Shown: positions 1 through 64,000 of the stretch, one piece after another
How the letters are laid out: each line of letters begins with the position of its first letter
How positions within the stretch are numbered: the first letter of the stretch is position 1
Virus record (IMG/VR): IMGVR_UViG_3300035698_004757
Coordinates: 33,673-97,672 of that record
Length of the DNA: 64,000 nucleotides
Direction: 5' to 3' (one strand)
Origin: a virus
Translations under genes and position numbers: made by a program
Notes under the pieces: generated by a model
Databases searched by the model: none
The model's input: the letters and a program-made list of their open reading frames with translations, nothing else
What the model was told of the DNA's origin: nothing

Positions 1-1
1 C

Positions 2-1885
2 ACCGAGACCATCACTATTGACGACGGCATTGTTGGCGCAGCGATTGTGTTTGAGTTTGACGACAACGCAGGTATCACGGGCGACGTGTCCGTGACCATC
101 GGCGGTTCGGCTGCCGCGACGCTGGCTACGCTCAAGACCGCTATTGAAGGCACCGCGCTGGCTGTGACCGTGACTGACACGTCGGGTGTCGGCGACCCGC
201 AGTTGACGCTGACCCATACCACCCCCGGCATTGCAGCCAACGGTGAAGCCGTGACCGAAGCGGCCGCCGCGATCACCACCACAAACTTTGCGTCGGGTGC
301 TGACAGCATAAGCGCCGTCACATTCGAGTTCGACGACGACGGCAGCGTGGTCTCGGGTAACGTCGCCGTACTGATTGGTGCGACTACCAGCGACACCGCG
401 TCGAGTCTCGCAGCCGCCATTGCGGCCTCTGCGTTGGCCATCACCGTCAACACCAACCTGCAAGGCGCGTCTCCGATCCTGTCGCTGACGAACAACGCGA
501 CCGGCACCGCAGGCAACCAAGCCATCACGACCGATGCAAATCCGGACGTGGCCCCTGTCGGCATGGTCAACGGTGCAGCGGCCGTGGCCGCAACGTCGCA
601 AGCCAACGTGCTGACCTTCCGTGCCAAGACGCCCGGCACACACGGCAACAACATTCAAATCGTTATCCAAGCCACTACGCAGACCGGCGGTACCGGTAAG
701 GATGTTCTGGTTTACGCAGTCAAGGATGCGACCGTTGCGCAGACCCGGCAACTGGTCGAGCGTTACGTGGACATCAACCTGTCGGCTGCATCGCTGACGA
801 AGTACATCGAGACCGTCATCGAAGACGGCACCGACACTGGGTTCCCTGCGAGCCGTTACGTTGAAGTGGACGTGCATCACGATGGTGCCACGCCGACCAA
901 CGGCACGTACACGCTGGGTGCAGGCGGTGGTGAAGTGGGCCGTAACGGTATCGACGGTCTGGCTGATGCGGACTACGTTGGCACCGTGAGCGGCACCGTC
1001 TCAACCGGCTTGCAAGCCGCTGCCAACTCTGAAAAGTATTCGTTCAACTTTGTCATGGTGCCGGGCGTGTCCACCAAGACCGTCATTGGGGCTATGATCG
1101 ACCTGTGCGAGTCCCGTGGCGACGCCGTTGCATTGATCGACCCCCCGCTGGGCCTGTCCAAGCAAGGCGTGCTGGACTGGCACAACGGTTTGGACCAAGT
1201 CTCCGTCGAAGCGCCTATCGCTGCGATTGACAGCAGCTATGCTGCCGTCAACTGGCCGTGGGTGTATGACCATGACGCTTACACTAAAACTCAGTTGTGG
1301 CTGCCGCCGTCTGGCTTCATCGCCGGTGTCATGTCGTACAGCTTCGCAGCTTCCGCACCGCACTACGCAGCCGCCGGGCATAAGCGTGGTCGCGTGGGTG
1401 GCATCAAGATTGAGTACAGTGCCACGCAAGACGATCGCGCTGAACTGAACGGACAAGGCAACCGCGTCAATGCCGTCGTGGACTACGCAGTTGGGGACAG
1501 CCCCGGCTTCTTCATGTACGGCAACCGTACCTGTCATCGCCCCGAGTCCATGTTGTCGGACCTGAACATTCGCAACGGTCTGTTGTACGCCGAGACGCTG
1601 TGCGCTAATGCGACGCGCGTGCTGGTGTTCGACCCCAACGACCCGGCGACGTGGGCCGAGTTCGCGGCTATCTGCAACCGCATCCTCAACGCAATCAAGT
1701 CCGATCGTGGGTTCAAAGACTTGCTTGTCATCTGTGATGAGTCCACCAACCCGCCTGACCAAGTCCGCGATCGCCGCATGGAAGCCAAGTTACTCGTCTC
1801 GCCGGTTCGCGCCACCGAGACCATCGTGCTGAACTTCGGTGTGTTCGAGTCCGGTGCCGAGTTCGATGAATCGTTGATCCCATAA
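2..1885 (+). CDS. Contractile tail sheath protein (5'-truncated by window edge)
   Basis: Frame is open from nt 2. C-terminal sheath motifs: AVALIDPP, SSYAAVNWPWV, LPPSGFIAG, GNRT, LNIRN, FDPND...W, PVRATETIVLNF. A tube gene follows. Confidence 0.93.
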   Translation, partial: TETITIDDGIVGAAIVFEFDDNAGITGDVSVTIGGSAAATLATLKTAIEGTALAVTVTDTSGVGDPQLTLTHTTPGIAANGEAVTEAAAAITTTNFASGADSISAVTFEFDDDGSVVSGNVAVLIGATTSDTASSLAAAIAASALAITVNTNLQGASPILSLTNNATGTAGNQAITTDANPDVAPVGMVNGAAAVAATSQANVLTFRAKTPGTHGNNIQIVIQATTQTGGTGKDVLVYAVKDATVAQTRQLVERYVDINLSAASLTKYIETVIEDGTDTGFPASRYVEVDVHHDGATPTNGTYTLGAGGGEVGRNGIDGLADADYVGTVSGTVSTGLQAAANSEKYSFNFVMVPGVSTKTVIGAMIDLCESRGDAVALIDPPLGLSKQGVLDWHNGLDQVSVEAPIAAIDSSYAAVNWPWVYDHDAYTKTQLWLPPSGFIAGVMSYSFAASAPHYAAAGHKRGRVGGIKIEYSATQDDRAELNGQGNRVNAVVDYAVGDSPGFFMYGNRTCHRPESMLSDLNIRNGLLYAETLCANATRVLVFDPNDPATWAEFAAICNRILNAIKSDRGFKDLLVICDESTNPPDQVRDRRMEAKLLVSPVRATETIVLNFGVFESGAEFDESLIP

Positions 1886-1970
1886 ATTATGGGTTCGGGA
1901 CGCAGGCCGCCCAAGTATGACGGATGATTGATCCCTCACGACAGATAACCCCCGAGTAGGAGACTACATT

Positions 1971-2567
1971 ATGCCCCTCAGCGATCTATCCATGAACCAC
2001 CTTGACGGACCGGCCGCACGGTACGAACCACAGCGGGCAAACCACGGGGTACTGCGCATCCACGGGTTCGACTTCGGCGGTAACGACGCGAGCGTGCTGG
2101 AACTGGCTGTCAAGACGTTCCCGATGCCGAAAAGCACCACGAACGTGTCTGAGATTGATTTCATCAATCACAAGCGCAAGTTCCCCGGCAAAACCACGTA
2201 CGACGACATCGCCGTTACGTTCAACGACTACATCGACGGCGGCACCGCCCGGGCGATCGCTATCTGGCGTGAGCGCATCAAGGGTGGTCGGGACGGGCGC
2301 GTCGGGCTTAAAAGTGAAATTGCCCGTGACGGCCTCGCGATCATGTTCGCGCCGGACGGCTCCAAGACCCGGTCCTTTGTCCTCAAGGGCATCTGGCCCA
2401 GTTCTGACGACTTCGGCGACATTGACTACGCTTCGGACGAGCCGGTCATCATCAACGTGACCTTCACCATTGACCTTGCCATTCCGGGCATCGCGAACGT
2501 GAAGCTGCCGCTGCTTGAGCAAGCCGGTGCCGTTGGGCTGAGTACCCCGCTTGGTTCGACTGGTTGA
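1971..2567 (+). CDS. Tail tube protein (T4 gp19-like)
   Basis: KRKFPGKTTYDDIAVTF, GIWPSSDDFGDIDY and VTFTID motifs; directly after the sheath; RBS GGAGACTAC. Confidence 0.88.
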   Translation: MPLSDLSMNHLDGPAARYEPQRANHGVLRIHGFDFGGNDASVLELAVKTFPMPKSTTNVSEIDFINHKRKFPGKTTYDDIAVTFNDYIDGGTARAIAIWRERIKGGRDGRVGLKSEIARDGLAIMFAPDGSKTRSFVLKGIWPSSDDFGDIDYASDEPVIINVTFTIDLAIPGIANVKLPLLEQAGAVGLSTPLGSTG

Positions 2568-2631
2568 TCCATTTGACCCTTTTCAGCCACCAGTGGTGGT
2601 TGGTTGCTATTCAGTCGCTTTGTACGTGGTG

Positions 2632-2646
2632 TTGACGCAGCGTCAA
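2632..2646. repeat. 15-bp palindrome TTGACGCAGCGTCAA (intergenic)
   Basis: Exact copy. Confidence 0.95.
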
Positions 2647-2695
2647 GCCGGGCGACTACAAACTTATTACTCCTTCAATCGTAGGAGACTGACTG

Positions 2696-3526
2696 ATGTC
2701 CGAACCGCAATGGATCGAACAGACCTTACCGTCCGAGGGTGCCTTTTACGGACCCGACGCACTGTTACCCACACCTGAACTGCCTAATGGCGCAGTGAGC
2801 GTGCGGGCGTTTGCGTTCCGTGAGGAAGAGATGCTGGCTACGTCCGGCTCCCGTGGGGCGCAACGTATCCGCACGATCATCACCAACTGCCTTCGGTTGC
2901 CCGAAGGGTTCGACCCGAACATGTTGCTTGTGACCGATCAGATGGCATTGCTCTTGTACCAACGCATGTATAGCTTCGGTGCTGACCTGACGGTGCCGTG
3001 GACCTGCGAGAGTTGCAACACTGCCAACATGGACAAGGTTGACTTGGCTGAGTCGCTGGAAGATCGCAAGCCACGCGACGTGCAGCGCGTCATGCACACG
3101 GCCTACCCTGACCGGTATCCGGACAACACCTCGTTTCCGTTGACCGAGCCGTTTGAACTGAACTTGGGTGGCCGCGTCGTAGGGCTACGCTACCTGCGGG
3201 TCAGTGACGAGATTGCGGTGGAGTCCGCGACCCGGCGAGCGAAGGCGCAGAGTGATTCACCTAGCGCACGTGCCGATCCGAGTTTCCGAGAGCATCGTAT
3301 TCGCAGGATTGTGTCGATCGACGGCAAGGATAATCTGACGTACGAGGACCGTGAAGACTTTGTGGAAAGTTTGTCGTTTCTCGACGGCCGGGTCTACCAG
3401 AACTTTGTCAACAAGGCCGACACGGGCATTGACCAGCGCGTGCTGCTGGCGTGCAAAGCGTGCGGCGCTGACCAGAACGTGACTATCGGGTTCGGGAACG
3501 AGTTTTTTTGGCCAACCGACGTATGA
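2696..3526 (+). CDS. Tail assembly chaperone / baseplate hub assembly protein (T4 gp26-like)
   Basis: Two CxxC pairs (CESC, CKAC), EEEML and terminal FFWP; lies between tube and tape measure. Confidence 0.7.
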   Translation: MSEPQWIEQTLPSEGAFYGPDALLPTPELPNGAVSVRAFAFREEEMLATSGSRGAQRIRTIITNCLRLPEGFDPNMLLVTDQMALLLYQRMYSFGADLTVPWTCESCNTANMDKVDLAESLEDRKPRDVQRVMHTAYPDRYPDNTSFPLTEPFELNLGGRVVGLRYLRVSDEIAVESATRRAKAQSDSPSARADPSFREHRIRRIVSIDGKDNLTYEDREDFVESLSFLDGRVYQNFVNKADTGIDQRVLLACKACGADQNVTIGFGNEFFWPTDV

Positions 3527-3719
3527 TGCGTCGGAATTACGAGCCAACGAGTTTTTCCTGCTGTACCACGGAAAGGGATTCGATCAGGAAGGTATTGGCG
3601 TCATGTCGATGGAGTCTGTGCGATGGCACACACAACGGCTGGCCGACCAGATTAAGCAGGAACATGACGCGCACGAGGAAGCAACACGTAAGGCTCGATC
3701 ACAGCAACGACGGAGGTAG
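3501..3719 (+). CDS. Second chaperone segment (gp51-like) in the +1 frame; probably frameshift-fused or with a cryptic start
   Basis: The +1 frame reads ...ELRANEFFLLYHGKGFDQEGIGVMSMESVRWHTQRLADQIKQE...RRR* and ends just before the tape measure start. A T7 run lies at 3503-3509. Confidence 0.55.
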   Translation, partial: SFFGQPTYDASELRANEFFLLYHGKGFDQEGIGVMSMESVRWHTQRLADQIKQEHDAHEEATRKARSQQRRR

Positions 3720-3721
3720 CC

Positions 3722-6700
3722 TTGAGTTTTTCAGACGATGCAATTGGCTTCTTCCTTCAAATTGAGGACCAACTCTCCCCGGGTCTCGACACCGCTGTCG
3801 GTAACTACGAGTCGTACGTCAAGCAGATTGATAAACTCAACCAGAAGGCGTACGCCAAGCACAACGCGATGTTTGGTGGCGTCGCGCAATTAGTGCATGA
3901 CTTTGCGTCACTCCCGGCCGCTGCCGAGAAGGCGTACAAGAAAACGATACAGGTATTGCGGAAGAAGGTGGCACCTGTCCGGCAGCCCGTTGAGGTGACG
4001 ATGACGTTCAAGGGTGAGCGGGCAATGGGGGCTGTGGTGTCGGAGGCAATCACCAAGTCGCTGCGCCGGTCTACGCTTCGCATGTCTGCGGTACCCCCGT
4101 TACGCAAGAGTCCATTCTTTGACACGTCACAACCGCTGCGCCCGCGATACCGTGAGATGCCGCAACCGCCCGACCTGCGCGGCAAGTTTCAGAATCTACC
4201 TAAGTTCGCAGAGGGTGGTGAGGTGCTGGGGTCGAAGAAGGATATGGACAGCGTCCTTGCGTGGCTCACCCCCGGTGAGATTGTGTTGCCAGTGTCGATC
4301 GCGGCCCAGCTAAAAGGCGTGACTGGCCGGAAGAATCTACCCAAAGACCTCGCCAAGAGTATCGCCAACGTGCAGAACCTTGCGGCAGCGCTGCCCAGCT
4401 TGAAGCAGGCTGCCGATTTGGGACTCGACCCGGCAGCCGCCGAACGCTACGCCAAGGGTATGACGCTGATCGAGACGAACATGACTGCGGTCAGTGAAGC
4501 GGCTGTGAAGATGGGGATGGACAGCAAGAGGAAAGTGCTGCCGATACTGAGCAAGTTGCACACACAGTACAAGTCCACCACCGACCAGCTTGAAGATATG
4601 GCGAAGGTGTCGAGCAAGGACGTACCGAAGGGTGCGAAGAAGGCGGAGGACGCAATAGAGAACCTCGGCGACTCGGCGGAGGACGCGGGCGCTGGGATCA
4701 GTAAAGTCTTCAAGGATATCTTTGGCACTACCCGGTTTATTGCAATGAACAGGGCGCTGCGCGACACAGGCAACTTGGTGTCCAAGGTGTTCTCCAGCGC
4801 GTCCGAGACATTTAGTCGCGGGGAGGGCGACAAGGTGATGAGTTACGTGGAGGCGTTCAATAGCATGAATCAGTCGTTGGGCATCACGCGACCAGAGTTG
4901 CGCAAGTTTAAGAATGATATGTTTGAGGTGGTGGCCGCGACGGGTAGCGCCGGTAATATCACCAATTTCGCGAGTGCTGCTGCTGCGCTGGTGGACGCGG
5001 GCGTCCGTGACAAGGGTCGGCTGTTACGGACACACGCCGACATTGCTTTGATGGCGGATGCGTCTACGGCAGAGTTGGGTGGTCTGGCAGATATGTCTTA
5101 TCGGTTGGGCGATGCCTACAAGTTTGCGGACGACGGGATAGGCAGTGTGTTTGCCAACATCCACCTGTCTTCAACAAAGGCCGCAGTTTCCGCGCAGGAA
5201 CTGTCGGAGACTACGATGGACAGCGTGGCAAATATGCAGGCCGCCTTTGTGGCGTTGGCCGCGAGCGACGACGTTAAGGCGGCGAAGATGCTCACGAACC
5301 TCAATATGTTCCATGCAGCGGTTGCGGATAACTGGGGCGGAGCAAAAGCGATTGTGGAGTTGGCGACCAAGGCGATTGGTCGGGATCAAGAGTCGATGAT
5401 AAAGATGCAGCAGTTGACGGGTATGAGCGCGGACCAAGTGCAGCAAGCGTTTATTGACGGCGACCCGACGCAGATACTTTCGCGGGTTGCGTCGCAGATA
5501 GATCGGATTATGTCGTCGGATCGTTACTCAGACGGCGACAAAGCATTCCAGTTGAAGAACCTCAAAGAAGCGATGGGCGCGTCGGAGATGACGGATGTTG
5601 CGTTCATCAAGCTGGGGACTACTCTCGATTCTGCCACTGCTAAGTACAACGAACTGACGGCAGGCACGATCGCGGCCGCAGACGCCACTGCTTATCTGCA
5701 ACAAGGTGCGCTGAACACCAAGACGCTGTGGGAGCGCGCGTCAAGCATGTTCAACAAGTTTGCGGGGCAGGCTGGTTTGCTGGAAGTCATGGACTTCGTA
5801 AACGAGTTCAACCCGGCGCTGTTGCTGTCGGCGCTGTACCTCGGAAAGAATGTGGCGTGGGGGGCAGCGAAGATGGCTATTGGGTTGGCTAAGACGACGG
5901 GCGTTGGGGGTGTGGTTGTCGATATGTTCAAGAAGATGACGCACGGCGCGCTGAAACTCATCCCGGGTTTAGGGGGTGCAGCAAAGGCGGCGGAGGCCCA
6001 TGCAGTTGCCACGACCGTGCAGTCAACGGCGGTGGCCGGGGGCACGAAAGCGGGCAAAGGGTTCGGCACCATGCTGGGCAACCTCGGCAAAGGTATCGGT
6101 AAGTTCATGTCGGGCATTGGTCGCGGTGCGGGCCAAGCTGTACATGGGTTCCTGTCGGGCGTTGCCGGTGGGCTACGTGCATTGGCCAACCCGTACGTGT
6201 TGGCGGGTGTGGGCGTGGCTGCGCTGATTGGTGTGACGATAGCAGGCACCGCGTGGGGACTAGCACACGCCGCCCGGATCGCAGAGCCGGCGATACAAAC
6301 ATTGGTGGGCGGGGTCGTGGATGTCTTTGGTGTGCTGTCGGTGATGGAGCCGAGTCAGATACTCGCAACCACGTTGGCCATGCTGACACTAGGGCCGTCG
6401 CTGACCACGATTGGCGCAGGGGCAGCGTTGATGGGGCAGGGTATGTTGATTGCGGCACCGGGCATTGCAGTGTTCGCAGGGGCGATGCTGCTGCTGAGTC
6501 GCACAGGTGGTGGGAAAGGTGGAGGGATTGGTGGGGCGATTGCGTCGTTGGCGGATACGTTCACGCTCGATCGCAAGGATGTGTCGCGTGTGGTGGAGGG
6601 TATGGCGTCGGTGCGGGTTGTCGTGACCCGGCTGGCCGTGACTACGCCGATGATGTTGGCGGCCGTGCCGCTGCTGGTTGCATTTGCAGTGGCCGATGTG

Positions 6701-8473
6701 GCGCTGGGGGCCGCACCGGTGCGTGGCGATGGTGTGGTGGCGTTTGTTGACGCAGCGTCAAGCACGTTCGGGAAGATCGACAAGGCCAAGGCAGACAAAG
6801 CCGTGGTCGGCATGGATGTGGCAGGCGGCATGATGGTGCGCATGATGGGGTTGGACGCGATGTCGATGGGCCAGCGCATGTTGGGCCGTGTGGGTCAGGT
6901 GCAGGACATGTCCGATGCGGTGCTGGGGTGGTTTGGCGTCCAGTCCCCGATGCAGCGGATGGCTGATCAGGGCCGGGAGATTGCAGCCACAGCGGTGTCG
7001 TTGCAGGCCAGTTTTGCGCCGTTAGCAAACGACAAGAAGAAGCTGGCAGACTCGGCCGAAGCGATTGACGTGATCGGTAAGTTCATCCACGGCTACGCAG
7101 CCGCCGCCAAGGGTATGCGAGGTGCAGCCCCGGGCATTGGGTCCAAGATGGCAGATGGGATCAGGGGTTGGTTCTACGGCGGTAATTCACCGATGCAGTC
7201 GTTGTACGCGATGGCCCCTGTGATGATCGACACAGCCAAAGGTATTTCAGACAAGTTCGCTGAGGTGGATCAGGCTACGTGGGACAGCATCGAAAGCGCG
7301 TCTAAGCCCCTCAAGTCAGTAAGCGAGATGGTGGGTGGGTTTGCAGCCACGGCGGCTGCGATGCGAGATGCCTCACCCGGTGTGTTGACGTTTGTGGCTG
7401 AGGCGTTCCGGAGTATGTTCTACGGGGGTGACGATTCGCCCGCAGGTCGTTTGCTGGCGTCGTCCGGCGACATTGTGAAGCTGGGTACGAAACTGCCAGA
7501 GGCTTTAGCCCCGTTGGCAACGATGAAGCAGGGCGACATTGACGCGGCCACGCTGGGCCTAAAGCATGTCGGTGATTTGCTGGGGGGCATGCTCCCCGCG
7601 ATGGAGTCGCTGAACAAAGCTGGTGACGTGGCGGACGATTTGACGGATGGGTGGGTGTTCAGTGGTGGTTTGACCAAGGTCACGGAGATGATGCCGGGCT
7701 TGGTGCAGGCTGCACGTGACATACAGGTGGCGCTGGGTCCGTTGGCGGCTATCCCACAAGAGGGCCGCGATCGGGCGATGGCTGCGCTGACGGGCACGAA
7801 GGACTTGACTACGAAGGTGGCAGAGGCGCTGCATGGTGCGGCGGTGCTAAGCATTGCGGTGGGCGAGCATGGGCCAGCTATCCGACGAGCCTCACGCACA
7901 CGCGGGGACGTGATGGTTGAAGTCGCGTCGATCGTGACCGATGTTAAGGCGTTTGCTTCGCAGATCAACGTGCCCATTCCTGTGATCCTGCAACCGGAGG
8001 TGACTACGCAGGCGGTGTCCGATGTGAAGGTGCCCAAACCCGACGAGTTGGTGGATGTGCCCGCCCGCCCAGTTGTGGCGAGTACGGCGATGGCTGCGCT
8101 GAAACTTGACGCACCACCTGCGGGTGTGTTTGCATCGCCGATGGATGTACCAGTCCCGGTAACGCTGCGGCCAGAGGTGGCGATGGCGAACACAAGGATC
8201 AACACCCAAGTTGCCGCAGGCGACCTAGTGACTGATGCAGTGAAACCACTGTTGACCGAGACAGAGGTTAATCGGTTGATAACGTTGCAGATCGAAGCCA
8301 AGGCCACAGACGAAGCGGTCCGCGCCGAGTTGTTGGATATTAAGAGTTTGCTGTCACAGCAGCTTGAGGTGATGCGCCGACCCAGCGCACCCGCAGGCGC
8401 AAAAGTAACAGTCGCGTCCCGACCGGCGAGCGCTTCGGCGGCGCTGAACCATGTGGCCGGAGGGCATAATTGA
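3722..8473 (+). CDS. Tape measure protein
   Basis: 1583 aa, Ala/Gly-rich and helical, with a hydrophobic central region. TTG start preceded by GGAGG. Position follows the chaperone. Confidence 0.88.
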   Translation: MSFSDDAIGFFLQIEDQLSPGLDTAVGNYESYVKQIDKLNQKAYAKHNAMFGGVAQLVHDFASLPAAAEKAYKKTIQVLRKKVAPVRQPVEVTMTFKGERAMGAVVSEAITKSLRRSTLRMSAVPPLRKSPFFDTSQPLRPRYREMPQPPDLRGKFQNLPKFAEGGEVLGSKKDMDSVLAWLTPGEIVLPVSIAAQLKGVTGRKNLPKDLAKSIANVQNLAAALPSLKQAADLGLDPAAAERYAKGMTLIETNMTAVSEAAVKMGMDSKRKVLPILSKLHTQYKSTTDQLEDMAKVSSKDVPKGAKKAEDAIENLGDSAEDAGAGISKVFKDIFGTTRFIAMNRALRDTGNLVSKVFSSASETFSRGEGDKVMSYVEAFNSMNQSLGITRPELRKFKNDMFEVVAATGSAGNITNFASAAAALVDAGVRDKGRLLRTHADIALMADASTAELGGLADMSYRLGDAYKFADDGIGSVFANIHLSSTKAAVSAQELSETTMDSVANMQAAFVALAASDDVKAAKMLTNLNMFHAAVADNWGGAKAIVELATKAIGRDQESMIKMQQLTGMSADQVQQAFIDGDPTQILSRVASQIDRIMSSDRYSDGDKAFQLKNLKEAMGASEMTDVAFIKLGTTLDSATAKYNELTAGTIAAADATAYLQQGALNTKTLWERASSMFNKFAGQAGLLEVMDFVNEFNPALLLSALYLGKNVAWGAAKMAIGLAKTTGVGGVVVDMFKKMTHGALKLIPGLGGAAKAAEAHAVATTVQSTAVAGGTKAGKGFGTMLGNLGKGIGKFMSGIGRGAGQAVHGFLSGVAGGLRALANPYVLAGVGVAALIGVTIAGTAWGLAHAARIAEPAIQTLVGGVVDVFGVLSVMEPSQILATTLAMLTLGPSLTTIGAGAALMGQGMLIAAPGIAVFAGAMLLLSRTGGGKGGGIGGAIASLADTFTLDRKDVSRVVEGMASVRVVVTRLAVTTPMMLAAVPLLVAFAVADVALGAAPVRGDGVVAFVDAASSTFGKIDKAKADKAVVGMDVAGGMMVRMMGLDAMSMGQRMLGRVGQVQDMSDAVLGWFGVQSPMQRMADQGREIAATAVSLQASFAPLANDKKKLADSAEAIDVIGKFIHGYAAAAKGMRGAAPGIGSKMADGIRGWFYGGNSPMQSLYAMAPVMIDTAKGISDKFAEVDQATWDSIESASKPLKSVSEMVGGFAATAAAMRDASPGVLTFVAEAFRSMFYGGDDSPAGRLLASSGDIVKLGTKLPEALAPLATMKQGDIDAATLGLKHVGDLLGGMLPAMESLNKAGDVADDLTDGWVFSGGLTKVTEMMPGLVQAARDIQVALGPLAAIPQEGRDRAMAALTGTKDLTTKVAEALHGAAVLSIAVGEHGPAIRRASRTRGDVMVEVASIVTDVKAFASQINVPIPVILQPEVTTQAVSDVKVPKPDELVDVPARPVVASTAMAALKLDAPPAGVFASPMDVPVPVTLRPEVAMANTRINTQVAAGDLVTDAVKPLLTETEVNRLITLQIEAKATDEAVRAELLDIKSLLSQQLEVMRRPSAPAGAKVTVASRPASASAALNHVAGGHN
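6747..6761. repeat. 15-bp palindrome inside the tape measure gene
   Basis: Exact copy; encodes VDAASS. Confidence 0.95.
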
Positions 8474-9186
8474 TGAGTACCTTTTCCGAATCCATTGCAA
8501 AACCGCTGGGCGAAAGACTACGTGTCTTTGTGGACCCTAGCTGGCAGTACCTTGACGTGTGGAACCGCCACGCTCGCGGGTCCACAGGTGAAATCGGGGA
8601 GTCGCTATCGTTTGCGTTTATGGACCTTGAGGGTGGTATTAGCGAAGACGCCTCACCGAACTACGGCGATATTGATGTGACCGGCCGCGCGGAGGGGTAC
8701 AAAACATGGGTCAATACCGCTAATCGCGAAGTGTCCATTACCTTCAAGTTGCGCGCACAAGAGGCTGGCCCGTCGCGGCGAGTGGTAGCACGGTTACTTG
8801 GTGCTTTGGCGTTCCGCGATGTAACTGACACACAAGAGGCGTTGTTGCGGCAGGTCAAGATGCCCGCGATGTGGTTGGAATCACTCAAGTATCCGATCAT
8901 GGGTGACGATGGGTTATCGCATGCACCACCGCCGGTGTATCTGCAACTGGGCGCGTTGATGTTGATGCGGTCCGTGGTGACGGCAGCAAGTGTGACATGG
9001 GAAGAGCCATTTGATCCTGAGACGATGTTGCCACACGGCGCGTCGGTGCAAGCGACGTTCACGGCTGTGAGTACCGGTTATCACGGTGTTGAACTACGTG
9101 GCCCGAATCGTTTTCGTGGTGCCCGTGCAGCGCCAACTTCACGACCCGGCCGCCGCACTTTGACGCGGAGGGCGATCAGTGGTTGA
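8473..9186 (+). CDS. Baseplate/tail-tube initiator protein (putative)
   Basis: GRAE..., YP...APPPVYLQLG and SVTW motifs typical of tube-initiator proteins; synteny. Confidence 0.6.
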   Translation: MSTFSESIAKPLGERLRVFVDPSWQYLDVWNRHARGSTGEIGESLSFAFMDLEGGISEDASPNYGDIDVTGRAEGYKTWVNTANREVSITFKLRAQEAGPSRRVVARLLGALAFRDVTDTQEALLRQVKMPAMWLESLKYPIMGDDGLSHAPPPVYLQLGALMLMRSVVTAASVTWEEPFDPETMLPHGASVQATFTAVSTGYHGVELRGPNRFRGARAAPTSRPGRRTLTRRAISG

Positions 9187-9517
9187 CACCTTTACAGTTG
9201 CACCGAATGACCGTTACAAAGACACCGCTGCATTTACAGGACCGCGCGGACCTGAGTTTGCATTGCTTGTCGATCCCGATGAGTTGCAGGTTTTGCATCC
9301 GGACTACGTCACGCACCGGGTGACCGCCGACGAGGTGGGTATGTTGGACCGTGTGGCTGCGGCGTATTACGGACCCGGCAATGAAGATTTGTGGTGGTTC
9401 ATTGCGCGGGCGAACAACATGGTGGACATGGAAGTGGACATGGTGCCCGGGAAGGTGATCGTCATACCACCACGGGCGTTGATATTGGAGTTCTCGTCGA
9501 GGCGTGGCCGTGGTTGA
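9179..9517 (+). CDS. LysM-like baseplate wedge protein (gp53 / P2 gpX-like)
   Basis: LDRVAAAYYG...LWWFIARANN...PGKVIVIP motif. Confidence 0.75.
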   Translation: MVDTFTVAPNDRYKDTAAFTGPRGPEFALLVDPDELQVLHPDYVTHRVTADEVGMLDRVAAAYYGPGNEDLWWFIARANNMVDMEVDMVPGKVIVIPPRALILEFSSRRGRG

Positions 9518-10805
9518 TAGTTACGCACCTTTCATTTTTGAGTTACGCATTCGGTTGGCGGACGGCACCGAAGAGGTCATACCTGCGCATGAGTTTTTTC
9601 AGTCGTTGACGATTGATGAGACTACGAACGCCGCGTGGAAGGGGACGTTGACCCTGTTCGACAAATTGGACGGTAAGGGGTATCTGGCGGGCCTGATTTT
9701 TGCGACTGGGTACAACAGCCGACTGCGGATGCGATGGAATTGGGATGTGCCGAGTGCAGGTCTGGCACGCGCGCCGATGTATGAGGCGAAGATTCTCAAG
9801 TTCCTACCCACGTTCAGCCATACCGGCGACACGATCGTGTTGGAGTTCATGGCTGACGCCCCGGCGGTTGCCGTGTTGGATAAGCAGTCCCGGCAGGGTT
9901 GGGGGGGCGGAAAGAAGGCCAGTGAAATTGTTGCGGAGATTGCAGCGTCCCGTGATTGGATTGTGACAGACGACGAAGGCAATTCGACAATCGACACAAC
10001 TGATCCACCGTTGGAGCGCGCAATTAGTTACAGCGGTGAAAGCGACCTGCGACTGATCCGGGAGAAGTTGCTGCCGTACACTGTGAGCAGTGATGGTAGG
10101 CACTACGAGTTTTACTTTGACCGGAACAATGTGTTGCACTTCCATCCGATCGACCACGGTAAGCGCGCTCGCGTCGCACAGCGTTCCTACACGAAGCTGC
10201 GAGACCCGATGGGCGAGGTGATTGAGTTCGCCCCGGAGGACGATGCGGTGTACAGCGCTTTGTGGGGTTCAGCGTCGGCTGAGTATGTGGCGGCGGACGC
10301 AGGCACGGGTGTGTTCACGCAAGAGACAACAACAAGCACCAAGGGCGGGGAAGCCGATGCAATTACACACACGCCCGACGAAGGCTACGTGCATCCTGTT
10401 GCACCCGATGGCCAGCGGCAAGCCCGCATCCCGTTGATGACGCGAGACCGCAATGAGATGGCCCGTATGGCGCAGGCGCGGTATAGCTGGGTGACCGCAC
10501 ACGCGGTGAAGGCGAAGCTGGTGGTGAAAGGCTCGCACGACCTGACCTTGTTAAGCGTGGTGAATATCGAGCATCTGACCGGTGCGGGGACGAAGCATTG
10601 GCTTGCCGGTTTGTACGAAGTGTTCAGTATTCAACATGAGATGGGCGAGTCGGCGTGGCAGACAACATATACGCTGGGTCGCGGTGGTGTGGCAGCGAAC
10701 GCGCCCGGAGCCGTGAAGAAGGAAGGCGCAGAGCGATCTATTGAGTTGGACCCGCAACCCCGGCGTGGTGTTAAATCACGGCAGACGACTACAACGACTG
10801 AGTAA
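9504..10805 (+). CDS. Baseplate hub protein (P2 gpD / T4 gp27-like)
   Basis: SEIVAEIA, GESDLRLI, LHFHP and GLYEVFSIQH motifs; upstream of the spike gene. Confidence 0.72.
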   Translation: MAVVDSYAPFIFELRIRLADGTEEVIPAHEFFQSLTIDETTNAAWKGTLTLFDKLDGKGYLAGLIFATGYNSRLRMRWNWDVPSAGLARAPMYEAKILKFLPTFSHTGDTIVLEFMADAPAVAVLDKQSRQGWGGGKKASEIVAEIAASRDWIVTDDEGNSTIDTTDPPLERAISYSGESDLRLIREKLLPYTVSSDGRHYEFYFDRNNVLHFHPIDHGKRARVAQRSYTKLRDPMGEVIEFAPEDDAVYSALWGSASAEYVAADAGTGVFTQETTTSTKGGEADAITHTPDEGYVHPVAPDGQRQARIPLMTRDRNEMARMAQARYSWVTAHAVKAKLVVKGSHDLTLLSVVNIEHLTGAGTKHWLAGLYEVFSIQHEMGESAWQTTYTLGRGGVAANAPGAVKKEGAERSIELDPQPRRGVKSRQTTTTTE

Positions 10806-10807
10806 CC

Positions 10808-11890
10808 ATGACTGAACTGACTCACAGCCCGCCGGGGATGCCGCACGCACAGCCATACGACGGTGTGTTTCGTGGCATTGTCGAAAGCGTGAACGACCCC
10901 GAGAAGCGAGGGCGCTATCGTGTCCGCGTTCGGGTGGCGCATGAAGATACAACCCCGGCGGACCATTTGCCGTGGGCAGAAATCTGCGGGTACGGCGGGC
11001 GAGGGTTCGGAGACGTGGCACATTATGAGATTGGCGACCGTGTGTGGGTGCAGTTCGAGGGTGGCATGACGCATTTGCCCGTTATCTTGGGTGGGTGGGT
11101 CAGCAACCGACATGGAATCCATGACCTGAACCCCGAGCAAACACTGGACTACGAAACTGACCGGCGGCGATGGCACCGGGTGGACCGCGCCAGCAATCTG
11201 ATCGAGATGTCGGAGCGAGGGGATGAGTTGCACATCCGGCTCAAGAGTGGGAACTCGCAGCTTGTCATATCGCAGGTGGACGATTCGATCCGTGTGGACT
11301 GTGCAGGCAGCGTGAGGATTAACGCGGAGCAGGTGAATGTGACCGCCAAGCAGGCGTTCACGGTGGCTGAGGACATTGTGACGACCGCACACGGCACAGA
11401 CGCAGAGGGTGTGGCTGACGGCCAGAATAACATGTACGCGAGTGACGAAGCCCGTGTGGTGGCGGGACGGCGTGTTGACATTGGCCAGTACGAGGATGAC
11501 ACCCCCGGGAAGACCCCGCACCAGAGTGATGAAGTGGTTGTGCAGCCGAGGCACGCGCAGGTGGGCGTGAAGGAAACGGGGAATCGCAAGCGCACGTTCA
11601 CGGTGAACATCGAGGGTCACACGAAAGTGGACCTGACCTCAAACGGGGATGTCCACATTGGCGCGCCCCGCACACATATACAGGGCTACGAAAAGCTGGA
11701 CCTTGATGGTAATTGGATCACGGTGACGGCAGGCAAGAAGCTGACGCTTAAAGCCCCTGAGATTGTGATCGAAGCTGCGCGGAAGTTGTCGATGTTGGCC
11801 CCGTACATCCGCAGGGTCACCGATTACTTGTGGCACTGGACCTACTTCACACGGTCGTACACACATAGCGGGAAGGGCACACGTATCTGA
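10808..11890 (+). CDS. Baseplate central spike (gp5/gpV OB-fold plus beta-helix)
   Basis: GIVESVNDPEKRGRYRVRV, LPWA and GDRVWVQFEGG...PVILG. Confidence 0.88.
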   Translation: MTELTHSPPGMPHAQPYDGVFRGIVESVNDPEKRGRYRVRVRVAHEDTTPADHLPWAEICGYGGRGFGDVAHYEIGDRVWVQFEGGMTHLPVILGGWVSNRHGIHDLNPEQTLDYETDRRRWHRVDRASNLIEMSERGDELHIRLKSGNSQLVISQVDDSIRVDCAGSVRINAEQVNVTAKQAFTVAEDIVTTAHGTDAEGVADGQNNMYASDEARVVAGRRVDIGQYEDDTPGKTPHQSDEVVVQPRHAQVGVKETGNRKRTFTVNIEGHTKVDLTSNGDVHIGAPRTHIQGYEKLDLDGNWITVTAGKKLTLKAPEIVIEAARKLSMLAPYIRRVTDYLWHWTYFTRSYTHSGKGTRI

Positions 11891-12888
11891 TGGCGGACAA
11901 AGTCATACAAGGTGGTGTGGTGCTGGCCCCGGCGATGGGGGCGGGGATCGTGTCCGGAGAGGCTGCGTATGCTGACACAGCAGGTGTTAGTGCGCATGTG
12001 CAGGTCGGGTACAACGCGATGTTCATTACCAGAGCCGGTGATGCGTTCAAGATTGTGCTTGGTAACTATGTTGCCGCGCACCATTACACGGGGATCGCAA
12101 CCCGGGTGGAGAGCGAGGACCGAACGCACGGGGCAATGAGACTACGCATTCAGATGGGCGGGAACATTGTGCCGTCGCACGGGCAAGTTGGGTCAGTGAC
12201 CGGCGAGTCACAACACAGCAGCAAGACGCAGGGTGGTGTGACGATCGTGATGGAGAAGTTGCGGCAGATCAACGCGAGGACGGCTGAGATGGACAGCGCT
12301 CTATCCCTGTTGCTCCGAGACCCGACGACGCAAGGTGCCACAGCCGCCGAAGACTTGAACAGTTTGGCTGCGGCAATGACACGGCCGGTGGGCGCACTGT
12401 CAGACTACGCAGACCTCGGGCCGCTGCGGCCGCTGGACACGGTGACCCAGTCGATCGAACTTACGTCGCCCGTATCAAGTGTGGTTTTCCGATCGTTGGA
12501 CCCAAAGATACAGGCCCACCTTGACCGGCAGCAGGCGACTCGGGTTCTTAACGCCGTGGTGGGTGAGTTTCGCACACTGCTGCGAGGCAAGCCCAGTTGG
12601 CCGGTGGGCAAAGTGGCGTTGCAATATCTTGATGACTTGAAGCGGATTGGCTTGACGAATAAACGGATCAGCGATGCACGCACGCTGTCCACGACGGTGC
12701 AGGCCCAAAGTCCCGACGAGTATGCAAACGGCCCGTACGCGGCGTTTGTGGTGTTGTCTGAGGGCGTGACGTTGAACGGGTATGTACCGACTAATCTGAC
12801 CAGTGATGTGCAAGCAGTGATGGATGCTGCGATGACGTGTGAGCGTGTGGTGGATGAGTGGCGATTGAAAGTAACCGAACGGATGTAA
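11890..12888 (+). CDS. Hypothetical (virion-associated?) protein
   Basis: Translationally coupled to the spike gene; no recognised motif. Confidence 0.6.
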   Translation: MADKVIQGGVVLAPAMGAGIVSGEAAYADTAGVSAHVQVGYNAMFITRAGDAFKIVLGNYVAAHHYTGIATRVESEDRTHGAMRLRIQMGGNIVPSHGQVGSVTGESQHSSKTQGGVTIVMEKLRQINARTAEMDSALSLLLRDPTTQGATAAEDLNSLAAAMTRPVGALSDYADLGPLRPLDTVTQSIELTSPVSSVVFRSLDPKIQAHLDRQQATRVLNAVVGEFRTLLRGKPSWPVGKVALQYLDDLKRIGLTNKRISDARTLSTTVQAQSPDEYANGPYAAFVVLSEGVTLNGYVPTNLTSDVQAVMDAAMTCERVVDEWRLKVTERM

Positions 12889-12891
12889 CGA

Positions 12892-12906
12892 TTGACGCTG
12901 CGTCAA
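12892..12906. repeat. 15-bp palindrome (intergenic)
   Basis: Exact copy. Confidence 0.95.
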
Positions 12907-12932
12907 TTCCTTCGATCAGGTAGAATGACCCC

Positions 12933-13349
12933 ATGCCGATAGCAGGACTACAACCAAAACAGAAATTGCGGGGCTTAACATACCCTGTGACGCGGTACCC
13001 GGGCGGGTACTGGGGTTCGAGCGGACCCGTAGATTGTGCGTGGGGCGACCTGTTGTCGGCGATTCTGACTCCCGTGGGGAGCCGCATCATGCAGCGTGAG
13101 TACGGGAGTGGTTTGCACCGCGTGTTGTTCGACCCGAACACCGTGGCGCAGGGAGCCGTCGTGCAAGAGATCATCTTTACCGCTGCGGAGCAATGGTGCC
13201 CGCACGTGGTGGTACATGAGGTGGGTGTGCAGCAGGAAGGCCGCACGATTCAGGTGGCTGTGTCGTTCAGTCTCGCGGACGACAACACAGAGCATACGCG
13301 CAGTTTCTCGACCGTGAACGCAGCAGCGCTGGGGGCACAACACGTATGA
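12933..13349 (+). CDS. Baseplate wedge / sheath initiator (gp25/GPW-like)
   Basis: ILTPVGSRIMQREYGSGLHRVLFDP motif. Confidence 0.88.
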   Translation: MPIAGLQPKQKLRGLTYPVTRYPGGYWGSSGPVDCAWGDLLSAILTPVGSRIMQREYGSGLHRVLFDPNTVAQGAVVQEIIFTAAEQWCPHVVVHEVGVQQEGRTIQVAVSFSLADDNTEHTRSFSTVNAAALGAQHV

Positions 13350-15835
13350 GTACACCGACCACCCCACTAATCCCAATGACTTCGCGACAGTACGCCACGA
13401 TCCGCGAAGACCTTGAGGGTGTAGTCCAACAAACTAACCCGGACCTGTGGAGCGACTTCTTCGGGTCGAACTTAGGGCAACAGCTTATTGAGTTGATGGC
13501 GGTGGTTGGTGACCTTACGTCGTACAGCATCGACGCCGCCGCAAGTGAGACCTTCTTGTCCACGTGCCGACGCTTGGACTCGGCGTTGCGATTTGCGAGG
13601 TCAGTGGGCTACACCCCGCGATCCGCATCGGCGGCTGAGGTGGTCCTCACGTCGGTGGCCTTGCCCGACGCGGTGACCGACAACGGGGCGCTCATCCCGG
13701 CCGGTACCGTGATTACGAGTGGGACAGCGGGCGTGCAATACGAGTTGTTGGCGGACAAGCTGATCCCGGCCGGGTCTGGAACTGCCGACGCATTGTTGAC
13801 GCTCAAAGAGGGCAAGAGTTTTTCTGAGGTGTTCGACCCCATTCGCCAACCAAACCAAGAGGTGACGACTGCAAACGGTGTGGTCGAGCAAAGTTCATGG
13901 GGTGTGTACGTCGGGACAGTGACCGACGCAAACAATTTGTGGGCGCAGGTCACTGACCTGACTACACAGGTTCCTACGGCTAAAGTGTATGAGGTCGCGT
14001 TTGATGGCGGCGGCCGACTTAGCTTGCGCTTCGGTGACAACGTGGCGGGCAAAATACCGACAGCCACTATCACGGTGAATTACCGAACCACGGCAGGTCT
14101 GTTGGGTAACGCGCCTGTGCGATCCATCCGAGGCACGGTGCAAGCAACACTGACCGGCGGGCTGGGTACCGCGTCGATTACATACGAGAACAGCGGGTAC
14201 ACAACACCAGACGAGGTGGTCATTCTTGGCGCGGCCGCAGGCGGCGAGGACCGCGAGTCATTGGCCGAGTTGAAAACCCACGTCCCCGCATTCCTATCCA
14301 CACTGGACAAGATTATCACGCTGGCTGACTACGATTTGAACGTGGTACGTGTGCCCGGCGTGGCATTGTCCTTCTCCAACATTTTTGAAGCTGGCCCGTT
14401 TGTCAATGCCGTGCGTGTGCATGTGTGGGGCAACGAGATTGTGACCTTCTCCGCTGAGTCGCTTAACGGTGAGCAGCAAAGCGCATCGTCTTACACGCGG
14501 TACGCAGAGTTGCCGTTGTCGCTGGTGGACGACATCCAAGGGTATGTGGCTGATCGCACGATGGTCACGACGCACGCTGTCATCATCCGACCCGATGTTG
14601 CGTGGGTGGACTTGTACTTGGACACGGTCATATACGAGAGTGGCTACGACCCGGATGCGATTCATGCAGCGGTGTCGGCTGCGGTGGTGGGCGTGTTCGA
14701 GAGCAGTAGCGGGTTTGCCATTCGCATATCCGATGTTTATGACGCGATCGAAGCGGTGGAGGGTGTGCAACACTTCCACATTGACCGCGCCGTGTTTGAA
14801 CATATTGTGAAGGCTCACGCGATCGGCACAGTTCAGTTTGTCAATGCCGCCCAGCCGGTGGACGGCGATACGCTTGAGATTGACGACGGCACGATATTGG
14901 TGACGTTCGAGTTTGACGACGATGGCGCATTGGCCGACAGCGCACATCACAGCATCACGATTGGGGCAAACGCAGAGGCGACCGCGACTACGTTGATGCA
15001 GGCAATCCGCGATAACCTTTCGATTGACGCTTACCGGGACACGGCCGAGTCAGAACCAATTATTAAGTTGGAGCAGCGCACGGCCGGTGATGCGTTCAAC
15101 GTCGCGATCCAGACCAACAGCGAAGCGCTGGCAGTGGTGGGCATGCACGGCGGATCAAATGCCGTTGGTGGCGGGGCCAACGCGGCCGGGCACATCACAC
15201 TTGCGTTTACGCCGACCGATAGTGACACGCTGACGTTGAGCGATGGTGACACTTCCGTGACGTTTGAGTTTGATACCGGCGACGGTGTACTAACCGGCAA
15301 TACGAAGGTGGACATCATTGCGGGTGACGACACGGCCACGATGGCGCGTCTGATCGACGAGATAAATGGGTCTGTGCTGACCATGACTGCAAATGATGCC
15401 ACGACCGATCGACCGCGACTGGTTGTGGTGAATGACCGCGTTGGCGTCGAGGGTAATGTGGTGGTCACCAAGGTAGAAGCCACACCCGGTGCTGTCATCG
15501 TGAGTGGCATGGCGGGCGGCACGGGTTCGTTCGGTGCATTCCTTGAAGACATGCGACGTGAGATGGTCCCAGCGCCCGATGCTTGGCCCGTGGGTGACTA
15601 CGTTCCCGGCACGCCGTACGTGGATGCTGGTGGTGCGTGGCAAGACGGCGGTATCCAACCCTACCGCCGGATCAAAGATATTGAAGTGGGTGCGGTGGCA
15701 GACACGCGGCACTATTACGACGAGACGTATTTGTACAACAACGAGATTTACTATGACTCTGGTGAGGCGCTTGCTACTGAGGTTCAGCCGTTGAACCTTC
15801 GACGCCTCGTTTTTAATGTTCAGGCAACGACCTGA
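13346..15835 (+). CDS. Baseplate wedge protein (gp6 / baseplate J-like) with two inserted 'TFEFD' modules
   Basis: GYTPRSASAA, LRFGDNVAGKIP, GGEDRES and ITLADY motifs. Confidence 0.85.
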   Translation: MSTPTTPLIPMTSRQYATIREDLEGVVQQTNPDLWSDFFGSNLGQQLIELMAVVGDLTSYSIDAAASETFLSTCRRLDSALRFARSVGYTPRSASAAEVVLTSVALPDAVTDNGALIPAGTVITSGTAGVQYELLADKLIPAGSGTADALLTLKEGKSFSEVFDPIRQPNQEVTTANGVVEQSSWGVYVGTVTDANNLWAQVTDLTTQVPTAKVYEVAFDGGGRLSLRFGDNVAGKIPTATITVNYRTTAGLLGNAPVRSIRGTVQATLTGGLGTASITYENSGYTTPDEVVILGAAAGGEDRESLAELKTHVPAFLSTLDKIITLADYDLNVVRVPGVALSFSNIFEAGPFVNAVRVHVWGNEIVTFSAESLNGEQQSASSYTRYAELPLSLVDDIQGYVADRTMVTTHAVIIRPDVAWVDLYLDTVIYESGYDPDAIHAAVSAAVVGVFESSSGFAIRISDVYDAIEAVEGVQHFHIDRAVFEHIVKAHAIGTVQFVNAAQPVDGDTLEIDDGTILVTFEFDDDGALADSAHHSITIGANAEATATTLMQAIRDNLSIDAYRDTAESEPIIKLEQRTAGDAFNVAIQTNSEALAVVGMHGGSNAVGGGANAAGHITLAFTPTDSDTLTLSDGDTSVTFEFDTGDGVLTGNTKVDIIAGDDTATMARLIDEINGSVLTMTANDATTDRPRLVVVNDRVGVEGNVVVTKVEATPGAVIVSGMAGGTGSFGAFLEDMRREMVPAPDAWPVGDYVPGTPYVDAGGAWQDGGIQPYRRIKDIEVGAVADTRHYYDETYLYNNEIYYDSGEALATEVQPLNLRRLVFNVQATT

Positions 15836-15851
15836 TTAGGAGACTACCCCG

Positions 15852-16262
15852 ATGGCCAATTCCCTTACGGAACACGGCGAAGAACTGATGTTGTTTGGTG
15901 ACGGCTCAAGCGATGGCTCACTTGCACGCCTTGCGGCGAAAGTGAAGTTGTACCTAAACACGTCCACCCCGGACAAAGATGGTACCGGCTTCAACGAAGT
16001 CGCAAACGGCAACGGCTATGTCACGGACGGCAAAGCAATCACCGTCGCATCATGGACGTTCTCGGTTGTTGGTGGCTTCGGTCGCATCACGCTGGATGAC
16101 CAGACGTGGACCGCATCCGGCAGCACGATCGACAACGTCCAAGGTGCGTTTATCACCGACTCCGCCGACGCGGCGATGGCATGGTGGGAGCGATCGCTGG
16201 CGACGACCCTGTCACCCGGTGACTCCTTGACCCTTGACGACCTGTACGTTAGCGCTGGCTAA
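15852..16262 (+). CDS. Small tail/fibre-associated structural protein
   Basis: EVANGNGY...W..., TLSPGDSLTL; strong RBS; sits in the structural operon. Confidence 0.6.
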   Translation: MANSLTEHGEELMLFGDGSSDGSLARLAAKVKLYLNTSTPDKDGTGFNEVANGNGYVTDGKAITVASWTFSVVGGFGRITLDDQTWTASGSTIDNVQGAFITDSADAAMAWWERSLATTLSPGDSLTLDDLYVSAG

Positions 16263-16283
16263 TCCCCATAGAAAGGGGACGCT

Positions 16284-19109
16284 GTGGCTAACATCACTAT
16301 GACAGGCGGCATTGTCCTGTCGGTGATGGTCGATGGGACTACGAAGGCGGCCCAGTCATCGACTGGTACCGTCAACGTGATACCTGCGCTCGGAGGTGGC
16401 TTTACAACGGGCCTCTCGGGCGGCATCGACTTGTCACTTGACATGGACGGTGGGCAACCGGCGGGTGGTGTGATTGGCTCGGTCAATCTTGCCCCGGGCG
16501 TGGGCGGTTTGTTCGCGTGGACATGGCAGCCCGGGGTGGCTTTGTCTGCGAAGGTGCAAGGTGCCCCACGACGGGACGTGCCTATCACTGGTGGTGTCGC
16601 CGTGACGATGGCGTTGGGCGGCGACATTGAACGCGCAGCCGAAGAGATTGAAGGCGGCGTGGATTTGGCCCCCTCACTGGGGGGCACGCTGGCTCGGGCC
16701 TTTAGCGGTGCTGGCCCCGGACTCATTACGAACGTGTTTCTCGGGGGGCGCATCCGCACGGTCCGGCCGTCAACAGGTACAGGCGGTGAGGATCGCCGTG
16801 CTGCGTTGGGGTATCGCCCAAACATACCTTTGCTGGTTCGCAGTATTGACGCAGCGTCAATCGCAGAAGTGGCCGCAGCAAATGTGTCCGATGGCGGGCG
16901 CTTCCTTGTTGCAGCGGACTACTCCGAAGGCGACGAGGTAACGTGGGATGGTGCTGGCGCTATGGCCGGTGCCATTGGCCAATACGTGGAGCCTGCGATT
17001 GGCGACCCCTACTATGTGTTCTTGCAGCCCAAGCCTTACGAGGTGGTGTGGTACACACCCTTGACGGGTGACGGTGTCCCGTCTGATGGCGGGATGTATC
17101 GAATTGAAGACGGCGCGTGGATGCCGTATCGGTCATTCCCGGAACGCGCCGTCTTGTCGCAATGGGCGATCGAGATACTGGACCCGGACGGTGCGTTGGG
17201 TTACCTGACCCGCTTGCTCGGAGCCGCGCACACACAGTGGACCCGTGACGCAACCGACTTGAGTTTTTTACTCGACTCGCGATCGTGCCCGGACCGTTTC
17301 CTGACGCAGTTGGCGAAGCAATGGAACTTGCGTCTGCGTACCAGCGACCCAGCCATGCAGCGACGGCGTCTCCGTGGTGTGGTGCCGCGACATCGGGCCA
17401 AGGGTTTGCCGTCACTGGTTACGACTACGCTTCGTGAACTTGGGTACGACGGTTATCCGATGGAGGTGTGGGTCGATCCGACGCATGCTGATAATTGGTT
17501 GGACCCGACTGGTGCCCCGGCGGCGGTGCAAGCCGAGATTGCAGCGCGTGGGTTGGTCATCGACCCGACGAACGGTGAAAAGGGTACCGCGTGGATTCCT
17601 AAGTTTCATGGGTGGTCACCCGACCTGCCGGACACGTATTGGCCTGCGAGCCGCGTGGGCATCCACCTAACGACGGCCACGGGCGCATCACTTCCACTTA
17701 ACATGCCTGAGTCCGCGTTTGACGAAGTGCGGCAAATGCTTGCGGAGGAACTGATACGCGACACACTCCCAGCGCATGTGGACATCCGATACTTCGCGAC
17801 TGATGTGTCACCGGACGCAGGCGACAGTATCGGTGTGACGGATGAGTTGGCGTTTGTGGACTTTGGCACGGGTGCAACTTACACGTTGGGCGGCTTCGGT
17901 ATGGCCGCGACCGGGTCGATCACGTTCACGGGTCAGCCCGACGATGGCGACACAGTGACGATCGACGACGGGACTACCACTGTGACGTTTGAGTTCGACA
18001 CAGGGGATGGTGTGACGCCCGGCAACGTCGCGGTGTTGATTGGAGCCACGACACAAGACACGGCTGACAATCTTGAAGCTGCGATCGACAGTTCAGCTTT
18101 GGACGTGGATGCTGTGGACGCCACGGTGACGGACCCGCGCGTGGGGATCATTCACGGTTCGATCGGCGTCGGGGGCAATGAAACAATTACAACCGACTCA
18201 GGTGCAGTGACCGTGACGGGTATGCAGTTCGGGTCAGGTGACATTGGCGACGAGTCAGTGCGCCGCGTTCTGTTTGAGCCTGAAATAGACGGTCGGTTTG
18301 ACGAAGACTACGCCATCGAGGGTGAAGTGCCGGTGGTGTGGACCACGGGTGGCACCGCGTACGCAGCACAACGGATCACCGGCGGCGTCAATGTTACAAC
18401 CACGATGGGTGGCGTCATCGGCATGAGCATGGGCGGCGGCGTCGTTCTCGGTGTTGACGTGGGTGGTACGTTTGCACTGGTGCCCGGCGTGGACCCTGTG
18501 CTGGTGCTGAGCATGGTGCTTGGTGGCCATGAGACGGTGGACCCGGCTGACGACGTGGCGGCCAGTTATGTCCTGTCAGGCGGCGTTGCACTGGGTATGG
18601 ACGTGCAGGGCGGCACACCTTCGCTTATTGGCGTGGACAGTCCGGCAATCGTGTTGAGTCTGAACCCCGGGGTGAAGTTCACCACGTCTGTGACCGGCGT
18701 CGAAGTCGGTATGGTTCTTGGTGGGCAGATCACAGTCAACCGTGCAGTGACCGGTGGGTCTACGTCGTCGATGGCACTGGGTGGTGGCGTGGGCGGCGCA
18801 GACACGATGACGGGTTCAATCATCCTGTCGCCGGTGTTGGGCGTCGTATGGATCAGGGACACGATTGAAGGCGGCATCGCACCCAGTATGGTTATTGGTG
18901 GTGGCTTCTTCTGGACGCAGACGGGTGCTATCGTTCTCAGTCCGCAGGTGATCGGCAGCGTCGTTGTTCCGGACGAAGAATTGTGGGCTGCGTTTATTAC
19001 GCTCGGACCCGCAGTCGTGGGCGGCATCCCCGGGGGCTACGTGGTGGCAGGTGACATATCACCTACAATGGTGCTTGGTGGCACCCTGAACGTACAACGC
19101 ATTTTGTAA
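16284..19109 (+). CDS. Baseplate/tail protein with a central P2 gpI-like domain and Gly/Val-rich repeats
   Basis: Central CPDRFLTQLAKQWN...HRAKG segment (gpI-like); flanking GGxxLxxxxGG repeats; one TFEFD module. Confidence 0.6.
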   Translation: MANITMTGGIVLSVMVDGTTKAAQSSTGTVNVIPALGGGFTTGLSGGIDLSLDMDGGQPAGGVIGSVNLAPGVGGLFAWTWQPGVALSAKVQGAPRRDVPITGGVAVTMALGGDIERAAEEIEGGVDLAPSLGGTLARAFSGAGPGLITNVFLGGRIRTVRPSTGTGGEDRRAALGYRPNIPLLVRSIDAASIAEVAAANVSDGGRFLVAADYSEGDEVTWDGAGAMAGAIGQYVEPAIGDPYYVFLQPKPYEVVWYTPLTGDGVPSDGGMYRIEDGAWMPYRSFPERAVLSQWAIEILDPDGALGYLTRLLGAAHTQWTRDATDLSFLLDSRSCPDRFLTQLAKQWNLRLRTSDPAMQRRRLRGVVPRHRAKGLPSLVTTTLRELGYDGYPMEVWVDPTHADNWLDPTGAPAAVQAEIAARGLVIDPTNGEKGTAWIPKFHGWSPDLPDTYWPASRVGIHLTTATGASLPLNMPESAFDEVRQMLAEELIRDTLPAHVDIRYFATDVSPDAGDSIGVTDELAFVDFGTGATYTLGGFGMAATGSITFTGQPDDGDTVTIDDGTTTVTFEFDTGDGVTPGNVAVLIGATTQDTADNLEAAIDSSALDVDAVDATVTDPRVGIIHGSIGVGGNETITTDSGAVTVTGMQFGSGDIGDESVRRVLFEPEIDGRFDEDYAIEGEVPVVWTTGGTAYAAQRITGGVNVTTTMGGVIGMSMGGGVVLGVDVGGTFALVPGVDPVLVLSMVLGGHETVDPADDVAASYVLSGGVALGMDVQGGTPSLIGVDSPAIVLSLNPGVKFTTSVTGVEVGMVLGGQITVNRAVTGGSTSSMALGGGVGGADTMTGSIILSPVLGVVWIRDTIEGGIAPSMVIGGGFFWTQTGAIVLSPQVIGSVVVPDEELWAAFITLGPAVVGGIPGGYVVAGDISPTMVLGGTLNVQRIL
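16846..16860. repeat. 15-bp palindrome inside a tail gene
   Basis: Exact copy; encodes IDAASI. Confidence 0.95.
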
Positions 19110-19118
19110 GGCAGCAGC

Positions 19119-20027
19119 ATGCAAGCAAGCAGCGGTATTAAAGTTCGAGGCATTGTCGAAGTCTTCGCGTCGCATCGCCGGATGAACGGCCCGATGTCGC
19201 GGACGATGTTGCAACGTCTCCGCATGCGAGACCCGTCTGCGTTCCAGCGCGTCCTGCGACATAGGAACATCGTTACCGATGCCGGTATCCAGACCGTGAG
19301 TGCTTTGCTTGCAGGAGCCGTGGGCAGCCCGTCCGTGGGAGGCACCCCACGTAGCCCGGCTGTGCTGGATACGATGCACATCAACACGTTGAAGGCTGGC
19401 GGCGTGGCGTCACCTGCGGAGCCAACTGCGGGTGACACCTTACTGGCGTCCACTGGAAACGACCTGCTAGGGACGTGGACCGGTATTGACTTGAACATCG
19501 CATACATCAACAGCGAGCCGGGCAAGACCGGTACTCGGTTTTATGGGTTTGTGCCGACCGTGGAGAACGTGGGCGACACGTACACGGAGATTGGTTTGTT
19601 CGCAGGCGACGGCACATTGATAGCACGGTCACTGCTGGCGCAACGAGCCACCGGGTCCATCACTTTTGCTGATCAACCCGCCGCCGAAGAGATTGTGACA
19701 ATCAACGACGGGTTCACCACAAAGATATTTGAGTTCGACGGCTTGGGGCCGGACCCGATCCCAGTTGTGATTGACGCATCTAAAGAAGACACGGCGGAAA
19801 ACCTGAAAGCAGAGATTAACCTGTCATCTTTGGCTGTGACCGCGACACGCAGCGGGGCCGTCATTACGTTGACCCACGACCAGACGACGGCGCTGGCCAA
19901 CAATGCAGTGACCACCGACGCGGGTAACATTACGGTGGCAGGCTTGACCGGGGGCTACGACGGGGTGTTGAAGACAGGCGTCTTTGCACTTCACTTCTAC
20001 CACACGCTTTGGTTCGAGAGGCAATGA
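19119..20027 (+). CDS. Tail-fibre attachment/collar protein (gpH N-terminal-like)
   Basis: HRNIVTDAG and EIGLFAGDGTLIAR motifs; one TFEFD-like module inserted. Confidence 0.6.
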   Translation: MQASSGIKVRGIVEVFASHRRMNGPMSRTMLQRLRMRDPSAFQRVLRHRNIVTDAGIQTVSALLAGAVGSPSVGGTPRSPAVLDTMHINTLKAGGVASPAEPTAGDTLLASTGNDLLGTWTGIDLNIAYINSEPGKTGTRFYGFVPTVENVGDTYTEIGLFAGDGTLIARSLLAQRATGSITFADQPAAEEIVTINDGFTTKIFEFDGLGPDPIPVVIDASKEDTAENLKAEINLSSLAVTATRSGAVITLTHDQTTALANNAVTTDAGNITVAGLTGGYDGVLKTGVFALHFYHTLWFERQ

Positions 20028-20028
20028 T

Positions 20029-23000
20029 ATGGCTGAGACGTCGCCCGACTACTCTGTACTTCCTCACGTGTCGATTGGTGGTGTGCCCCCGATCGGCGGG
20101 TATGACATTGACGCCAATGACTTGCCCGCGCTCCGCGCTATCAAGGTGACCAACCTTGTCGGCCCGGGTGCTGCGAACATGCAGCCGAACGCGCTGCACA
20201 AACGCGACCTATTCATACTCGACCGTCTCATGTCTCTGGTCGCGAACATGAACGCGCTAACCGGCAAGGATTCAACCGGGCAGGACATCACCGGTGACGG
20301 TTTGCCCGTGTACCTATCGCGCTTCGGCGAGTTGCCCATGCAGGCCGATTTGAAGATGGGTGATAACAAGATCACCGGACTCAAGGCAGCTACGGCGGGG
20401 TCCGATGCTGTGCGACTCGATCAGTTGACCGGCGTGGACACGAGCAACTTCCTACTGCGCACGGGTGCCAACACATGGACCGGCCCGGCTCCGTTGAAGA
20501 TGTCCCCTGACAATGGGACTACTCGGTTTCAGATCAAAGAGGGTGCGGCAGGCACAGACCCAACTGACTTTGTTGTTTTGTCCCAGCTTCAAGACGTGGC
20601 AGTAGAAGGCGGTGTGGGGGGCATGCTGGTGGACTACCGCACGGGGCGCGTGGAGAATCCGCAGGACGTGGGCGATGCGGTAAACGACCCTGCTATTACA
20701 TTCGTTTTGGACAACCCTTACGCAACTGTGTACGCATTCGATGCCACGTTCTTTGTGACTGATACTGGCGGTTCTTTTGCACACACATTTTTGGACTTCA
20801 AGTACGACGTGGCGACGCGGCAGATGACCGGCGGGCTGCTGTACACCGGCAACAACCTGTCACATGACCCTACGGGTTCATTTGACGTGACCATCCCCGA
20901 GAACGGAACACTGACAGATGTCATCACATTGCTGAGCAACGACAATGGTGGGTCAGCCGGATCACCTAACTACGTGATTATCCGTGCCGCGTACATCACC
21001 TCGTCTGGTGCGCCGTCACAGCTTGTCATCAACATCTTCTTCTCAAACAACGGGACTACGGCGTTTCACCATCGCGCAGGAACATGGCGCGCATTAGGCT
21101 TCAACGGTTTTGGCGGCGTGGGTCAACCAACCCAAGCAGGCACCACATACATCCCTGTGACCGCACATTCAAGTGGCGTGGCGCTGCGACAGTATTCCGA
21201 CGCCGCTGGTAACCATGACTTTAGCTATGCGCTCGACGGATTCCCGGGCGTGGACAAGGACCGCATCATTGGCGCGTTTGTGCGTGTGTGGGTGCAGGGC
21301 CGCAACGGTAAGTATTCACGTTTGCTCGCCCGCGTCGGTAACGACGCGGGTGCGTTCACAACCATCTTTTCGTCAGAGGGTGCCAATAATGGCGACGATT
21401 GCGGCAGTGAGTCGCTTGTGTTGGTGCCGATCAATCGGCAACAGTCGTTGCTTGATTTTCGCTTATCTCTTGAAACCACCAGTACAGGTGGCGACGTGGA
21501 TGCGAGAACCGCGACGCAGGCTGTGGACTACACCATCGAAGGCTTCCTTGTCACGGCGACGCCGCAGTCGGGTGGGTCAGGTGGCTCGGGCGGTTCTGGT
21601 GGCGGGGGCTTGGTGTACCGCAGTCCGTGGACGCCAGTTGACGCCACGGTCGCAGCGCAACGGGTGCAGACCTTCGCACACAACCTTGGCATCATCCCCG
21701 ACTTCATTTCGGTGTACTTTCGTTACGAGACCTCACCCGGCGTGTATAACGTCGTGCAGTTGCAGCGCACCGAAGGCGACGCGGGTGACGACGAGAATGT
21801 GTCTGTAACCAGCATCGACACAGCAGCCCTAACGGCGCAGATTGCGCCCGCAGGCTTTAGCTTTACCGACGCCAACGTGAACCCGGGGTACGAGACTTCG
21901 CTAACCGCCGGTGAGATTCAAGTCGTGGCCGGTGCAATTGTCCCCAGCGCGTCCGCCGGGCTTGGCGCACAGTTGTACGCGGCACCGGTGTTCATCGGTG
22001 GCGACAGTGACGACAACTATTGGCAGCAGTACACATCACCATCGGACTACCACGTGGTTGACACGGTGCGACCTAATGGCATTGCACTGTTGCAAGTTGA
22101 CCTGTTCAGCGCAGGTCCGGATGTGCAAGTGTACGATGCTGCGCATCCGCGTTATTACCTTGACGGTGCTGCGGGGTTCTCCCGCGAGTTGGTAGTCTCC
22201 GCAGTCTCCTTCGGCGACGGTGTGGGCCAGTCAACGCAGGCCATCGCAAAATTAGACGACGGGGGTGGCTTGACCTTCCGTGTGGACGGCACCCCTGCTG
22301 GCAGCTTCCGGTACCGCATCCAACACCTCGGTTGGGTGACAGAGGGTGCCGATCCGATTGCGCCTTCCACGGCCCCGCTAATGTTTGCAGACTACCAGCA
22401 TGGCTCGTTCGGGCATGACGACACAGTGCCGTTCACGCTGAATCTTGGCGACGCGGACACTTACATTATCAATGGCGCGTTTGGTATGTGGGGTGTGTCG
22501 GCATCCAGTGAAGAAGATCACGCAAGCATCCAGTTGCGATACGATGCCGCGACACGTCAATTGACTGGCGAACTGCTGTACGTGCCCGGTACCAATGTGG
22601 ACGCAGCGACGGTTGCCGATGTCATTCTCCCCACCAATGGCGACGTGACGTTGTGCGCACTGCATGGCGGTGGGTCTGCCACGAAGGGTGTGCGATTGCG
22701 TGCTGCGTATGTGACAGGCGACCCCAACACGCTCAAGGTCTACGTTAATTACTTCGATACCGCGATCAACGGCAACGACTCGGTCACCGGCCGGGGCATG
22801 GCGGGTCGCTGGTCGGCCGTGGGTTACTTGCAAGATGTGACGGCTGCGCTGGGCACCAACGAGCAAGGCACGCTTCTGTACCAGACAGGTGACACGGGTG
22901 CGGCGGGCGTCAATCAGAACATTTATGACACGTGGGTGGCAGTGGATGCGTCGGCCAAGATCGTCGGCACGGCTAAACGACTACTGGTGTGGGTGGACGC

Positions 23001-23313
23001 GACGGAGGCCGCCGTGCGCATCCGCGATCAGAAATTGCGCACGACCCCGCTTAAAGCGGTGGCGTCGTTTGAAGCGGACCACCTCGGCCGGACGCCCGGG
23101 TCAACGTCACCATCCACGGTGCAAACTGAATTGGACATGTACGCCGCAGGGTACGGCCGCGAGAGGGAAGTGGTCACGGCCGGGATCAATGTGCGCGATG
23201 CGGCTGTGGTTGAAGTCGAGCCGGACAGCGACGGCAAGTTCCGTGTGCGGGTGTCGCGCACTGACCCGACTGCATATTCCGCTCGCCTGTGGCTGCTTGA
23301 CGTTATTGATTAA
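20029..23313 (+). CDS. Tail fibre / receptor-binding protein
   Basis: Fibre repeats (MGDNKITGLKAATAGSDAVRLDQL), FAHNLGIIP domain, Gly linker and a duplicated distal domain. Start taken as ATG 20029. Confidence 0.75.
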   Translation: MAETSPDYSVLPHVSIGGVPPIGGYDIDANDLPALRAIKVTNLVGPGAANMQPNALHKRDLFILDRLMSLVANMNALTGKDSTGQDITGDGLPVYLSRFGELPMQADLKMGDNKITGLKAATAGSDAVRLDQLTGVDTSNFLLRTGANTWTGPAPLKMSPDNGTTRFQIKEGAAGTDPTDFVVLSQLQDVAVEGGVGGMLVDYRTGRVENPQDVGDAVNDPAITFVLDNPYATVYAFDATFFVTDTGGSFAHTFLDFKYDVATRQMTGGLLYTGNNLSHDPTGSFDVTIPENGTLTDVITLLSNDNGGSAGSPNYVIIRAAYITSSGAPSQLVINIFFSNNGTTAFHHRAGTWRALGFNGFGGVGQPTQAGTTYIPVTAHSSGVALRQYSDAAGNHDFSYALDGFPGVDKDRIIGAFVRVWVQGRNGKYSRLLARVGNDAGAFTTIFSSEGANNGDDCGSESLVLVPINRQQSLLDFRLSLETTSTGGDVDARTATQAVDYTIEGFLVTATPQSGGSGGSGGSGGGGLVYRSPWTPVDATVAAQRVQTFAHNLGIIPDFISVYFRYETSPGVYNVVQLQRTEGDAGDDENVSVTSIDTAALTAQIAPAGFSFTDANVNPGYETSLTAGEIQVVAGAIVPSASAGLGAQLYAAPVFIGGDSDDNYWQQYTSPSDYHVVDTVRPNGIALLQVDLFSAGPDVQVYDAAHPRYYLDGAAGFSRELVVSAVSFGDGVGQSTQAIAKLDDGGGLTFRVDGTPAGSFRYRIQHLGWVTEGADPIAPSTAPLMFADYQHGSFGHDDTVPFTLNLGDADTYIINGAFGMWGVSASSEEDHASIQLRYDAATRQLTGELLYVPGTNVDAATVADVILPTNGDVTLCALHGGGSATKGVRLRAAYVTGDPNTLKVYVNYFDTAINGNDSVTGRGMAGRWSAVGYLQDVTAALGTNEQGTLLYQTGDTGAAGVNQNIYDTWVAVDASAKIVGTAKRLLVWVDATEAAVRIRDQKLRTTPLKAVASFEADHLGRTPGSTSPSTVQTELDMYAAGYGREREVVTAGINVRDAAVVEVEPDSDGKFRVRVSRTDPTAYSARLWLLDVID

Positions 23314-23323
23314 GGACTACGCG

Positions 23324-23950
23324 ATGCCCGAAGCAACGAAGACTGTGATTGTGAACTTGGACGCCGACCGCCATATCTATTTGGAGGTGTTTGAGGGTGA
23401 GGACTTGCAGACGCCCTTGCAACTCAACAAGGGTCACGTCGCGTGGGACTTATCCGATGCGACAGAGGTTCACGTCGAATACTCGTATCGCGACACATTC
23501 GTGTGGGAGGAAGTTTGGACGGCGCAGCGCACCGGCGAGGATTGGGCGACTGGGCTTTTGCTGCTCAATACACCCGCTCAAGTAACGGGACAAGCTGCGG
23601 GCACCTTCCGCGTCACAATGGCCGTCAGCTTCCCTAATGCTTTGGAGGTCATCATCGACCCCAGCTTTGTCGAGGTTCACCCTCAGCGGGGCTACACCGC
23701 TCGCAAGCTGGCTACCCATGTGGACGTGCCTGTGGACGTGTCAGGGGCACCTACGGCTGCACAGGCGATTGAAGGTGGCGTGGTGTCAACCGTGGCAATG
23801 GGTGGCCGGATTGAAGACCTCGGTGACATTATCGACGGCGGTGTGGTTGTTGCACACGCTACGGGCGGTACAATGCCCGTGACGCGAAAAGTTGCGGGGC
23901 AAGTCGTGGTGACGCCTACTGTGGGTGGCCAACTGCCGCGTAACATTTGA
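23324..23950 (+). CDS. Hypothetical structural protein (BppU-like N-terminus?) with GG repeats
   Basis: RBS AAGGACTAC before ATG 23324; C-terminal repeats resemble those of the 16284 protein. Confidence 0.55.
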   Translation: MPEATKTVIVNLDADRHIYLEVFEGEDLQTPLQLNKGHVAWDLSDATEVHVEYSYRDTFVWEEVWTAQRTGEDWATGLLLLNTPAQVTGQAAGTFRVTMAVSFPNALEVIIDPSFVEVHPQRGYTARKLATHVDVPVDVSGAPTAAQAIEGGVVSTVAMGGRIEDLGDIIDGGVVVAHATGGTMPVTRKVAGQVVVTPTVGGQLPRNI

Positions 23951-23961
23951 CGCAGCGTCAA
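23947..23961. repeat. 15-bp palindrome overlapping a TGA stop
   Basis: Exact copy. Confidence 0.95.
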
Positions 23962-23989
23962 AACCAAGTCCCCTGAAAGGAGACTACCC

Positions 23990-24670
23990 ATGCTTATGCT
24001 TGCGATGTTTAACCTATTCCTATTGGCGCAGGATGTCGCGCCTGCTGCTGCGGCCGCACCCGCAGTGGACCCCACCATGCCCATATGGTTGCAAGGCTTG
24101 CTTGGCCTTATTTCAACCGTCATCACGCTCGCGCTGATCCCTTACCTGACTCGCAAGGCCAACGAAGCCGAAGCCGAGATGGAGCGGGCACAGGCGGAGA
24201 CCACCAACGCCAACGTGACGACCCAAAGCATCATCATCCAACGGCTCAAAGCGTTCATCTATCGCGTCGTCGCCGATGTGATGGAACGCGAGTTTATGCG
24301 TGTCGTCGAAGCCATCGCACGCGGTGAGTTGCGAACAACCGAACAGATAAAAACTGAGTTGTCGCGGTTACATGCCATTGTGCGTGATCGCGCTATCGCT
24401 CACTTCGACGGGCAAGGCATCAACATCATTGCCGCCGCCGGTGACGAATTACTGGACAGCTTCATTGAGTCTGCCGTTAACAAGTTCAGCCCCTTCCCCG
24501 GAAGCGACACTGCAAAAACCTTGCTCACTGAACATGTGTCGAATTGGCTTGTGAACAAAGGTGTGGACTACGCACGTAATCGGTGGATCACTGGGCAGGG
24601 GCAGGAATCTGTTGCAGCGCACGCTGCTGCAACAGGCCCGGTTACGACGGGTGAACCTCAGCCGGAGTAA
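23990..24670 (+). CDS. Membrane protein, possible holin
   Basis: N-terminal hydrophobic segments followed by a coiled region; located after the tail genes. Confidence 0.45.
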   Translation: MLMLAMFNLFLLAQDVAPAAAAAPAVDPTMPIWLQGLLGLISTVITLALIPYLTRKANEAEAEMERAQAETTNANVTTQSIIIQRLKAFIYRVVADVMEREFMRVVEAIARGELRTTEQIKTELSRLHAIVRDRAIAHFDGQGINIIAAAGDELLDSFIESAVNKFSPFPGSDTAKTLLTEHVSNWLVNKGVDYARNRWITGQGQESVAAHAAATGPVTTGEPQPE

Positions 24671-24673
24671 GGC

Positions 24674-25213
24674 ATGGCGGGTACCAAGCGCAATCTGGTA
24701 TTCACCGCCGTGGTGGGCATTATCACGGCGGTGTTGGGCGGCATCGCAGTGCAGGCTGTGTTGTCAGTGGTGCGGTCGTACAGGGAGAACGCAACCAAGG
24801 TCATAGGTTTGGATTCATCCGTGACGGCAGCGTTCGGTGAGATGCAGACTATTGACCAACGATCGCAGGCCACACACACCCGGTCGATCGAGACGGCAGC
24901 CAAGATCGACGTGTTGCTCCGTTTGTTGGACAAGGGCTACTTACACGTACCTAACATCGACGGTCCGGGCAGTAAAAGCCCTGAGTTGGGGGGCGCACAG
25001 GTGCCAGACGGCACATCCGGGCACGCAGGTAGCCCTCCTGACGCCCCGCCTGCTGATCCGGTACGGACACCGTCGCCGAAGCCTGCACCGCCAGAGCGGC
25101 GTACAGAGGCTCCTACGATCATCCTCCCCGTACCGCCGATGCAGCAACAAGCCCCCATCGACCCGGACCTGTACCGGCAGCAGATTGAAATCAAGCGCGG
25201 ATCGAAGAAGTAA
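24674..25213 (+). CDS. Single-pass membrane protein with Pro-rich tail
   Basis: TM segment LVFTAVVGIITAVLGGIAVQAVL. Confidence 0.5.
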   Translation: MAGTKRNLVFTAVVGIITAVLGGIAVQAVLSVVRSYRENATKVIGLDSSVTAAFGEMQTIDQRSQATHTRSIETAAKIDVLLRLLDKGYLHVPNIDGPGSKSPELGGAQVPDGTSGHAGSPPDAPPADPVRTPSPKPAPPERRTEAPTIILPVPPMQQQAPIDPDLYRQQIEIKRGSKK

Positions 25214-25235
25214 CAACCCCGAAAGGACTACCACC

Positions 25236-26123
25236 ATGTGGCTATCAGGTATCATCCAAGGTCTCCTTACTGCCTTGCTCAAGTATTGGGACTCAACCAA
25301 CAAGCAGAAGACGGCGCAAGCCAACGAATACCGCGCGATCGGCCGCGAGGCCCAACTCGAAAGCGTCAAGACCAACACACAAGTACAGGCCCGCATCAAA
25401 GCGGCCGTGGAGGCACCACGTCCGCCGATACGCACGGCTGCGCAGTGGAATGCTGCGGGCATGTTGCTGCTGGTGTGCATGCTGTCACTTACGGGATGCG
25501 GGGCATGGACCAAAGTGGTTTATGCGACGCACCCCATGCCATACATTGCGATGCCGGAACGTCCGGTACTCGACGAACAAGCACCGCCCATGACGGCCAA
25601 CGGCCAGCGGGTCATGGACTACGCGATGCAATTAGAAGCGGGCATCAATGCCTACAACAAGGAAGCGAACAAACACAATGTCCTGTACAGCTACGAAGAC
25701 GCAGATATCCGAAACGATCCGGCAGACGACCAAGGGCCGCCTACTGGGCCTGTGGAAAGTATTGAACGACCTGCGGACCCAGTCGGTTCCAGCGCCATTC
25801 GCACTACTGATCCTCAAGAACTTTGCGCTGATTCAGGGGCAAGTTCTGCCGCACGTGCAAGAGGTCGAAGCCCCCGCAAACATATGCGATTATGTCGCGG
25901 GGCTACATCAGGTACAGGTCAAGAGCGCTGGCGACGACCGCGAGGCGAACATTGCGACGTACCAACAGGCGCACCCGGAAGAACACGCGATGCACGTGGC
26001 GCACTTGAGCAAGATCGAAACATTGTTGGCCGAAGCGATCGACGTAACGACGCACACGATGCCGCTGGAAGCATTCCCGGATATGTCGCCGGAACAACTC
26101 AACCGCTTGCTGCTGTTGGTTGA
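25236..26123 (+). CDS. Spanin-like protein (N-terminal anchor plus internal lipobox); 3' extent uncertain
   Basis: RBS AAGGACTAC; MWLSGIIQGLLTALL anchor, coiled coil, then MLLLVCMLSLTG-C and the Pro-rich MPERPVL. The 3' 450 nt overlap the next ORF. Confidence 0.45.
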   Translation: MWLSGIIQGLLTALLKYWDSTNKQKTAQANEYRAIGREAQLESVKTNTQVQARIKAAVEAPRPPIRTAAQWNAAGMLLLVCMLSLTGCGAWTKVVYATHPMPYIAMPERPVLDEQAPPMTANGQRVMDYAMQLEAGINAYNKEANKHNVLYSYEDADIRNDPADDQGPPTGPVESIERPADPVGSSAIRTTDPQELCADSGASSAARARGRSPRKHMRLCRGATSGTGQERWRRPRGEHCDVPTGAPGRTRDARGALEQDRNIVGRSDRRNDAHDAAGSIPGYVAGTTQPLAAVG

Positions 26124-26160
26124 CGACGAACCTAAGAAAGCCGATCCAACCGAAGGGTGA
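25678..26160 (+). CDS. Hypothetical protein
   Basis: Protein-like composition; ends just before a terminator. Confidence 0.55.
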   Translation: MSCTATKTQISETIRQTTKGRLLGLWKVLNDLRTQSVPAPFALLILKNFALIQGQVLPHVQEVEAPANICDYVAGLHQVQVKSAGDDREANIATYQQAHPEEHAMHVAHLSKIETLLAEAIDVTTHTMPLEAFPDMSPEQLNRLLLLVDDEPKKADPTEG

Positions 26161-26185
26161 CTACCCCCGCTTGGCTTCCTTTCCC

Positions 26186-26231
26186 TACCCGGCACCCCCT
26201 ATGGTCCACACCACGGGTGCCGGGTATTTTT
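26186..26231 (+). terminator. Intrinsic terminator ending the tail operon
   Basis: TACCCGGCACCC / GGGTGCCGGGTA stem plus T-run. Confidence 0.7.
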
Positions 26232-26293
26232 ATGCGCGTCACGGCCGGGTGGGGGCATAATCATTGTTTTTCGTATAATCCGGGATATGCCGC

Positions 26294-26321
26294 TTGACAC
26301 GGGGAAGCGGCGCGGTATCAT
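26294..26321 (+). promoter_or_regulatory. Sigma70-type promoter
   Basis: TTGACA-N16-TATCAT upstream of the 26370 ORF. Confidence 0.7.
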
Positions 26322-26369
26322 GCACGGGTCAAGCGGAAGAATCGAACCCTCAGATAAGGACACACAACA

Positions 26370-27137
26370 ATGGCAACTTTCACACCTTTCGGTCTGGTGG
26401 AACTTCGCGACCTGCTCAAACAATCAAAAGGTTGGTTTGAAGCTGACGCAAGTACAATCCCCGCAAACACAGGTGAGGTGGTGCTGGACTTCTGGCCCGG
26501 TTCATTCAAAGCTGCGGGTCGCAATATCGTTATCCGTGTGTACACGCGTATCGACCCGAATACCGGGCAGGTGCGGACCTGTGGCGCTGACGCAATCCGG
26601 GTGTGCGCTGTGGACCTCGACCATAACAAGGGGTACATCAAGGCGCGCCGCGTGCATCGTGTAAAGGGCTGGCGTGATAATATGACAAATCGCATCATGG
26701 ACGTTGTGCAAGCGGCGCTCGATCGCTGCGCAAGAGAGGCAAGCACGACTACTGTGGCACCGGCCCCGCTGAAACCTGCGCACCCCACAATCCCGGCCGA
26801 CTGCAAGACGAAGAAGTCCAAGCTGGCGTGGCTTCGCGATCAGTGCAGCGCGGACGATGCGGTGGCGCTGGCCGTCGTGCAAACCATATTCAATTTCCAG
26901 ACCGTGTATGAGCAAGACGCGGGTACGACGGTCGAAGATAACGGTGTTGGGTTCTCGGGCATCGACGCGGAACTGCTGACCAGTTTTGTGCAGCAGTTTG
27001 AGGCGCGTCACGGGCTGTCGCCGAAACAACTCGTGCTGCTGCGGGCCAAGGCCGCGAAGTACGCGAAGCAATACCTGACGGTCACCGGGAAGTTTGACGC
27101 TGCGTCAATTTTCGCTGTGCAAGAGGTGGCGAGATGA
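26370..27137 (+). CDS. Hypothetical protein (early gene)
   Basis: RBS AAGGA and own promoter; C-terminal QT..EQ...T.EDNGVGFSGIDA motif seen in phage hypothetical proteins. Confidence 0.7.
   Translation: MATFTPFGLVELRDLLKQSKGWFEADASTIPANTGEVVLDFWPGSFKAAGRNIVIRVYTRIDPNTGQVRTCGADAIRVCAVDLDHNKGYIKARRVHRVKGWRDNMTNRIMDVVQAALDRCAREASTTTVAPAPLKPAHPTIPADCKTKKSKLAWLRDQCSADDAVALAVVQTIFNFQTVYEQDAGTTVEDNGVGFSGIDAELLTSFVQQFEARHGLSPKQLVLLRAKAAKYAKQYLTVTGKFDAASIFAVQEVAR
27094..27108. repeat. 15-bp palindrome inside an ORF
   Basis: Exact copy; encodes FDAASI. Confidence 0.95.
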
Positions 27138-27436
27138 AGTGCCTTGACCAACTAGAACAACGTGTAACGGAATTGGGCGGCTCGATGGATCGGCAAGGGC
27201 TACCGGGCTTCGTTAACCTCGACGCGCCGGACGGCAAGGTGTGGGGTTGCAGCTTCATACAGTCGTTGTGTGTCAACGGTGCGAGCTATGACGAGACTTG
27301 GTGGGTCGAAGCGTGCAAGGATGCCCGCGAGAGGTTGGCATACGGCGTGTGCGACGATCCGGACCCCGAACTATCGGCTCATGGCCGAGGCACCTGCGAT
27401 ACCGCAACGTGCCAGCATTGCAAAGGGTGTGCATGA
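27134..27436 (+). CDS. Hypothetical Cys-containing protein
   Basis: ATGA overlap; RBS GAGGTGG. Confidence 0.6.
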   Translation: MKCLDQLEQRVTELGGSMDRQGLPGFVNLDAPDGKVWGCSFIQSLCVNGASYDETWWVEACKDARERLAYGVCDDPDPELSAHGRGTCDTATCQHCKGCA

Positions 27437-27702
27437 TGGCTAAACCGACTACGGGCGAAAAATACTTTGCGACGCCGCACCGCATCAACGTCCGGGGCGC
27501 GGACGACACGGTGACGATCGACTTAAAAGGACCGAAGTGGGAATGCAAAGTGGTGCTGCCCGCACGGGAACTAATGGGGTGCCTCGACTTGCACGAATAC
27601 CTTGTAACGGCTGCAAAGGCTGTGGGTTTTACAAGACCGAAAATGGTTGCCGCAAGCATTACCCAGCTTGTGGCCGAGATGGTGTGGAGCGAGAAATTAT
27701 GA
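27433..27702 (+). CDS. Hypothetical protein
   Basis: ATGA coupling on both sides. Confidence 0.55.
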   Translation: MMAKPTTGEKYFATPHRINVRGADDTVTIDLKGPKWECKVVLPARELMGCLDLHEYLVTAAKAVGFTRPKMVAASITQLVAEMVWSEKL

Positions 27703-27965
27703 GTGACCAAGAAGACGGACTACAAACCCTGACCGATACGGTTGAAGCGGCGCGCGAACTGGCCGAGGAACTGGGCGTGCCGATACCGGTGGCATGGAGC
27801 CAGCCTGAGTACCGCGCTGTGATGGACGCGATCCACATGGGCGTCGGCACAGGGGCACTGCGTGACAGCACGGAAACTATGGCGGAGCAAGCGCTGCGCA
27901 AGATCGGTGTGGACAAGGCCGACTTGGAATTGATTTTTGGTGCCGAGTTCGACCCGGACGCATGA
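27699..27965 (+). CDS. Hypothetical acidic protein
   Basis: ATGA coupling; followed by a hairpin. Confidence 0.55.
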   Translation: MSDQEDGLQTLTDTVEAARELAEELGVPIPVAWSQPEYRAVMDAIHMGVGTGALRDSTETMAEQALRKIGVDKADLELIFGAEFDPDA

Positions 27966-27981
27966 CTAAGCCTTATCCCCG

Positions 27982-28030
27982 GTCAGGTGGGACCGCTTGA
28001 CAACGCCCCACCTGACTTGGGTTTTTACTT
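27982..28030 (+). terminator. Probable intrinsic terminator
   Basis: GTCAGGTGGG / CCCACCTGAC stem plus T-rich tail. Confidence 0.55.
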
Positions 28031-28043
28031 TGCGAGGTGACTG

Positions 28044-28364
28044 ATGTTAATTGACGATTTTATGCGGGGCGTTGCCGTACTGCGGCGATCGAGTGGGCCG
28101 CAGGGGTTCTCCGTGAACCACAACCGACTTGACGACGCGACACAGGGGCAGTGGTTCAAGCCGCGACGCGAAGGCCAAGGCATAGGGTCGCAGGTCTACC
28201 TCGATTGCGAGCCTCCGACGACGTTTGATCGCCCCGACATTCACACGGCTGCGGCAAACGGTGAACTGCGAATGCGCGACTATCTGCCGGGCACGAACAC
28301 AGGTCAGTACGACGAACTTTTGGCGGCAACACAAGACGGGGTGCCGGGTATTGCACCAAATTGA
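28044..28364 (+). CDS. Hypothetical protein
   Basis: RBS GAGGTG. Confidence 0.5.
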   Translation: MLIDDFMRGVAVLRRSSGPQGFSVNHNRLDDATQGQWFKPRREGQGIGSQVYLDCEPPTTFDRPDIHTAAANGELRMRDYLPGTNTGQYDELLAATQDGVPGIAPN

Positions 28365-28462
28365 CACACAAGCGTATTTACCGTACAGTACGCAAACTTA
28401 ATTACACGCTCGGGAACCCCCACCAACGCAATGTTGTGGGCACCCGTAAAAAGGACAATCCG

Positions 28463-31261
28463 ATGACCGTTGCAACTTCCAATTTGGTGCGCGCCCGTAA
28501 AATACTCAAGGACGTATGGGGCTACGACGACTTCCGCAAAGGCCAAGGCGATATCATCGCCAGCCTTGTCGCAGGTGAAGACACACTGGCGGTGCTGCCC
28601 ACGGGCGCAGGCAAGTCAGTGTGCTTTCAAATACCTGCGTTATTAAGCGACGGCACAACCGTTGTCATATCGCCGCTGATTGCGCTGATGAAGGATCAGG
28701 TGGACGACTTAAACGCGATCGGCATCCCGGCCGCGTTTATCAACTCGACGCAAGACGATACAGAGCAGCAAGAGGTGCTGATTGATTTCACATCGGGTGC
28801 CTATAAGCTGTTGTACGTCGCACCCGAGCGGTTGCGCAACAAGGCATTCCGCGAAGCCATGAGCGGGGCAATGATTAACCTACTGGCCGTGGACGAAGCG
28901 CACGCACATCGGCAGGGTAGCGCAATCACCACAACACGGGGCGTAAAGCCAGCCGAGCGCGTACAAGTGGGGGATGTCTTACCGGGCGTCGATCACACAA
29001 CCGGTCGCGTAGCAACTGTCACCGTCCACCGGGTGCGCAAGCGGCCCTTGCGGGTTGGTGAGGGCGTTGACATCTATGTGTCCACAGGCACACTGCGTGT
29101 AACTTGCGACCACCCTGTATTTGTGGTGGGTGTGGGCTACGTGCCTGCTGCGTCCGTTCAACCGGGAGACGAGGTGATTACCAATGCCGACTTGTCTAAT
29201 GTGCAAACAGACGTTTTCGTTGGGGCAGCCTGTTCATTCGTCGCGTCCGAAGTCGCTAACGAGCCACGTATGTTCGTGCAGATGCCTACGGCTGTACCGG
29301 TTGAGCGTGACGCAGTGCTTAAACTGTTCCGCACCGTTGCTGCCAAACTCGAACCGAGTTTGTTGCTCCGTTCAGTGTGGGCGTGCGCGGCAGGGCGCTG
29401 GTTCGTCGCGGCGCATGAACGAGGACAATCCTATGAAGTCGCCCGCAGTACGCTTGAAAGTATCCAAAGCGCTGAAGCGACGCGGCGACCCGTTCACCGA
29501 AGCGACTCGGGGAGGAAATGGGCGGAAAATGCCCAAACCAGCGGCCCGTGTGTTGAAGTGGTTTCCGAGACTACTCCCGGAACATTTGGTTTGTATTGGC
29601 GAGAAGAGGAACGGGCACCCGTGGTACATCAAAGCCGACTTCGCCGACCCACAACAAAAGAAGATCGTCGAAGTGGACGGGGGTTCGCACAAGCCGCTGG
29701 CTGCGAAGAAGCGGGATCGCAATCGCGATGTGCTGTGCGTCAAAGCCGGGTGGTGCGTGTTGCGCGTGACCAACCAAGAGGTGCTGACACAACCACGGGA
29801 GACGAAATCGCGGATCAAAGCGTATTTACGTTCGAGACCGACGGCGCGCAAACGTATTTCGCGGACGGCGTCTTGACGCACAATTGCGTCAGTCAGTGGG
29901 GGCACGACTTCCGCCCGGCGTACCAACGCATTCGTGACGTGGTGGCTGAGATGGATGCAGCGGGTAACCGCCCGACCATTCTCGCATGCACAGCCACATG
30001 CCCGACAGGTCTGGAAGACGACGTGGCCAAAGGCATCGGCATGCGGGAGGACTACACGCGGGTGGTGGCTGATCCGATTCGCCCGAACTTCACATACAAC
30101 GTGATGCACGGCAACATGTGGGCCAACGTCACAGGCATCGTGCGCCGGTTCGATGTGGCAACAGGTCGATACCTTGTGTACACCACCACACGTCGGGCTG
30201 CGGAGATTATTGCGACCAAGATTGAGGACGAACTCGGCAAGAACGTTGTGGCGTTCTATCACGCAGGGCTGCCCAGCCAAGACCGCGAAACAGTACAAGA
30301 CCAATTCAAGAGCGGCGAGCGCCCCGTGGTGTGCGCGACGTGTGCATTTGGTATGGGCATTGACGTGCCGAACATCCGCGCGGTGCTGCACTGCGGTGTG
30401 CCCGGGGCGATCGAAGATTACACGCAGGAGATTGGCCGAGGTGGCCGTGATGGTTTGCCGACCACGGCGTGGCTGTTGTTTGATCCGAAAGGGTTGGAAC
30501 TGCGCAACCAATTCATTGACAGTGCCAACCCACCGTTCGACTTCTACGGGCCGGTGTGGGACTACCTCAAATTGAAGACGCGACCCGGTGAGATTCTTAG
30601 CGAGTCGGGTGCCGTCATTGCTGACGGCATTAAAGACTTAGCCAAGCATCACGATGTGTTTCCCGACGACGACCTGTTGATGCGGTTCAACGCACACAGC
30701 GTGCGGTCGGTGATGGCTACGATGGAATCAAAGGGGATGATTATTCGGCGCGAGTCAAAGGCTGGCACACACGTGCAATTTACCGTGGCCATGATGCAGA
30801 AGCGTGACAAGCTGGTGGACAACCAGCGGTTGGTAGCAGACGCCTTATGGGACTCGCTGGCAGACAAGTTCGATGTCAAGGGGTTGAACTGCGTAGAAGA
30901 CCTTGTGGACGTGACCAAGACGGCGGCAGATTGTGACCTAACCTACATGCCCGCGAAGCGTGCAATGCTGGCGTTGCAAGAGAAGGGGTACTTGGTGATA
31001 GCGGCCAAGTACAATGGCAAGACCACAGCAGTGTCCCCGGCGATGTACAAACAGAACATTGATGACCTGCTGACGCGCGAAGGTGTGGAAGCCAAGCGAC
31101 AGCGCGCACTTGACCGTCTGGATCAGATGGTGGGGTACGTGCATCTGCGAAGCGAGAAGGATCGCATTGACTACCTACGGGCCTATTTCATGGGTGCGCC
31201 TGCGCAGGGTGACGCGGGCGACGAACGATCACTATTTGACCAGAACGGAGACGAAGGATGA
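28463..31261 (+). CDS. recQ: RecQ-family ATP-dependent DNA helicase, intein-interrupted
   Basis: WGYDDFRKGQ, LPTGAGKS, SPLIALMKDQV, YVAPERL, DEAH / CVSQWGHDFRP, CTAT, AFGMGID and QEIGRGGRDG. Confidence 0.95.
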   Translation: MTVATSNLVRARKILKDVWGYDDFRKGQGDIIASLVAGEDTLAVLPTGAGKSVCFQIPALLSDGTTVVISPLIALMKDQVDDLNAIGIPAAFINSTQDDTEQQEVLIDFTSGAYKLLYVAPERLRNKAFREAMSGAMINLLAVDEAHAHRQGSAITTTRGVKPAERVQVGDVLPGVDHTTGRVATVTVHRVRKRPLRVGEGVDIYVSTGTLRVTCDHPVFVVGVGYVPAASVQPGDEVITNADLSNVQTDVFVGAACSFVASEVANEPRMFVQMPTAVPVERDAVLKLFRTVAAKLEPSLLLRSVWACAAGRWFVAAHERGQSYEVARSTLESIQSAEATRRPVHRSDSGRKWAENAQTSGPCVEVVSETTPGTFGLYWREEERAPVVHQSRLRRPTTKEDRRSGRGFAQAAGCEEAGSQSRCAVRQSRVVRVARDQPRGADTTTGDEIADQSVFTFETDGAQTYFADGVLTHNCVSQWGHDFRPAYQRIRDVVAEMDAAGNRPTILACTATCPTGLEDDVAKGIGMREDYTRVVADPIRPNFTYNVMHGNMWANVTGIVRRFDVATGRYLVYTTTRRAAEIIATKIEDELGKNVVAFYHAGLPSQDRETVQDQFKSGERPVVCATCAFGMGIDVPNIRAVLHCGVPGAIEDYTQEIGRGGRDGLPTTAWLLFDPKGLELRNQFIDSANPPFDFYGPVWDYLKLKTRPGEILSESGAVIADGIKDLAKHHDVFPDDDLLMRFNAHSVRSVMATMESKGMIIRRESKAGTHVQFTVAMMQKRDKLVDNQRLVADALWDSLADKFDVKGLNCVEDLVDVTKTAADCDLTYMPAKRAMLALQEKGYLVIAAKYNGKTTAVSPAMYKQNIDDLLTREGVEAKRQRALDRLDQMVGYVHLRSEKDRIDYLRAYFMGAPAQGDAGDERSLFDQNGDEG
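28904..29884 (+). mobile_element. Intein (327 aa, Ala1 ... His-Asn, +1 Cys) in RecQ motif II
   Basis: Splits DEAH|CVSQW. Block A AHRQGSAITTTRGVKPAERVQVGD; block B LRVTCDHPVF; blocks F/G VFTFETDGAQTYFADGVLTHN. Confidence 0.92.
29184..29876 (+). CDS. Nested out-of-frame endonuclease (Zn-finger plus Vsr/DUF559-like) inside the intein
   Basis: Own RBS GAGGTG at 29171-29176; CxxC clusters; ADF...IVEVDGGSH...RDRNRD...GWCVLRV nuclease motif. Confidence 0.85.
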   Translation: MPTCLMCKQTFSLGQPVHSSRPKSLTSHVCSCRCLRLYRLSVTQCLNCSAPLLPNSNRVCCSVQCGRARQGAGSSRRMNEDNPMKSPAVRLKVSKALKRRGDPFTEATRGGNGRKMPKPAARVLKWFPRLLPEHLVCIGEKRNGHPWYIKADFADPQQKKIVEVDGGSHKPLAAKKRDRNRDVLCVKAGWCVLRVTNQEVLTQPRETKSRIKAYLRSRPTARKRISRTAS

Positions 31262-31815
31262 CGTGGGACGATCAACTATTCAAACTGGCGGAGCGTGCAA
31301 TACAAGAATACCGACGCAACTGCGTGTCAGATGCGGCGTCGGAGTCGATGCAGGTTGACCTCGACCGGCTGCGCGCGGAGGCGAAAGCATCAGACGGGCG
31401 CAGACGGCTGCCCGATCAGCGCCCGGCCATGACGTACCACGGGCGCATTGGCAATGGTATGGATTTTTACGTGACGGTGGGGTTCTACCCGGACACCTAC
31501 GAACCGGGTGAGGTGTTCATGCGCATTGCCCGCACGGGTTCGATCGTGTCGGGTATGACGAATGCAGCGTGTGTTGGGATCAGCGTCGCGTTGCAGTGCG
31601 GGTACCCGTGGTCGAAGCTGCGCAAGAAGTATTTGGGTACGCAGTTTGAGCCGCGTGACCCGTTGGGCGTAGGTGACTACAACCGACTCGAAGGCGGGAA
31701 CGTGATGTTACGTCCGTACACGTCGGTGCTTGATGCGCTGGCCAAGTCAATCGACCATTTGTCGCGGGAACAGAAAAGTCTGTGGGGCGAGGAAGATAAA
31801 AGTGGGGGTATGTAA
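31258..31815 (+). CDS. Stand-alone TSCPD domain protein (class II ribonucleotide reductase C-terminal/NrdJb-like)
   Basis: FYVTVGFY...PGEVFM...GS...ISVALQCG.P...LGTQFEP motif. Confidence 0.72.
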   Translation: MTWDDQLFKLAERAIQEYRRNCVSDAASESMQVDLDRLRAEAKASDGRRRLPDQRPAMTYHGRIGNGMDFYVTVGFYPDTYEPGEVFMRIARTGSIVSGMTNAACVGISVALQCGYPWSKLRKKYLGTQFEPRDPLGVGDYNRLEGGNVMLRPYTSVLDALAKSIDHLSREQKSLWGEEDKSGGM

Positions 31816-32105
31816 AAATCCCCTAGCAGCGTACGCCGCCGTACGGGCGCGCGCAACAAATTGAAAAGTAATTTTTTCTCTTATATTTCTCCCGCGTTAA
31901 GAGGCGCTTAGCTTAATATGCAAAATACAATCTGTCAAATTGAAACTTGGGTTAAACGCAAAACACATAATTGTCGAATTGCTGCGCAATCCGACACTTG
32001 GCGAAGTCGGGTCGCTTCGCTCCCCGAACGTGACCGCCTTCGGCGGCCCCGGTAAGGAACTTTTTTTGCTCCCGGGTTGGCTACACCGAGAGGGTGGAGG
32101 TAAAG

Positions 32106-32120
32106 TTGACGCAGCGTCAA
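32106..32120. repeat. 15-bp palindrome upstream of the SF2 helicase
   Basis: Exact copy. Confidence 0.95.
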
Positions 32121-32144
32121 AATAACACAGGCAGAGGTGGCAAG

Positions 32145-33770
32145 GTGACACGTGCATACCTGACAATTGAAGGACCGTGGGCACGCATGAGCGGTGTACC
32201 TGATGAGGTGCGCGACGAAGTGCTGTGTGTCATGGACCCGGATGCTTCACGGCGACAGGCTTATCGTGAGGGTCGGTGGGACGGTCTGCACAAGCTGTAC
32301 ACGGACGACCGTTACCCAGCCGGGTTGACGTTGCAGTTGCATCGACGGCTGGAAGCGACCCCGGGTATTACCGACATCACAGTGCGCAACGAGAACGTGC
32401 CAATGGGCAGCGACCACTTGCATGCGGACTACCTCCCGAAGTCGGTCGCACCTGATGGGCTGTGGGATTGGCAGTTGGAAGGGTGCAGCGCGATGCTCAA
32501 CAGCCCGTGTGGTGCAGTGAAAGTCCCAACTTCTGGTGGTAAGACGTTGATGGAGGCCGCGATTGCGCGGTACGCATTTGAGCATGCCGGGTTGAAGACA
32601 CTGGTGATGACATCGAAGCGCGGCATCCTCGATCAGATGGTGCGGGTGCTGACTGAGGCCGTCGGTGACATTATGACCGTGGGGCAAATGGGTGATGGGT
32701 GCAAAACAGTTGGCGACGTGACGGTGGGTACGGCGCAGACGTTGATCGGCTATCAGCCGACGACGCGACGTGCAAAGATACCCGGTACCAACAAGCGGCG
32801 GCGTACGTTCATTCAGGGCGACCCGGTGATACGTGAGTTGCTGCGCAGCGTGGGTGTGTTGATGTTGGACGAGGCGCACCACACGTCGGCGGTGACGTGG
32901 TACGAGACTGCGATGTATTGCACCGCCCCGTATCGGTTTGGCTTGAGTGGCACCCCGTTGAAGTTCGATGACTACGCAGACGCTCGCATGATAGGTGCGA
33001 CCGGGCCAGTCATCTACGAGATTGATGCCGACGTGTTGATCGCGGCCGGTAAGAGTGCGCGCCCACGGATCGTGATCGTGACGAGCGACGCGGCCAGTTC
33101 GCCAGAGATGCAGCACAACGAGTTTGGCAGATTTGTGCGGGGTAAGTTACGTCCGGGTAAGAAGTGGCCCCCGTACAAGGAGGCGTACAGGTACGCGATC
33201 GTGGACAGTGTGCCGCACAATCAGGCTGTCATTCGCGCAGCTACGTGGATGGTGGACCGTAAGAGGCGTACGTTGATTCTGGCGAGGCAGAAGGACCAAT
33301 GGCGATTGCTCAGGGATATGCTTGAAGCGTCAGGGCTGAACTACGCTGCGCTGTGGGGTGATACAGAGACAAGTGTTCGACGCCAAGCGAAGGAGGCGAT
33401 GGACGAGAAGAAGTTGCAGGTGATCCTTGCGACTGTCATCTTTGACGAAGGTGAGGACGTGCCCGGTATTGACGCGATGGTGTTGGCCGAGGGCGTGCGA
33501 TCGAACACGAATGCTGTGCAGCGTATTGGCCGTGGTATGCGGCGTGAGAAGCGAGGGTACGAAGATGTGTGGATAGTGGACTTTGCCCCCACGTCACACC
33601 CGGTGTGCCTTGAGCATGGGAGCGACCGGTTCACGTCGTACGTTGATGAGGGCTACCACACGATGGTGTGGGATCAGTGGCCGAGTGAGGACGAAGAGGC
33701 GGCCGGGGCGTTGCTGTTGCCGTTTGAGCAGTGGGACAAATGTTACGAAGACGCGGAAGGTGGCGAGTAA
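32145..33770 (+). CDS. SF2 DNA helicase (UvsW/Rad25-like)
   Basis: PTSGGKT, DEAHH, GLSGTP, EGEDVP and QRIGRGMR. Confidence 0.9.
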   Translation: MTRAYLTIEGPWARMSGVPDEVRDEVLCVMDPDASRRQAYREGRWDGLHKLYTDDRYPAGLTLQLHRRLEATPGITDITVRNENVPMGSDHLHADYLPKSVAPDGLWDWQLEGCSAMLNSPCGAVKVPTSGGKTLMEAAIARYAFEHAGLKTLVMTSKRGILDQMVRVLTEAVGDIMTVGQMGDGCKTVGDVTVGTAQTLIGYQPTTRRAKIPGTNKRRRTFIQGDPVIRELLRSVGVLMLDEAHHTSAVTWYETAMYCTAPYRFGLSGTPLKFDDYADARMIGATGPVIYEIDADVLIAAGKSARPRIVIVTSDAASSPEMQHNEFGRFVRGKLRPGKKWPPYKEAYRYAIVDSVPHNQAVIRAATWMVDRKRRTLILARQKDQWRLLRDMLEASGLNYAALWGDTETSVRRQAKEAMDEKKLQVILATVIFDEGEDVPGIDAMVLAEGVRSNTNAVQRIGRGMRREKRGYEDVWIVDFAPTSHPVCLEHGSDRFTSYVDEGYHTMVWDQWPSEDEEAAGALLLPFEQWDKCYEDAEGGE

Positions 33771-33772
33771 CT

Positions 33773-33928
33773 ATGCGCAAAGCAGATGACATCCGTTACA
33801 AGATCGCGAACCTAGAAGACGACATTGCGTGCATGGAGGTTGACTACGCAGGCCGATGTGAAATTGACGCTGCCTACTGTCGGCTGGCTGACTTGCGGGA
33901 TGAACTGCGCGAGGAAGAAGAGGTATGA
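33773..33928 (+). CDS. Small hypothetical protein
   Basis: Fills the gap between the helicase and the next ORF; coiled-coil-like. Confidence 0.4.
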   Translation: MRKADDIRYKIANLEDDIACMEVDYAGRCEIDAAYCRLADLRDELREEEEV

Positions 33929-33932
33929 GCGA

Positions 33933-34856
33933 ATGATCCGAACACCTGCGCCACAACAAGACCGCCCGAAGTGCTTTGGGCTTGACTACGTGCGCGATGA
34001 CGCCATGTGTGTCGCGTGCCCTGCGAACGTGAGATGCGGCGTGGTGATGAAAGCTGCGCCGTCGCTATCACAGTTGCGGCGTGACGCGGAGGCGGCGTTG
34101 GATGTGACAGCGGTGGCTGACGTGGAGGCGGTGTACATTGCGGCGTACAGGCAGGCGTATGGCAGGGCACCGAGGTACACAATTGCTGACGCGGCTCAGC
34201 GGGCGTTTAGGTGGGTGGCGACGTTGGTGAGGCTCACGGGAGTTGACCCGGTCGAGTACATGGAGGCCCAGCTTGTTTCAATGCGTAAGAGTGATCGTGA
34301 GTTTTACCCGTCGATGCTCACGAGCGCAAAAGCTGTTGTGCGCTACCGCACTTACTTGCGGGCAGGTAAGCGCAAGTACAGCAACACACGGCGGGGTCAG
34401 ACCGAGGTGTTCCCCGTGCGTCGCATTCGGTCGGAGTTGGCGCACGGCGAGTTTCTGGTGGGTGAGTATTACGTGGCTCACATTGCACAGGGGCACATGG
34501 ATGGGTGGGACTACGCAGCCGCGAGGTCCATGCCCGGTGAAGTATGGGTGGCGGCACAGGACGTGTCGTCGGAGGTGTATAAATCGTGGGTGCGCGCATA
34601 CAGTCGGGATTTGGTGGAGCGGGTGCAGCGATGCGCGACGCTGTCGGCGGCATGCCGTGTCATGTCCGCGCTGCGCCCGGGGTTGGCTGACTGGATAGGT
34701 GTGCGGTCGTTTAGTTGGGAAGCGTTGGCGGCCTTGGTGGTGCGCCTTGACGTGGTGCCCCCAGCGGCCGAGGATGTAGGGATAGGCAAAGTACCCGGTG
34801 AACTCTGGACTCCCGGCAGGTTGTCACAACGACGCGCTGCCGGACAATTTAGGTGA
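33933..34856 (+). CDS. Hypothetical protein with N-terminal Cys cluster (possible helicase loader)
   Basis: CFG...CVAC...C; immediately upstream of the replicative helicase. Confidence 0.55.
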   Translation: MIRTPAPQQDRPKCFGLDYVRDDAMCVACPANVRCGVVMKAAPSLSQLRRDAEAALDVTAVADVEAVYIAAYRQAYGRAPRYTIADAAQRAFRWVATLVRLTGVDPVEYMEAQLVSMRKSDREFYPSMLTSAKAVVRYRTYLRAGKRKYSNTRRGQTEVFPVRRIRSELAHGEFLVGEYYVAHIAQGHMDGWDYAAARSMPGEVWVAAQDVSSEVYKSWVRAYSRDLVERVQRCATLSAACRVMSALRPGLADWIGVRSFSWEALAALVVRLDVVPPAAEDVGIGKVPGELWTPGRLSQRRAAGQFR

Positions 34857-36448
34857 GGAACCACAATATGGCGGATCAAAAAACGCCGGGGCGTAAGAAG
34901 CGCGCTGGCGGCAGGGTGGGGACGTACTCGGAAGAGTTTGGTGATGCGTTTCAAGGTCACATTCTGGCTGTGATGGCGCGCGTGCCGACATTTGTTATGT
35001 CGCATCGCACGGCGTTGAGCGAGACGTATTTTGCAAGCACGACGCGGCAGAACATTACAAAGGCATTGTTGGGTTTCGTGGATGAGTTTAAGCAGGTGCC
35101 CACGAGGGCTACGTTGGTTGAGTACATCCGGCCAAATGTCTCGGACGACGACATTGCTGCGATCGAGAAAGAAGTCGGGTCGCTGTACACGGACGACATC
35201 ACGGACTGGCAGGCAGTGAAGCAAAAGGCTGTGCGGTTTGGCAAAGTGCAGGCCGTCGTGAATGCCGCGATCAATACGGCCGAGGACGTGGAGCGCGGTG
35301 ACCTGACCAACGTCTTAGAGCGCACGCAAAAGGCGCTTATGGTCGGCGAGGACATTCTCGACATGGGGCTGGACTACTTGGGTGAGTTGCCCGATCGTGA
35401 GCGATGGTACAACCCGGACGACGTGATGAAGAACGTAATCCCGACCGGGTTGCTGCACCTTGACGAAAGTATCGGTGGCGGGCCGTCGCGCGGTGAACTC
35501 TGGTGTGTTGTTGCGCCGCCGAAGAAGGGCAAGACCAGTACGCTGATTAACATCGGGTACGGCGCGCTGACGCAGGGTTTCAACGTGGTGCATTACACGT
35601 TTGAAATCGGCAAACAAAAGGTGGGCATACGTTACGACGACCGGCTCATGGGTTCGCAGGTGATCCACAAGCGCGTACACCCGGGCAAGTATGCGGAGAT
35701 GGTCCGCGATCGCGCTGGGAAGTTCATTAAGGGCCAGTTGTTTGTGAAGTCTTACGCGACGCGCACCTGTACGCCGAGCATGCTGCGCACACACCTATCC
35801 ATGTTGCACGCTGAGGGGTTCACACCGGACGTGATAATTGTGGACTACGCCGACATCATGCAAGCCGAGTCACGTCTGCGGTATCACGAGATGCGGCACG
35901 AGCAGGCAGGCATCTACGAAGACCTGCGCACGTTGGCCAGTTCGTTCGACGCCGTAGTGTGGACCGCGTCACAGACGAGCAAGGGTGCGCTGGAGAAGGA
36001 CAAGGTGACGATGACCGACTTGGCCGAGGCGTTTGAGAAGGCTGCCATTGTGGACGGGCTGATTGGATTCAGTCAGACCGAGGACGAAGCCGTGGACAAG
36101 CGGTGTCGGTTGTTCCTTGCAGCCGTTCGGCACGAAGAGTCGGAGCGGTTTGTGGACTGCCGTATCGAGCGGGTGTGGTGTACCATCACGACTGAGGCGC
36201 TTTACGATTTGTCACACGCACAGGTTGAGACCAAGCACGACACACTCGACCCGGCTGTGTCTAAGGGTCGCAAGTTAGCAGCGGGCGCAGAGGCGGATGC
36301 GGGTGAAGCCCCAGCCCCGGCACGTGCGCAGCACAAGAAGCCAGCAGGCAGTAAGGGCAAGAAGCCAGCAGGCAGTAAGAAGCCAGCCAAGCGACGGGGT
36401 GGGTCGTCAGCGGCCGTTGACCGCATCCGGAAGCAGGTGATGGAGTAA
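34853..36448 (+). CDS. Replicative DNA helicase (DnaB / T4 gp41-like)
   Basis: IPTGLLHLD, APPKKGKT, IIVDYADIM and VWTASQ. Confidence 0.92.
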   Translation: MRNHNMADQKTPGRKKRAGGRVGTYSEEFGDAFQGHILAVMARVPTFVMSHRTALSETYFASTTRQNITKALLGFVDEFKQVPTRATLVEYIRPNVSDDDIAAIEKEVGSLYTDDITDWQAVKQKAVRFGKVQAVVNAAINTAEDVERGDLTNVLERTQKALMVGEDILDMGLDYLGELPDRERWYNPDDVMKNVIPTGLLHLDESIGGGPSRGELWCVVAPPKKGKTSTLINIGYGALTQGFNVVHYTFEIGKQKVGIRYDDRLMGSQVIHKRVHPGKYAEMVRDRAGKFIKGQLFVKSYATRTCTPSMLRTHLSMLHAEGFTPDVIIVDYADIMQAESRLRYHEMRHEQAGIYEDLRTLASSFDAVVWTASQTSKGALEKDKVTMTDLAEAFEKAAIVDGLIGFSQTEDEAVDKRCRLFLAAVRHEESERFVDCRIERVWCTITTEALYDLSHAQVETKHDTLDPAVSKGRKLAAGAEADAGEAPAPARAQHKKPAGSKGKKPAGSKKPAKRRGGSSAAVDRIRKQVME

Positions 36449-37488
36449 TGGCGAAGCGACGAGTGAAATTAGGACTACTAGCGTACTTGGAGCAGCGTCT
36501 CGGGTCGTGTGCAGGGTCAAGCGTTGAACGTGCGTTTTACTGCCCGTTTTGCCTGAGTCGGCAAGGAGACGAATCGACGGACCGGAAGCTGTACATCAAC
36601 ATGGGCAGCGGCCGGGCGTTTTGTTTTCGCTGTGAGTATCGCGCAGGGTCATTGCGGTGGTTGTTCCGTGACATGAACGGCGGCAACCTTCGCTACGAGG
36701 AATTGGCGTTTGTGTTCGCGCAAGATGAGTCGCGGATACCGGAGGTGTCGGAAGTGTCGGGGCTACGCGCCGCGATCGTTAACTTGCTGTATGCCGCAAA
36801 GCGGGAAGTGAAGTTAGAGCCGACGCCGTTGCCTGATGAGTACACGCCGTTGACAGGTAAGCGAGGGCGCAAGTCGCTGGCCGAGGTGTTCGCGTATCTT
36901 GACGGCCGGGGTGTGACGGATGCGCAGATTGAGCGATTTAAGATTGGGTACGCGCGTGCCGGGCGGTACCGGAAGTATCTAATCTTCCCTGTGACGCAGG
37001 GCGAGCGTGTCGTGTATTTCACCACGCGGTTCGCCGGGCATCGAGACAAGTTCAAGAGTTTTGACCCGCAGAAGCAAGTGGACGAAGATACGGGTGATCC
37101 GACGCACTATTACAAGAGCCATTGCTTGATGAACTACGACAACGTGATTGGTGCTGAGCAGGTGACGTTGGTTGAAGGCCCGTTTGATTGCGTCGCTGCC
37201 GACCCGGCCGTTGCGATGATGGGGAAGAACCTGACACCGCAGCATGTGAAGTTGCTTGAAGCGTTGGTGCCGTTCGGACTACGAGAGATAATCATCATGT
37301 TGGACCCGGATGCGCGCGAGTATGTGGCGACGTTGTATGACCGTCTGGCAGGTCGCGTGCCGAAAGTGCGGGTGGCTTACCTGAGCAGTGGCGACCCGTC
37401 CGAGTGCCGTGACATCATGGGTCAGTTGCGGCAGGCTGGGCGGGAGCCGTCGCCGGTGGATAGGGTGCGGGCGAAGCTGGGGCGTTGA
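36448..37488 (+). CDS. DNA primase (Zn ribbon plus TOPRIM)
   Basis: CPFC...CFRC, YLDGRG, LVEGPFD and MLDPDA. Confidence 0.92.
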   Translation: MAKRRVKLGLLAYLEQRLGSCAGSSVERAFYCPFCLSRQGDESTDRKLYINMGSGRAFCFRCEYRAGSLRWLFRDMNGGNLRYEELAFVFAQDESRIPEVSEVSGLRAAIVNLLYAAKREVKLEPTPLPDEYTPLTGKRGRKSLAEVFAYLDGRGVTDAQIERFKIGYARAGRYRKYLIFPVTQGERVVYFTTRFAGHRDKFKSFDPQKQVDEDTGDPTHYYKSHCLMNYDNVIGAEQVTLVEGPFDCVAADPAVAMMGKNLTPQHVKLLEALVPFGLREIIIMLDPDAREYVATLYDRLAGRVPKVRVAYLSSGDPSECRDIMGQLRQAGREPSPVDRVRAKLGR

Positions 37489-37499
37489 CGCAGCGTCAA
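37485..37499. repeat. 15-bp palindrome on the primase stop (duplicated at 38709-38723)
   Basis: Exact copy. Confidence 0.95.
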
Positions 37500-37528
37500 T
37501 AGCATTTTTTGCGTTATGCGGAAACAGG

Positions 37529-37556
37529 TTGACAGGGTGGGGATGCTGGTTATACT
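37529..37556 (+). promoter_or_regulatory. Sigma70-type promoter (copy 1) upstream of the methyltransferase
   Basis: TTGACA-N16-TATACT. Confidence 0.75.
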
Positions 37557-37708
37557 GTGTGCTGTTGAGGCCGAGACGTTCCCGGCCCGACATTCTGGAA
37601 TCGACGGGGATAAACCGTACCCCGCCAGTTGAGAGGATTTGCACTACGAGTTTGTCATCCGCATTGTCGAACATTTCTTTTTGACCGCACTAATGATGAG
37701 TATGTGTC

Positions 37709-38590
37709 ATGAAACCGAAAAATCTGCTCAATAAACTTATCACGGGCGATTGCTTGAAAATGATGGAACAGGTTCCTGACGAGTCCGTAGATTTAATTCT
37801 TTGCGACCTACCTTACGGATCGACCCAGAACAAATGGGATAGTTTGATTCCCCTTGATGAGCTGTGGGTTCAGTATCGTCGTGTTCTCAAACCACGCGGT
37901 GTTGTCGCTCTTACATCACAAGGTGTTTTTACTGCCAAGCTTATTATGAGCAATGAACGTTGGTTTCGTTACAAGATTGTTTGGGTAAAATCTAAGCCGA
38001 CGAACTTTTTAAATGCTCGTCGGCAACCACTTCGACAACATGAAGATATTTGTATTTTTTACAACAAGCAGCCGAAGTATCGGCCGGTAATGTGGCAGGA
38101 TGTGCCTTACGATAAGGGACGGCGAAAAGACCAGTGTACGGGGAGCTATGGTGACTTTAAGCCAGTACAAGTGAAAAGCACTGGTGAGCGTTTTCCGACA
38201 GATGCAATTTATTGCAAGACCGCAGAGAGCGAGAATGGTGGGAAAGTGTGGCATCCCACCCAGAAACCCGTTGCACTTGGTCGATATCTTATTCGAACTT
38301 TCACAGCACCTGGCGAAGTTGTACTTGACAATGCCTTTGGCAGCGGCAGTTTCTTAGTGGCTGCTGCAATTGAAAACCGGAAATACATTGGCATCGAAAA
38401 AAACGAAGAAGTTCACCTTTTCAAAAAGAAACGAATTGACTACGTCTCGCTAGCCGCACGCCGATTAGCCAATATCTCAAAAAGTGAGGTTTATCCACTT
38501 TTTCGAGATATGCAGCCGAGTGCCAGAATGCTTCGCTCCACAAATGATGGTTTTGTCGATATTGATGAGCTCTTAGCAGCGGGTTCCTAA
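37709..38590 (+). CDS. Amino-(N6A/N4C) DNA methyltransferase, beta class, low GC
   Basis: DLILCDLPYG, HPTQKP and VLDNAFGSGS; visibly AT-richer than the flanks. Confidence 0.93.
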   Translation: MKPKNLLNKLITGDCLKMMEQVPDESVDLILCDLPYGSTQNKWDSLIPLDELWVQYRRVLKPRGVVALTSQGVFTAKLIMSNERWFRYKIVWVKSKPTNFLNARRQPLRQHEDICIFYNKQPKYRPVMWQDVPYDKGRRKDQCTGSYGDFKPVQVKSTGERFPTDAIYCKTAESENGGKVWHPTQKPVALGRYLIRTFTAPGEVVLDNAFGSGSFLVAAAIENRKYIGIEKNEEVHLFKKKRIDYVSLAARRLANISKSEVYPLFRDMQPSARMLRSTNDGFVDIDELLAAGS

Positions 38591-38594
38591 AATT

Positions 38595-38726
38595 ATGAGT
38601 TCCGGGATAACCACAACCTATAACGAACGTTCGTGGGCAATTGATGTTATTAGTCACATCAATCACCTTGCAAATTCATCGCATCGACCTATACGCCGAG
38701 CTGGGGCGTTGACGCAGCGTCAATAG
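38595..38726 (+). pseudogene. Truncated N-terminus of a second donor gene (restriction-modification-associated?)
   Basis: MSSGITTTYNERSWAIDVISHIN... in the same low-GC segment, cut off at the repeat junction. Confidence 0.55.
38709..38723. repeat. 15-bp palindrome in direct-repeat copy 2
   Basis: Exact copy. Confidence 0.95.
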
Positions 38727-38752
38727 CATTTTTCGCGCTATGCGGAAACAGG

Positions 38753-38780
38753 TTGACAGGGTGGGGATGCTGGTTATACT
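38753..38780 (+). promoter_or_regulatory. Sigma70-type promoter (copy 2)
   Basis: TTGACA-N16-TATACT. Confidence 0.75.
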
Positions 38781-38869
38781 GTGTGCTGTTGAGGCCGAGA
38801 CGTTCCCGGCCGGACATTCTGGAATCGACGGGGATAAACCGTACCCCGCCAGTTGAGGGGATTTGCACT

Positions 38870-39991
38870 ATGAGTTTGTCATCCGCATTGTCGAACATTT
38901 TGGACACTGTACCCGAAGATGCGCCTGCCGAGCATGAGGGGTTTGACCTCCCCGAGCCTGTGTCGGAGCGGTTCACGGACATCAAGCCGTTCCGGCAAGC
39001 GCTAACCGCGCAGCACGATGCGATTGCCCACATCCCTGCGTCGGCCGACATGGTCACCGACATTGGTTTGGACGGGGCGGTTCATGGGACGGACTACCGT
39101 CTCAGCAAAGCCGCGTTTGGTGACCGGTGCCATTTTTCCGGTGTGCCAGTTAAGTTTGCACGTAAGCTGGCCACGTTGGACCCGGGTCTGGCGCAAGAGG
39201 TGTTCCACACGATGATCGAGCGAGTGTTTCATAAGTCGGCTGCTAAGACGTTGGTGGTGGACACACGTTATGACAGGATCGAGGGTATCGTGGGGACAGG
39301 CACGTACAAGCCGATTGGCAATGCCGACGTGTTCGATTTCGCTATGAGCGCCGTCAATGGAAACATGAAGCCAACAAACTTGTGGTTGTGCGGTCCGTTC
39401 ATGCGTGTGACAGCCGGTGTCTCCGAATCCGATATCAATCCCGGGCGAGCCGTTCACGGTAAGAAGGTGGGCGACATTGTGGCGCTGGGCATGAGTGTGG
39501 AGAACGCTATCCACGGTGATCAGTCAGTGAGGGTCAGTGACTACGCTGAGCGGTTGGTTTGCACCAACGGCATGACAAGTCGTGAGGCGAAACACAGCAC
39601 TGCAATACGCCACCAAGGTGACATCGAAATGGCTGTTGCACACGCGGTGTTGCGTACAGGTGAGGTTGTGGCCGAGTTTATCCCGCTGATGGAAGCGGCC
39701 GCCGCGATCCAGATTACCGAGCCTGAGCGGGTTAGCATGCTCAAAGCGTTTTTGTCTGCGCCGGGTAACGGTGGCGGTAAGGCGCTAGCGGAGGACGCGA
39801 TAAGCCACGCGGTCCAAGAGGCCAAGTCTGAGGGTCAGCCCGAAGGTATGTTTACCTTGTGGAATGTGGCTAATGGTGTAAATGTGCAAGAGCATCGCAC
39901 CGAGAACTTGCACCGTAAGACGCAGCTTGAGACGTTGGCATATTCGACGATGAAGCGATTTGGCGCGGTGTTCGCCAACAGTGACAATTAA
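38870..39991 (+). CDS. DUF932-family protein
   Basis: N.IHG..SV.V...ERLVCTNGM...IRHQG motif; RBS GAGGGG before ATG 38870. Confidence 0.7.
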   Translation: MSLSSALSNILDTVPEDAPAEHEGFDLPEPVSERFTDIKPFRQALTAQHDAIAHIPASADMVTDIGLDGAVHGTDYRLSKAAFGDRCHFSGVPVKFARKLATLDPGLAQEVFHTMIERVFHKSAAKTLVVDTRYDRIEGIVGTGTYKPIGNADVFDFAMSAVNGNMKPTNLWLCGPFMRVTAGVSESDINPGRAVHGKKVGDIVALGMSVENAIHGDQSVRVSDYAERLVCTNGMTSREAKHSTAIRHQGDIEMAVAHAVLRTGEVVAEFIPLMEAAAAIQITEPERVSMLKAFLSAPGNGGGKALAEDAISHAVQEAKSEGQPEGMFTLWNVANGVNVQEHRTENLHRKTQLETLAYSTMKRFGAVFANSDN

Positions 39992-40002
39992 CTTATGACC
40001 TT

Positions 40003-40057
40003 CGGGGTGCCCCATTTGCCGGTCCACAATTACTGGCGGGGCACCCCGGTTTTTTTT
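40003..40057 (+). terminator. Intrinsic terminator
   Basis: CGGGGTGCCCC / GGGGCACCCCG stem plus T8. Confidence 0.8.
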
Positions 40058-40418
40058 GCGTTGGGGTGACTACGTGAAGCCCGCTTGTTTTGGCAACCCG
40101 TCCCCGTGCGCAGCGTGCTTGTCGTGCGGCGTGCGGGCTGAGTGTGTAAGGTCGCAGATCGACGGCGATGTGTGCCTCCTCCCACGCCCGGCTGCTGCTA
40201 CGCCGTTGGACCCGCGACGCGGATCGGTGCCGATACCCCCGGGTTCGTTCGAGCGCCCCACGGTGGCACAGGCTCGTGTGCTTACGGGCGGTGTGCTGGG
40301 TGCAGCATCGGGTACGTTGGCTGCGATGGAGAAGCGCGGATGGGTGACGGACACACTTGACGGTTACGAAGTGACTGAGGTTGGCCACATGGCGATGATG
40401 TTATCGGAGGTGCAATGA
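40056..40418 (+). CDS. Small Cys-rich hypothetical protein
   Basis: CFG...C..C..C...C cluster similar to the 33933 ORF; start uncertain. Confidence 0.45.
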   Translation: MRWGDYVKPACFGNPSPCAACLSCGVRAECVRSQIDGDVCLLPRPAAATPLDPRRGSVPIPPGSFERPTVAQARVLTGGVLGAASGTLAAMEKRGWVTDTLDGYEVTEVGHMAMMLSEVQ

Positions 40419-40726
40419 TGCCCATGCAACAGGACGACGCTGTGTACAGGGTGCTGGCAGAGGGTTCGACCCGTGTTCTCGCAGCCATTGTGTCCGGGGA
40501 CGCCGATGAGTTGTCGATCAATTTGATGTTGACCGGCATGTTGGACTACGACGATCTGACTGCTGTTGCGGAGAAGACCGTGGCGCAATTTAGCCAGCAG
40601 TGCGTGTCGATGGGTGGGCGGCCGTTGCAGTTGTTGGGGTTCGATGCTGTGCCGCAGTTTACGCTAACGTCCAAGACGCGGAGCCATGTTTTGGCTGTGA
40701 CGATGTGTGTGCCGGAGGTGGCGTAG
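40415..40726 (+). CDS. Hypothetical protein
   Basis: RBS GGAGGT; ATGA coupling. Confidence 0.55.
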   Translation: MMPMQQDDAVYRVLAEGSTRVLAAIVSGDADELSINLMLTGMLDYDDLTAVAEKTVAQFSQQCVSMGGRPLQLLGFDAVPQFTLTSKTRSHVLAVTMCVPEVA

Positions 40727-43700
40727 TGGTAGCACCGAAGAAGGGTAAGAAAAAAGCTGCCGCACCCAAGCAGTTATCGCGGGTGGGCAGCTTGTCGTTG
40801 GTCGTAAAGGGCGACGAGCATAAGAGCGGGTGTTTGCATTGCCCGCTGCTGTGCATGGCCGAGGGGTTCAGCGAGGACGCGAAGAGCCTGTATGCACTTG
40901 ACGCCGACAAGATCATTAGCAAACTCAAAGAGCCGCACACGGTCCACACGCACAACATCCGGGAGGATTGGGCACCGGCCGACATAATGTTTGTGTGTGA
41001 CGCACCCGGGGGCAACGAAGACAGGCAAGGTAAGGCGTTCGTCGGCGCGTCCGGGAGTGTGTTGCGACGCAGCATTCTTGAGTATCTGCCGGACTACGCT
41101 GAGGTGGTGAAGGAAGATAACAAGGACGTGATTAAGTTGGACCGCGTGGCGTTGACCAGCACGTGCCGATGCCGACCCGCGCTGAATAAGACACCGACGA
41201 AGACGATGATACGCGCGTGTTCACCTGACCTGATTCGGGAGATTCAGGTCCGCAAACCGAAGGTCGTAGTGGCGATCGGCAACATTACGTTGGACTTGTT
41301 GACGGGCCACACAGGTGTGATGTTGTTGCACGGGAAGATGGTGCCCTGTTCACACCCGGAGTTACCCGAAGACTTGAAGGTTTTGGCGTGCGTGCATCCC
41401 GGGTATGTTTTGCGCATGGGCACAGACGAGTGGGTGGGTAAGTGGGCTGAGGTGTTCGAGACCGCAGCGACGTGCATTAAGGGTGACTACAAGGAGTTGC
41501 CCGGACCCGGTGAGTATAAGACGCTGAACACGATGCCGGAGGTCACGGCATACATAAAGCGGATTAGCAAGGCGCGCAAGTCCGGCGACGCTGTTACGTT
41601 TGACACTGAGACTGGTAGCCTCAAGTGGTGGCATACGGAGTTCCCCCCGCTGGCCTGCATCAGCTTCTCCGATTGCGAGGGTGAGGGTGTGACGATCCCG
41701 TTGGACCACAAGGCGGCGTCATGGACTCGGCCACAACGGCGGCGTGTGGTTGCGATGATGAAGAAGTGGTTCGCCAGCAATGTGCCCAAGGTTGCGCAGA
41801 ACGGCAAGTACGACGTTAACCACATCCGCGCACATATCGGCGTAGTGCCTCAATGTTTGGTGCGTGACACGATGGCGACGCACATGCTGTTGGACGAGCG
41901 ACGGGGTACGCACGGGTTGAAGATGCTGGCGTTTCAGTTCACCGGCATGGGCGGGTATGAGAAGCCTTTGGACGATTACATTGCCACGCACACAGACGCC
42001 GACCCGGAGCGCGGTGGCAGCTACTCGAACATCGGCGGTGATGTGTTGTTTCCGTACGCCGCGATGGACGCGGACGTGACGAAGCGCGTGGACAATGCGT
42101 TGATCACCGAAGACGACTACATCAAAAACCCTAAGTTCAGGGCGCTGGCGGAGAAGTTCTTGCCGTCGCTGTCTGAGGTGTTGGCTGACATGGAGTGGCA
42201 GGGTGCGCAGATCGACACCGATGTAGTCGCCGCACTGGACACCGAGTACCTAGCGAAGATGGAAGCGTACACGCGGGAGATTCGCCAGCACCCGATGGTC
42301 TGCCAGTATGAGGTGGACCGCCAAGCAGAGGGTGCGACCGGCAAGAAGAAGGGTGACCCGTTCGAGTTCAACCCCCGTTCGGTGCAGCAGCTTCGGACGT
42401 TGTTGTTCGAGCCGGACTACTTTGGGCACACACCCACGGACCTGACTGACACGGGGTTTGAGGTGTTGGTGGCAAGGTACGCACGCCTGTCCAAGAGTGA
42501 CGGCACGTTGAAGTTTGACGACGTGGTGCGCAAGGCGATTGCGGACAGGGAATGGGACCATTTTTCAACCAAGGCCGACGTGCTGAACGGGTACCGGCGC
42601 ACCGGCAACGAGTTGGTGGAGTCGTTGCTAAGCAACCGCGAGGCCAGCACGTTGTATGGCACGTTCATCGAGCCGTTGCGTGATTTGCTTGACGCGGATG
42701 GTTGTGTACACGGTACGTTCCACGTGTGGGGGACAGCTACGGGTCGGCTTTCGTCCAGCGGGCCGAACCTGCAAAATATCCCGAACAAAGGCGGGGGCAA
42801 GATCAAGCGGGCCTACGTGAGTCGGTTCGGTGACGAAGGTCTGTTGGTGCAGTTGGATTACAGTCAGATTGAGTTGCGTGTGGCTGCGTGCTGGTTCAAT
42901 GAGCCGCAGATGATTCGGGCATACCGCGAAGGTGCTGACATCCACATGTTGACGGCCATGTCGATCAGTGGCATGTCCCCGGAATCATTCAAGCGATTGC
43001 CTAAGTCTGATCAAAAGTCGTGGCGCACGCGCGCCAAGCGTGTGAACTTCGGCATTATTTACGGCATCGGGCCACCGGGACTACAAGTCACATTGCGCAA
43101 GGACGGTGTGCATCACACGATCGAAGAATGCGCCGAGTTGCGTGAGCGGTTCCTCAAGTCCCGCCCCGGTCTTCGCAAAGGCATGGAGCGCACAGAGCGG
43201 TTCGCACAGAGGCACGGGTACCTTGAGTCGTTCACGGGCCGGTATCGCCGACTCCCCGAGGTGACTTCACACGATCAAGAGATTGTCAGCCGTGCGTTGC
43301 GGCAGAGCGTTAACTTTCCGATCCAGTCCGGTGCCGCCGACATGACGTTAATGTCGTTGGTGTTGATTTGGCGCGAGATGCAACGTCGGGGGCTACGGTC
43401 GGTGGCGACGCTTACGGTGCATGACTCTATTATTTTTGACTGCCATGTGGATGAGTTCCACGAAGTCGCGACGCTGGCCAAGACAATCATGGAAGACTTA
43501 CCGAACCGCAGCGATGCGGTACTGCCCGGGGTTGATTGGTCGTGGTTGTGTGTGCCTATACAAGCAGACTGTGAGGTTGGGTCGAACTGGGGGCAGATGG
43601 TTGAGTTCGATCCGTTCTTGCTGGGTGCAGGTGACCTTGAGGGTCCGCTGTTCAAGGGTGAGGATGGCGAGACGTTGGTTGCGCGGGCACCGTCCGACGT

Positions 43701-43746
43701 TGACGAGTTGTGGGAAGTGATGGATCACAAATTGTCCTCAGCATGA
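40726..43746 (+). CDS. Family A DNA polymerase with N-terminal uracil-DNA glycosylase (family 4)-like domain (SPO1-type)
   Basis: UDG: DAPGGNEDRQGKAFVGASG, CRP, HPGYVLR. Exo: FDTET, QNGKYD, YAAMDA. Pol: TATGRLSS.PNLQN, DYSQIELR, RAKRVNFGIIYG, TVHDS. Confidence 0.95.
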   Translation: MVAPKKGKKKAAAPKQLSRVGSLSLVVKGDEHKSGCLHCPLLCMAEGFSEDAKSLYALDADKIISKLKEPHTVHTHNIREDWAPADIMFVCDAPGGNEDRQGKAFVGASGSVLRRSILEYLPDYAEVVKEDNKDVIKLDRVALTSTCRCRPALNKTPTKTMIRACSPDLIREIQVRKPKVVVAIGNITLDLLTGHTGVMLLHGKMVPCSHPELPEDLKVLACVHPGYVLRMGTDEWVGKWAEVFETAATCIKGDYKELPGPGEYKTLNTMPEVTAYIKRISKARKSGDAVTFDTETGSLKWWHTEFPPLACISFSDCEGEGVTIPLDHKAASWTRPQRRRVVAMMKKWFASNVPKVAQNGKYDVNHIRAHIGVVPQCLVRDTMATHMLLDERRGTHGLKMLAFQFTGMGGYEKPLDDYIATHTDADPERGGSYSNIGGDVLFPYAAMDADVTKRVDNALITEDDYIKNPKFRALAEKFLPSLSEVLADMEWQGAQIDTDVVAALDTEYLAKMEAYTREIRQHPMVCQYEVDRQAEGATGKKKGDPFEFNPRSVQQLRTLLFEPDYFGHTPTDLTDTGFEVLVARYARLSKSDGTLKFDDVVRKAIADREWDHFSTKADVLNGYRRTGNELVESLLSNREASTLYGTFIEPLRDLLDADGCVHGTFHVWGTATGRLSSSGPNLQNIPNKGGGKIKRAYVSRFGDEGLLVQLDYSQIELRVAACWFNEPQMIRAYREGADIHMLTAMSISGMSPESFKRLPKSDQKSWRTRAKRVNFGIIYGIGPPGLQVTLRKDGVHHTIEECAELRERFLKSRPGLRKGMERTERFAQRHGYLESFTGRYRRLPEVTSHDQEIVSRALRQSVNFPIQSGAADMTLMSLVLIWREMQRRGLRSVATLTVHDSIIFDCHVDEFHEVATLAKTIMEDLPNRSDAVLPGVDWSWLCVPIQADCEVGSNWGQMVEFDPFLLGAGDLEGPLFKGEDGETLVARAPSDVDELWEVMDHKLSSA

Positions 43747-43773
43747 TATTTTTCGTAGTGTGCGAAAATACGC

Positions 43774-43801
43774 TTGACAAGGCCACGGGGTTTGATAGAC
43801 T
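43774..43801 (+). promoter_or_regulatory. Sigma70-type promoter
   Basis: TTGACA-N16-TAGACT. Confidence 0.6.
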
Positions 43802-43877
43802 ACACAGCTTAATGGCCACCACCGGCATGAATGCCACCAAACAAGGCCACAGTACAACACAACGATAAGGGTCAACG

Positions 43878-44390
43878 ATGGCCACATCAGGTAAGAAAAA
43901 AGCAAGCACACACGCCGCTACACGCCCGGGCACTACGAGCGACGAACACCTCAGCGACCTACCCCCCGTCACGGTTGAGTTGGCAGACGGGCAACGAGTT
44001 ACGCTGGTTCTGGACCGCGAGTTCGCGAGGCCGGACGACACCGAAGAAATCTATCACGAAGCGAGGAAGGCACCTGCGAGGTATGCGTTTTGGTCGCAGC
44101 AGGTTGTGATTGCGTCACGCCGTATGCGAGAGCAAGAAGCGATTGAGTCGCACGTGGTCGCGGCGTATGACATGACCGTGCGATCCGATAATTCATTTAC
44201 GGCTTATACCGAGAGGTCCGTGCGGGACTACGTTGACTTGGAACCCAACGTAAAGGCTGAGCGAAAGAAAGCGTCTGACCTGCGCGCTGCGTATGAGGCC
44301 ATGCGCGGCATAGCCGACGCGATGCGGCAGCGCTGTTTTATTCTCACAAACTTAACCAAGTCCAACGTCGAAGCACAGATGGACATGTAG
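43878..44390 (+). CDS. Putative recombination mediator (UvsY-like, helical)
   Basis: Helical protein with a TE..V motif, upstream of SSB/RecA; called from position and character. Confidence 0.45.
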   Translation: MATSGKKKASTHAATRPGTTSDEHLSDLPPVTVELADGQRVTLVLDREFARPDDTEEIYHEARKAPARYAFWSQQVVIASRRMREQEAIESHVVAAYDMTVRSDNSFTAYTERSVRDYVDLEPNVKAERKKASDLRAAYEAMRGIADAMRQRCFILTNLTKSNVEAQMDM

Positions 44391-44438
44391 TCCACGCAGT
44401 TGCAATAAGACACCGGACATTTTTGAAGGAGCGTTACG

Positions 44439-45662
44439 ATGGCGAAAGTATCAGCAGCAATGCGAGAGCGGTTGATGGGGCAGAAGTCGAAGATGTTTAC
44501 GAGCGATTTGCTCAAGGCGAAAGATTGGAACACGGGCGTGCTGCGCCTGTTGCCCATGCCGATTACCGACGACGCGATGCCGTGCTACGAGTACCTCAGC
44601 TTGTACTGCGCGGCGCTAAAACTCGGGTCAACGTCGCCGCGAGTCTACGATTTGCAGTGCCCGGTGATGGATGCTTTGGACTCGATCCGCAACTCGGGTG
44701 ACAAAGCAGAGAAGGCGGGCGCAAAAGCCACTGTCAATGTCCGTCGTGAGTTTTGGGGTGCTGTCATCGTGCGAGGGCAAGAAGGACTGCCCACCGCCCC
44801 CGCGATTAAGGTGTTTCCGTTTCGGCAATGCACGTATGAAGACATCATGCAGCGCATGCTCAATGAGCGGTTCAGCGTAGACCCCACCGATCCGATCGAG
44901 GGCTTCGACTTCGACCTGACGAAGTCTGGCGTGAAGATCGACACCAAGTGGGTGCTGCAATGGGATACGGCACCGTCCCCTGTGTCTGATGACCCCGACC
45001 TTGCGGACGCGCTCGTCGCTGCCGGTCGGGCCTACGATGTGCGCAGCAAATTCTACAAGATCGACATCAAGAATCTTGAGGCTATGTACGAAGAGTTGAC
45101 GGGCAGCAACATCCCGTCGTCGTATTACGATGGGTGGAACGACGCAGAACCCGGCCAGTTCAAGGACGATGAAGACGACGACAGCGCAGGCAACGACAGC
45201 GAGGCTAAGGGTGGCACTGGCGGCGGTTCCGCACCTGCACCCGCACCCGCAGAACCCCCAGCCGACGACAGCGGTATCGCCCCCGGTGAGACGCTTGCCG
45301 AGTACGACGACGAAGATCGCGGTGATGTCACATTGGTTTTGAAGAGTACGCCGTACACAGATGATGACAGCGACATTATGGTTGACTGCAACTACGTTGA
45401 CGATCCCGAAGAAGAGAACTTTGCGGTGCCGTTCGATTCCGTGACTGTCCTTGAACCCGAGCCTGAACCCGAGCCTGAACCCGAGCCTGCGCCGACACGT
45501 GCTGCGAAGAAGAAGCCCAAGGGCGCAGCCAAGCCCAAGGCGGCGAAGGGCAAGGCGACTACGGCCGCGAAGGGCAAGGGTGGTTCAACACCCCGCAAGC
45601 CGACCTCGGCGGGTAAGGGCAAGCTGGCAGGTAAGGCAGCCGCGTTGCGCGGCAAGAGTTGA
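44439..45662 (+). CDS. Single-stranded DNA-binding protein (gp32-like) with long acidic then basic tail
   Basis: LRLLP, CPVMD and DPTDPIEGFDFDLTKSG motifs. Confidence 0.72.
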   Translation: MAKVSAAMRERLMGQKSKMFTSDLLKAKDWNTGVLRLLPMPITDDAMPCYEYLSLYCAALKLGSTSPRVYDLQCPVMDALDSIRNSGDKAEKAGAKATVNVRREFWGAVIVRGQEGLPTAPAIKVFPFRQCTYEDIMQRMLNERFSVDPTDPIEGFDFDLTKSGVKIDTKWVLQWDTAPSPVSDDPDLADALVAAGRAYDVRSKFYKIDIKNLEAMYEELTGSNIPSSYYDGWNDAEPGQFKDDEDDDSAGNDSEAKGGTGGGSAPAPAPAEPPADDSGIAPGETLAEYDDEDRGDVTLVLKSTPYTDDDSDIMVDCNYVDDPEEENFAVPFDSVTVLEPEPEPEPEPEPAPTRAAKKKPKGAAKPKAAKGKATTAAKGKGGSTPRKPTSAGKGKLAGKAAALRGKS

Positions 45663-45673
45663 CGCAGCGTCAA
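45659..45673. repeat. 15-bp palindrome on the SSB stop
   Basis: Exact copy. Confidence 0.95.
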
Positions 45674-45681
45674 GTATCCAT

Positions 45682-45720
45682 CCCCGGGGGCTGTTGCGTG
45701 GTGTGCAGCCCCCGGGTTTT
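45682..45720 (+). terminator. Intrinsic terminator
   Basis: CCCGGGGGCTG / CAGCCCCCGGG stem plus T4. Confidence 0.65.
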
Positions 45721-45737
45721 ATGAGGCGAGGTGACAG

Positions 45738-46103
45738 ATGCCATTTAAGTCTGGTGATGTGGTGGCGCTTGAGGCGTCGCCAACGATTCAATGTGAACAA
45801 TACGCTTTAATCCTCAAACCCAGCGCACGGGTGACACGTGAGTTGGGTGCCGATGTGGACGCTGACCTACAAGACATGGCTGACTCGTTGCGTGGTGCGC
45901 TTTTGCGTTCCGCTGCAATGCAGATGGGCGTCGTTGAGGATTTGGTGACAGCTTACGATGCCGGTGGCCGGGCTGCCGTGACAACATTTTGTGTGAAGGA
46001 GTTAGGACTCGATGGCAAAGACCCAACCAAAGAAGCGCGGCTTGTCCACAGTGGCGGCCGACCTAGTAAAAAGCGATCACGTGTCGAAACGGGAGCGGAG
46101 TAA
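45738..46103 (+). CDS. Hypothetical protein
   Basis: RBS GAGGTG. Confidence 0.5.
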   Translation: MPFKSGDVVALEASPTIQCEQYALILKPSARVTRELGADVDADLQDMADSLRGALLRSAAMQMGVVEDLVTAYDAGGRAAVTTFCVKELGLDGKDPTKEARLVHSGGRPSKKRSRVETGAE

Positions 46104-47280
46104 GAGGACAAAGAAGAAGGCTACACGCAAGAAGGCGGTCACCGCACCGGAGGGTACCGCACCTACGGCGGGCAACCAGACTGCGGGGTCTGGCCAAGCG
46201 CATGACATCGTGGATGCGATGCGTGGGTGGGCGTCAAAGCACAAGTACGAAACGGACATCGTGGGCGGTGTGTTGTCCGAGGACACACTGCCAGCCGTGA
46301 CGGAATGGTTGCGCAGTGGCATACCAACGCTCGACCGGTTGCTGGGCGGAGGCTGGGCAATTGGGCGCATCAGCGAGGTCTACGGACCCGAGGCAGCAGG
46401 TAAGAGTGCGCAGGGTCACTTGGCGGCTGCGGACGCGACACAGAGTGGCGGTCTGGTTTTGCACGTGGACTGCGAGCGTGCGCTGGATCAAGCGCGTCTC
46501 CGAAGTAGCAACATTGTGGCGGACCGTATGATTTACGTCACACCGAACTACGTGGAGCAAGGTGCCGCGATGGTGTTCCAGTTCCTCGACCAGATTGAGA
46601 AGAACCCACCCCCGGGGCCGTCGTTGATTCTGTGGGACTCCGTGCCCGTGTGCCCGTCGTTGGCTGAGTGGGAAGCGCAGATAGACGACGGTAAAGAAGT
46701 TGTGGCCGCACAGTCGCGAGCGTACAAGAAGATGCTGTTTAAGCTGTACAGTCGGGTCGCACGTAACCGTGTGCATTTCATGTGGATCAACCAAGAGCGT
46801 GTTGACATGACGGCCAAGAAGAAGGGCTTTAGCGGGCAGGTGTATAAAGTGCCGGGTCCGAAGGAAATCAAGTACATGGCCAGCCAGCGTGTGCGATGCA
46901 CCCCCGCGTTCGGGCACAAGCGCAAAGTAGGTACCGAGGTGGTGGGCTACACATTGCGTATGACGACGGAGAAGGCGCGATTGACACCACCGCATCGTCA
47001 GGTGGATTGGGTGCTGATGTTCGACGGCGGCCCGAGCGTGGAGTGGTCGTTGTGGGAAGCGTTTGAGATTTGTAACGTGTTGAAGCGGTCGGGCGGTGAC
47101 CGGAGCCAGTCGTACAAGGTGCCGTGGACTAATCGCACGTTCACGAAGAAGAAGTGGATGGACATGATGGCCGAGCCAGACTTTCGCGCAAAGGCAATTG
47201 CGGCCGTGGACAACTTACCGGTGAATACTGCCCGGGCGTGGAAGGAACACAAGGATAAGGGTGATTCTGCCGACTTATGA
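46012..47280 (+). CDS. recA: RecA/UvsX-like recombinase
   Basis: SGIPTLDRLLGGGW, GRISEVYGPEAAGKS, DCERALD, LWDSV and INQ.R. Confidence 0.9.
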   Translation: MAKTQPKKRGLSTVAADLVKSDHVSKRERSKRTKKKATRKKAVTAPEGTAPTAGNQTAGSGQAHDIVDAMRGWASKHKYETDIVGGVLSEDTLPAVTEWLRSGIPTLDRLLGGGWAIGRISEVYGPEAAGKSAQGHLAAADATQSGGLVLHVDCERALDQARLRSSNIVADRMIYVTPNYVEQGAAMVFQFLDQIEKNPPPGPSLILWDSVPVCPSLAEWEAQIDDGKEVVAAQSRAYKKMLFKLYSRVARNRVHFMWINQERVDMTAKKKGFSGQVYKVPGPKEIKYMASQRVRCTPAFGHKRKVGTEVVGYTLRMTTEKARLTPPHRQVDWVLMFDGGPSVEWSLWEAFEICNVLKRSGGDRSQSYKVPWTNRTFTKKKWMDMMAEPDFRAKAIAAVDNLPVNTARAWKEHKDKGDSADL

Positions 47281-47310
47281 CCTGTTTTCGTGTGCGCCGG
47301 TATATGCGAC

Positions 47311-47338
47311 TTGACGCTGCGTCAAATTGACGTATGAT
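47311..47338 (+). promoter_or_regulatory. Promoter of the ParB-like gene whose -35 box is the palindrome TTGACGCTGCGTCAA
   Basis: TTGACG-N16-TATGAT; palindrome at 47311-47325. Confidence 0.75.
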
Positions 47339-47393
47339 GGCGGGCGTGGATCAGCACCGGAAACGAATCAAACTGGAAAGGAGACATACAACT

Positions 47394-48503
47394 ATGTCTA
47401 CCACGAAGAAGAAGCCGGTCGCCAGTAAGGTGACTGCAAAGAAGACAGCGGAGCGCCCGGGCAAAGCATCGCAGGATGAAGCCGTGAAAGTGCAGTACGC
47501 ACAGGTGGGTGTCAATGTCGGCACCACGAAAAACAGCGCGGACTTTGTGATTTTGGATTTGCCGACCGACAAGATCGTCATCGACCCGGATTTCAACCCG
47601 CGCAGCGGCGGACCCGGTGACGTGTCCGACTTGACGGCGTCAGTCAAGCGCCACGGGCTACAACACTTCCCCGCCGTGCGGCCTTGTAAAGAGGCTGCCA
47701 AGACCGGCGCGTATGAACTCGTGACAGGCGAGCGACGTGTGGTTGTGATGGGTGAGTTGGGGATGGCTACTGTACCGGTTCTCGTCAAGCCCGGTCTCGA
47801 AGGCAAGGACGACGAAGCGCTGGCTTACGCTATGGCCGAGAATAGCGAGGGCAACCGCCACAACCTCAACGCAGTTGAGACCGGACGCGCAAGCGCGCGA
47901 TTGCGCGACGGCAACAGTTGGACCCCGATGAAGATTGCGAGAGAGACCGGCATTGGTCACCAGACCGTGCGCCGTTGCCTTACGTTGATCGACGGCCCGA
48001 AGGATGTCATCGCCAAGGTCGAGAAGGGCGAGTTGACGTTTAGCGCCGGTGTCGAGTTGGCCAAGCTGCCGACTGCCACGTACAAGCAGATTGGCGACGA
48101 CGCCATCGGTAAAGGTGCGTCGGCTGCACAGGTGCGTGAGATCGCTAAGAAGGCCGCGAAGGACACTACGGGCAAAGGCAACGCACCGACCAAGGGTGCT
48201 GATGCGAAGAAGCATGCGAGCGTGACGCAGCAGACCACGTGGCGCACTGCACGCGCGAAGCAGGCCATGCTTCGATTCTTGTGCCACCGGTACGCAAACG
48301 ATACCGATGCGGATGAGGTGGGCACGCCTGTGTGGCATGGCATCCGTGGTGCAATTTCGGCGCTGTTCTACGATCGCGGTGACCGGCCCCAGCCGCTTCC
48401 GCCCATGCCGGGCAAGGCCACGAAGCAAGAACTCAAAGCGTTCGAGGACGCAATCAAGGACGACGCAGCTAAGTACCAGCCGCCGAAGGTTGTCGCGAAG
48501 TGA
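47394..48503 (+). CDS. ParB/Spo0J/KorB-family protein (CTPase domain plus HTH)
   Basis: FNPR, L..SVKRHGLQH, YELVTGERR, AEN...R.NL..VE, and HTH TPMKIARETGIGHQTVRRCL. Confidence 0.9.
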   Translation: MSTTKKKPVASKVTAKKTAERPGKASQDEAVKVQYAQVGVNVGTTKNSADFVILDLPTDKIVIDPDFNPRSGGPGDVSDLTASVKRHGLQHFPAVRPCKEAAKTGAYELVTGERRVVVMGELGMATVPVLVKPGLEGKDDEALAYAMAENSEGNRHNLNAVETGRASARLRDGNSWTPMKIARETGIGHQTVRRCLTLIDGPKDVIAKVEKGELTFSAGVELAKLPTATYKQIGDDAIGKGASAAQVREIAKKAAKDTTGKGNAPTKGADAKKHASVTQQTTWRTARAKQAMLRFLCHRYANDTDADEVGTPVWHGIRGAISALFYDRGDRPQPLPPMPGKATKQELKAFEDAIKDDAAKYQPPKVVAK

Positions 48504-48526
48504 GTCGGATTCACAGTTACCCCCCG

Positions 48527-48563
48527 CAGGGTGGTGGGTGTTCGCATCCACCACCCTGTTTTT
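48527..48563 (+). terminator. Intrinsic terminator (UUCG loop) after parB
   Basis: CAGGGTGGTGGGTG-TTCG-CATCCACCACCCTG plus T5. Confidence 0.8.
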
Positions 48564-48582
48564 CTTATTTGAGGGCTACGTC

Positions 48583-49512
48583 ATGGCACGGAGTAAACCG
48601 TTGTGTGTTGCGTTGCCGAAGTTGACGCAGCGTCAACCGAAGCCAAAGCATGAAGTCATAGACCCCGTAGGGTCGCGGCTGTACGTGGGTGACTGCGCCA
48701 AGGTGGTCCCGACGTGGAAAGCGTTGCAAGGTGAGGTGCGCCTCGTCTTTGCTGACCCGCCGTTTAACATCGGTGTGGACTACGGCCGCAAAGTGGACGA
48801 CAAGAGATCGCAACACGATTACGACCAGTGGACACACGAGTGGATGTCACAATGCACCGAGTTGTTGTGCAAGTCCGGAAGTATGTTTGTGTACGTTGGC
48901 GATGGCTGCGTGCGAGCCGTCTTGAACTCGGCGTATGCGCTGGGACTCGACCGGGTGAACTGGATCGTGTTGAGTCAGAGATTTGGGCAGTTCACAGACG
49001 GTCGGTTTATCAACAGCAAGAATCATTTGTTTTGGTTCACCAGTGGTCCAGATAGCAAGCGCACGTGGAATGTCAAAGAGGTGATGGAGCCGAGCGATCG
49101 GCTCAAAATATACAATGACCCCCGCGTGAAGAAGAGCCGTTACAAAGGTCATCGCCCATACCTTGATGTGTGGGAGCATGCGAACCACGGCGAGGTATGG
49201 GGCGGTAAGAATATGGGCCGGATTCAGGGTACGAGCGTGGAGCGTATGAAGGGGCACCCGAACCAATTGCCGGAGTTGTTACTTGCCCGGGTGATCCGGT
49301 GTGCGAGCGATCCGGGTGACATTGTGGTTGACCCGTTCACAGGTTCAGGGACTACACCTACGGTGGCGCGCGCATTGTCGCGGCGCTTTGTGGGTTGCGA
49401 GATGATGGCGAAGTTCGCGGCGTCTGCGTGGCGTCGGGCAAAACGCGGCCCGGTCCGCGATGTGTTGGGTGACTTGACCGGCGCACTTGACCGGGAGAAG
49501 GGCAGGAAATAA
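48583..49512 (+). CDS. Amino-(N6A/N4C) DNA methyltransferase, beta class
   Basis: FADPPFN, HPNQLP and VVDPFTGSGTT. Confidence 0.92.
   Translation: MARSKPLCVALPKLTQRQPKPKHEVIDPVGSRLYVGDCAKVVPTWKALQGEVRLVFADPPFNIGVDYGRKVDDKRSQHDYDQWTHEWMSQCTELLCKSGSMFVYVGDGCVRAVLNSAYALGLDRVNWIVLSQRFGQFTDGRFINSKNHLFWFTSGPDSKRTWNVKEVMEPSDRLKIYNDPRVKKSRYKGHRPYLDVWEHANHGEVWGGKNMGRIQGTSVERMKGHPNQLPELLLARVIRCASDPGDIVVDPFTGSGTTPTVARALSRRFVGCEMMAKFAASAWRRAKRGPVRDVLGDLTGALDREKGRK
48622..48636. repeat. 15-bp palindrome in the 5' end of the MTase gene
   Basis: Exact copy; encodes LTQRQ. Confidence 0.95.
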
Positions 49513-49514
49513 TT

Positions 49515-50627
49515 TTGGTTGCATTAGGTGACACTACAATCGAACTGACTGACGAACAGCGAGGCGTATCGGACGCCGTGATAGATTGGATAAAGAAAGA
49601 TCAGGAACCGCAAAAAACGGTGGGGGGGTATGCCGGTGTGGGTAAGACCGTGCTGGTTAGCACCCTGTTGAAGTCCCCCCTCGTGCAGGCGGCTTCACCC
49701 GAAGTGGCGACGTACACAGGCAAAGCCGCCAGTGTGCTTGTCGGCAAAGGCGTCCCCGGGGCGGGCACGATTCACAGTTTGATTTATATCCCACGGAAGG
49801 AGAAAGGAAAGCTGACGTTCCGTTTGCGTGATTCGATCGACACAGGTTTGGTGTTGATTGATGAGGCTTCGATGGTGCCGCAAGCACTGTACGACGACCT
49901 TATGTCGTTTGGTGTCCCCGTTCTGTTTGTCGGTGATATGGGCCAGCTTGAGCCGATCGGCAAAGACCCGCGTCTGATGCGCGACCCCGAGCATAAGCTG
50001 ACTACGATCCATCGACAGGCGTTAGGGTCGCCGATCATTCGGCTGTCCCAGCAGATACGTGAGAAGGTGCCGACGTTCCGGTGGATGAAGGGCGACGATT
50101 ACAGTGCCGACGAGTTGTCGATTGGCAGTGAGGCGGACTTTTGGAAAGCCGTGGGCACAACCGATCAAGTCATTTGCGGCTACAACAAGACACGCCACGA
50201 GGTGAACAGGCTGGTGCGGGAGCAACGCGGGTTTGTCGGCGTCATGCCCGTGGTTGGGGATCGCGTCATTTGCTTGCAGAACAATCGCACGTTTGGTGTG
50301 TTCAACGGGCTAATGGGTACGATCACCAAGATACGTGATATGTCAAACTTCACCGTGTTTGCGGACGTGGTGGATGACCTTGGCCGGACGTTGTCGGCAG
50401 TCCCGATGGATCGCCGACAGTATGGCGCGGATGTGATAGCGTACGAGAGTCGCAGGTCCGGCATCACGTATTGGGACTACGGTTATTGCGTGACCGCGCA
50501 CAAGGCTCAGGGCAGCCAGTGGGATAGCGTGCTGGTGAAAGAAGAGATGCACCCTAACTGGGAGGCGTCGCGGTGGCGCTACACGGCTGCGACCCGGGCG
50601 GCGAAGACGTTGAGGTATTGTCGATGA
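49515..50627 (+). CDS. SF1B helicase (RecD2/Dda-like)
   Basis: GYAGVGKT, IDEASMV, GDMGQLEP, HKAQGSQW and YTAATRA. Confidence 0.93.
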   Translation: MVALGDTTIELTDEQRGVSDAVIDWIKKDQEPQKTVGGYAGVGKTVLVSTLLKSPLVQAASPEVATYTGKAASVLVGKGVPGAGTIHSLIYIPRKEKGKLTFRLRDSIDTGLVLIDEASMVPQALYDDLMSFGVPVLFVGDMGQLEPIGKDPRLMRDPEHKLTTIHRQALGSPIIRLSQQIREKVPTFRWMKGDDYSADELSIGSEADFWKAVGTTDQVICGYNKTRHEVNRLVREQRGFVGVMPVVGDRVICLQNNRTFGVFNGLMGTITKIRDMSNFTVFADVVDDLGRTLSAVPMDRRQYGADVIAYESRRSGITYWDYGYCVTAHKAQGSQWDSVLVKEEMHPNWEASRWRYTAATRAAKTLRYCR

Positions 50628-51583
50628 CGACCTATCCGTTAATCATCGACGCAAACTCGCTGATAATTCGCCACATCAAGGCTACGCAGTTGGGTGACCT
50701 GAAAGCGAACGGTCACTTTACGGGCGGCGTGTACGGGAGTCTGGTCACGCTAACATCATTGATTAGCGGGATCGACGTGCAGCCCGACAGCATCTATATG
50801 TTTTTCGACTCGGGCGTGCCTGCGTTTCGGCGCGAAGCCATACCAACGTACAAGATGGATCGAGCCAAGCGCAAGGAAGAGTTGACGCCGGAGGAAAAGG
50901 AAAAGTGTTATCGGCAGCTTGACGAGGCTCGCAGGATGTTCAGTGATTTGGGTGTGGTGTGTACGTCATTCAAGAATCGGGAAGCCGACGATTGCGTTGG
51001 CGCAGCCGCGAGACTACTGGGCAATCGCAACCCGGTGGTGATGTCGGGAGATAAAGATTTGTGGCAAGTGGTTCCGTGGGGCGGCCCGCGTGTGTGGGAC
51101 TTGAGCCGTAAGTGCATGATCGACGAAGACAATTTTGCCAGCGTGGCGGGTGTGCCTTCTAGCATGTGGCTGGTGTACCGTGCGCTGGTGGGTGACTCGT
51201 CGGACTCAATACCCGGTGCGTATGGGTGCGGGGACAAGCGTGCTACCCAGTTGGTGCTTGACGTGGTGGACGGGGGCTACGATCACGACTTGGACGGCGT
51301 GGCTGCTTACCTAAATGACACGGCCGAGGCTGACGGGAAGTTGCGCAAGTTTGAGGACGTGATCCTTAACGAATTGGACCGACTCAAGGACGTGATGCGG
51401 GGGATCAGTTTGTGGGGCAGCTTTGGTGACACTACCCGGTTGGAAGAGTTGTTGGCAAAGCGACCGCCGGTACGAAAGATACCGTTCTTGAAGTTTTGCA
51501 ATCGACTCGGACTGATGAGTGTGGTTGGAGCGCCCGATCGGTTCTTGAAGCCGTTTATGCGAGCCGCAGACAGTCGGACATGA
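50624..51583 (+). CDS. 5'-3' exonuclease / flap endonuclease (RNase H-type)
   Basis: IIDAN, YK..R, EADD, SGDKDL and GDSSDSIPG. Confidence 0.93.
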   Translation: MTTYPLIIDANSLIIRHIKATQLGDLKANGHFTGGVYGSLVTLTSLISGIDVQPDSIYMFFDSGVPAFRREAIPTYKMDRAKRKEELTPEEKEKCYRQLDEARRMFSDLGVVCTSFKNREADDCVGAAARLLGNRNPVVMSGDKDLWQVVPWGGPRVWDLSRKCMIDEDNFASVAGVPSSMWLVYRALVGDSSDSIPGAYGCGDKRATQLVLDVVDGGYDHDLDGVAAYLNDTAEADGKLRKFEDVILNELDRLKDVMRGISLWGSFGDTTRLEELLAKRPPVRKIPFLKFCNRLGLMSVVGAPDRFLKPFMRAADSRT

Positions 51584-51610
51584 TGTTTCGCACGGCACGG
51601 AAACACGCGC

Positions 51611-51639
51611 TTGACGTTGCGTCAACTATCCGGTACACT
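51611..51639 (+). promoter_or_regulatory. Promoter with palindrome variant TTGACGTTGCGTCAA as -35
   Basis: TTGACG-N17-TACACT. Confidence 0.7.
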
Positions 51640-51673
51640 TGGCACGCAACATTTAATTCTCAGAGGTGACACA

Positions 51674-52687
51674 ATGGGACAACATTTTGACAGGCTGTGC
51701 AGCATCGTCGAATCTCGGTTTCCGAAGATGTTAGCGGCGGTGCAGGAGGCTGCGCTGTTTGAGTTCGACCAACCCCCGCATATGTTCCTACCAACAGCCG
51801 TTGACTACGCGACAGCGTCGCGTGATTTCTTCTTACCGTTTCGGGCGTGCGCGTTTGAAGACCCTGCGGGTGTGGTTGTTGTTTGGGACGCGGTGGAAGA
51901 TGCCGTGGGTCCGGACCACAAACGGTTCTCGTTGGTGTTGTGCCCAGCCATCGCGCCCGAGGGTACGTTTCGTGCGACTGCCGGGGATCAGGATTACGAT
52001 CGTTTGCAAGCTGCGATCGTGGCGCAGATTGGTTTGACGGCGGCACAGCGGTTGTCGTTGTTTGGGTTTGGTGAGGTCGATCGTTTGGTGGCGGACCCGA
52101 ATGGTAAGACCATGCACGTTCAATACACCGCGAGGCACGGTGGCATTTACAAAGGGGCAGCGCTGGTGGCCGATCAGCCGATGCACGTTCAAGATGAAGC
52201 AACACAATCGCTGGGGCGATCGCTTGCGATACACACTAAAACTGCGACGGAAGAAGCCGCGTGGGTCAACCGCCCCGATCACTTTGTGGTTGAGACGACG
52301 CCAGTCAAGGTGAAGTTGCGCAGCGCTAAGGTGCAGAAGACACGGGCGCGTCGTTCGTTTGAGCGGCCCACGTTCACAGTGTTGAAGCCGAGCGAAGCGC
52401 GGAGCCGTATGGGCTTACCAGCGCCGATGACTACTGGTGATAAGAAGGCCGCCCATGAGCGCCGCGCACACTTGCGGTATTTGGGGTCTCCGAAGTTCAA
52501 GACGAAGCAAGGCCAATGGATTCACATTAAGTCCACGTGGATTGGTCCGCGCGAGGCCGTCGTGGGCAAGCGACGTTACAAGGTACACACCGATCATGCG
52601 TCCGTTGCGATGGACATCGACAAGGGTGACGCGCTTCCGAAGGCGCTGACACGTGCAGAACTGCCCGCACTTATTGACACAATGTGA
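51674..52687 (+). CDS. Hypothetical protein with C-terminal HxRRxHxR motif
   Basis: AHERRAHLR...WIHIKSTWIG; has its own promoter and terminator. Confidence 0.7.
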   Translation: MGQHFDRLCSIVESRFPKMLAAVQEAALFEFDQPPHMFLPTAVDYATASRDFFLPFRACAFEDPAGVVVVWDAVEDAVGPDHKRFSLVLCPAIAPEGTFRATAGDQDYDRLQAAIVAQIGLTAAQRLSLFGFGEVDRLVADPNGKTMHVQYTARHGGIYKGAALVADQPMHVQDEATQSLGRSLAIHTKTATEEAAWVNRPDHFVVETTPVKVKLRSAKVQKTRARRSFERPTFTVLKPSEARSRMGLPAPMTTGDKKAAHERRAHLRYLGSPKFKTKQGQWIHIKSTWIGPREAVVGKRRYKVHTDHASVAMDIDKGDALPKALTRAELPALIDTM

Positions 52688-52708
52688 CCGCGCTAGCGGC
52701 ACAGGCCC

Positions 52709-52745
52709 GGGGTGAGGTCGTCCGGCACGGCGTCCTCACCCTTTT
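52709..52745 (+). terminator. Probable intrinsic terminator
   Basis: GGGTGAGG / CCTCACCC stem plus T4. Confidence 0.55.
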
Positions 52746-52778
52746 ACTTGAGGTGACTACGATGATTGATGTGACGCG

Positions 52779-53810
52779 ATGAAAATTGCATTAACTGCGG
52801 ACTGGCAATTCGCCCCGCATTACAAACTATCGAAGCCCACGCCGGGTGGCTTACCGTCGCGGTTCGTGGACCAACTTGTGTGTTTTCGCTGGGTGACGCA
52901 AACAGCACGCGACTTGGGTTGCGAGCGACTTGTATTGGCCGGGGACGTGTTCGACAACCGCACGGCGATCGACATCCCGGTGTTGGATCAGGTGCGTGAC
53001 GCGGTTGACTACGCGGCACAGAAGTTGGAAGTGGATATCATCCCGGGCAACCATGACAGTTATGCGAGGTCGTCCACGTTCACCAGTGTGCGGGCGTTGC
53101 GCAGTGCGCGTGTTCACGTTCATGTGACGCCGCAGGAGGTAGTGTTTGACGGGCGTCGGTTTGTGTTCTTGCCGTGGGTTGACGACCCGAACGAAGTAGC
53201 TGCGATGGTGGACAAGGTGCAGCCGAAGAAGGTTGTTGGGTCGGTGTTGATTGCACATGCACTGATTTCCGGTGTAGTGACCGCAGGCAACAAGGGGACG
53301 CCGTTGAAGGCGCTGCGGCCGGACCGGTTCGACTGCGTTTGGTTGGGTGATGTTCACGAGCCGACGTTGGTCAAGCCGGGCGTGCAATACATTGGCTCAC
53401 CGATGCAGATCGACTACCGCGACGCGGGTGGCATGCGCGGGTTTTACGTGTTCGACACGAATAAGATGACAGCGAAGTATGTCGAGAACGACGTGAGTCC
53501 CCGTTTCCACGTAGTCAAGGAGGCAACACCCGGATCGCGCAGGTCGATTCGGAAAGCTGACTTTGTGCGTGTGAAGATTGCTGACGCAGGTGCAGCGAAG
53601 GAGTGGGTGGACGCACTTGGCGGCGCAGCGGACCACGTCGAGTGTGCAAGCGTGGACGTGGGTGATGAGCCGCCGCGAATGTCGGTGAAGACTGGCGATG
53701 ATGATGCCGTGCTGTTACGTCGGTACGTCAATATGCAGGGTGTGGATACTGACGCAGAAGATGCGTTGGTTAAATTGGGCGTTGCAATGTTGAGCGAGGT
53801 GACATCTTGA
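52779..53810 (+). CDS. SbcD/Mre11-like metallophosphoesterase nuclease
   Basis: TADWQ, AGDVFD, PGNHD, LGDVH and YIGSP.Q. Confidence 0.92.
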   Translation: MKIALTADWQFAPHYKLSKPTPGGLPSRFVDQLVCFRWVTQTARDLGCERLVLAGDVFDNRTAIDIPVLDQVRDAVDYAAQKLEVDIIPGNHDSYARSSTFTSVRALRSARVHVHVTPQEVVFDGRRFVFLPWVDDPNEVAAMVDKVQPKKVVGSVLIAHALISGVVTAGNKGTPLKALRPDRFDCVWLGDVHEPTLVKPGVQYIGSPMQIDYRDAGGMRGFYVFDTNKMTAKYVENDVSPRFHVVKEATPGSRRSIRKADFVRVKIADAGAAKEWVDALGGAADHVECASVDVGDEPPRMSVKTGDDDAVLLRRYVNMQGVDTDAEDALVKLGVAMLSEVTS

Positions 53811-55771
53811 GTTCTTACATCATTGGGTTGACTACATACGAGAACTTCGGACCCTTCGAGAAAGTGGCGTTCGATTTCTCACTGCCCGGGTTGACGGTGA
53901 TCGAGGGTGAGATAAACAAAGTGGGTTGCGACTCGAACGGTGCGGGCAAGAGCCAGATATTCGATGGCCTGTCGTGGTGCCTGACCGGCACGTGCATGCG
54001 AGCCGACATGGGTGCAGGCGATGTGGTGCGCAATGGCAGCGAAGGCGGATGCTGCGTGCAGACTACGTTGCATGGTACACATGAGGTGGTCGTGACTCGC
54101 ACCCGGGGGCATGCAGTCCACGGGCACAAGGTGATGCTGTCAGTGGACGGCCGCGATGTGACGGCCGGAACAAATCCGCAGACTGACGTGATGATCGCGG
54201 ACTTGTTGGGTCTGGACTTCAATGCCTTTTGTAATTCCGTTGCGTTCGGAGCGCGCATGGATGTGGCGAGTTTTTTCTCCGTGCCGGACGCGGACCGCAA
54301 GAAGTTGTTGGAGGGGATGCTTGGGCTGAGCCGGTTCTCCGACGCGGAGAAGATTGCCAAGGCACGGTACCGCGAGGTGGGCGACGCGCTCAATGTGTTG
54401 GAGAGCCGCTGCGAGACGTTGACAGCGTTGCGAGACGAGCGAGTCCGCGTGTTGGCGGAGTTGCAGCAGGGTGCCGACGATGATGATGATGACGTGTCTG
54501 AGTTGCGAGACCTTGAGGCCCGCGCGATGGCTAGGCGGTACGCGCAGTTGCAGGTCAAACAGCGAGCTTACATAGGTGAGGTGGAGGACCGGCAGCAGAT
54601 GGTGATTGGGGCAGTCAGCAAGCAAGTGGAGGCGCACCAAGCGGCGGCCGCTGTGTGGGCAGTCGAGCATCAGGATGCCGAGGAAGACTACCATACCTCT
54701 ATGCGGGCGAAGGCAGTTGCCGAGTCTTGTTACTCTGCTTCGCAACAGGAGGTGACGCAGTTGGCTGAATTGTCTGGGAAGACATGCCCGTCATGCCGCC
54801 AGCCAGTGAAGGGGAAGCCCGCTGCCGACGCAAAGAGGGCCGCAGCCAAGCGCGCGAAAGAGGCCGGGTTTAAGGCTGATGCTGCCACAGTGGACTTGCA
54901 GGCAGCCAAGGTGAGATTGGACGCCGTGATGGAGCAAAGACCTCAGCGACCCCGTGACGTGCATGGGCGGATGGCTGGGGTGGTCGTGGATGCCGCCCGC
55001 CAGACGTTGGAGCGGTATGAGAGCCAGCAGAGGTCGTGGGAGGCACAGAGACCGGAGATGGGGAGGGACGCAGCACGACGCAGCCAGATAGATCGCATGG
55101 AGGGAGACGTGGGGGAGGCAAACGAGCAGTTGCATGCCCTGACTGGTGAGATTGAGGTGCAGCAGGCCACGGCCGCCCGTGTGGAGTTTTGGGTGCAGGG
55201 GTTTGGCAAACAGGGGTTGGTCAGTTACCTGATGGAAGCTGCGATGCCCGAAGTCAACGCCAGTGCAACGTCATACGCAGTCCGGTTGCTGGGCGAGGGT
55301 GCGATGGTGAAGCTGTCTGCCACGACTACGTTGAAGAGTCGGGCGGCTCAACGAGAGAAGATCAGTATCACGGGGTACATCCCGGGGTGCTGCACGTCGT
55401 ACGCGCAGGCGAGTAAGGGCCAGAAGCGACGGATGAACTTGGCGTTGATCCTTGCGTTCCGAGACCTTGTTGCACGCCGGGTGGCGGCCCCGTTTGGCCA
55501 GATGCTCATCGACGAGATATTCGACGGTATGGATCGCACAGGTGCCGAGCAGGTGGCAGAGTTGGCACAGGAACTATCGCAGGCGTACCCGGTGTGTTTG
55601 ATCGCACACGATCCGACGTTAAAGGGTGTGGCCGACCGCGTGGTTAAGGTGGTCCATGACGGCCAAGCCGCGACGTTGGAAGGACCGGGAACTAAGTGGC
55701 CGGACGCAACCAAGTCCGCGAAGCCGCAGAGACGAACACCCACGAAGAAGAAGACGGCAGCGGCGCGTTGA
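53807..55771 (+). CDS. SbcC/Rad50-like ATPase
   Basis: SNGAGKS, zinc hook CPSCRQ, SKGQ signature, IDEIFDGMD and IAH. Confidence 0.92.
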   Translation: MSSYIIGLTTYENFGPFEKVAFDFSLPGLTVIEGEINKVGCDSNGAGKSQIFDGLSWCLTGTCMRADMGAGDVVRNGSEGGCCVQTTLHGTHEVVVTRTRGHAVHGHKVMLSVDGRDVTAGTNPQTDVMIADLLGLDFNAFCNSVAFGARMDVASFFSVPDADRKKLLEGMLGLSRFSDAEKIAKARYREVGDALNVLESRCETLTALRDERVRVLAELQQGADDDDDDVSELRDLEARAMARRYAQLQVKQRAYIGEVEDRQQMVIGAVSKQVEAHQAAAAVWAVEHQDAEEDYHTSMRAKAVAESCYSASQQEVTQLAELSGKTCPSCRQPVKGKPAADAKRAAAKRAKEAGFKADAATVDLQAAKVRLDAVMEQRPQRPRDVHGRMAGVVVDAARQTLERYESQQRSWEAQRPEMGRDAARRSQIDRMEGDVGEANEQLHALTGEIEVQQATAARVEFWVQGFGKQGLVSYLMEAAMPEVNASATSYAVRLLGEGAMVKLSATTTLKSRAAQREKISITGYIPGCCTSYAQASKGQKRRMNLALILAFRDLVARRVAAPFGQMLIDEIFDGMDRTGAEQVAELAQELSQAYPVCLIAHDPTLKGVADRVVKVVHDGQAATLEGPGTKWPDATKSAKPQRRTPTKKKTAAAR

Positions 55772-55782
55772 CGCTGCGTCAA
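55768..55782. repeat. 15-bp palindrome on the SbcC stop
   Basis: Exact copy. Confidence 0.95.
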
Positions 55783-55813
55783 ATCACCCTACCGTACTAT
55801 CCGGAAATCATCC

Positions 55814-55842
55814 TTGACACAGGTTCGCACGTAGTCTATACT
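55814..55842 (+). promoter_or_regulatory. Sigma70-type promoter
   Basis: TTGACA-N17-TATACT, ~30 bp downstream of the palindrome at 55768. Confidence 0.72.
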
Positions 55843-55863
55843 CCGTGCCTTGAGGACTACACC

Positions 55864-56421
55864 ATGCGTGACAGTAGAGCAAAGGGGAACCGCAATGAGA
55901 ATGCGGTGTGCAGATTGCTGACCGCGTGGTTGGTACCCGAACTGGCCGACGCGCCAGTGGATGACCTGCCGTTTCGTAGACGGCAAACGGTGATCCGGGC
56001 TGGGTTGCCCGGATGGGAAGGACAGCGCGACACGATGTACGATGCACGTGTTGTAAAGTGCTTCCCGTTTTGTGTTGAGGCAAAGTGCGAAGAGGGCTGG
56101 GTACTGGATGGGCTGTTGACCAGCGATAACGGCAAATGGAAGCCGTGGCGATGGTGGCAGCAGGCGGTGGATCAGGCTGATAAGTTTGAACTTGAACCGT
56201 TGTTGATTTTTACCCGAAGTCGCTACGAGCAATATGTGTTAATGCGAAAGGCCGTAGCACAATGTCTAAAAGTAGAACCAAAAAACGGACAAGTAGCGGA
56301 CGTAGCGGGTCCGGGCTTAACGGAACCGTTGACTGTCTTGCTAATGGCGGACTTGATGACTGTACCCCCGCCCCGATTGAAAAGACTACGCGACGTTACT
56401 CGCTCCGCAATCTCATCTTGA
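55864..56421 (+). CDS. PD-(D/E)xK nuclease, Holliday-junction resolvase-like
   Basis: SRAKG...E, FCVEAK, WWQQA and PLLIFTR. Confidence 0.75.
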   Translation: MRDSRAKGNRNENAVCRLLTAWLVPELADAPVDDLPFRRRQTVIRAGLPGWEGQRDTMYDARVVKCFPFCVEAKCEEGWVLDGLLTSDNGKWKPWRWWQQAVDQADKFELEPLLIFTRSRYEQYVLMRKAVAQCLKVEPKNGQVADVAGPGLTEPLTVLLMADLMTVPPPRLKRLRDVTRSAISS

Positions 56422-56720
56422 GGCTGCAACAGAGCGGTGGTATGGACGAGGCAACAGCAGAGCAGGTGGCTGGCGAGATTTTCGCTGACCTCCGCGATGC
56501 GCTGTGCCAAGGCAAGCCGATTAACTTGACCAACATCCTGACCATCACGCCGTACATGCGGAAGGCTCGCAAGTACCGGCACCCCACACGTAACCGTGAT
56601 ATGGTAGCCCCGTCTGCACCTGACTTGCGCATTACGATATCCCCCGCGTTCAAGGGGGCGTTTCGTGACCGTGACGTGGTGACGAAGTTGATTGCCGCGA
56701 AGCATGCCAAGGCTGGGTGA
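56262..56720 (+). CDS. HU/IHF-like DNA-binding protein (start uncertain)
   Basis: DALCQGKPINLTNILTI...RKARKYRHP...APSAPDLRITISPAFK. Confidence 0.7.
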   Translation: MSKSRTKKRTSSGRSGSGLNGTVDCLANGGLDDCTPAPIEKTTRRYSLRNLILRLQQSGGMDEATAEQVAGEIFADLRDALCQGKPINLTNILTITPYMRKARKYRHPTRNRDMVAPSAPDLRITISPAFKGAFRDRDVVTKLIAAKHAKAG

Positions 56721-56730
56721 GGTGTAGTTC

Positions 56731-57471
56731 ATGTCGTTGACGGCTGACGATCGTGTGTACGTCGATCTGCTCTTCCAGTTCGGCCCGGACCGGCTGATAG
56801 TGGAGGGTATGTCGCTTGTGGACCGCGATGCGTTCCTGAAACGGGACGACGTGCGTGATGCGATCAGGCAATTGGCCCGGGACTACCAGACACAGGAAGG
56901 TATGGAGGCGCGCGTTAAGTATGCAACGAAGCGTCGTTTGTTTGGTCTGGCTACACGTGCGGTTGGCGTGCTTGAAGACGCGATGAACGGAGTCAGGTAC
57001 GCACGTGATACACATGGCAATGTCATACGCGACAGTGGCGGCGAGCCGGTGTTGTTAGCCGCAGAGGTGTCCGACGCGCGACAACTACGTGCAGCCGAGA
57101 AGGTGTTGGATTTGCTGGGCGTGGGTCCGGACAGTGCTTTAGTTAAAGTCGAGATTAACACGGCTGTGTTGCTACAACAGGAGCGGACCCGGCTGGCAAT
57201 TGAGCAGGATAAGACGCTGGGCAGCGAAGAAGAGAAAGGTATTGCTAGAGAACGTGTCCGCGTGGCTATGGAGAAGTTGGTGGCGACGAAGCCCGCGTTG
57301 GTGGCGAGGGCGATGCAAGAGGCCGGTATGACACGACAGGTGTCGAGCAAAGTTATTGACGCTGCGTCAAACCCCAAGGCGAGGACCAAGGCTACACGCC
57401 GGAAGAAATCGACGAAGAAGAAGACTGCGAAGCGGAAGCGATCGACGAAGAAGAAAGGCACGGGCAAATGA
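56731..57471 (+). CDS. Putative terminase small subunit
   Basis: Helical, with A...VL and RAAEKVLD motifs; directly upstream of and coupled to TerL. Confidence 0.55.
   Translation: MSLTADDRVYVDLLFQFGPDRLIVEGMSLVDRDAFLKRDDVRDAIRQLARDYQTQEGMEARVKYATKRRLFGLATRAVGVLEDAMNGVRYARDTHGNVIRDSGGEPVLLAAEVSDARQLRAAEKVLDLLGVGPDSALVKVEINTAVLLQQERTRLAIEQDKTLGSEEEKGIARERVRVAMEKLVATKPALVARAMQEAGMTRQVSSKVIDAASNPKARTKATRRKKSTKKKTAKRKRSTKKKGTGK
57356..57370. repeat. 15-bp palindrome inside the putative TerS gene
   Basis: Exact copy; encodes IDAASN. Confidence 0.95.
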
Positions 57472-59624
57472 CTTTGTCTGCGACAGTCGATAAATTGTCA
57501 GCCGGAGGTTTTGACCCCGATGATCCGTTTCTGCCTGCGTCGTATGATGAGGCTGCATATCTTGTGCTTGCGAGACAGGTGATCGAGAAGGAACGCCCGG
57601 ATGTGTTGGAAGACCTGACCCCGTGGGAGCGACGTATCGTCTTCCAGTGGGCGTCGCATTTGTTTGCAGACGGTGACGAACTCAATCAAGTGCATGATGT
57701 CATTTGGGAGATGGACTACGAGCGTAAGCCGGTCAGCATCGACACCTTTGTGGAAGACCCGTACTATCTTGGCCGTAACTGCGCGGACTTGCACGAGAAG
57801 TGGCGCGACGACCTGCGAGCCATACACGCGCCCGGCAATACGTTTGTTGAGTGGTTGTTCACAGGTGCAATTGGTAGCGGAAAGACCACTGTTGCGGCTG
57901 TGGAGTTGGTGTACCGTCTGTACCTGTTGTCATGCTTGCGCGACCCAGCGGCGTATTACGGACTACTGCCGGGTTCACCGATCGTGTTCGGCCTTTACTC
58001 AATCACAAAGGTGCAGGCCGCTGATACCGGCTATCTGAACTTACGTGCGTACATCGACCAGTCGCAGTATTTCCAAGATGTGTTCCCGCCGGACCCAAAG
58101 TTGGAGACGAAGACAGATTTTTACAAGCCCACCGGGAAGCGCATCGAGATAATCAGTGGCTCGCGAAGTTTGCACGCGATTGGACGTAACTTGTTCGCGA
58201 TGCTCATGGACGAAGCCAACTTTATGCAGGCGAAGCAGGATCAGGAAACAGGCAAGAAGATTGGGCAAGCCTACGAACTTTACAACTCGGTGCGCCGTCG
58301 CATCAAGAGTCGTTTCCTCCGACCCGGCGGCGTGGTGCCCGGGATCATGCTGCTGTCGTCATCGCGCACGGTGGAGACATCGTTTATTGAAGAGCGGATA
58401 GCGCAGATCAAAGCGGGTAAAGAGGTGGATGCAGACGACCCGGAAGTGGCGCGGTTGAACTTGAAGTCTCCCACAGCGTACATATCTGACTACACCCAGT
58501 GGGACTGCAAGCCCGCGCACCGGTTTACTATGCCTGTGTTTCGCGTGGACTGCGGTGATCGGTTTCACCCGCCGAGGCTGTTGGATAAGGGCGCGCACGC
58601 CCGCGAGGACGCACGTGTGATAACCGTACCCGGGGAGTTCAAGGGTGACTTTGCTGAGGACATCGACCAAGCGCTGCGTGACATTGCGGGTGTGGCTACG
58701 GATAACCTTGCGCCGTTCATTCGCGATAAGCCGTCCGTGATTGATGCAGAGGACGACCGACTGTCGCATCCGTTCACGCAAGAGACAATCAGCATTAGCA
58801 CAGTCGTGGACACGCACATTGATGAATACTTCGACGTGAAGAAGGCGTGCCGCGTGAAGAAGTCGCGGTACGTGCCGCGACTCAACCCGGACCGGCCGCG
58901 ATACATTCATGTTGACCTTGCACTGACCGGTGACGCGGCTGGTATCGCGATGGGGCACGTGTCAGGTTTGGTGCGGGACAGGGTGCGGCGGCCGGATGGC
59001 ACGGACACCGTTGATGCGTTCCCGTTCATTGTCATGGATTTTATGTTGCGTGTGTACCCGCCGGTGGCCGGTGAGATTGACCTTGGCAAGATTCGCACAT
59101 TTATTATCTACCTCAAGCAGTTTTACAATGTTGAGATGGTGACGTTCGACGGATTCCAGTCGAAGGACAGTCAGCAGATTCTCGCGAAGATGGGGCTACG
59201 CACCAAGCAGTTGTCGTTGGATAAGAACGAGGACGGGTACATGAGTATGCGGGGTGCGCTGTCTGGGCGGCGTATCAAGTATTACCATTACGCGCCGTTT
59301 CAGACAGAGGTGCTGGATTTGCAGCGTGTGTTTCAAAAGGGTGGGATGAAAGCAAAAGTCGATCACCCGGATACGGGCAGCGACAAGCAGAAGGGCCGCA
59401 AGGATGTAGCGGACGCCGTGGCGGGTGTGGTGGCGAATTGCGTTGGCGATCCGAATGCCATAGGCGGGCTACCGTTCCCGGACGCACAGGCAGACAACAC
59501 GAAGAAAGACCCACGAGATGTTACGGCGGCTGGACCACCTGTACGCGCCGCAGAGGGTGTGGGGGCGGGCAGTGAGTTCGATAGGATTAGGGCCGCACTA
59601 CAACAGCGGTCACAGGCCGGGTAG
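57468..59624 (+). CDS. Terminase large subunit
   Basis: GAIGSGKT, MLMDEA, HVDLA, TFDGFQS and VDHP...KDVADA. Confidence 0.92.
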   Translation: MTLSATVDKLSAGGFDPDDPFLPASYDEAAYLVLARQVIEKERPDVLEDLTPWERRIVFQWASHLFADGDELNQVHDVIWEMDYERKPVSIDTFVEDPYYLGRNCADLHEKWRDDLRAIHAPGNTFVEWLFTGAIGSGKTTVAAVELVYRLYLLSCLRDPAAYYGLLPGSPIVFGLYSITKVQAADTGYLNLRAYIDQSQYFQDVFPPDPKLETKTDFYKPTGKRIEIISGSRSLHAIGRNLFAMLMDEANFMQAKQDQETGKKIGQAYELYNSVRRRIKSRFLRPGGVVPGIMLLSSSRTVETSFIEERIAQIKAGKEVDADDPEVARLNLKSPTAYISDYTQWDCKPAHRFTMPVFRVDCGDRFHPPRLLDKGAHAREDARVITVPGEFKGDFAEDIDQALRDIAGVATDNLAPFIRDKPSVIDAEDDRLSHPFTQETISISTVVDTHIDEYFDVKKACRVKKSRYVPRLNPDRPRYIHVDLALTGDAAGIAMGHVSGLVRDRVRRPDGTDTVDAFPFIVMDFMLRVYPPVAGEIDLGKIRTFIIYLKQFYNVEMVTFDGFQSKDSQQILAKMGLRTKQLSLDKNEDGYMSMRGALSGRRIKYYHYAPFQTEVLDLQRVFQKGGMKAKVDHPDTGSDKQKGRKDVADAVAGVVANCVGDPNAIGGLPFPDAQADNTKKDPRDVTAAGPPVRAAEGVGAGSEFDRIRAALQQRSQAG

Positions 59625-59650
59625 GATGTAGTAGTCACAAGGAGATTTGC

Positions 59651-61609
59651 ATGGCACTTCCAAATGGTAGCGAGTTACTTGACGCGCGAATCAATCCGCG
59701 TACGTCGCCGACGTTTATGCGTCTTTTGCGCCTGTTCAACATGGTGGATCACCCGGTTGACGACGGGGGTGCTGGTGACGGTGAGGGCGGAGATGCTGCG
59801 TCGTTTTCACAGTGGTGGGACAGACAGTTCGAGATGTCGGGCAAACGCACCGAGCGGTACCGCATCTTCAACGACATGAATCAATACCCGCTGGTGGCGG
59901 GCATCCTTGACACCTACGCAGAAGAGTCAACACAGATTGACCACGATCGCGGCCGGGCTGTGTGGATCGAGTCCGACAACGCTGACATGGTGGCGCGGGG
60001 TGATGAGTGCCTGCGTAACATCGCGGCCGAGGATTGCATCAGCACGCTTACGCGCAGCATGTGCATGAACGGGGACGACTTCCGCAGGCTGGTGTACCGC
60101 ACGGGTGCAGGTGTGTTGGCGTGGCGACCGTCCCCGGCAGGGAAGACACATCGCCGGGAAGACAAGCTGTCGCGGCTGGCCGGGTTCAGCGCGGATGGGG
60201 AGGACTACATGAATCGCGGGGTGGCGGACGCGAATAAGAAGGGCCGTGCAATCAGCTTTCCGTGGGACTACATCCATTTCCGATTACTGGGGTCAAAAGA
60301 AGAGAGCGGGTACGGTACGAGTATCCTTGAGCCGATGTTTCGACCGTGGCGTCAGTTGTTACTGGCTGAGGACGCAACGCTGTTGTACCGCATCCGCCGT
60401 GCGCCGGATCGCAACATGGTGTTGGTAGACATGGGTGACATGGACCACACGGAGTCACGCAAGTGGATTGAGAGTTGGCGCAAGAAGTACCGCAAGCACG
60501 AGTTCGTGGACCCGGCGTCGAGCGATTACCGTAAGCAGTACAACCCGTGGACATCATGGGAAGATGTGTGGATTCCAGTCAAGCAGGGCCGGGATACGCG
60601 GGTGGAGACATTGTCGGGTGCCGGTGAGGTGGGCGGATTGCACGACCTGAATGATTTTCGCCGCGCTTTGTTTGGTGCGGCTCGCATACCCCCCGCATAC
60701 ATGGGCTTTGAGGGTGAAATCAACGCGAAGGCTACGCTGCTGCAACAGGACATCCGGTTTGCCCGCACGATCAAACGCATACGCCGCGCACAGATTTATG
60801 GGCTGCGCCAGTTGCTTGACATCCACTACGCACTGCTGGCCACGACGCCCGAAGATGTAGCGAAGTATGACACCGCGAAGCCGGGCAATGACTACGCAGT
60901 GAGCATGTCTCCGATCAGCTATCTTGACGAGGTGGAGCGCCTTGAGTTGACGCGATTGCGTTGGGAGATTGTGGACGCCATGAATCGGGCAGGTACGGAT
61001 ATGAAACTCGACCCGCGCGTGTGGACCGTGTACATCCTCACGTCGGTGGCGCACTTGTCCGAGGACGTGGTGATGAAACTGGTGTCGAAGGTACCGGACG
61101 ATCCGGAGAGCGCCATGGGCGGCGGCATGGGTGGTGGTTTTGAGGCACTTACCCCTGAGAAGCGACGTGAGGTTTTGGAGAACTTGAAACTCGCGCCGAA
61201 TGGTGACACCGTGGGGCATTACCCGTTGGCGGAGAGTGAGAAGCAGATGATTGATACGATCATTGCTACGAATGGGAAGTTGCGCGAGACAATCACGGAG
61301 TTGGCCGCGTACGCACGCGAGGACATGGGTGAGAGCCGACCGCTGGTGGAGCGTGCGGCGCAGCAAGTCGATCCGGCGTTGATACTTCCGGTATTCAAGG
61401 GCAAGATTGTGACGGACAGTGTGAAGGAAGACCCGCAGGTGGAAGAGTTGAGAGCCGACATGGTGGACTACGACTCATTCGACCCCGCGACCGGTAAGTA
61501 TAGGGCGCGCGCGTCGGACCAGTTGGTTGAGCGCGCTGAAGCAGTGCGGTTGGCCCGGGACGAAAAAGTTGACGCTGCGTCAAAATCGAATGATGGGAGA
61601 GCGGCATGA
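59651..61609 (+). CDS. Portal protein (T4 gp20-like)
   Basis: LLLAEDATLLYRIRRAPDR, EDVWIP, VETLSG and QDIRFARTIKR. Confidence 0.9.
   Translation: MALPNGSELLDARINPRTSPTFMRLLRLFNMVDHPVDDGGAGDGEGGDAASFSQWWDRQFEMSGKRTERYRIFNDMNQYPLVAGILDTYAEESTQIDHDRGRAVWIESDNADMVARGDECLRNIAAEDCISTLTRSMCMNGDDFRRLVYRTGAGVLAWRPSPAGKTHRREDKLSRLAGFSADGEDYMNRGVADANKKGRAISFPWDYIHFRLLGSKEESGYGTSILEPMFRPWRQLLLAEDATLLYRIRRAPDRNMVLVDMGDMDHTESRKWIESWRKKYRKHEFVDPASSDYRKQYNPWTSWEDVWIPVKQGRDTRVETLSGAGEVGGLHDLNDFRRALFGAARIPPAYMGFEGEINAKATLLQQDIRFARTIKRIRRAQIYGLRQLLDIHYALLATTPEDVAKYDTAKPGNDYAVSMSPISYLDEVERLELTRLRWEIVDAMNRAGTDMKLDPRVWTVYILTSVAHLSEDVVMKLVSKVPDDPESAMGGGMGGGFEALTPEKRREVLENLKLAPNGDTVGHYPLAESEKQMIDTIIATNGKLRETITELAAYAREDMGESRPLVERAAQQVDPALILPVFKGKIVTDSVKEDPQVEELRADMVDYDSFDPATGKYRARASDQLVERAEAVRLARDEKVDAASKSNDGRAA
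61569..61583. repeat. 15-bp palindrome inside the portal 3' end
   Basis: Exact copy; encodes VDAASK. Confidence 0.95.
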
Positions 61610-62082
61610 TAAAGGTGACAATCCCGGGGTACAGTAAAGCGAAGTACGCAGCGCCTTTGGTGCGGGCAATACGGGCGAGTGCCTTAACCGCCAATGTGCC
61701 CGTCCATGTGGCGGCTACGGTTATGTCAGAGTTCTTCACGGTGTTGGCAGACGAGGTGGCCGAGGGCAATGTGTTTCGCATCCCCGGCATTGGGGCGTTT
61801 GGCGGGATCGTTTGTACGCGGCGTCGCAATGGGGACAAGTTTCCTGCACCTGTGTTTGTAGCGGGTGTGGCGTTTCGGAATGATTTGCTGCGCACGTGTG
61901 AGACGGACGCCAACGACAAGTTGGTGGTGCCGCACAAGTTTTACGCTGTGAAGAAGAAGTTGAATGTGTTTCGGGTGAGCAACATCCCGAGGGTGCAAAC
62001 ACGCACGCGGTCCGCACGAACTGCGATGGCGAGCATTCGTGAGACTGTGCTTGCGCAAGCCCAGCGTCGCCGCGCTGTGTAA
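61606..62082 (+). CDS. Divergent HU/IHF-like protein
   Basis: EVAEGNVFRIPGIGAF...PVFVAGVAFR. Confidence 0.55.
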   Translation: MIKVTIPGYSKAKYAAPLVRAIRASALTANVPVHVAATVMSEFFTVLADEVAEGNVFRIPGIGAFGGIVCTRRRNGDKFPAPVFVAGVAFRNDLLRTCETDANDKLVVPHKFYAVKKKLNVFRVSNIPRVQTRTRSARTAMASIRETVLAQAQRRRAV

Positions 62083-62093
62083 AGGACTACACC

Positions 62094-62966
62094 ATGTCGC
62101 CTATTGATTTGCTCATTCAGTACGATGATTTGTTTCTGTACAGCCCGTCGTTTCTGATCGGGGAAGAAGCGGAACAGGCCGGGCACGTGTTCGAGGGTAA
62201 GGCTATTGGTACAGCCGCGCTGGCTGACATTAGCCTCAAGCAAGTGATGCAAGAGTTGGTGGGTCCGCAGTTACCGAACTATGCCAAGGAGCGGAAGACA
62301 GGCCAGACAGTCGGTAAACGAAAGTTGAAGGATGTGCAGGCGAGGGCGCGCACGGCGTTGTTGGTTGAGATTGGCCGGTTCGAGGCTGGTGCAACTGACG
62401 CGACTACGTTGAAGGCCAGTGCGGCCAAGCTGATGAAGATGGCGTGGCGCGATGTGTTCCTAGCAGGTGTGCGAGCCAGTGGTAAGCCGCCCACGTTACC
62501 CGGCAGTAAGGCGCTGGTGCATCTATCGCCCGGTGACGACAAGTGGCTTAAAGGTGCGATGGCACATGAGGTGCGGTTTCTTAATTCGTTTATGCGGGCC
62601 GTGGTTGGGCAGACCTACAAGATGGCATTGGATCAGCGGGTGGAGATGTACGTGCGTAGTCTTGAGTCGTTTTTCGATAACGCACGTGTGATCGGTATGC
62701 CGCCGGGCACCCTTATCCATTGGACAGGTCCGTGGGACGATCGGTCATGCCCGGGGTGTAATTACATGTTCAAAAACAACCCGTACACCAAGTACACACT
62801 GCCGACTGTGCCCCGTGCTGGGATGACACAGTGCTTGACTAACTGCCGCGATAGGTTGTTATTGCGACGGGTGGGGGCGGAGGCCGCAGCAGCCGCCGTG
62901 GAGGGTAAGAAAACGAGACAGCAGCATGTGGGGGCGCTTCGTCGTCTAAAGCGGAAGAAGGGTTGA
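62094..62966 (+). CDS. Head morphogenesis protein (Mu gpF / SPP1 gp7-like)
   Basis: W...SCPGC...P...CLTNCRD motif; follows the portal. Confidence 0.6.
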   Translation: MSPIDLLIQYDDLFLYSPSFLIGEEAEQAGHVFEGKAIGTAALADISLKQVMQELVGPQLPNYAKERKTGQTVGKRKLKDVQARARTALLVEIGRFEAGATDATTLKASAAKLMKMAWRDVFLAGVRASGKPPTLPGSKALVHLSPGDDKWLKGAMAHEVRFLNSFMRAVVGQTYKMALDQRVEMYVRSLESFFDNARVIGMPPGTLIHWTGPWDDRSCPGCNYMFKNNPYTKYTLPTVPRAGMTQCLTNCRDRLLLRRVGAEAAAAAVEGKKTRQQHVGALRRLKRKKG

Positions 62967-62990
62967 CGAGGGGACTACGACAGGTATAAT
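62963..62990 (+). promoter_or_regulatory. Sigma70-type promoter
   Basis: TTGACG-N16-TATAAT. Confidence 0.7.
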
Positions 62991-62996
62991 GCTCGC

Positions 62997-63071
62997 AGTG
63001 GTTTCGGGTGTCCAGCCCACCACTTTGCCTAAGACAACTCGCATGGGTTCACCACCCATGCGAGTTTTTTT
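62997..63071 (+). ncRNA. Candidate small RNA (hairpin plus terminator, no ORF)
   Basis: Lies between the 62963 promoter and a perfect 13-bp stem (63036-63066) with T-run. Confidence 0.4.
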
Positions 63072-63093
63072 ACGCCTAATGCGAAAACTGCTA

Positions 63094-63122
63094 TTGACGC
63101 GGCGTCAATGCGCCGATACACT
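63094..63122 (+). promoter_or_regulatory. Promoter with palindrome variant TTGACGCGGCGTCAA as -35
   Basis: TTGACG-N17-TACACT. Confidence 0.7.
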
Positions 63123-63171
63123 TGGCAGACGAATCAATTGCCCGGAAGATCGGGCAGAAAGGCGGTCCACC

Positions 63172-63573
63172 ATGTGGATTTTCAACGAACACGGGTTTTT
63201 CAGCATTGTGCTGGCGCACGCACAGGACAAGGGCAAGCGGGTCGCCAAGCGTGACCCAAACAAGGTGATGATCCGGGCGCGGTGCCGGGCACACCTTGAG
63301 TCGTTGATGGGCTGGGCGTTTGACGATGGCGTTGACCACGCCGAGATTATCGAGACGGCGAATCGGGATTACATGTTTCGCATCGTGATCCCGAAGACTG
63401 AACTGGCCGACTTGATGTTGAAGACGGCCAATGAGTTGAGTACCGCCAATTTCAAGAACAGTGTTGCCGCCAAGTGGGGTCATAGCGACCCGTACACGGA
63501 CCTGTGCCATAACGTGTGGGGCGAGCATTACGCCATGCAAAAGAAGGTCCACGGCGCAGCGCTTTACGGTTGA
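63172..63573 (+). CDS. Conserved-looking hypothetical protein
   Basis: MWIFNEHGFFSIV...IRAR...DY.FR...NFKN motif; RBS AAAGG. Confidence 0.7.
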   Translation: MWIFNEHGFFSIVLAHAQDKGKRVAKRDPNKVMIRARCRAHLESLMGWAFDDGVDHAEIIETANRDYMFRIVIPKTELADLMLKTANELSTANFKNSVAAKWGHSDPYTDLCHNVWGEHYAMQKKVHGAALYG

Positions 63574-63958
63574 AGTAATGATTGCATTGATGGACACAAG
63601 TTGGACTACGCAGGGTTGGAGTCAACCGCAACCCGCTGACACGAATGTTAGCGTGTGCGCCGTTGTGACTCCTGTGGCAGCCATGCTTACGCACTGCAAG
63701 CACGTCGCGGGTTTGGTTCTACCCGAACCGGATGCGGACGTGTGGCGCAGCATGGACTACCGTACGTCCGGGCTGTACTTCGCGGCAATTACGTGGTCTG
63801 TGCTGCGGTTAATGGTGCTGATACGCTTACGCGGCCGTGCGCGATTAACGTGCAGGCGTGTACCCCCTCCGAACCGACCGAAGAGGCGAACACCTACTTT
63901 CGGCCTTTGGCGTGGGTTTCTTTAGCCCGTGTTGATGGGTCGTTCTGAGTATTTTGAT

Positions 63959-63997
63959 AGCCGGGTTGAGTGTTCGCTCAACCCGGCTTTAGTTTTA
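63959..63997 (+). terminator. Intrinsic terminator
   Basis: AGCCGGGTTGAG / CTCAACCCGGCT stem plus T-rich tail. Confidence 0.75.
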
Positions 63998-64000
63998 CAG

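Follow-up and report, generated by a model that had tools for sequence, protein, structure and literature searches.

We identified an evenly spaced array of a 15-bp palindrome in a group of SPO1-like phages. The palindrome is most likely a DNA-level, two-fold symmetric site for a phage-encoded dimeric protein. An orphan ParB encoded within the array (47394-48503) is probably the protein that reads it, and an array whose copies act as loading sites and operators, in the manner of KorB and Noc, would fit the observations best. A literature search found no paper describing an evenly spaced ParB-type palindrome array in phages.

The window analyzed here is a 64,000-nt stretch (positions 33673-97672) of a 97,672-bp record (G000) of a large uncultured phage from a salt-lake metagenome. 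It contains 17 copies of the palindrome, 15 exact and two with one mismatch; the original prediction had listed the same copies, and each was found in its place. The chance expectation in dinucleotide-preserving shuffles is 0.01. Raising the tolerance to ≤3 mismatches adds a single match in the window, unrelated to the palindrome, and the family is thus sharply bounded. Fourteen positions carry ~2 bits of information each; beyond them the value is near 0, with no conservation in the flanks of the copies. The G000 palindrome consists of two TTGAC half-sites 10 bp apart. Counting over the entire 97.7-kb record gave 27 copies with ≤1 mismatch, more than the window's 17, and none with exactly two. 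Their spacing (mean 3.7 kb, range 1224-7101, CV 0.47) is significantly even, both against uniform placement (P ~6e-5) and against a null model in which sites are sampled from gene boundaries (P ~1e-4).

The copies and associated features lie as follows in window coordinates (palindrome copies and promoter-like sites are given without a strand):

2632..2646, exact palindrome copy; intergenic, 5' of the baseplate-hub-like gene 2696-3526
6747..6761, exact palindrome copy; deep within the 1583-aa gene 3722-8473, frame D-A-A-S
12892..12906, exact palindrome copy; intergenic, 4 nt past the stop of 11890-12888 and 5' of the baseplate-wedge gene 12933-13349
16846..16860, exact palindrome copy; within the 941-aa gene 16284-19109
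23947..23961, exact palindrome copy; 5' of gene 23990-24670, supplying the TGA of ORF 22889-23950
27094..27108, exact palindrome copy; final 45 nt of gene 26370-27137
32106..32120, exact palindrome copy; 5' edge of a gene for a helicase, which starts at 32094 or 32106 and runs to 33770
37485..37499, exact palindrome copy; overlaps the TGA that ends the primase gene 36448-37488
37529, TTGACA-16-TATACT promoter-like site; 44 bp downstream of the copy at 37485
38709..38723, exact palindrome copy; within a duplicate of the 37485 region
38753, promoter-like site; 44 bp downstream of the copy at 38709
45659..45673, exact palindrome copy; overlaps the TGA that ends the gp32-like gene 44439-45662, with a GC-rich hairpin and T-run downstream
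47311..47325, exact palindrome copy; its TTGACG serves as the -35 of the promoter-like site TTGACG-16-TATGAT; lies 83 nt 5' of the parB start
47394..48503, plus strand, orphan parB, 369 aa; ParB N-domain, HTH and helical C-terminal domain
48622..48636, exact palindrome copy; 119 nt past the parB stop, either preceding the N6_N4 methyltransferase gene or at its 5' end
51611..51625, palindrome copy with one mismatch; -35 of TTGACG-17-TACACT, 5' of gene 51674-52687
55768..55782, exact palindrome copy; overlaps the TGA that ends the Rad50/SbcC-like gene 53807-55771
55814, TTGACA-17-TATACT site; 46 bp downstream of the copy at 55768
56262..56720, plus strand, gene for an HU/TF1-like DNA-binding protein; clade core gene and rival candidate reader
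57356..57370, exact palindrome copy; 3' end of gene 56731-57471, itself just 5' of the large terminase gene
61569..61583, exact palindrome copy; final 40 nt of the T4-like portal gene 59651-61609
63094..63108, palindrome copy with centre G; -35 of TTGACG-17-TACACT

The original prediction had also counted how the copies sit relative to genes, and these counts are about right. Two copies in the window lie deep in long genes, three fall in the terminal 150 nt of a gene, three or four are on a TGA stop, and three double as a -35 hexamer that is followed 16-17 bp later by a -10 box. Three G000 copies stand ~45 bp upstream of strong promoter-like sites. Intragenic copies are read in the frame D-A-A-S (eight copies) or L-T-Q-R-Q (two copies). 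When 202 sites were pooled across genomes, 61% were intergenic or on a stop codon, versus ~13% non-coding DNA, and the deep intragenic sites were concentrated in long genes, many of them >900 aa.

We identified eight syntenic relatives that, together with G000, form an SPO1-like group of phages of 140-156 kb. This clade is itself new; DNA polymerase identity to the nearest cultured phages is only 30-33%. The G000 record is ~70% complete, two of the nine genomes are complete, and one relative has direct terminal repeats. The relatives came from alignment-based scans. An alignment-based metagenome scan returned one further relative and otherwise mostly chromosomal ParBs. Megablast of the replication module against cultured phages gave no match, nor did single-protein peptide scans (ParB, polymerase). 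An exact-pattern scan of viral contigs gave, among the matches listed, single chance copies per contig.

Each of the eight relatives bears its own variant of the palindrome, in 5-58 copies. These variants include TTRACAYWRTGTYAA in G001 (24-45 copies), GTGACACGCTGTCAC in G004 (17 identical copies in 156 kb), TGGACGCTGGGTCCA in G008 (five identical copies in 74 kb), CCAACAAWTTGTTGG in L132 and TAAACGNCGTTTA in L159. G005, G006 and G007 have 55-58, 24 and 31 copies, respectively, and the sites of G002 and L139 are few and degenerate. Reversed-pattern controls in the relatives gave 0 matches. Spacing evenness is significant in six of the six genomes tested, including against the gene-boundary null. 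The sites show strict conservation of their central bases, which are in many cases asymmetric (CGC in G004, CGA in G005), a feature that a simple symmetric dimer would not need. Site number varies widely though ParB is always present, as the 5 sites per 74 kb of G008 illustrate.

The original assignment of a ParB N-domain and an HTH to the 47394-48503 product is borne out by Pfam (ParB_N, 9.4e-8; HTH_ParB, 2.6e-8), by profile search (C. crescentus ParB, E 4e-29; KorB, E 5e-10) and by fold search, in which ParB, Noc and KorB were the best Foldseek matches. The AF2 model has a pLDDT of 85-92 across most of the N and HTH domains. The C-terminal region (residues ~286-359) is conserved and predicted to be helical (pLDDT ~80-90), with no match to the C-terminal domain PF23552. 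The motifs FNPR, GERR and AENSExxR are conserved among relatives, with GHRR or GFRR in two of them. The product has a genuine ParB/Noc/KorB fold that includes the GERR and ENxxR motifs. Its recognition helix reads HQTVRRCLTL, and its closest homologs are P0002, which is 66% identical and has the same recognition helix, and P0003, from a contig of 148 kb. parB is one of nine protein families common to all nine genomes and holds a constant position in them, between RecA-like and FEN genes. Only in G000 does a DNA methyltransferase gene directly follow parB, at the place where the relatives have the FEN gene.

Several observations implicate this ParB as the reader of the palindrome. First, a site lies within ~130 nt of parB in seven of seven genomes, G004 and G008 included, and apart from parB only one gene family has a conserved adjoining site. 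Second, a K-[VI]-R-R recognition helix goes with TGACA half-sites in all eight phages that have it, and a changed helix goes with a changed motif: T-V-R-R in G000 and G007, K-V-Q-R in G008, R-I-R-R in L132, M-V-R-R in L155 and K-V-R-K in L159. Finally, G004 and G008 are sister phages (100/100 support in four trees) with different motifs, and their ParBs share 59% identity and 5 of 11 recognition-helix residues. The original prediction had called for tests of co-occurrence and covariation of the motif with the ParB HTH, and these mostly favor ParB: parB is kept, each phage has its own site variant, and the helix diverges with the motif. This evidence is correlative throughout, and helix and motif both diverge with phylogeny. 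The K-to-T change shared by G000 and G007 may be a single event because the two group together in the ParB tree.

Other HTH families are restricted to one genome (MerR_1, G005) or two (HTH_3, G005 and G006), and we rejected MerR and Xre regulators as clade-wide readers on this basis. A regex search for a MerR gene found none. These family negatives are not conclusive, because the same family search missed the HTH of the G004 ParB.

It is unlikely that another phage protein reads the sites, either the HU/TF1-like protein (56262-56720) or a small unannotated protein perhaps encoded in the missing 30% of G000. SPO1-type phages encode TF1, an HU homolog with site preference, and HU-like genes are present in nine of the nine genomes. 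The palindrome also has flexible TG/CA steps; however, HU/IHF-type proteins read DNA mainly by shape, and 14 invariant bases are not a known demand of theirs. Two 5-bp half-sites 10 bp apart are instead the classic geometry of an HTH dimer, and the G005 HU arm has no intercalating proline, yet G005 has the most sites. A small reader could go unseen because most small ORFs are without a Pfam or PHROG match and G000 is incomplete. parB would then adjoin a site merely because sites mark most transcription-unit boundaries, an account that sits poorly with a ParB recognition helix that tracks the motif and with a conserved adjoining site in just one non-parB family.

A host BldD-type transcription factor is a very unlikely reader, through which the phage would couple its genes to host physiology or titrate the regulator. 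In actinomycetes, the Xre-type regulator BldD has a degenerate box, TNAC(N)5GTNA, at ~170 promoters, and TCACGCTGCGTGA is the canonical crystallized box (PMC4151990). Among known motifs this box is the closest by sequence, and its 13-bp core has an identical geometry. At 11 of 13 positions, central GCTGC included, the G000 core TGACGCWGCGTCA agrees with the canonical box, and most relatives' sites also fit TNAC-N5-GTNA, but the consensus is broken by the G008 (TGGAC...GTCCA), L132 (CAACAA...) and L159 variants. Moreover, each phage has fixed bases at the positions left free by BldD, and these bases vary from phage to phage, the sisters G004 and G008 included; such phage-specific fixed 'N' positions point to a reader co-evolving with each phage. 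Sites that tile the genome at even spacing and are forced into long genes are also unexpected for a regulon. The original prediction had held that a match to a host regulator's site would count against ParB. The motif does fit the BldD box, but its phage-specific variants and conserved 'N' positions oppose a host reader. Weak actinophage markers are absent (a WhiB-like ORF, by Cys-motif pattern in nine genomes; tRNA genes, in G001 and G005), which is uninformative for the host, and a protein-atlas look-up of the 293-aa methyltransferase gave no clue to it. The sequence of matS, GTGACRNYGTCAC, has a half-site in common with the palindrome, but its half-sites lie 3 bp apart and the palindrome's 5.

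Action in RNA (as an intercistronic hairpin in processing or stability) or as the -35 of a sigma-70-type promoter class is highly improbable and was rejected: all genes lie on one strand, so every copy is transcribed, many copies are at gene ends, and TTGAC is a -35 core followed by a -10 box at 16-18 bp in 4 of 27 G000 copies against a 2% background, but relatives have only 0-6 such sites per genome (G004, 0 of 16), copies occur deep inside genes, the RNA hairpin is weak (-4.2 kcal/mol), sense-strand pairing is no better, and asymmetric variants are randomly oriented relative to the transcribed strand in seven genomes.

ParB-CTP clamps function in chromosome and plasmid segregation and, as recently recognized, in long-range silencing by KorB. 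If the orphan ParB is the reader, its dimers would dock at each 15-bp site, where half-sites 10 bp apart face the same side of the helix. Docking at sites that are -35 boxes (47311, 51611 and 63094) would, judging from position, repress transcription, with the copy at 47311, in the parB promoter, a candidate for autoregulation. The conserved GxRR and ENxxR motifs, and the precedent of ParB, Noc and KorB, suggest that CTP-bound ParB may close into a clamp and slide from all sites. With a site each 1.2-7 kb, the entire genome is within the distance over which KorB and chromosomal ParB have been measured to slide, and whole-genome coverage by sliding ParB would make sense of the even spacing, including the sites in very long genes. 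Candidate purposes of such a coat are organizing or compacting replicating phage DNA, transcription timing and shielding. We tentatively raise the possibility, on balance doubtful, that this virulent-looking clade coats its whole replicating genome by a ParB-CTP clamp and evenly spaced phage-specific sites, with sister phages being incompatible.

Orphan ParB genes are common in phages, and their function there is not known (PMC12704722). If the proposal is true, the lattice would give them a concrete, testable role as a virus-made 'chromatin' that organizes, times or shields phage DNA. It would also mean that selection can position protein-binding sites by distance, even within essential genes, and that site and recognition helix co-evolve fast enough for mutual incompatibility of sister phages. 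The ParB/site pairs would then be natural orthogonal pairs for DNA labeling tools.

The earlier idea of a centromere in a plasmid-like prophage fared poorly. A ParA-type Walker A motif (KGGxGK[ST]) is absent from all six-frame ORFs of the nine genomes, two of them complete, and the phage ParB has no ParA-stimulating motif ([LFI]G[KR]G[LFI]); the sites are thus not a ParA-driven centromere. The SPO1-like backbone and the terminal repeats of one relative also speak against this idea.

The sites agree with the KorB-like picture in the original prediction, in which one palindrome recurs at promoters, away from them and within genes. KorB of the IncP-1 plasmid RK2 loads at OB, whose 13-bp core TTTAGCSGCTAAA is centered on one base pair, as a CTP clamp, slides and acts at a distance, with its own gene among the targets (PMC11790492; PMC13768133). 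Both systems combine a ParB-family CTPase/HTH protein with an odd-length palindrome dispersed across the replicon, some copies lying at promoters, some upstream of them and some at remote positions. KorB partners the ParA protein IncC and the clamp-locking KorA, whereas neither was found in the phages. RK2 has about a dozen sites per 60 kb, with even spacing not reported, compared with 17-58 even sites per 140-156 kb in the phages. The phage ParB is also nearer in sequence to chromosomal ParB/Noc than to KorB, and its replicon is an apparently virulent phage rather than a plasmid.

Noc sites are an even-length, 14-bp palindrome, whereas the phage sites have 15 bp with a central base. Like the phage protein, Bacillus subtilis Noc (7NFU, 7OL9, 6Y93) is a ParA-less orphan ParB paralog; it binds many copies of a palindrome dispersed over the genome and ranks with the top fold matches (TM 0.67 on the target). 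Noc specificity arose via a few changes in the HTH recognition region, a likeness proposed for the phage ParB. Noc has a membrane-targeting N-terminal helix and functions in division-site selection, whereas the N tail of the phage ParB is Lys-rich.

The inverted-repeat centromere sites of phage N15 are dispersed across separate genome regions. P1 ParB/parS and N15 SopB/IR1-4 (PMC7205306) likewise rely on a phage-encoded ParB-family protein, but P1 and N15 are temperate, live as plasmid prophages, encode a ParA/SopA partner and have 1-4 sites, whereas the new clade has no ParA and tens of sites. Phage-encoded orphan ParB-CTPase folds also occur among the ParB-like partners of DNA-modifying enzymes (bioRxiv 10.1101/2025.08.14.668559) and in ParB-methyltransferase fusions (PMC12704722). 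These DNA-modification ParB-like proteins are without a DNA-binding domain, whereas the G000 ParB has a full HTH.

We identified 17 copies of the palindrome TTGACGCWGCGTCAA in the 64-kb window at one mismatch or fewer, all at exactly the positions of the original prediction; shuffled sequence gives an expectation of 0.01. Allowing three mismatches adds a single match that is unrelated to the site family, and the flanks of the copies in the window contain no conserved bases outside the 15-mer. The whole 97,672-bp record (G000, the phage under study), of which the window spans bases 33673-97672, is estimated to be ~70% complete and contains 27 copies at up to one mismatch and zero at two mismatches. 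The dispersed palindrome is a real feature of this genome. Copies are spaced 3.7 kb apart on average (range 1.2–7.1 kb, CV 0.47), more evenly than expected from uniform placement (P ~6e-5) or from sites drawn from gene boundaries (P 1e-4).

All ~75 genes of the record share one strand. There are 11 copies in intergenic DNA, six that overlap a stop codon by virtue of the motif's own TGA, and four in the final 150 nt of genes. Five lie deep within genes, four of them in genes of 2640, 1583 and 941 aa, and the reading frame of intragenic copies favours D-A-A-S (8:2). The DNA polymerase shares 30–33% identity with its counterparts in Bacillus SPO1-like phages, with no nearer cultured relative, and reads containing G000 DNA come from salt-lake metagenomes.

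Gene content of the window, and the long gene upstream of it
14431-22653 of the G000 record, upstream of and outside the window: long open reading frame, ~2,640–2,740 aa, head/structural region, holding two deep intragenic copies
47394-48503 (+): ParB, 369 aa
56262-56720: HU-like (HU/TF1-like) protein
Structural genes: tail, baseplate, large terminase, T4-like portal
Replication genes: helicases, DnaB-like helicase, primase, PolA, gp32-like, RecA-like
Further genes: N6_N4 methyltransferase, RecD-like helicase, FEN nuclease, Mre11/Rad50-like proteins

Alignments of ParB and PolA identified a clade of uncultured syntenic phages, some of whose genomes (143–156 kb) are complete or nearly so, one of these with direct terminal repeats. 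Every relative has its own dispersed odd-length palindrome, and reversed-pattern controls gave zero matches.

Dispersed palindromes of the relatives (G, genomes; L, shorter contigs)
G001: TTRACAYWRTGTYAA, 24–45 copies in 95 kb
G004: GTGACACGCTGTCAC, 17 identical copies in 156 kb, extended by its flanks to a 21-bp palindrome
G005: yTGACACGATGTCAr, 55–58 copies in 150 kb
G006: kTrACACWGTGTyAm, 24 copies in 143 kb
G007: TTGACACAAYGTCAA, 31 copies in 124 kb
G008: TGGACGCTGGGTCCA, 5 identical copies in 74 kb
L132: CCAACAAWTTGTTGG, 3 copies in 21 kb
L155: GTGACAACCTGTCAC, 3 exact copies and 1 variant in 23 kb
L159: TAAACGNCGTTTA, 7 copies in 23 kb

Spacing is more even than under both nulls in all six genomes tested (P <5e-5 to 0.018). 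Among 202 pooled sites, 61% fall between genes or on stop codons, compared with ~13% non-coding DNA. Deep sites across the clade cluster in long genes, with five in one 3604-aa gene. The 17 copies in G004 (L195-L202) are identical over 15 bp and flanked by CCA...TGG, and their CGC centre is invariant though asymmetric. G007 (L215-L221) carries, besides its TTGAC-type sites, a second unrelated palindrome, CGCACATGTGCG (~14 copies in 124 kb).

The site consists of two 5-bp half-sites 10 bp apart, a geometry typical of helix-turn-helix (HTH) dimers. In several variants the central 3–5 bases break the symmetry, and these variants point at random relative to the sense strand in seven of seven genomes (binomial P 0.13–1.0), with no better pairing potential on the sense strand. 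This random orientation and pairing, together with a predicted hairpin of only -4.2 kcal/mol, led us to reject an RNA hairpin; a promoter element was rejected because a -10 box at the proper distance accompanies only 4 of the 27 G000 sites and 0–6 sites per relative. The site therefore acts as duplex DNA, and its reader is a two-fold symmetric binder. G006 (L207-L214) alone among the genomes shows a strand bias in the central base: the sense strand reads T there in 21 of 24 copies, whereas whole-site orientation is 12:12.

On balance, we favour ParB as this reader. Just nine protein families were detected in every one of the nine genomes, and parB is one of them, its locus fixed between the RecA-like and FEN genes. 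The protein contains Pfam ParB_N and HTH_ParB domains and conserved FNPR, GERR and ENxxR motifs. Its profile matches Caulobacter crescentus ParB (4e-29), Spo0J, Noc and, more weakly, KorB (5e-10), and the top fold matches of its AF2 model are ParB, Noc and KorB, in agreement with the ParB-CTPase/HTH identity first assigned to this gene. A site lies within ~130 nt of parB in seven of seven genomes, upstream in five and just downstream in G000, G004 and G008; G004 and G008 have this site despite totals of just 17 and 5. Besides parB, a single gene family has a site next to it that is conserved to a comparable degree. The G000 site upstream of parB supplies the -35 box for a TTGACG-16-TATGAT promoter-like site. 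In the relatives, parB and FEN are directly adjacent; G000 alone has an N6_N4 DNA methyltransferase and a RecD/PIF1-like helicase between them (48538-50627).

The ParB recognition helix co-varies with the site motif. Helices of the form x-K-[VI]-R-R accompany TGACA half-sites in eight of eight such phages, while G000 (HQTVRR) and G007 (ERTVRR) have G at motif position 6. These two group in the ParB tree, so their common helix change may be a single event. Divergent motifs go with divergent helices (KKVQRS in G008, AERIRRY in L132, ARMVRRC in L155 and MKVRKS in L159). The sister pair G004 and G008 (100/100 support in trees of polymerase, terminase, portal and ParB) shows this most clearly: across the whole ParB protein the two share 59% identity and have identical HTH helix 2 sequences, but only 5 of 11 recognition-helix residues agree, and their site motifs differ. 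In the profile alignment, the variable positions fall on R173, T179 and A184 in C. crescentus ParB, residues that set specificity in the ParB/Noc family, which we take as a lead. Across the clade, ParB begins with a long Lys/Ala/Pro-rich tail (47394-47540 in G000; a repeated KKVAKKKTAR in G008) that resembles histone tails and probably binds DNA non-specifically.

The main rival reader is the HU/TF1-like protein, which is likewise encoded in every genome; to our knowledge, HU-type proteins do not demand 14 fixed bases, which argues against it. A match to the site of a host regulator, which the original prediction had listed as evidence against itself, did turn up: BldD of actinomycetes has the box TNAC(N)5GTNA, to which the G000 core TGACGCWGCGTCA conforms, and 11 of 13 positions agree with the canonical box seen in the crystal structure, TCACGCTGCGTGA. 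We consider BldD a possible but unlikely reader. Positions left free by BldD are fixed inside each phage and differ among phages, including sister phages, three site variants break the BldD consensus, and evenly spaced sites, some forced into long genes, are unlike a regulon. Two other candidates were rejected as clade-wide readers, since family searches placed MerR_1 in G005 alone and HTH_3 in just two genomes, G005 and G006. Neither a ParA-type Walker A in any six-frame ORF of the nine genomes nor a ParA-binding motif in ParB was found; the array is thus not a ParABS centromere, although a centromere role had been proposed at the outset, and nothing supports a plasmid-prophage state.

The likeness to KorB noted at the outset holds in that KorB and its operator OB on RK2 form the nearest known system, followed by Noc/NBS. 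It does not extend to the ParA and KorA partners, which were not found in the phage, to its tens of evenly spaced sites, to its SPO1-like, apparently virulent replicon, or to the rapid divergence of site and helix. No account of a phage array of this kind came up in full-text literature searches, and a 2025 survey gives orphan phage ParB proteins as uncharacterised.

CTP-dependent closing and sliding has been shown for chromosomal ParB. KorB also closes and slides with CTP, and acts on promoters over distances of up to 1.5 kb (PMC11790492). By analogy, phage ParB dimers would nucleate at the sites, repress where a site forms the -35 box (parB itself, 51611 and 63094) and, with CTP, close and slide from the sites. 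With a site every 1–7 kb, sliding ParB could cover the whole genome. Sites 37485, 38709 and 55768 are each followed, 44–46 bp downstream, by a strong TTGACA/TATACT promoter-like site, a placement that we take to resemble the promoter-proximal class of KorB operators. The first two belong to a direct duplication (37475-37560 and 38699-38785) on either side of a 293-aa methyltransferase gene, with downstream flanks near-identical over 60 nt or more, a stretch that takes in a TTGACA-16-TATACT promoter-like site.

Scans of G001 and G005 detected no tRNA genes. ARAGORN predicted a tmRNA gene in G001 (L127:13256-13628) with the tag peptide ANPFAQQSRVAA. The complete 150-kb G005 genome (L187-L194) encodes an IS605 OrfB/Cas12f-like TnpB, an ADP-ribosylglycohydrolase, a Cpn10 co-chaperonin, a Dam-type methyltransferase, a WYL-domain protein and a MerR-family regulator (63744-63932).

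Follow-up and report, generated by a model that had tools for sequence, protein, structure and literature searches.

The window analysed here is a 64,000-nucleotide stretch of the IMG/VR virus record IMGVR_UViG_3300035698_004757 (positions 33,673 to 97,672 of that record) and carries on its + strand a gene for a RecQ-like SF2 helicase (Table 1). The mechanical open reading frame of the helicase runs from TTG 28361 to 31261, and frame 0 is open throughout; the ATG at 28463, with AAGGA ahead of it, is likely the true start. The translation reads ...VDEAH, continues as AHRQGS...VLTHN and resumes with CVSQWGHDFRP. When the intervening segment, an intein, is taken out, the helicase motif DEAH...CVSQWGHDFRP is restored. 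A megablast search of phage records with the helicase gene gave no match, and an IMG/VR search with the C-extein for intein-less alleles gave no close relatives.

Table 1. Features of the intein-bearing helicase locus (window coordinates)
Feature	Position	Strand	Evidence or remark
Promoter-like TTGACA-N17-TACAGT upstream of the helicase gene	28361..28389	+	10/12 consensus positions; consensus match only
RecQ-like SF2 helicase gene including intein	28463..31261	+	Pfam DEAD 1e-18, Helicase_C 1.7e-20
Intein, 327 codons without a stop, Ala1 to His-Asn, followed by Cys+1	28904..29884	+	
N-terminal Hint subdomain, intein residues 1-95, blocks A and B, T67..H70	28904..29188	+	pLDDT 92-98
Shine-Dalgarno-like GAGGTG, 7 nt ahead of the HEN ATG, within host codons D-E-V	29171..29176	+	
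+1-frame stop codon TGA, two codons ahead of the HEN ATG	29175..29177	+	+1 open stretch from 29178
Homing-endonuclease (HEN) gene, +1 frame, 230 aa	29184..29876	+	
Frame-0 spacer, intein residues about 96-277	29189..29734	+	pLDDT 40-55
Two Cys4 zinc-ribbon modules, HEN residues 4-65	29193..29378	+	Cys positions and weak profile matches
Vsr/DUF559-type nuclease domain, HEN residues 112-223	29517..29852	+	D152, E163, D165, H169, D178 invariant
C-terminal Hint subdomain, intein residues 278-327, blocks F and G, ending VLTHN	29735..29884	+	
C-extein, Cys+1 first, contains Helicase_C	29885..31261	+	

The intein had been described from the sequence alone as open over its full length with a middle resembling non-protein linker, and both statements held on re-reading. 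The model of the 327-residue frame-0 product resembles mini-inteins and Hint domains (2LWY, 7CFV, 6FRG, 1MI8 and 6QAZ; Foldseek E 1.9e-6 to 1e-3, probability 1.00); the Pfam Hint matches are below the gathering score. The C-terminal Hint subdomain is modelled with pLDDT 75-96. Block B Thr-x-x-His, the C-terminal His-Asn (H326-N327) and the +1 nucleophile are all present. In an alignment of 50 inteins T67 and H70 are nearly invariant, and Y318, V325, H326 and N327 are conserved. Between the two splicing subdomains the host-frame residues are predicted to be disordered and evolve like non-coding sequence. This spacer is disordered and unconstrained, is translated in frame 0 and is kept only free of stops.

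Position 1 of the intein is Ala (GCA) in the window, in place of the Cys, Ser or Thr nucleophile of class 1, and Cys in all 53 cleanly delimited relatives. Assignment to class 3 (WCT) was rejected by direct reading: Tyr stands where the relatives have Trp, block F (VFTFETDG...) contains no Cys and the penultimate residue is His. Given Ala1 and the missing class 3 signature, the window intein may not splice. If it does not, the helicase may be non-functional and its open frame no more than a vestige.

The second gene sits inside the intein, offset from it by one nucleotide ((29184-28904) mod 3 = 1). The sequence-only reading had placed a 230-residue +1 ORF here, with GAGGTG ahead of its ATG and an end just short of that of the intein; every coordinate was confirmed. 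Its TGA lies 8 nt before the intein end, and the double-coding stretch, put earlier at about 690 nt, is 693 nt. The CxxC and CSxxC repeats first noticed as Zn-fingers form two sets, C4/C7/C30/C34 and C45/C48/C61/C65, the second of which matches the conserved ribbon of the family. The ribbons show weak profile similarity to eL24 and to MYM/FCS-type zinc fingers, and Pfam zf-FCS is matched in 3 of 49 family members. The basic helix that had been taken for NUMOD-like fared less well: there is no Pfam NUMOD match in the window HEN or its 49 relatives, and what is found is a conserved helix, NNPM..R.K.S.

The Vsr/DUF559-like character of the nuclease, also proposed at the outset, is borne out by profile and structural comparison. 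Of the two frames searched with HMMs, the +1 ORF exceeds the threshold for DUF559 (PF04480; E 7.7e-10, 39.1 bits, cutoff 20.6) and frame 0 has the sub-threshold Hint matches given above. DUF559 is matched by all 49 aligned family members, and the five acidic and histidine residues in Table 1 are invariant across these 49 sequences. Compared with the PDB, the family profile finds 3HRL (E 8.8e-12) and 3R3P with only E 0.011. The HEN model (pLDDT 85) gives structural Z scores of 12.3 with 3R3P (rmsd 2.6 Å over 91 residues), 12.2 with 3HRL and 10.5 with Vsr (1CW0). These clear scores come from a second structural comparison; Foldseek alone on the nuclease model gave only E 0.011. From the motif pattern, rather than from a superposition, the acidic and His residues probably correspond to the catalytic Asp51, His69 and Asp97 of Vsr. 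The modelling thus predicts a Vsr/DUF559/I-Bth0305I-type nuclease fold behind two zinc ribbons, with DNA cleavage as its predicted activity.

The start region of the HEN gene is unstructured: the MFE fold leaves GAGGTG unpaired, and the stretch is less structured than shuffled sequences (z +1.9); no RNA hairpin masking the ribosome-binding site was found in this comparison. An equivalent GACGAGGT-N7-10-ATG arrangement is seen in five further loci (L002, L003, L004, L050 and L056), and many family members have no obvious Shine-Dalgarno sequence at the HEN start. The TGA two codons upstream in the +1 frame means that the HEN must start on its own; a full-length HEN made by frameshifting from further upstream is ruled out by the same stop. 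We found no internal sigma-70-type promoter, the sole promoter-like site being that at 28361, and the HEN therefore appears to ride on the helicase mRNA. The original suggestion that nuclease expression is decoupled from RecQ holds for translation, by virtue of a separate Shine-Dalgarno sequence and ATG; for transcription no internal promoter supports it.

Programmed ribosomal frameshifting, by which the HEN would be made as a fusion from the helicase/Hint-N frame with no internal initiation, could be read into the missing Shine-Dalgarno sequences at many loci, into locus L054, where a single uninterrupted frame runs through N-extein, Hint-N and HEN, and into one 496-residue database protein with the HEN at its C-terminus. 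In the window, however, the TGA leaves only a six-nucleotide span in which a shift could yield a fusion with the first zinc ribbon retained, and across 71 loci the first CxxC lies a median of 20 codons after the upstream stop. Of the best 150 database members, 149 are ORFs of stand-alone size (158-329 aa). Nearly all of the 997 cluster representatives of the family (E<=1e-30) are 190-330 aa long, which also indicates a separately encoded protein. We regard frameshifting as very unlikely.

The +1 arrangement is not peculiar to the window. HEN relatives lie at the identical offset within contiguous inteins in 76 of 80 IMG/VR loci and in 6 of 7 MAG contigs, and a HEN is found at +1 of an annotated helicase CDS in four isolate phage lineages (CP-T1, phi673, MR14 and Vibrio 159E43-1b). 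Spanning frames in any other register do not recur, and only nine loci have other open frames. Carriers include phages of Vibrio, Pseudomonas and Corynebacterium, together with many uncultured phages. Whether the host is RecQ, SNF2, ResIII, XPD-like or Terminase_3, the junctions have the form DE|C...HN|C (as tabulated with 17 loci omitted), and in all of these helicases or terminases the insertion point is the Walker-B/DExH motif. Since the offset and boundaries are common to most related loci and span at least five NTPase families, the combination of Hint and HEN appears to be an old composite that moves as a unit. Pairwise identities of Hint and HEN co-vary (Spearman 0.64, permutation p 0.001), a correlation that could partly stem from shared phage phylogeny.

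These counts bear directly on whether the overlap was produced by assembly, the HEN being truly in frame with the intein and shifted by two compensating indels. The window is a metagenomic IMG/VR contig, where such errors might be suspected. The recurrence in most related assemblies, isolate phages among them, argues against paired frameshift errors, as do the HEN's own ATG and Shine-Dalgarno sequence and the in-frame stop two codons upstream. The host frame moreover avoids stops in a specific, synonymous manner (below) that an artefact would not be expected to produce. An artefact is accordingly the least probable of the explanations considered, and we give it almost no weight.

Both frames carry a signature of selection. 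In the window overlap the host frame contains no stops where 7.3 are expected, and none of 500 synonymous-codon shuffles was stop-free. Across the family 7-15 host-frame stops are expected per locus, and 76 of 80 loci have none across the HEN. Summed over loci, 684 are expected and 20 observed, all 20 of them from one aberrant locus; the third frame has 1177 against 1092 expected. The means of avoidance is visible in the HEN codons: T at the third position before AA, AG or GA codons occurs 0 times in 4401, compared with 23.8% elsewhere (0 of 49 versus 19.4% for the window alone). The helicase frame is held stop-free by selection, and a host frame kept open across the HEN in this way implies that read-through translation is required. 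A per-frame comparison across homologs, as had been proposed, shows the HEN frame to be the most conserved: at 65-80% nucleotide identity its amino-acid identity is 0.635, with the host frame (0.447) equal to the third (0.434). Substitutions between L052 and L078 fall 26/21/72 on HEN codon positions 1/2/3, heaviest on position 3. The HEN frame is under purifying selection across the family.

The open host frame also decides between a contiguous intein and a split, trans-splicing 'fractured gene' of the type described by Dassa et al. (2009), in which the helicase halves would be separate and the open frame incidental. The HEN family does occur in one truly fractured locus (L083) and as free-standing genes (L053, L061 and L062), yet the stop-free host frames of 76 loci, set against the stops expected in each, are hard to reconcile with an incidental opening. 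For the window itself a split intein was rejected, frame 0 being open from 28361 to 31261 and under selection against stops. We consider a fractured gene highly improbable, marginally more so than frameshifting.

A decaying relic is less easily dismissed. On this reading the +1 ORF, once a free-standing or in-frame HEN, is unexpressed and what is left is a mini-intein with a long junk loop. The window element is divergent: its HEN shows at most 39% identity to any relative, no protein was returned at E<=1e-3 when the HEN or the Hint-N part served as query in word-indexed searches, and Ala1 hints at possible degeneration. Against decay, the ORF is intact and keeps all 17 family-invariant positions, the HEN model is confident, and the Shine-Dalgarno sequence and ATG are retained; across the family the third-position bias of substitutions, together with the HEN frame's higher identity, shows purifying selection. 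A relic is therefore unlikely, although it is the most credible of the alternatives to a functional nested gene.

With these comparisons in hand, a composite selfish element at the DEAH (Walker-B/motif II) site of the phage RecQ-like helicase, comprising a Hint intein and a nested +1 HEN, is probably the correct description of the locus. Its first part would be a contiguous Hint intein in the helicase frame, with splicing subdomains joined by a disordered, meaningless spacer of about 180 residues; its second an independent 230-residue HEN lying over the spacer and presumably translated from its own Shine-Dalgarno sequence and ATG on the same mRNA. The HEN would cut intein-less alleles near the DExH-coding DNA and repair would copy in the whole unit (homing), while the precursor protein would splice around the spacer. 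The +1 offset is plausibly tolerated because each of the host-frame stops (T|AA, T|AG and T|GA) can be removed by synonymous NNT-to-NNC changes in the HEN. The earlier proposal of an endonuclease invading a mini-intein out of frame stands in so far as there is a separate, intact and selected +1 gene. The invasion did not take place in this RecQ gene, since the same offset and boundaries are found in most related loci.

A broader reading, to which we give about even odds, is that the window represents one member of a large, old and so far undescribed family, comprising about 1000 clusters when grouped at 50% identity and occurring at more than 230 IMG/VR loci, in which a Hint domain and a zinc-ribbon/DUF559 HEN are held in a fixed +1 overlap. 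The element would have moved among no fewer than five NTPase families (RecQ, SNF2, ResIII and XPD-like helicases, and terminase), each time into the Walker-B motif. The +1 frame may be the evolvable offset, by virtue of the synonymous T-to-C erasure of stops, and the internal start may keep the nuclease dose low and inversely tied to helicase translation.

The sequence-only reading had left novelty to be checked, and overlapping-ORF intein endonucleases have indeed been described in preprints of 2025-26, but those differ in nuclease type or lie antisense to the host gene. Gosselin, Arsenault and Gogarten (bioRxiv 10.1101/2025.01.02.630785) report non-canonical actinobacteriophage inteins with the HEN in a separate overlapping ORF: an anti-sense LAGLIDADG, an anti-sense Vsr-like and a same-strand 'frame 3' endonuclease-VII-like HEN, hosted by DNA polymerase, minor capsid, terminase and thymidylate synthase genes. 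They propose that a free-standing HEN invaded the intein. As in our case, the inteins are contiguous, their in-frame middle has no structure and an intact HEN occupies another frame; ours differs in its same-strand +1 Vsr/DUF559-type HEN with zinc ribbons and in its insertion at Walker-B motifs in helicase and terminase genes. An out-of-frame endonuclease in a cyanobacterial dnaX intein (Phillips et al. 2026, bioRxiv 10.64898/2026.09.14.751524) and the hidden HNH insert of ShiLan, which lacks any splicing domain (Arsenault et al. 2025, PMC11855218), likewise combine an insertion open in the host frame with an endonuclease encoded in an overlapping one. Nuclease families, hosts and insertion sites differ, the ShiLan nuclease being HNH and the dnaX paper making no mention of Vsr. 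Our literature search found no report of a family of same-strand +1 Vsr-like overlapping-ORF intein HENs.

Vsr-like HENs beside split inteins are known from Dassa et al. 2009 (PMC2677866), where a free-standing HEN gene lies between the intein halves and its ORF extends a few codons into the intein part that follows. In both systems genes of phage DNA metabolism carry a Vsr-like HEN together with a Hint domain, and L083 has exactly the split form. The fractured genes of Dassa divide the host frame between two genes that must trans-splice, whereas here it is open through the whole HEN, by selection. I-Bth0305I, of the EDxHD homing endonucleases (Taylor et al. 2011, PMC3239194; PDB 3R3P), appears from the model to share the Vsr-like catalytic fold and a bipartite build with an N-terminal DNA-binding region. 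It belongs to a group I intron and carries NUMOD-2/HTH repeats, in contrast to the Cys4 zinc ribbons and NNPM/RGGNG segment found here, and in sequence our HEN is nearer to DUF559 (3HRL) than to I-Bth0305I.

One nuclease family thus joins the fractured genes of Dassa, free-standing Vsr-like HENs and contiguous inteins, and the occurrence of all three layouts within it supports invasion as the route by which inteins gain endonucleases. The overlap amounts to about 700 nt of same-strand dual coding, statistically strong, in which one frame encodes a real enzyme and the other is selected only for readability. Hidden HENs may be a widespread phage element and not rare curiosities. Annotation pipelines miss the nested genes, and the isolate-phage relatives are labelled simply 'helicase'. 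Among these, the cultured Vibrio phage CP-T1, Corynebacterium phage phi673 and Pseudomonas phage MR14 make nested translation, splicing and Walker-B homing testable.

A RecQ-like SF2 helicase gene in the window has its motif II split by a 327-residue insert (...VDEAH / CVSQWGHDFRP). The mechanical TTG start of this ORF is overlapped by a promoter-like element; the true start is probably ATG 28463, with AAGGA just upstream. The positions proposed in the sequence-only reading for the intein, for the homing-endonuclease ORF (HEN) in its +1 frame, and for the ribosome-binding site and stop of HEN were all correct. In the model of the 327-residue intein, residues 1-95 (pLDDT 92-98) and 278-327 (pLDDT 75-96) are confident, with Foldseek matches to mini-inteins and Hint domains at E 1.9e-6 to 1e-3. 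Residues 100-270 have a pLDDT of 40-55; the frame-0 middle of the intein is spacer, as the reading had supposed. An antisense ORF of 379 aa (29372-30511, -) overlaps the intein and the C-extein; long antisense ORFs are common in GC-rich DNA.

Features of the helicase/intein locus (window coordinates)
Feature	Position	Strand	Remarks
RecQ-like SF2 helicase, mechanical ORF	28361..31261	+	Pfam DEAD 1e-18, Helicase_C 1.7e-20
Promoter-like TTGACA-N17-TACAGT	28361-28389	+	overlaps TTG start
Intein	28904-29884	+	327 residues; Thr-x-x-His block; His-Asn end, then Cys+1
SD-like GAGGTG	29171-29176	+	7 nt ahead of HEN ATG
HEN ORF, 230 aa, frame +1	29184..29876	+	stop 8 nt short of intein end

HMM searches had been suggested for both frames: the insert gave sub-threshold Pfam Hint matches, and HEN scored above the DUF559 threshold (39.1 bits vs 20.6). 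A profile of 49 relatives matches the DUF559 structure 3HRL (E 8.8e-12) and I-Bth0305I (3R3P, E 0.011). An AlphaFold model of HEN was made from the same alignment (pLDDT 85), and its residues 112-223 align to 3R3P (Z 12.3, rmsd 2.6 Å, 91 residues), 3HRL (Z 12.2, 1.8 Å, 87 residues) and Vsr 1CW0 (Z 10.5, 2.1 Å, 96 residues). All 17 family-invariant positions are retained, including D152, E163, D165, H169 and D178. The N-terminus carries two Cys4 zinc ribbons weakly resembling eL24 and MYM/FCS fingers, with a conserved NNPM...RGGNG segment C-terminal to them. The Vsr/DUF559-like nuclease and the zinc fingers recognised earlier are thus upheld; the NUMOD-like helix is not, there being no NUMOD match in Pfam for the window protein or the 49 relatives. 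Together, profile and model mark the +1 ORF as a genuine nuclease gene.

Searching with the +1 protein (tblastn) located relatives within annotated helicase genes of Vibrio phages (159E43-1b, CP-T1 and others), Corynebacterium phage phi673 and Pseudomonas phage MR14. In all four isolate lineages an intact HEN ORF lies at +1 of a helicase CDS that is open throughout the overlap. A pattern scan of IMG/VR yielded at least 236 relatives, and 80 loci were kept. In 76 of them a single, identical frame runs without a stop across the HEN match, within an ORF of 500-2200 aa, with HEN at its +1; no second spanning frame recurs among the 80, other open frames occurring in 9 loci only. Six of seven matches from prokaryote-genome and MAG contigs share the layout. 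The +1 arrangement is therefore conserved and no artefact, which also all but disposes of paired assembly frameshifts. Host-ORF junctions read DE|C(F/V)xxGT ... VHN|C(H/Q), at the Walker-B/DExH motif; sampled hosts were RecQ, SNF2, ResIII-type and XPD-like helicases and a Terminase_3 large subunit. In loci whose N-junction is cleanly placed, HEN starts 71-105 codons past the intein start; its stop falls 3-22 codons short of the intein end. An exhaustive HMMER search returned 997 cluster representatives at E<=1e-30; among the best 150, 149 are 158-329 aa, one of 496 aa has a C-terminal HEN, and none has HEN internal to a long protein. The deposited records of phi673 (gp43, L001), L002, MR14 (gp44, L003) and CP-T1 (gp10, L004) annotate the whole ORF as 'helicase', with neither intein nor nested endonuclease gene.

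Stop expectations come from shuffling synonymous codons inside 72 non-redundant HEN ORFs, one ORF at a time. The host frame contains 20 stops vs 684 expected, all 20 in one locus (L054), and the third frame 1177 vs 1092. In the window the host frame has none vs 7.3 expected, and 0/500 shuffles were stop-free. T at the HEN third position ahead of AA/AG/GA codons occurs in 0/4401 cases vs 23.8% elsewhere (window, 0/49 vs 19.4%). NNT and NNC are always synonymous, so host-frame stops can be removed without changing the nuclease; the +1 offset would be viable since each such stop could be erased synonymously in HEN. The suggested per-frame comparison (pairwise, codon alignment, at 65-80% nucleotide identity) gave amino-acid identities of 0.635 for the HEN frame, 0.447 for the host frame and 0.434 for the third, the host frame thus equalling non-coding sequence. 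Substitutions cluster at HEN codon position 3 (26/21/72 for loci L052 vs L078). This, with the excess identity of the HEN frame, demonstrates purifying selection on the nuclease; in the host-frame spacer, only the absence of stops is constrained. Pairwise identities of Hint and of HEN rise and fall together (Spearman 0.64, permutation p 0.001), which fits the two being inherited as a unit.

GAGGTG-N7-ATG makes a good start signal, and the start region is predicted to be unstructured (z +1.9). GACGAGGT-N7-10-ATG within host codons D-E-V recurs at L002, L003, L004, L050 and L056, with Vibrio and Pseudomonas phage members among them; an obvious SD is missing in many relatives. In the window (region 29167-29186) GACGAGGT is spelled by host Asp-Glu-Val codons at the end of Hint-N, and its nucleotides are conserved from this high-GC phage to those of Vibrio and Pseudomonas. 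A frameshift-made Hint-N/HEN fusion keeping the first zinc ribbon is virtually ruled out by a +1-frame TGA two codons upstream of the ATG. No internal promoter for HEN was found in the window, so the proposed decoupling from the helicase holds at translation only.

Codon 1 of the window intein (28904-28906) is GCA (Ala); it is Cys in 53/53 cleanly delimited relatives. TGY to GCA takes three base changes, and Ala1 is therefore not one recent mutation. The class-3 Trp/Cys/Thr signature is absent on manual reading. Class-2 (Ala1) inteins, such as that of Mja KlbA, use block B Thr/His, His-Asn and Cys+1, all of which are retained; this intein could resemble class 2 or be inactive in splicing. Sporadic distribution is the signature of homing, and phage-record nucleotide, protein and IMG/VR C-extein searches turned up nothing closely related to this RecQ or to the phage that carries it.

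The intein with an out-of-frame HEN is confirmed. The interpretation offered for it is largely right, but the event is ancient and family-wide rather than local to the window RecQ. Caution over novelty was justified: the overlapping-frame concept is known, for other nuclease types. Gosselin et al. 2025 (10.1101/2025.01.02.630785) described actinophage inteins that are contiguous and carry HENs of three kinds (anti-sense LAGLIDADG, anti-sense Vsr-like, frame-3 endonuclease-VII-like) in polymerase, capsid, terminase and ThyX genes; in Phillips et al. 2026 (10.64898/2026.09.14.751524), dnaX inteins of cyanobacteria contain an HE that is out of frame. Arsenault et al. 2025 (PMC11855218) reported a hidden HNH where there is no intein, and Taylor et al. 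2011 (PMC3239194) characterised I-Bth0305I, which lies in a group I intron. Same-strand +1 Vsr/DUF559 HENs in helicase or Walker-B inteins are, provisionally, unreported in the full-text literature searched, which covered few subscription journals.

Exceptional loci link the HEN family to known forms. One SNF2/DEAH-like gene (L083:2677-3468) is truly split, its host frame stopping right after Hint-N and reopening before Hint-C, as in the fractured genes of Dassa et al. 2009 (PMC2677866), where Vsr-like HENs are free-standing genes between split-intein halves. In L054, N-extein, Hint-N and HEN form a single continuous frame, with Hint-C and C-extein in another (2230-3423, 2820-4490); the two readings are an indel or error of 1 nt and a natural fusion of IntN to HEN in which the intein is split. 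Free-standing copies occur at L053, L061 and L062. A 1645-aa RecQ-like ORF on an IMG/VR contig (L010:978-5912) apparently holds three inteins by Pfam, two with LAGLIDADG/Hom_end domains and the DEAH-site one with a +1 Vsr-like HEN.
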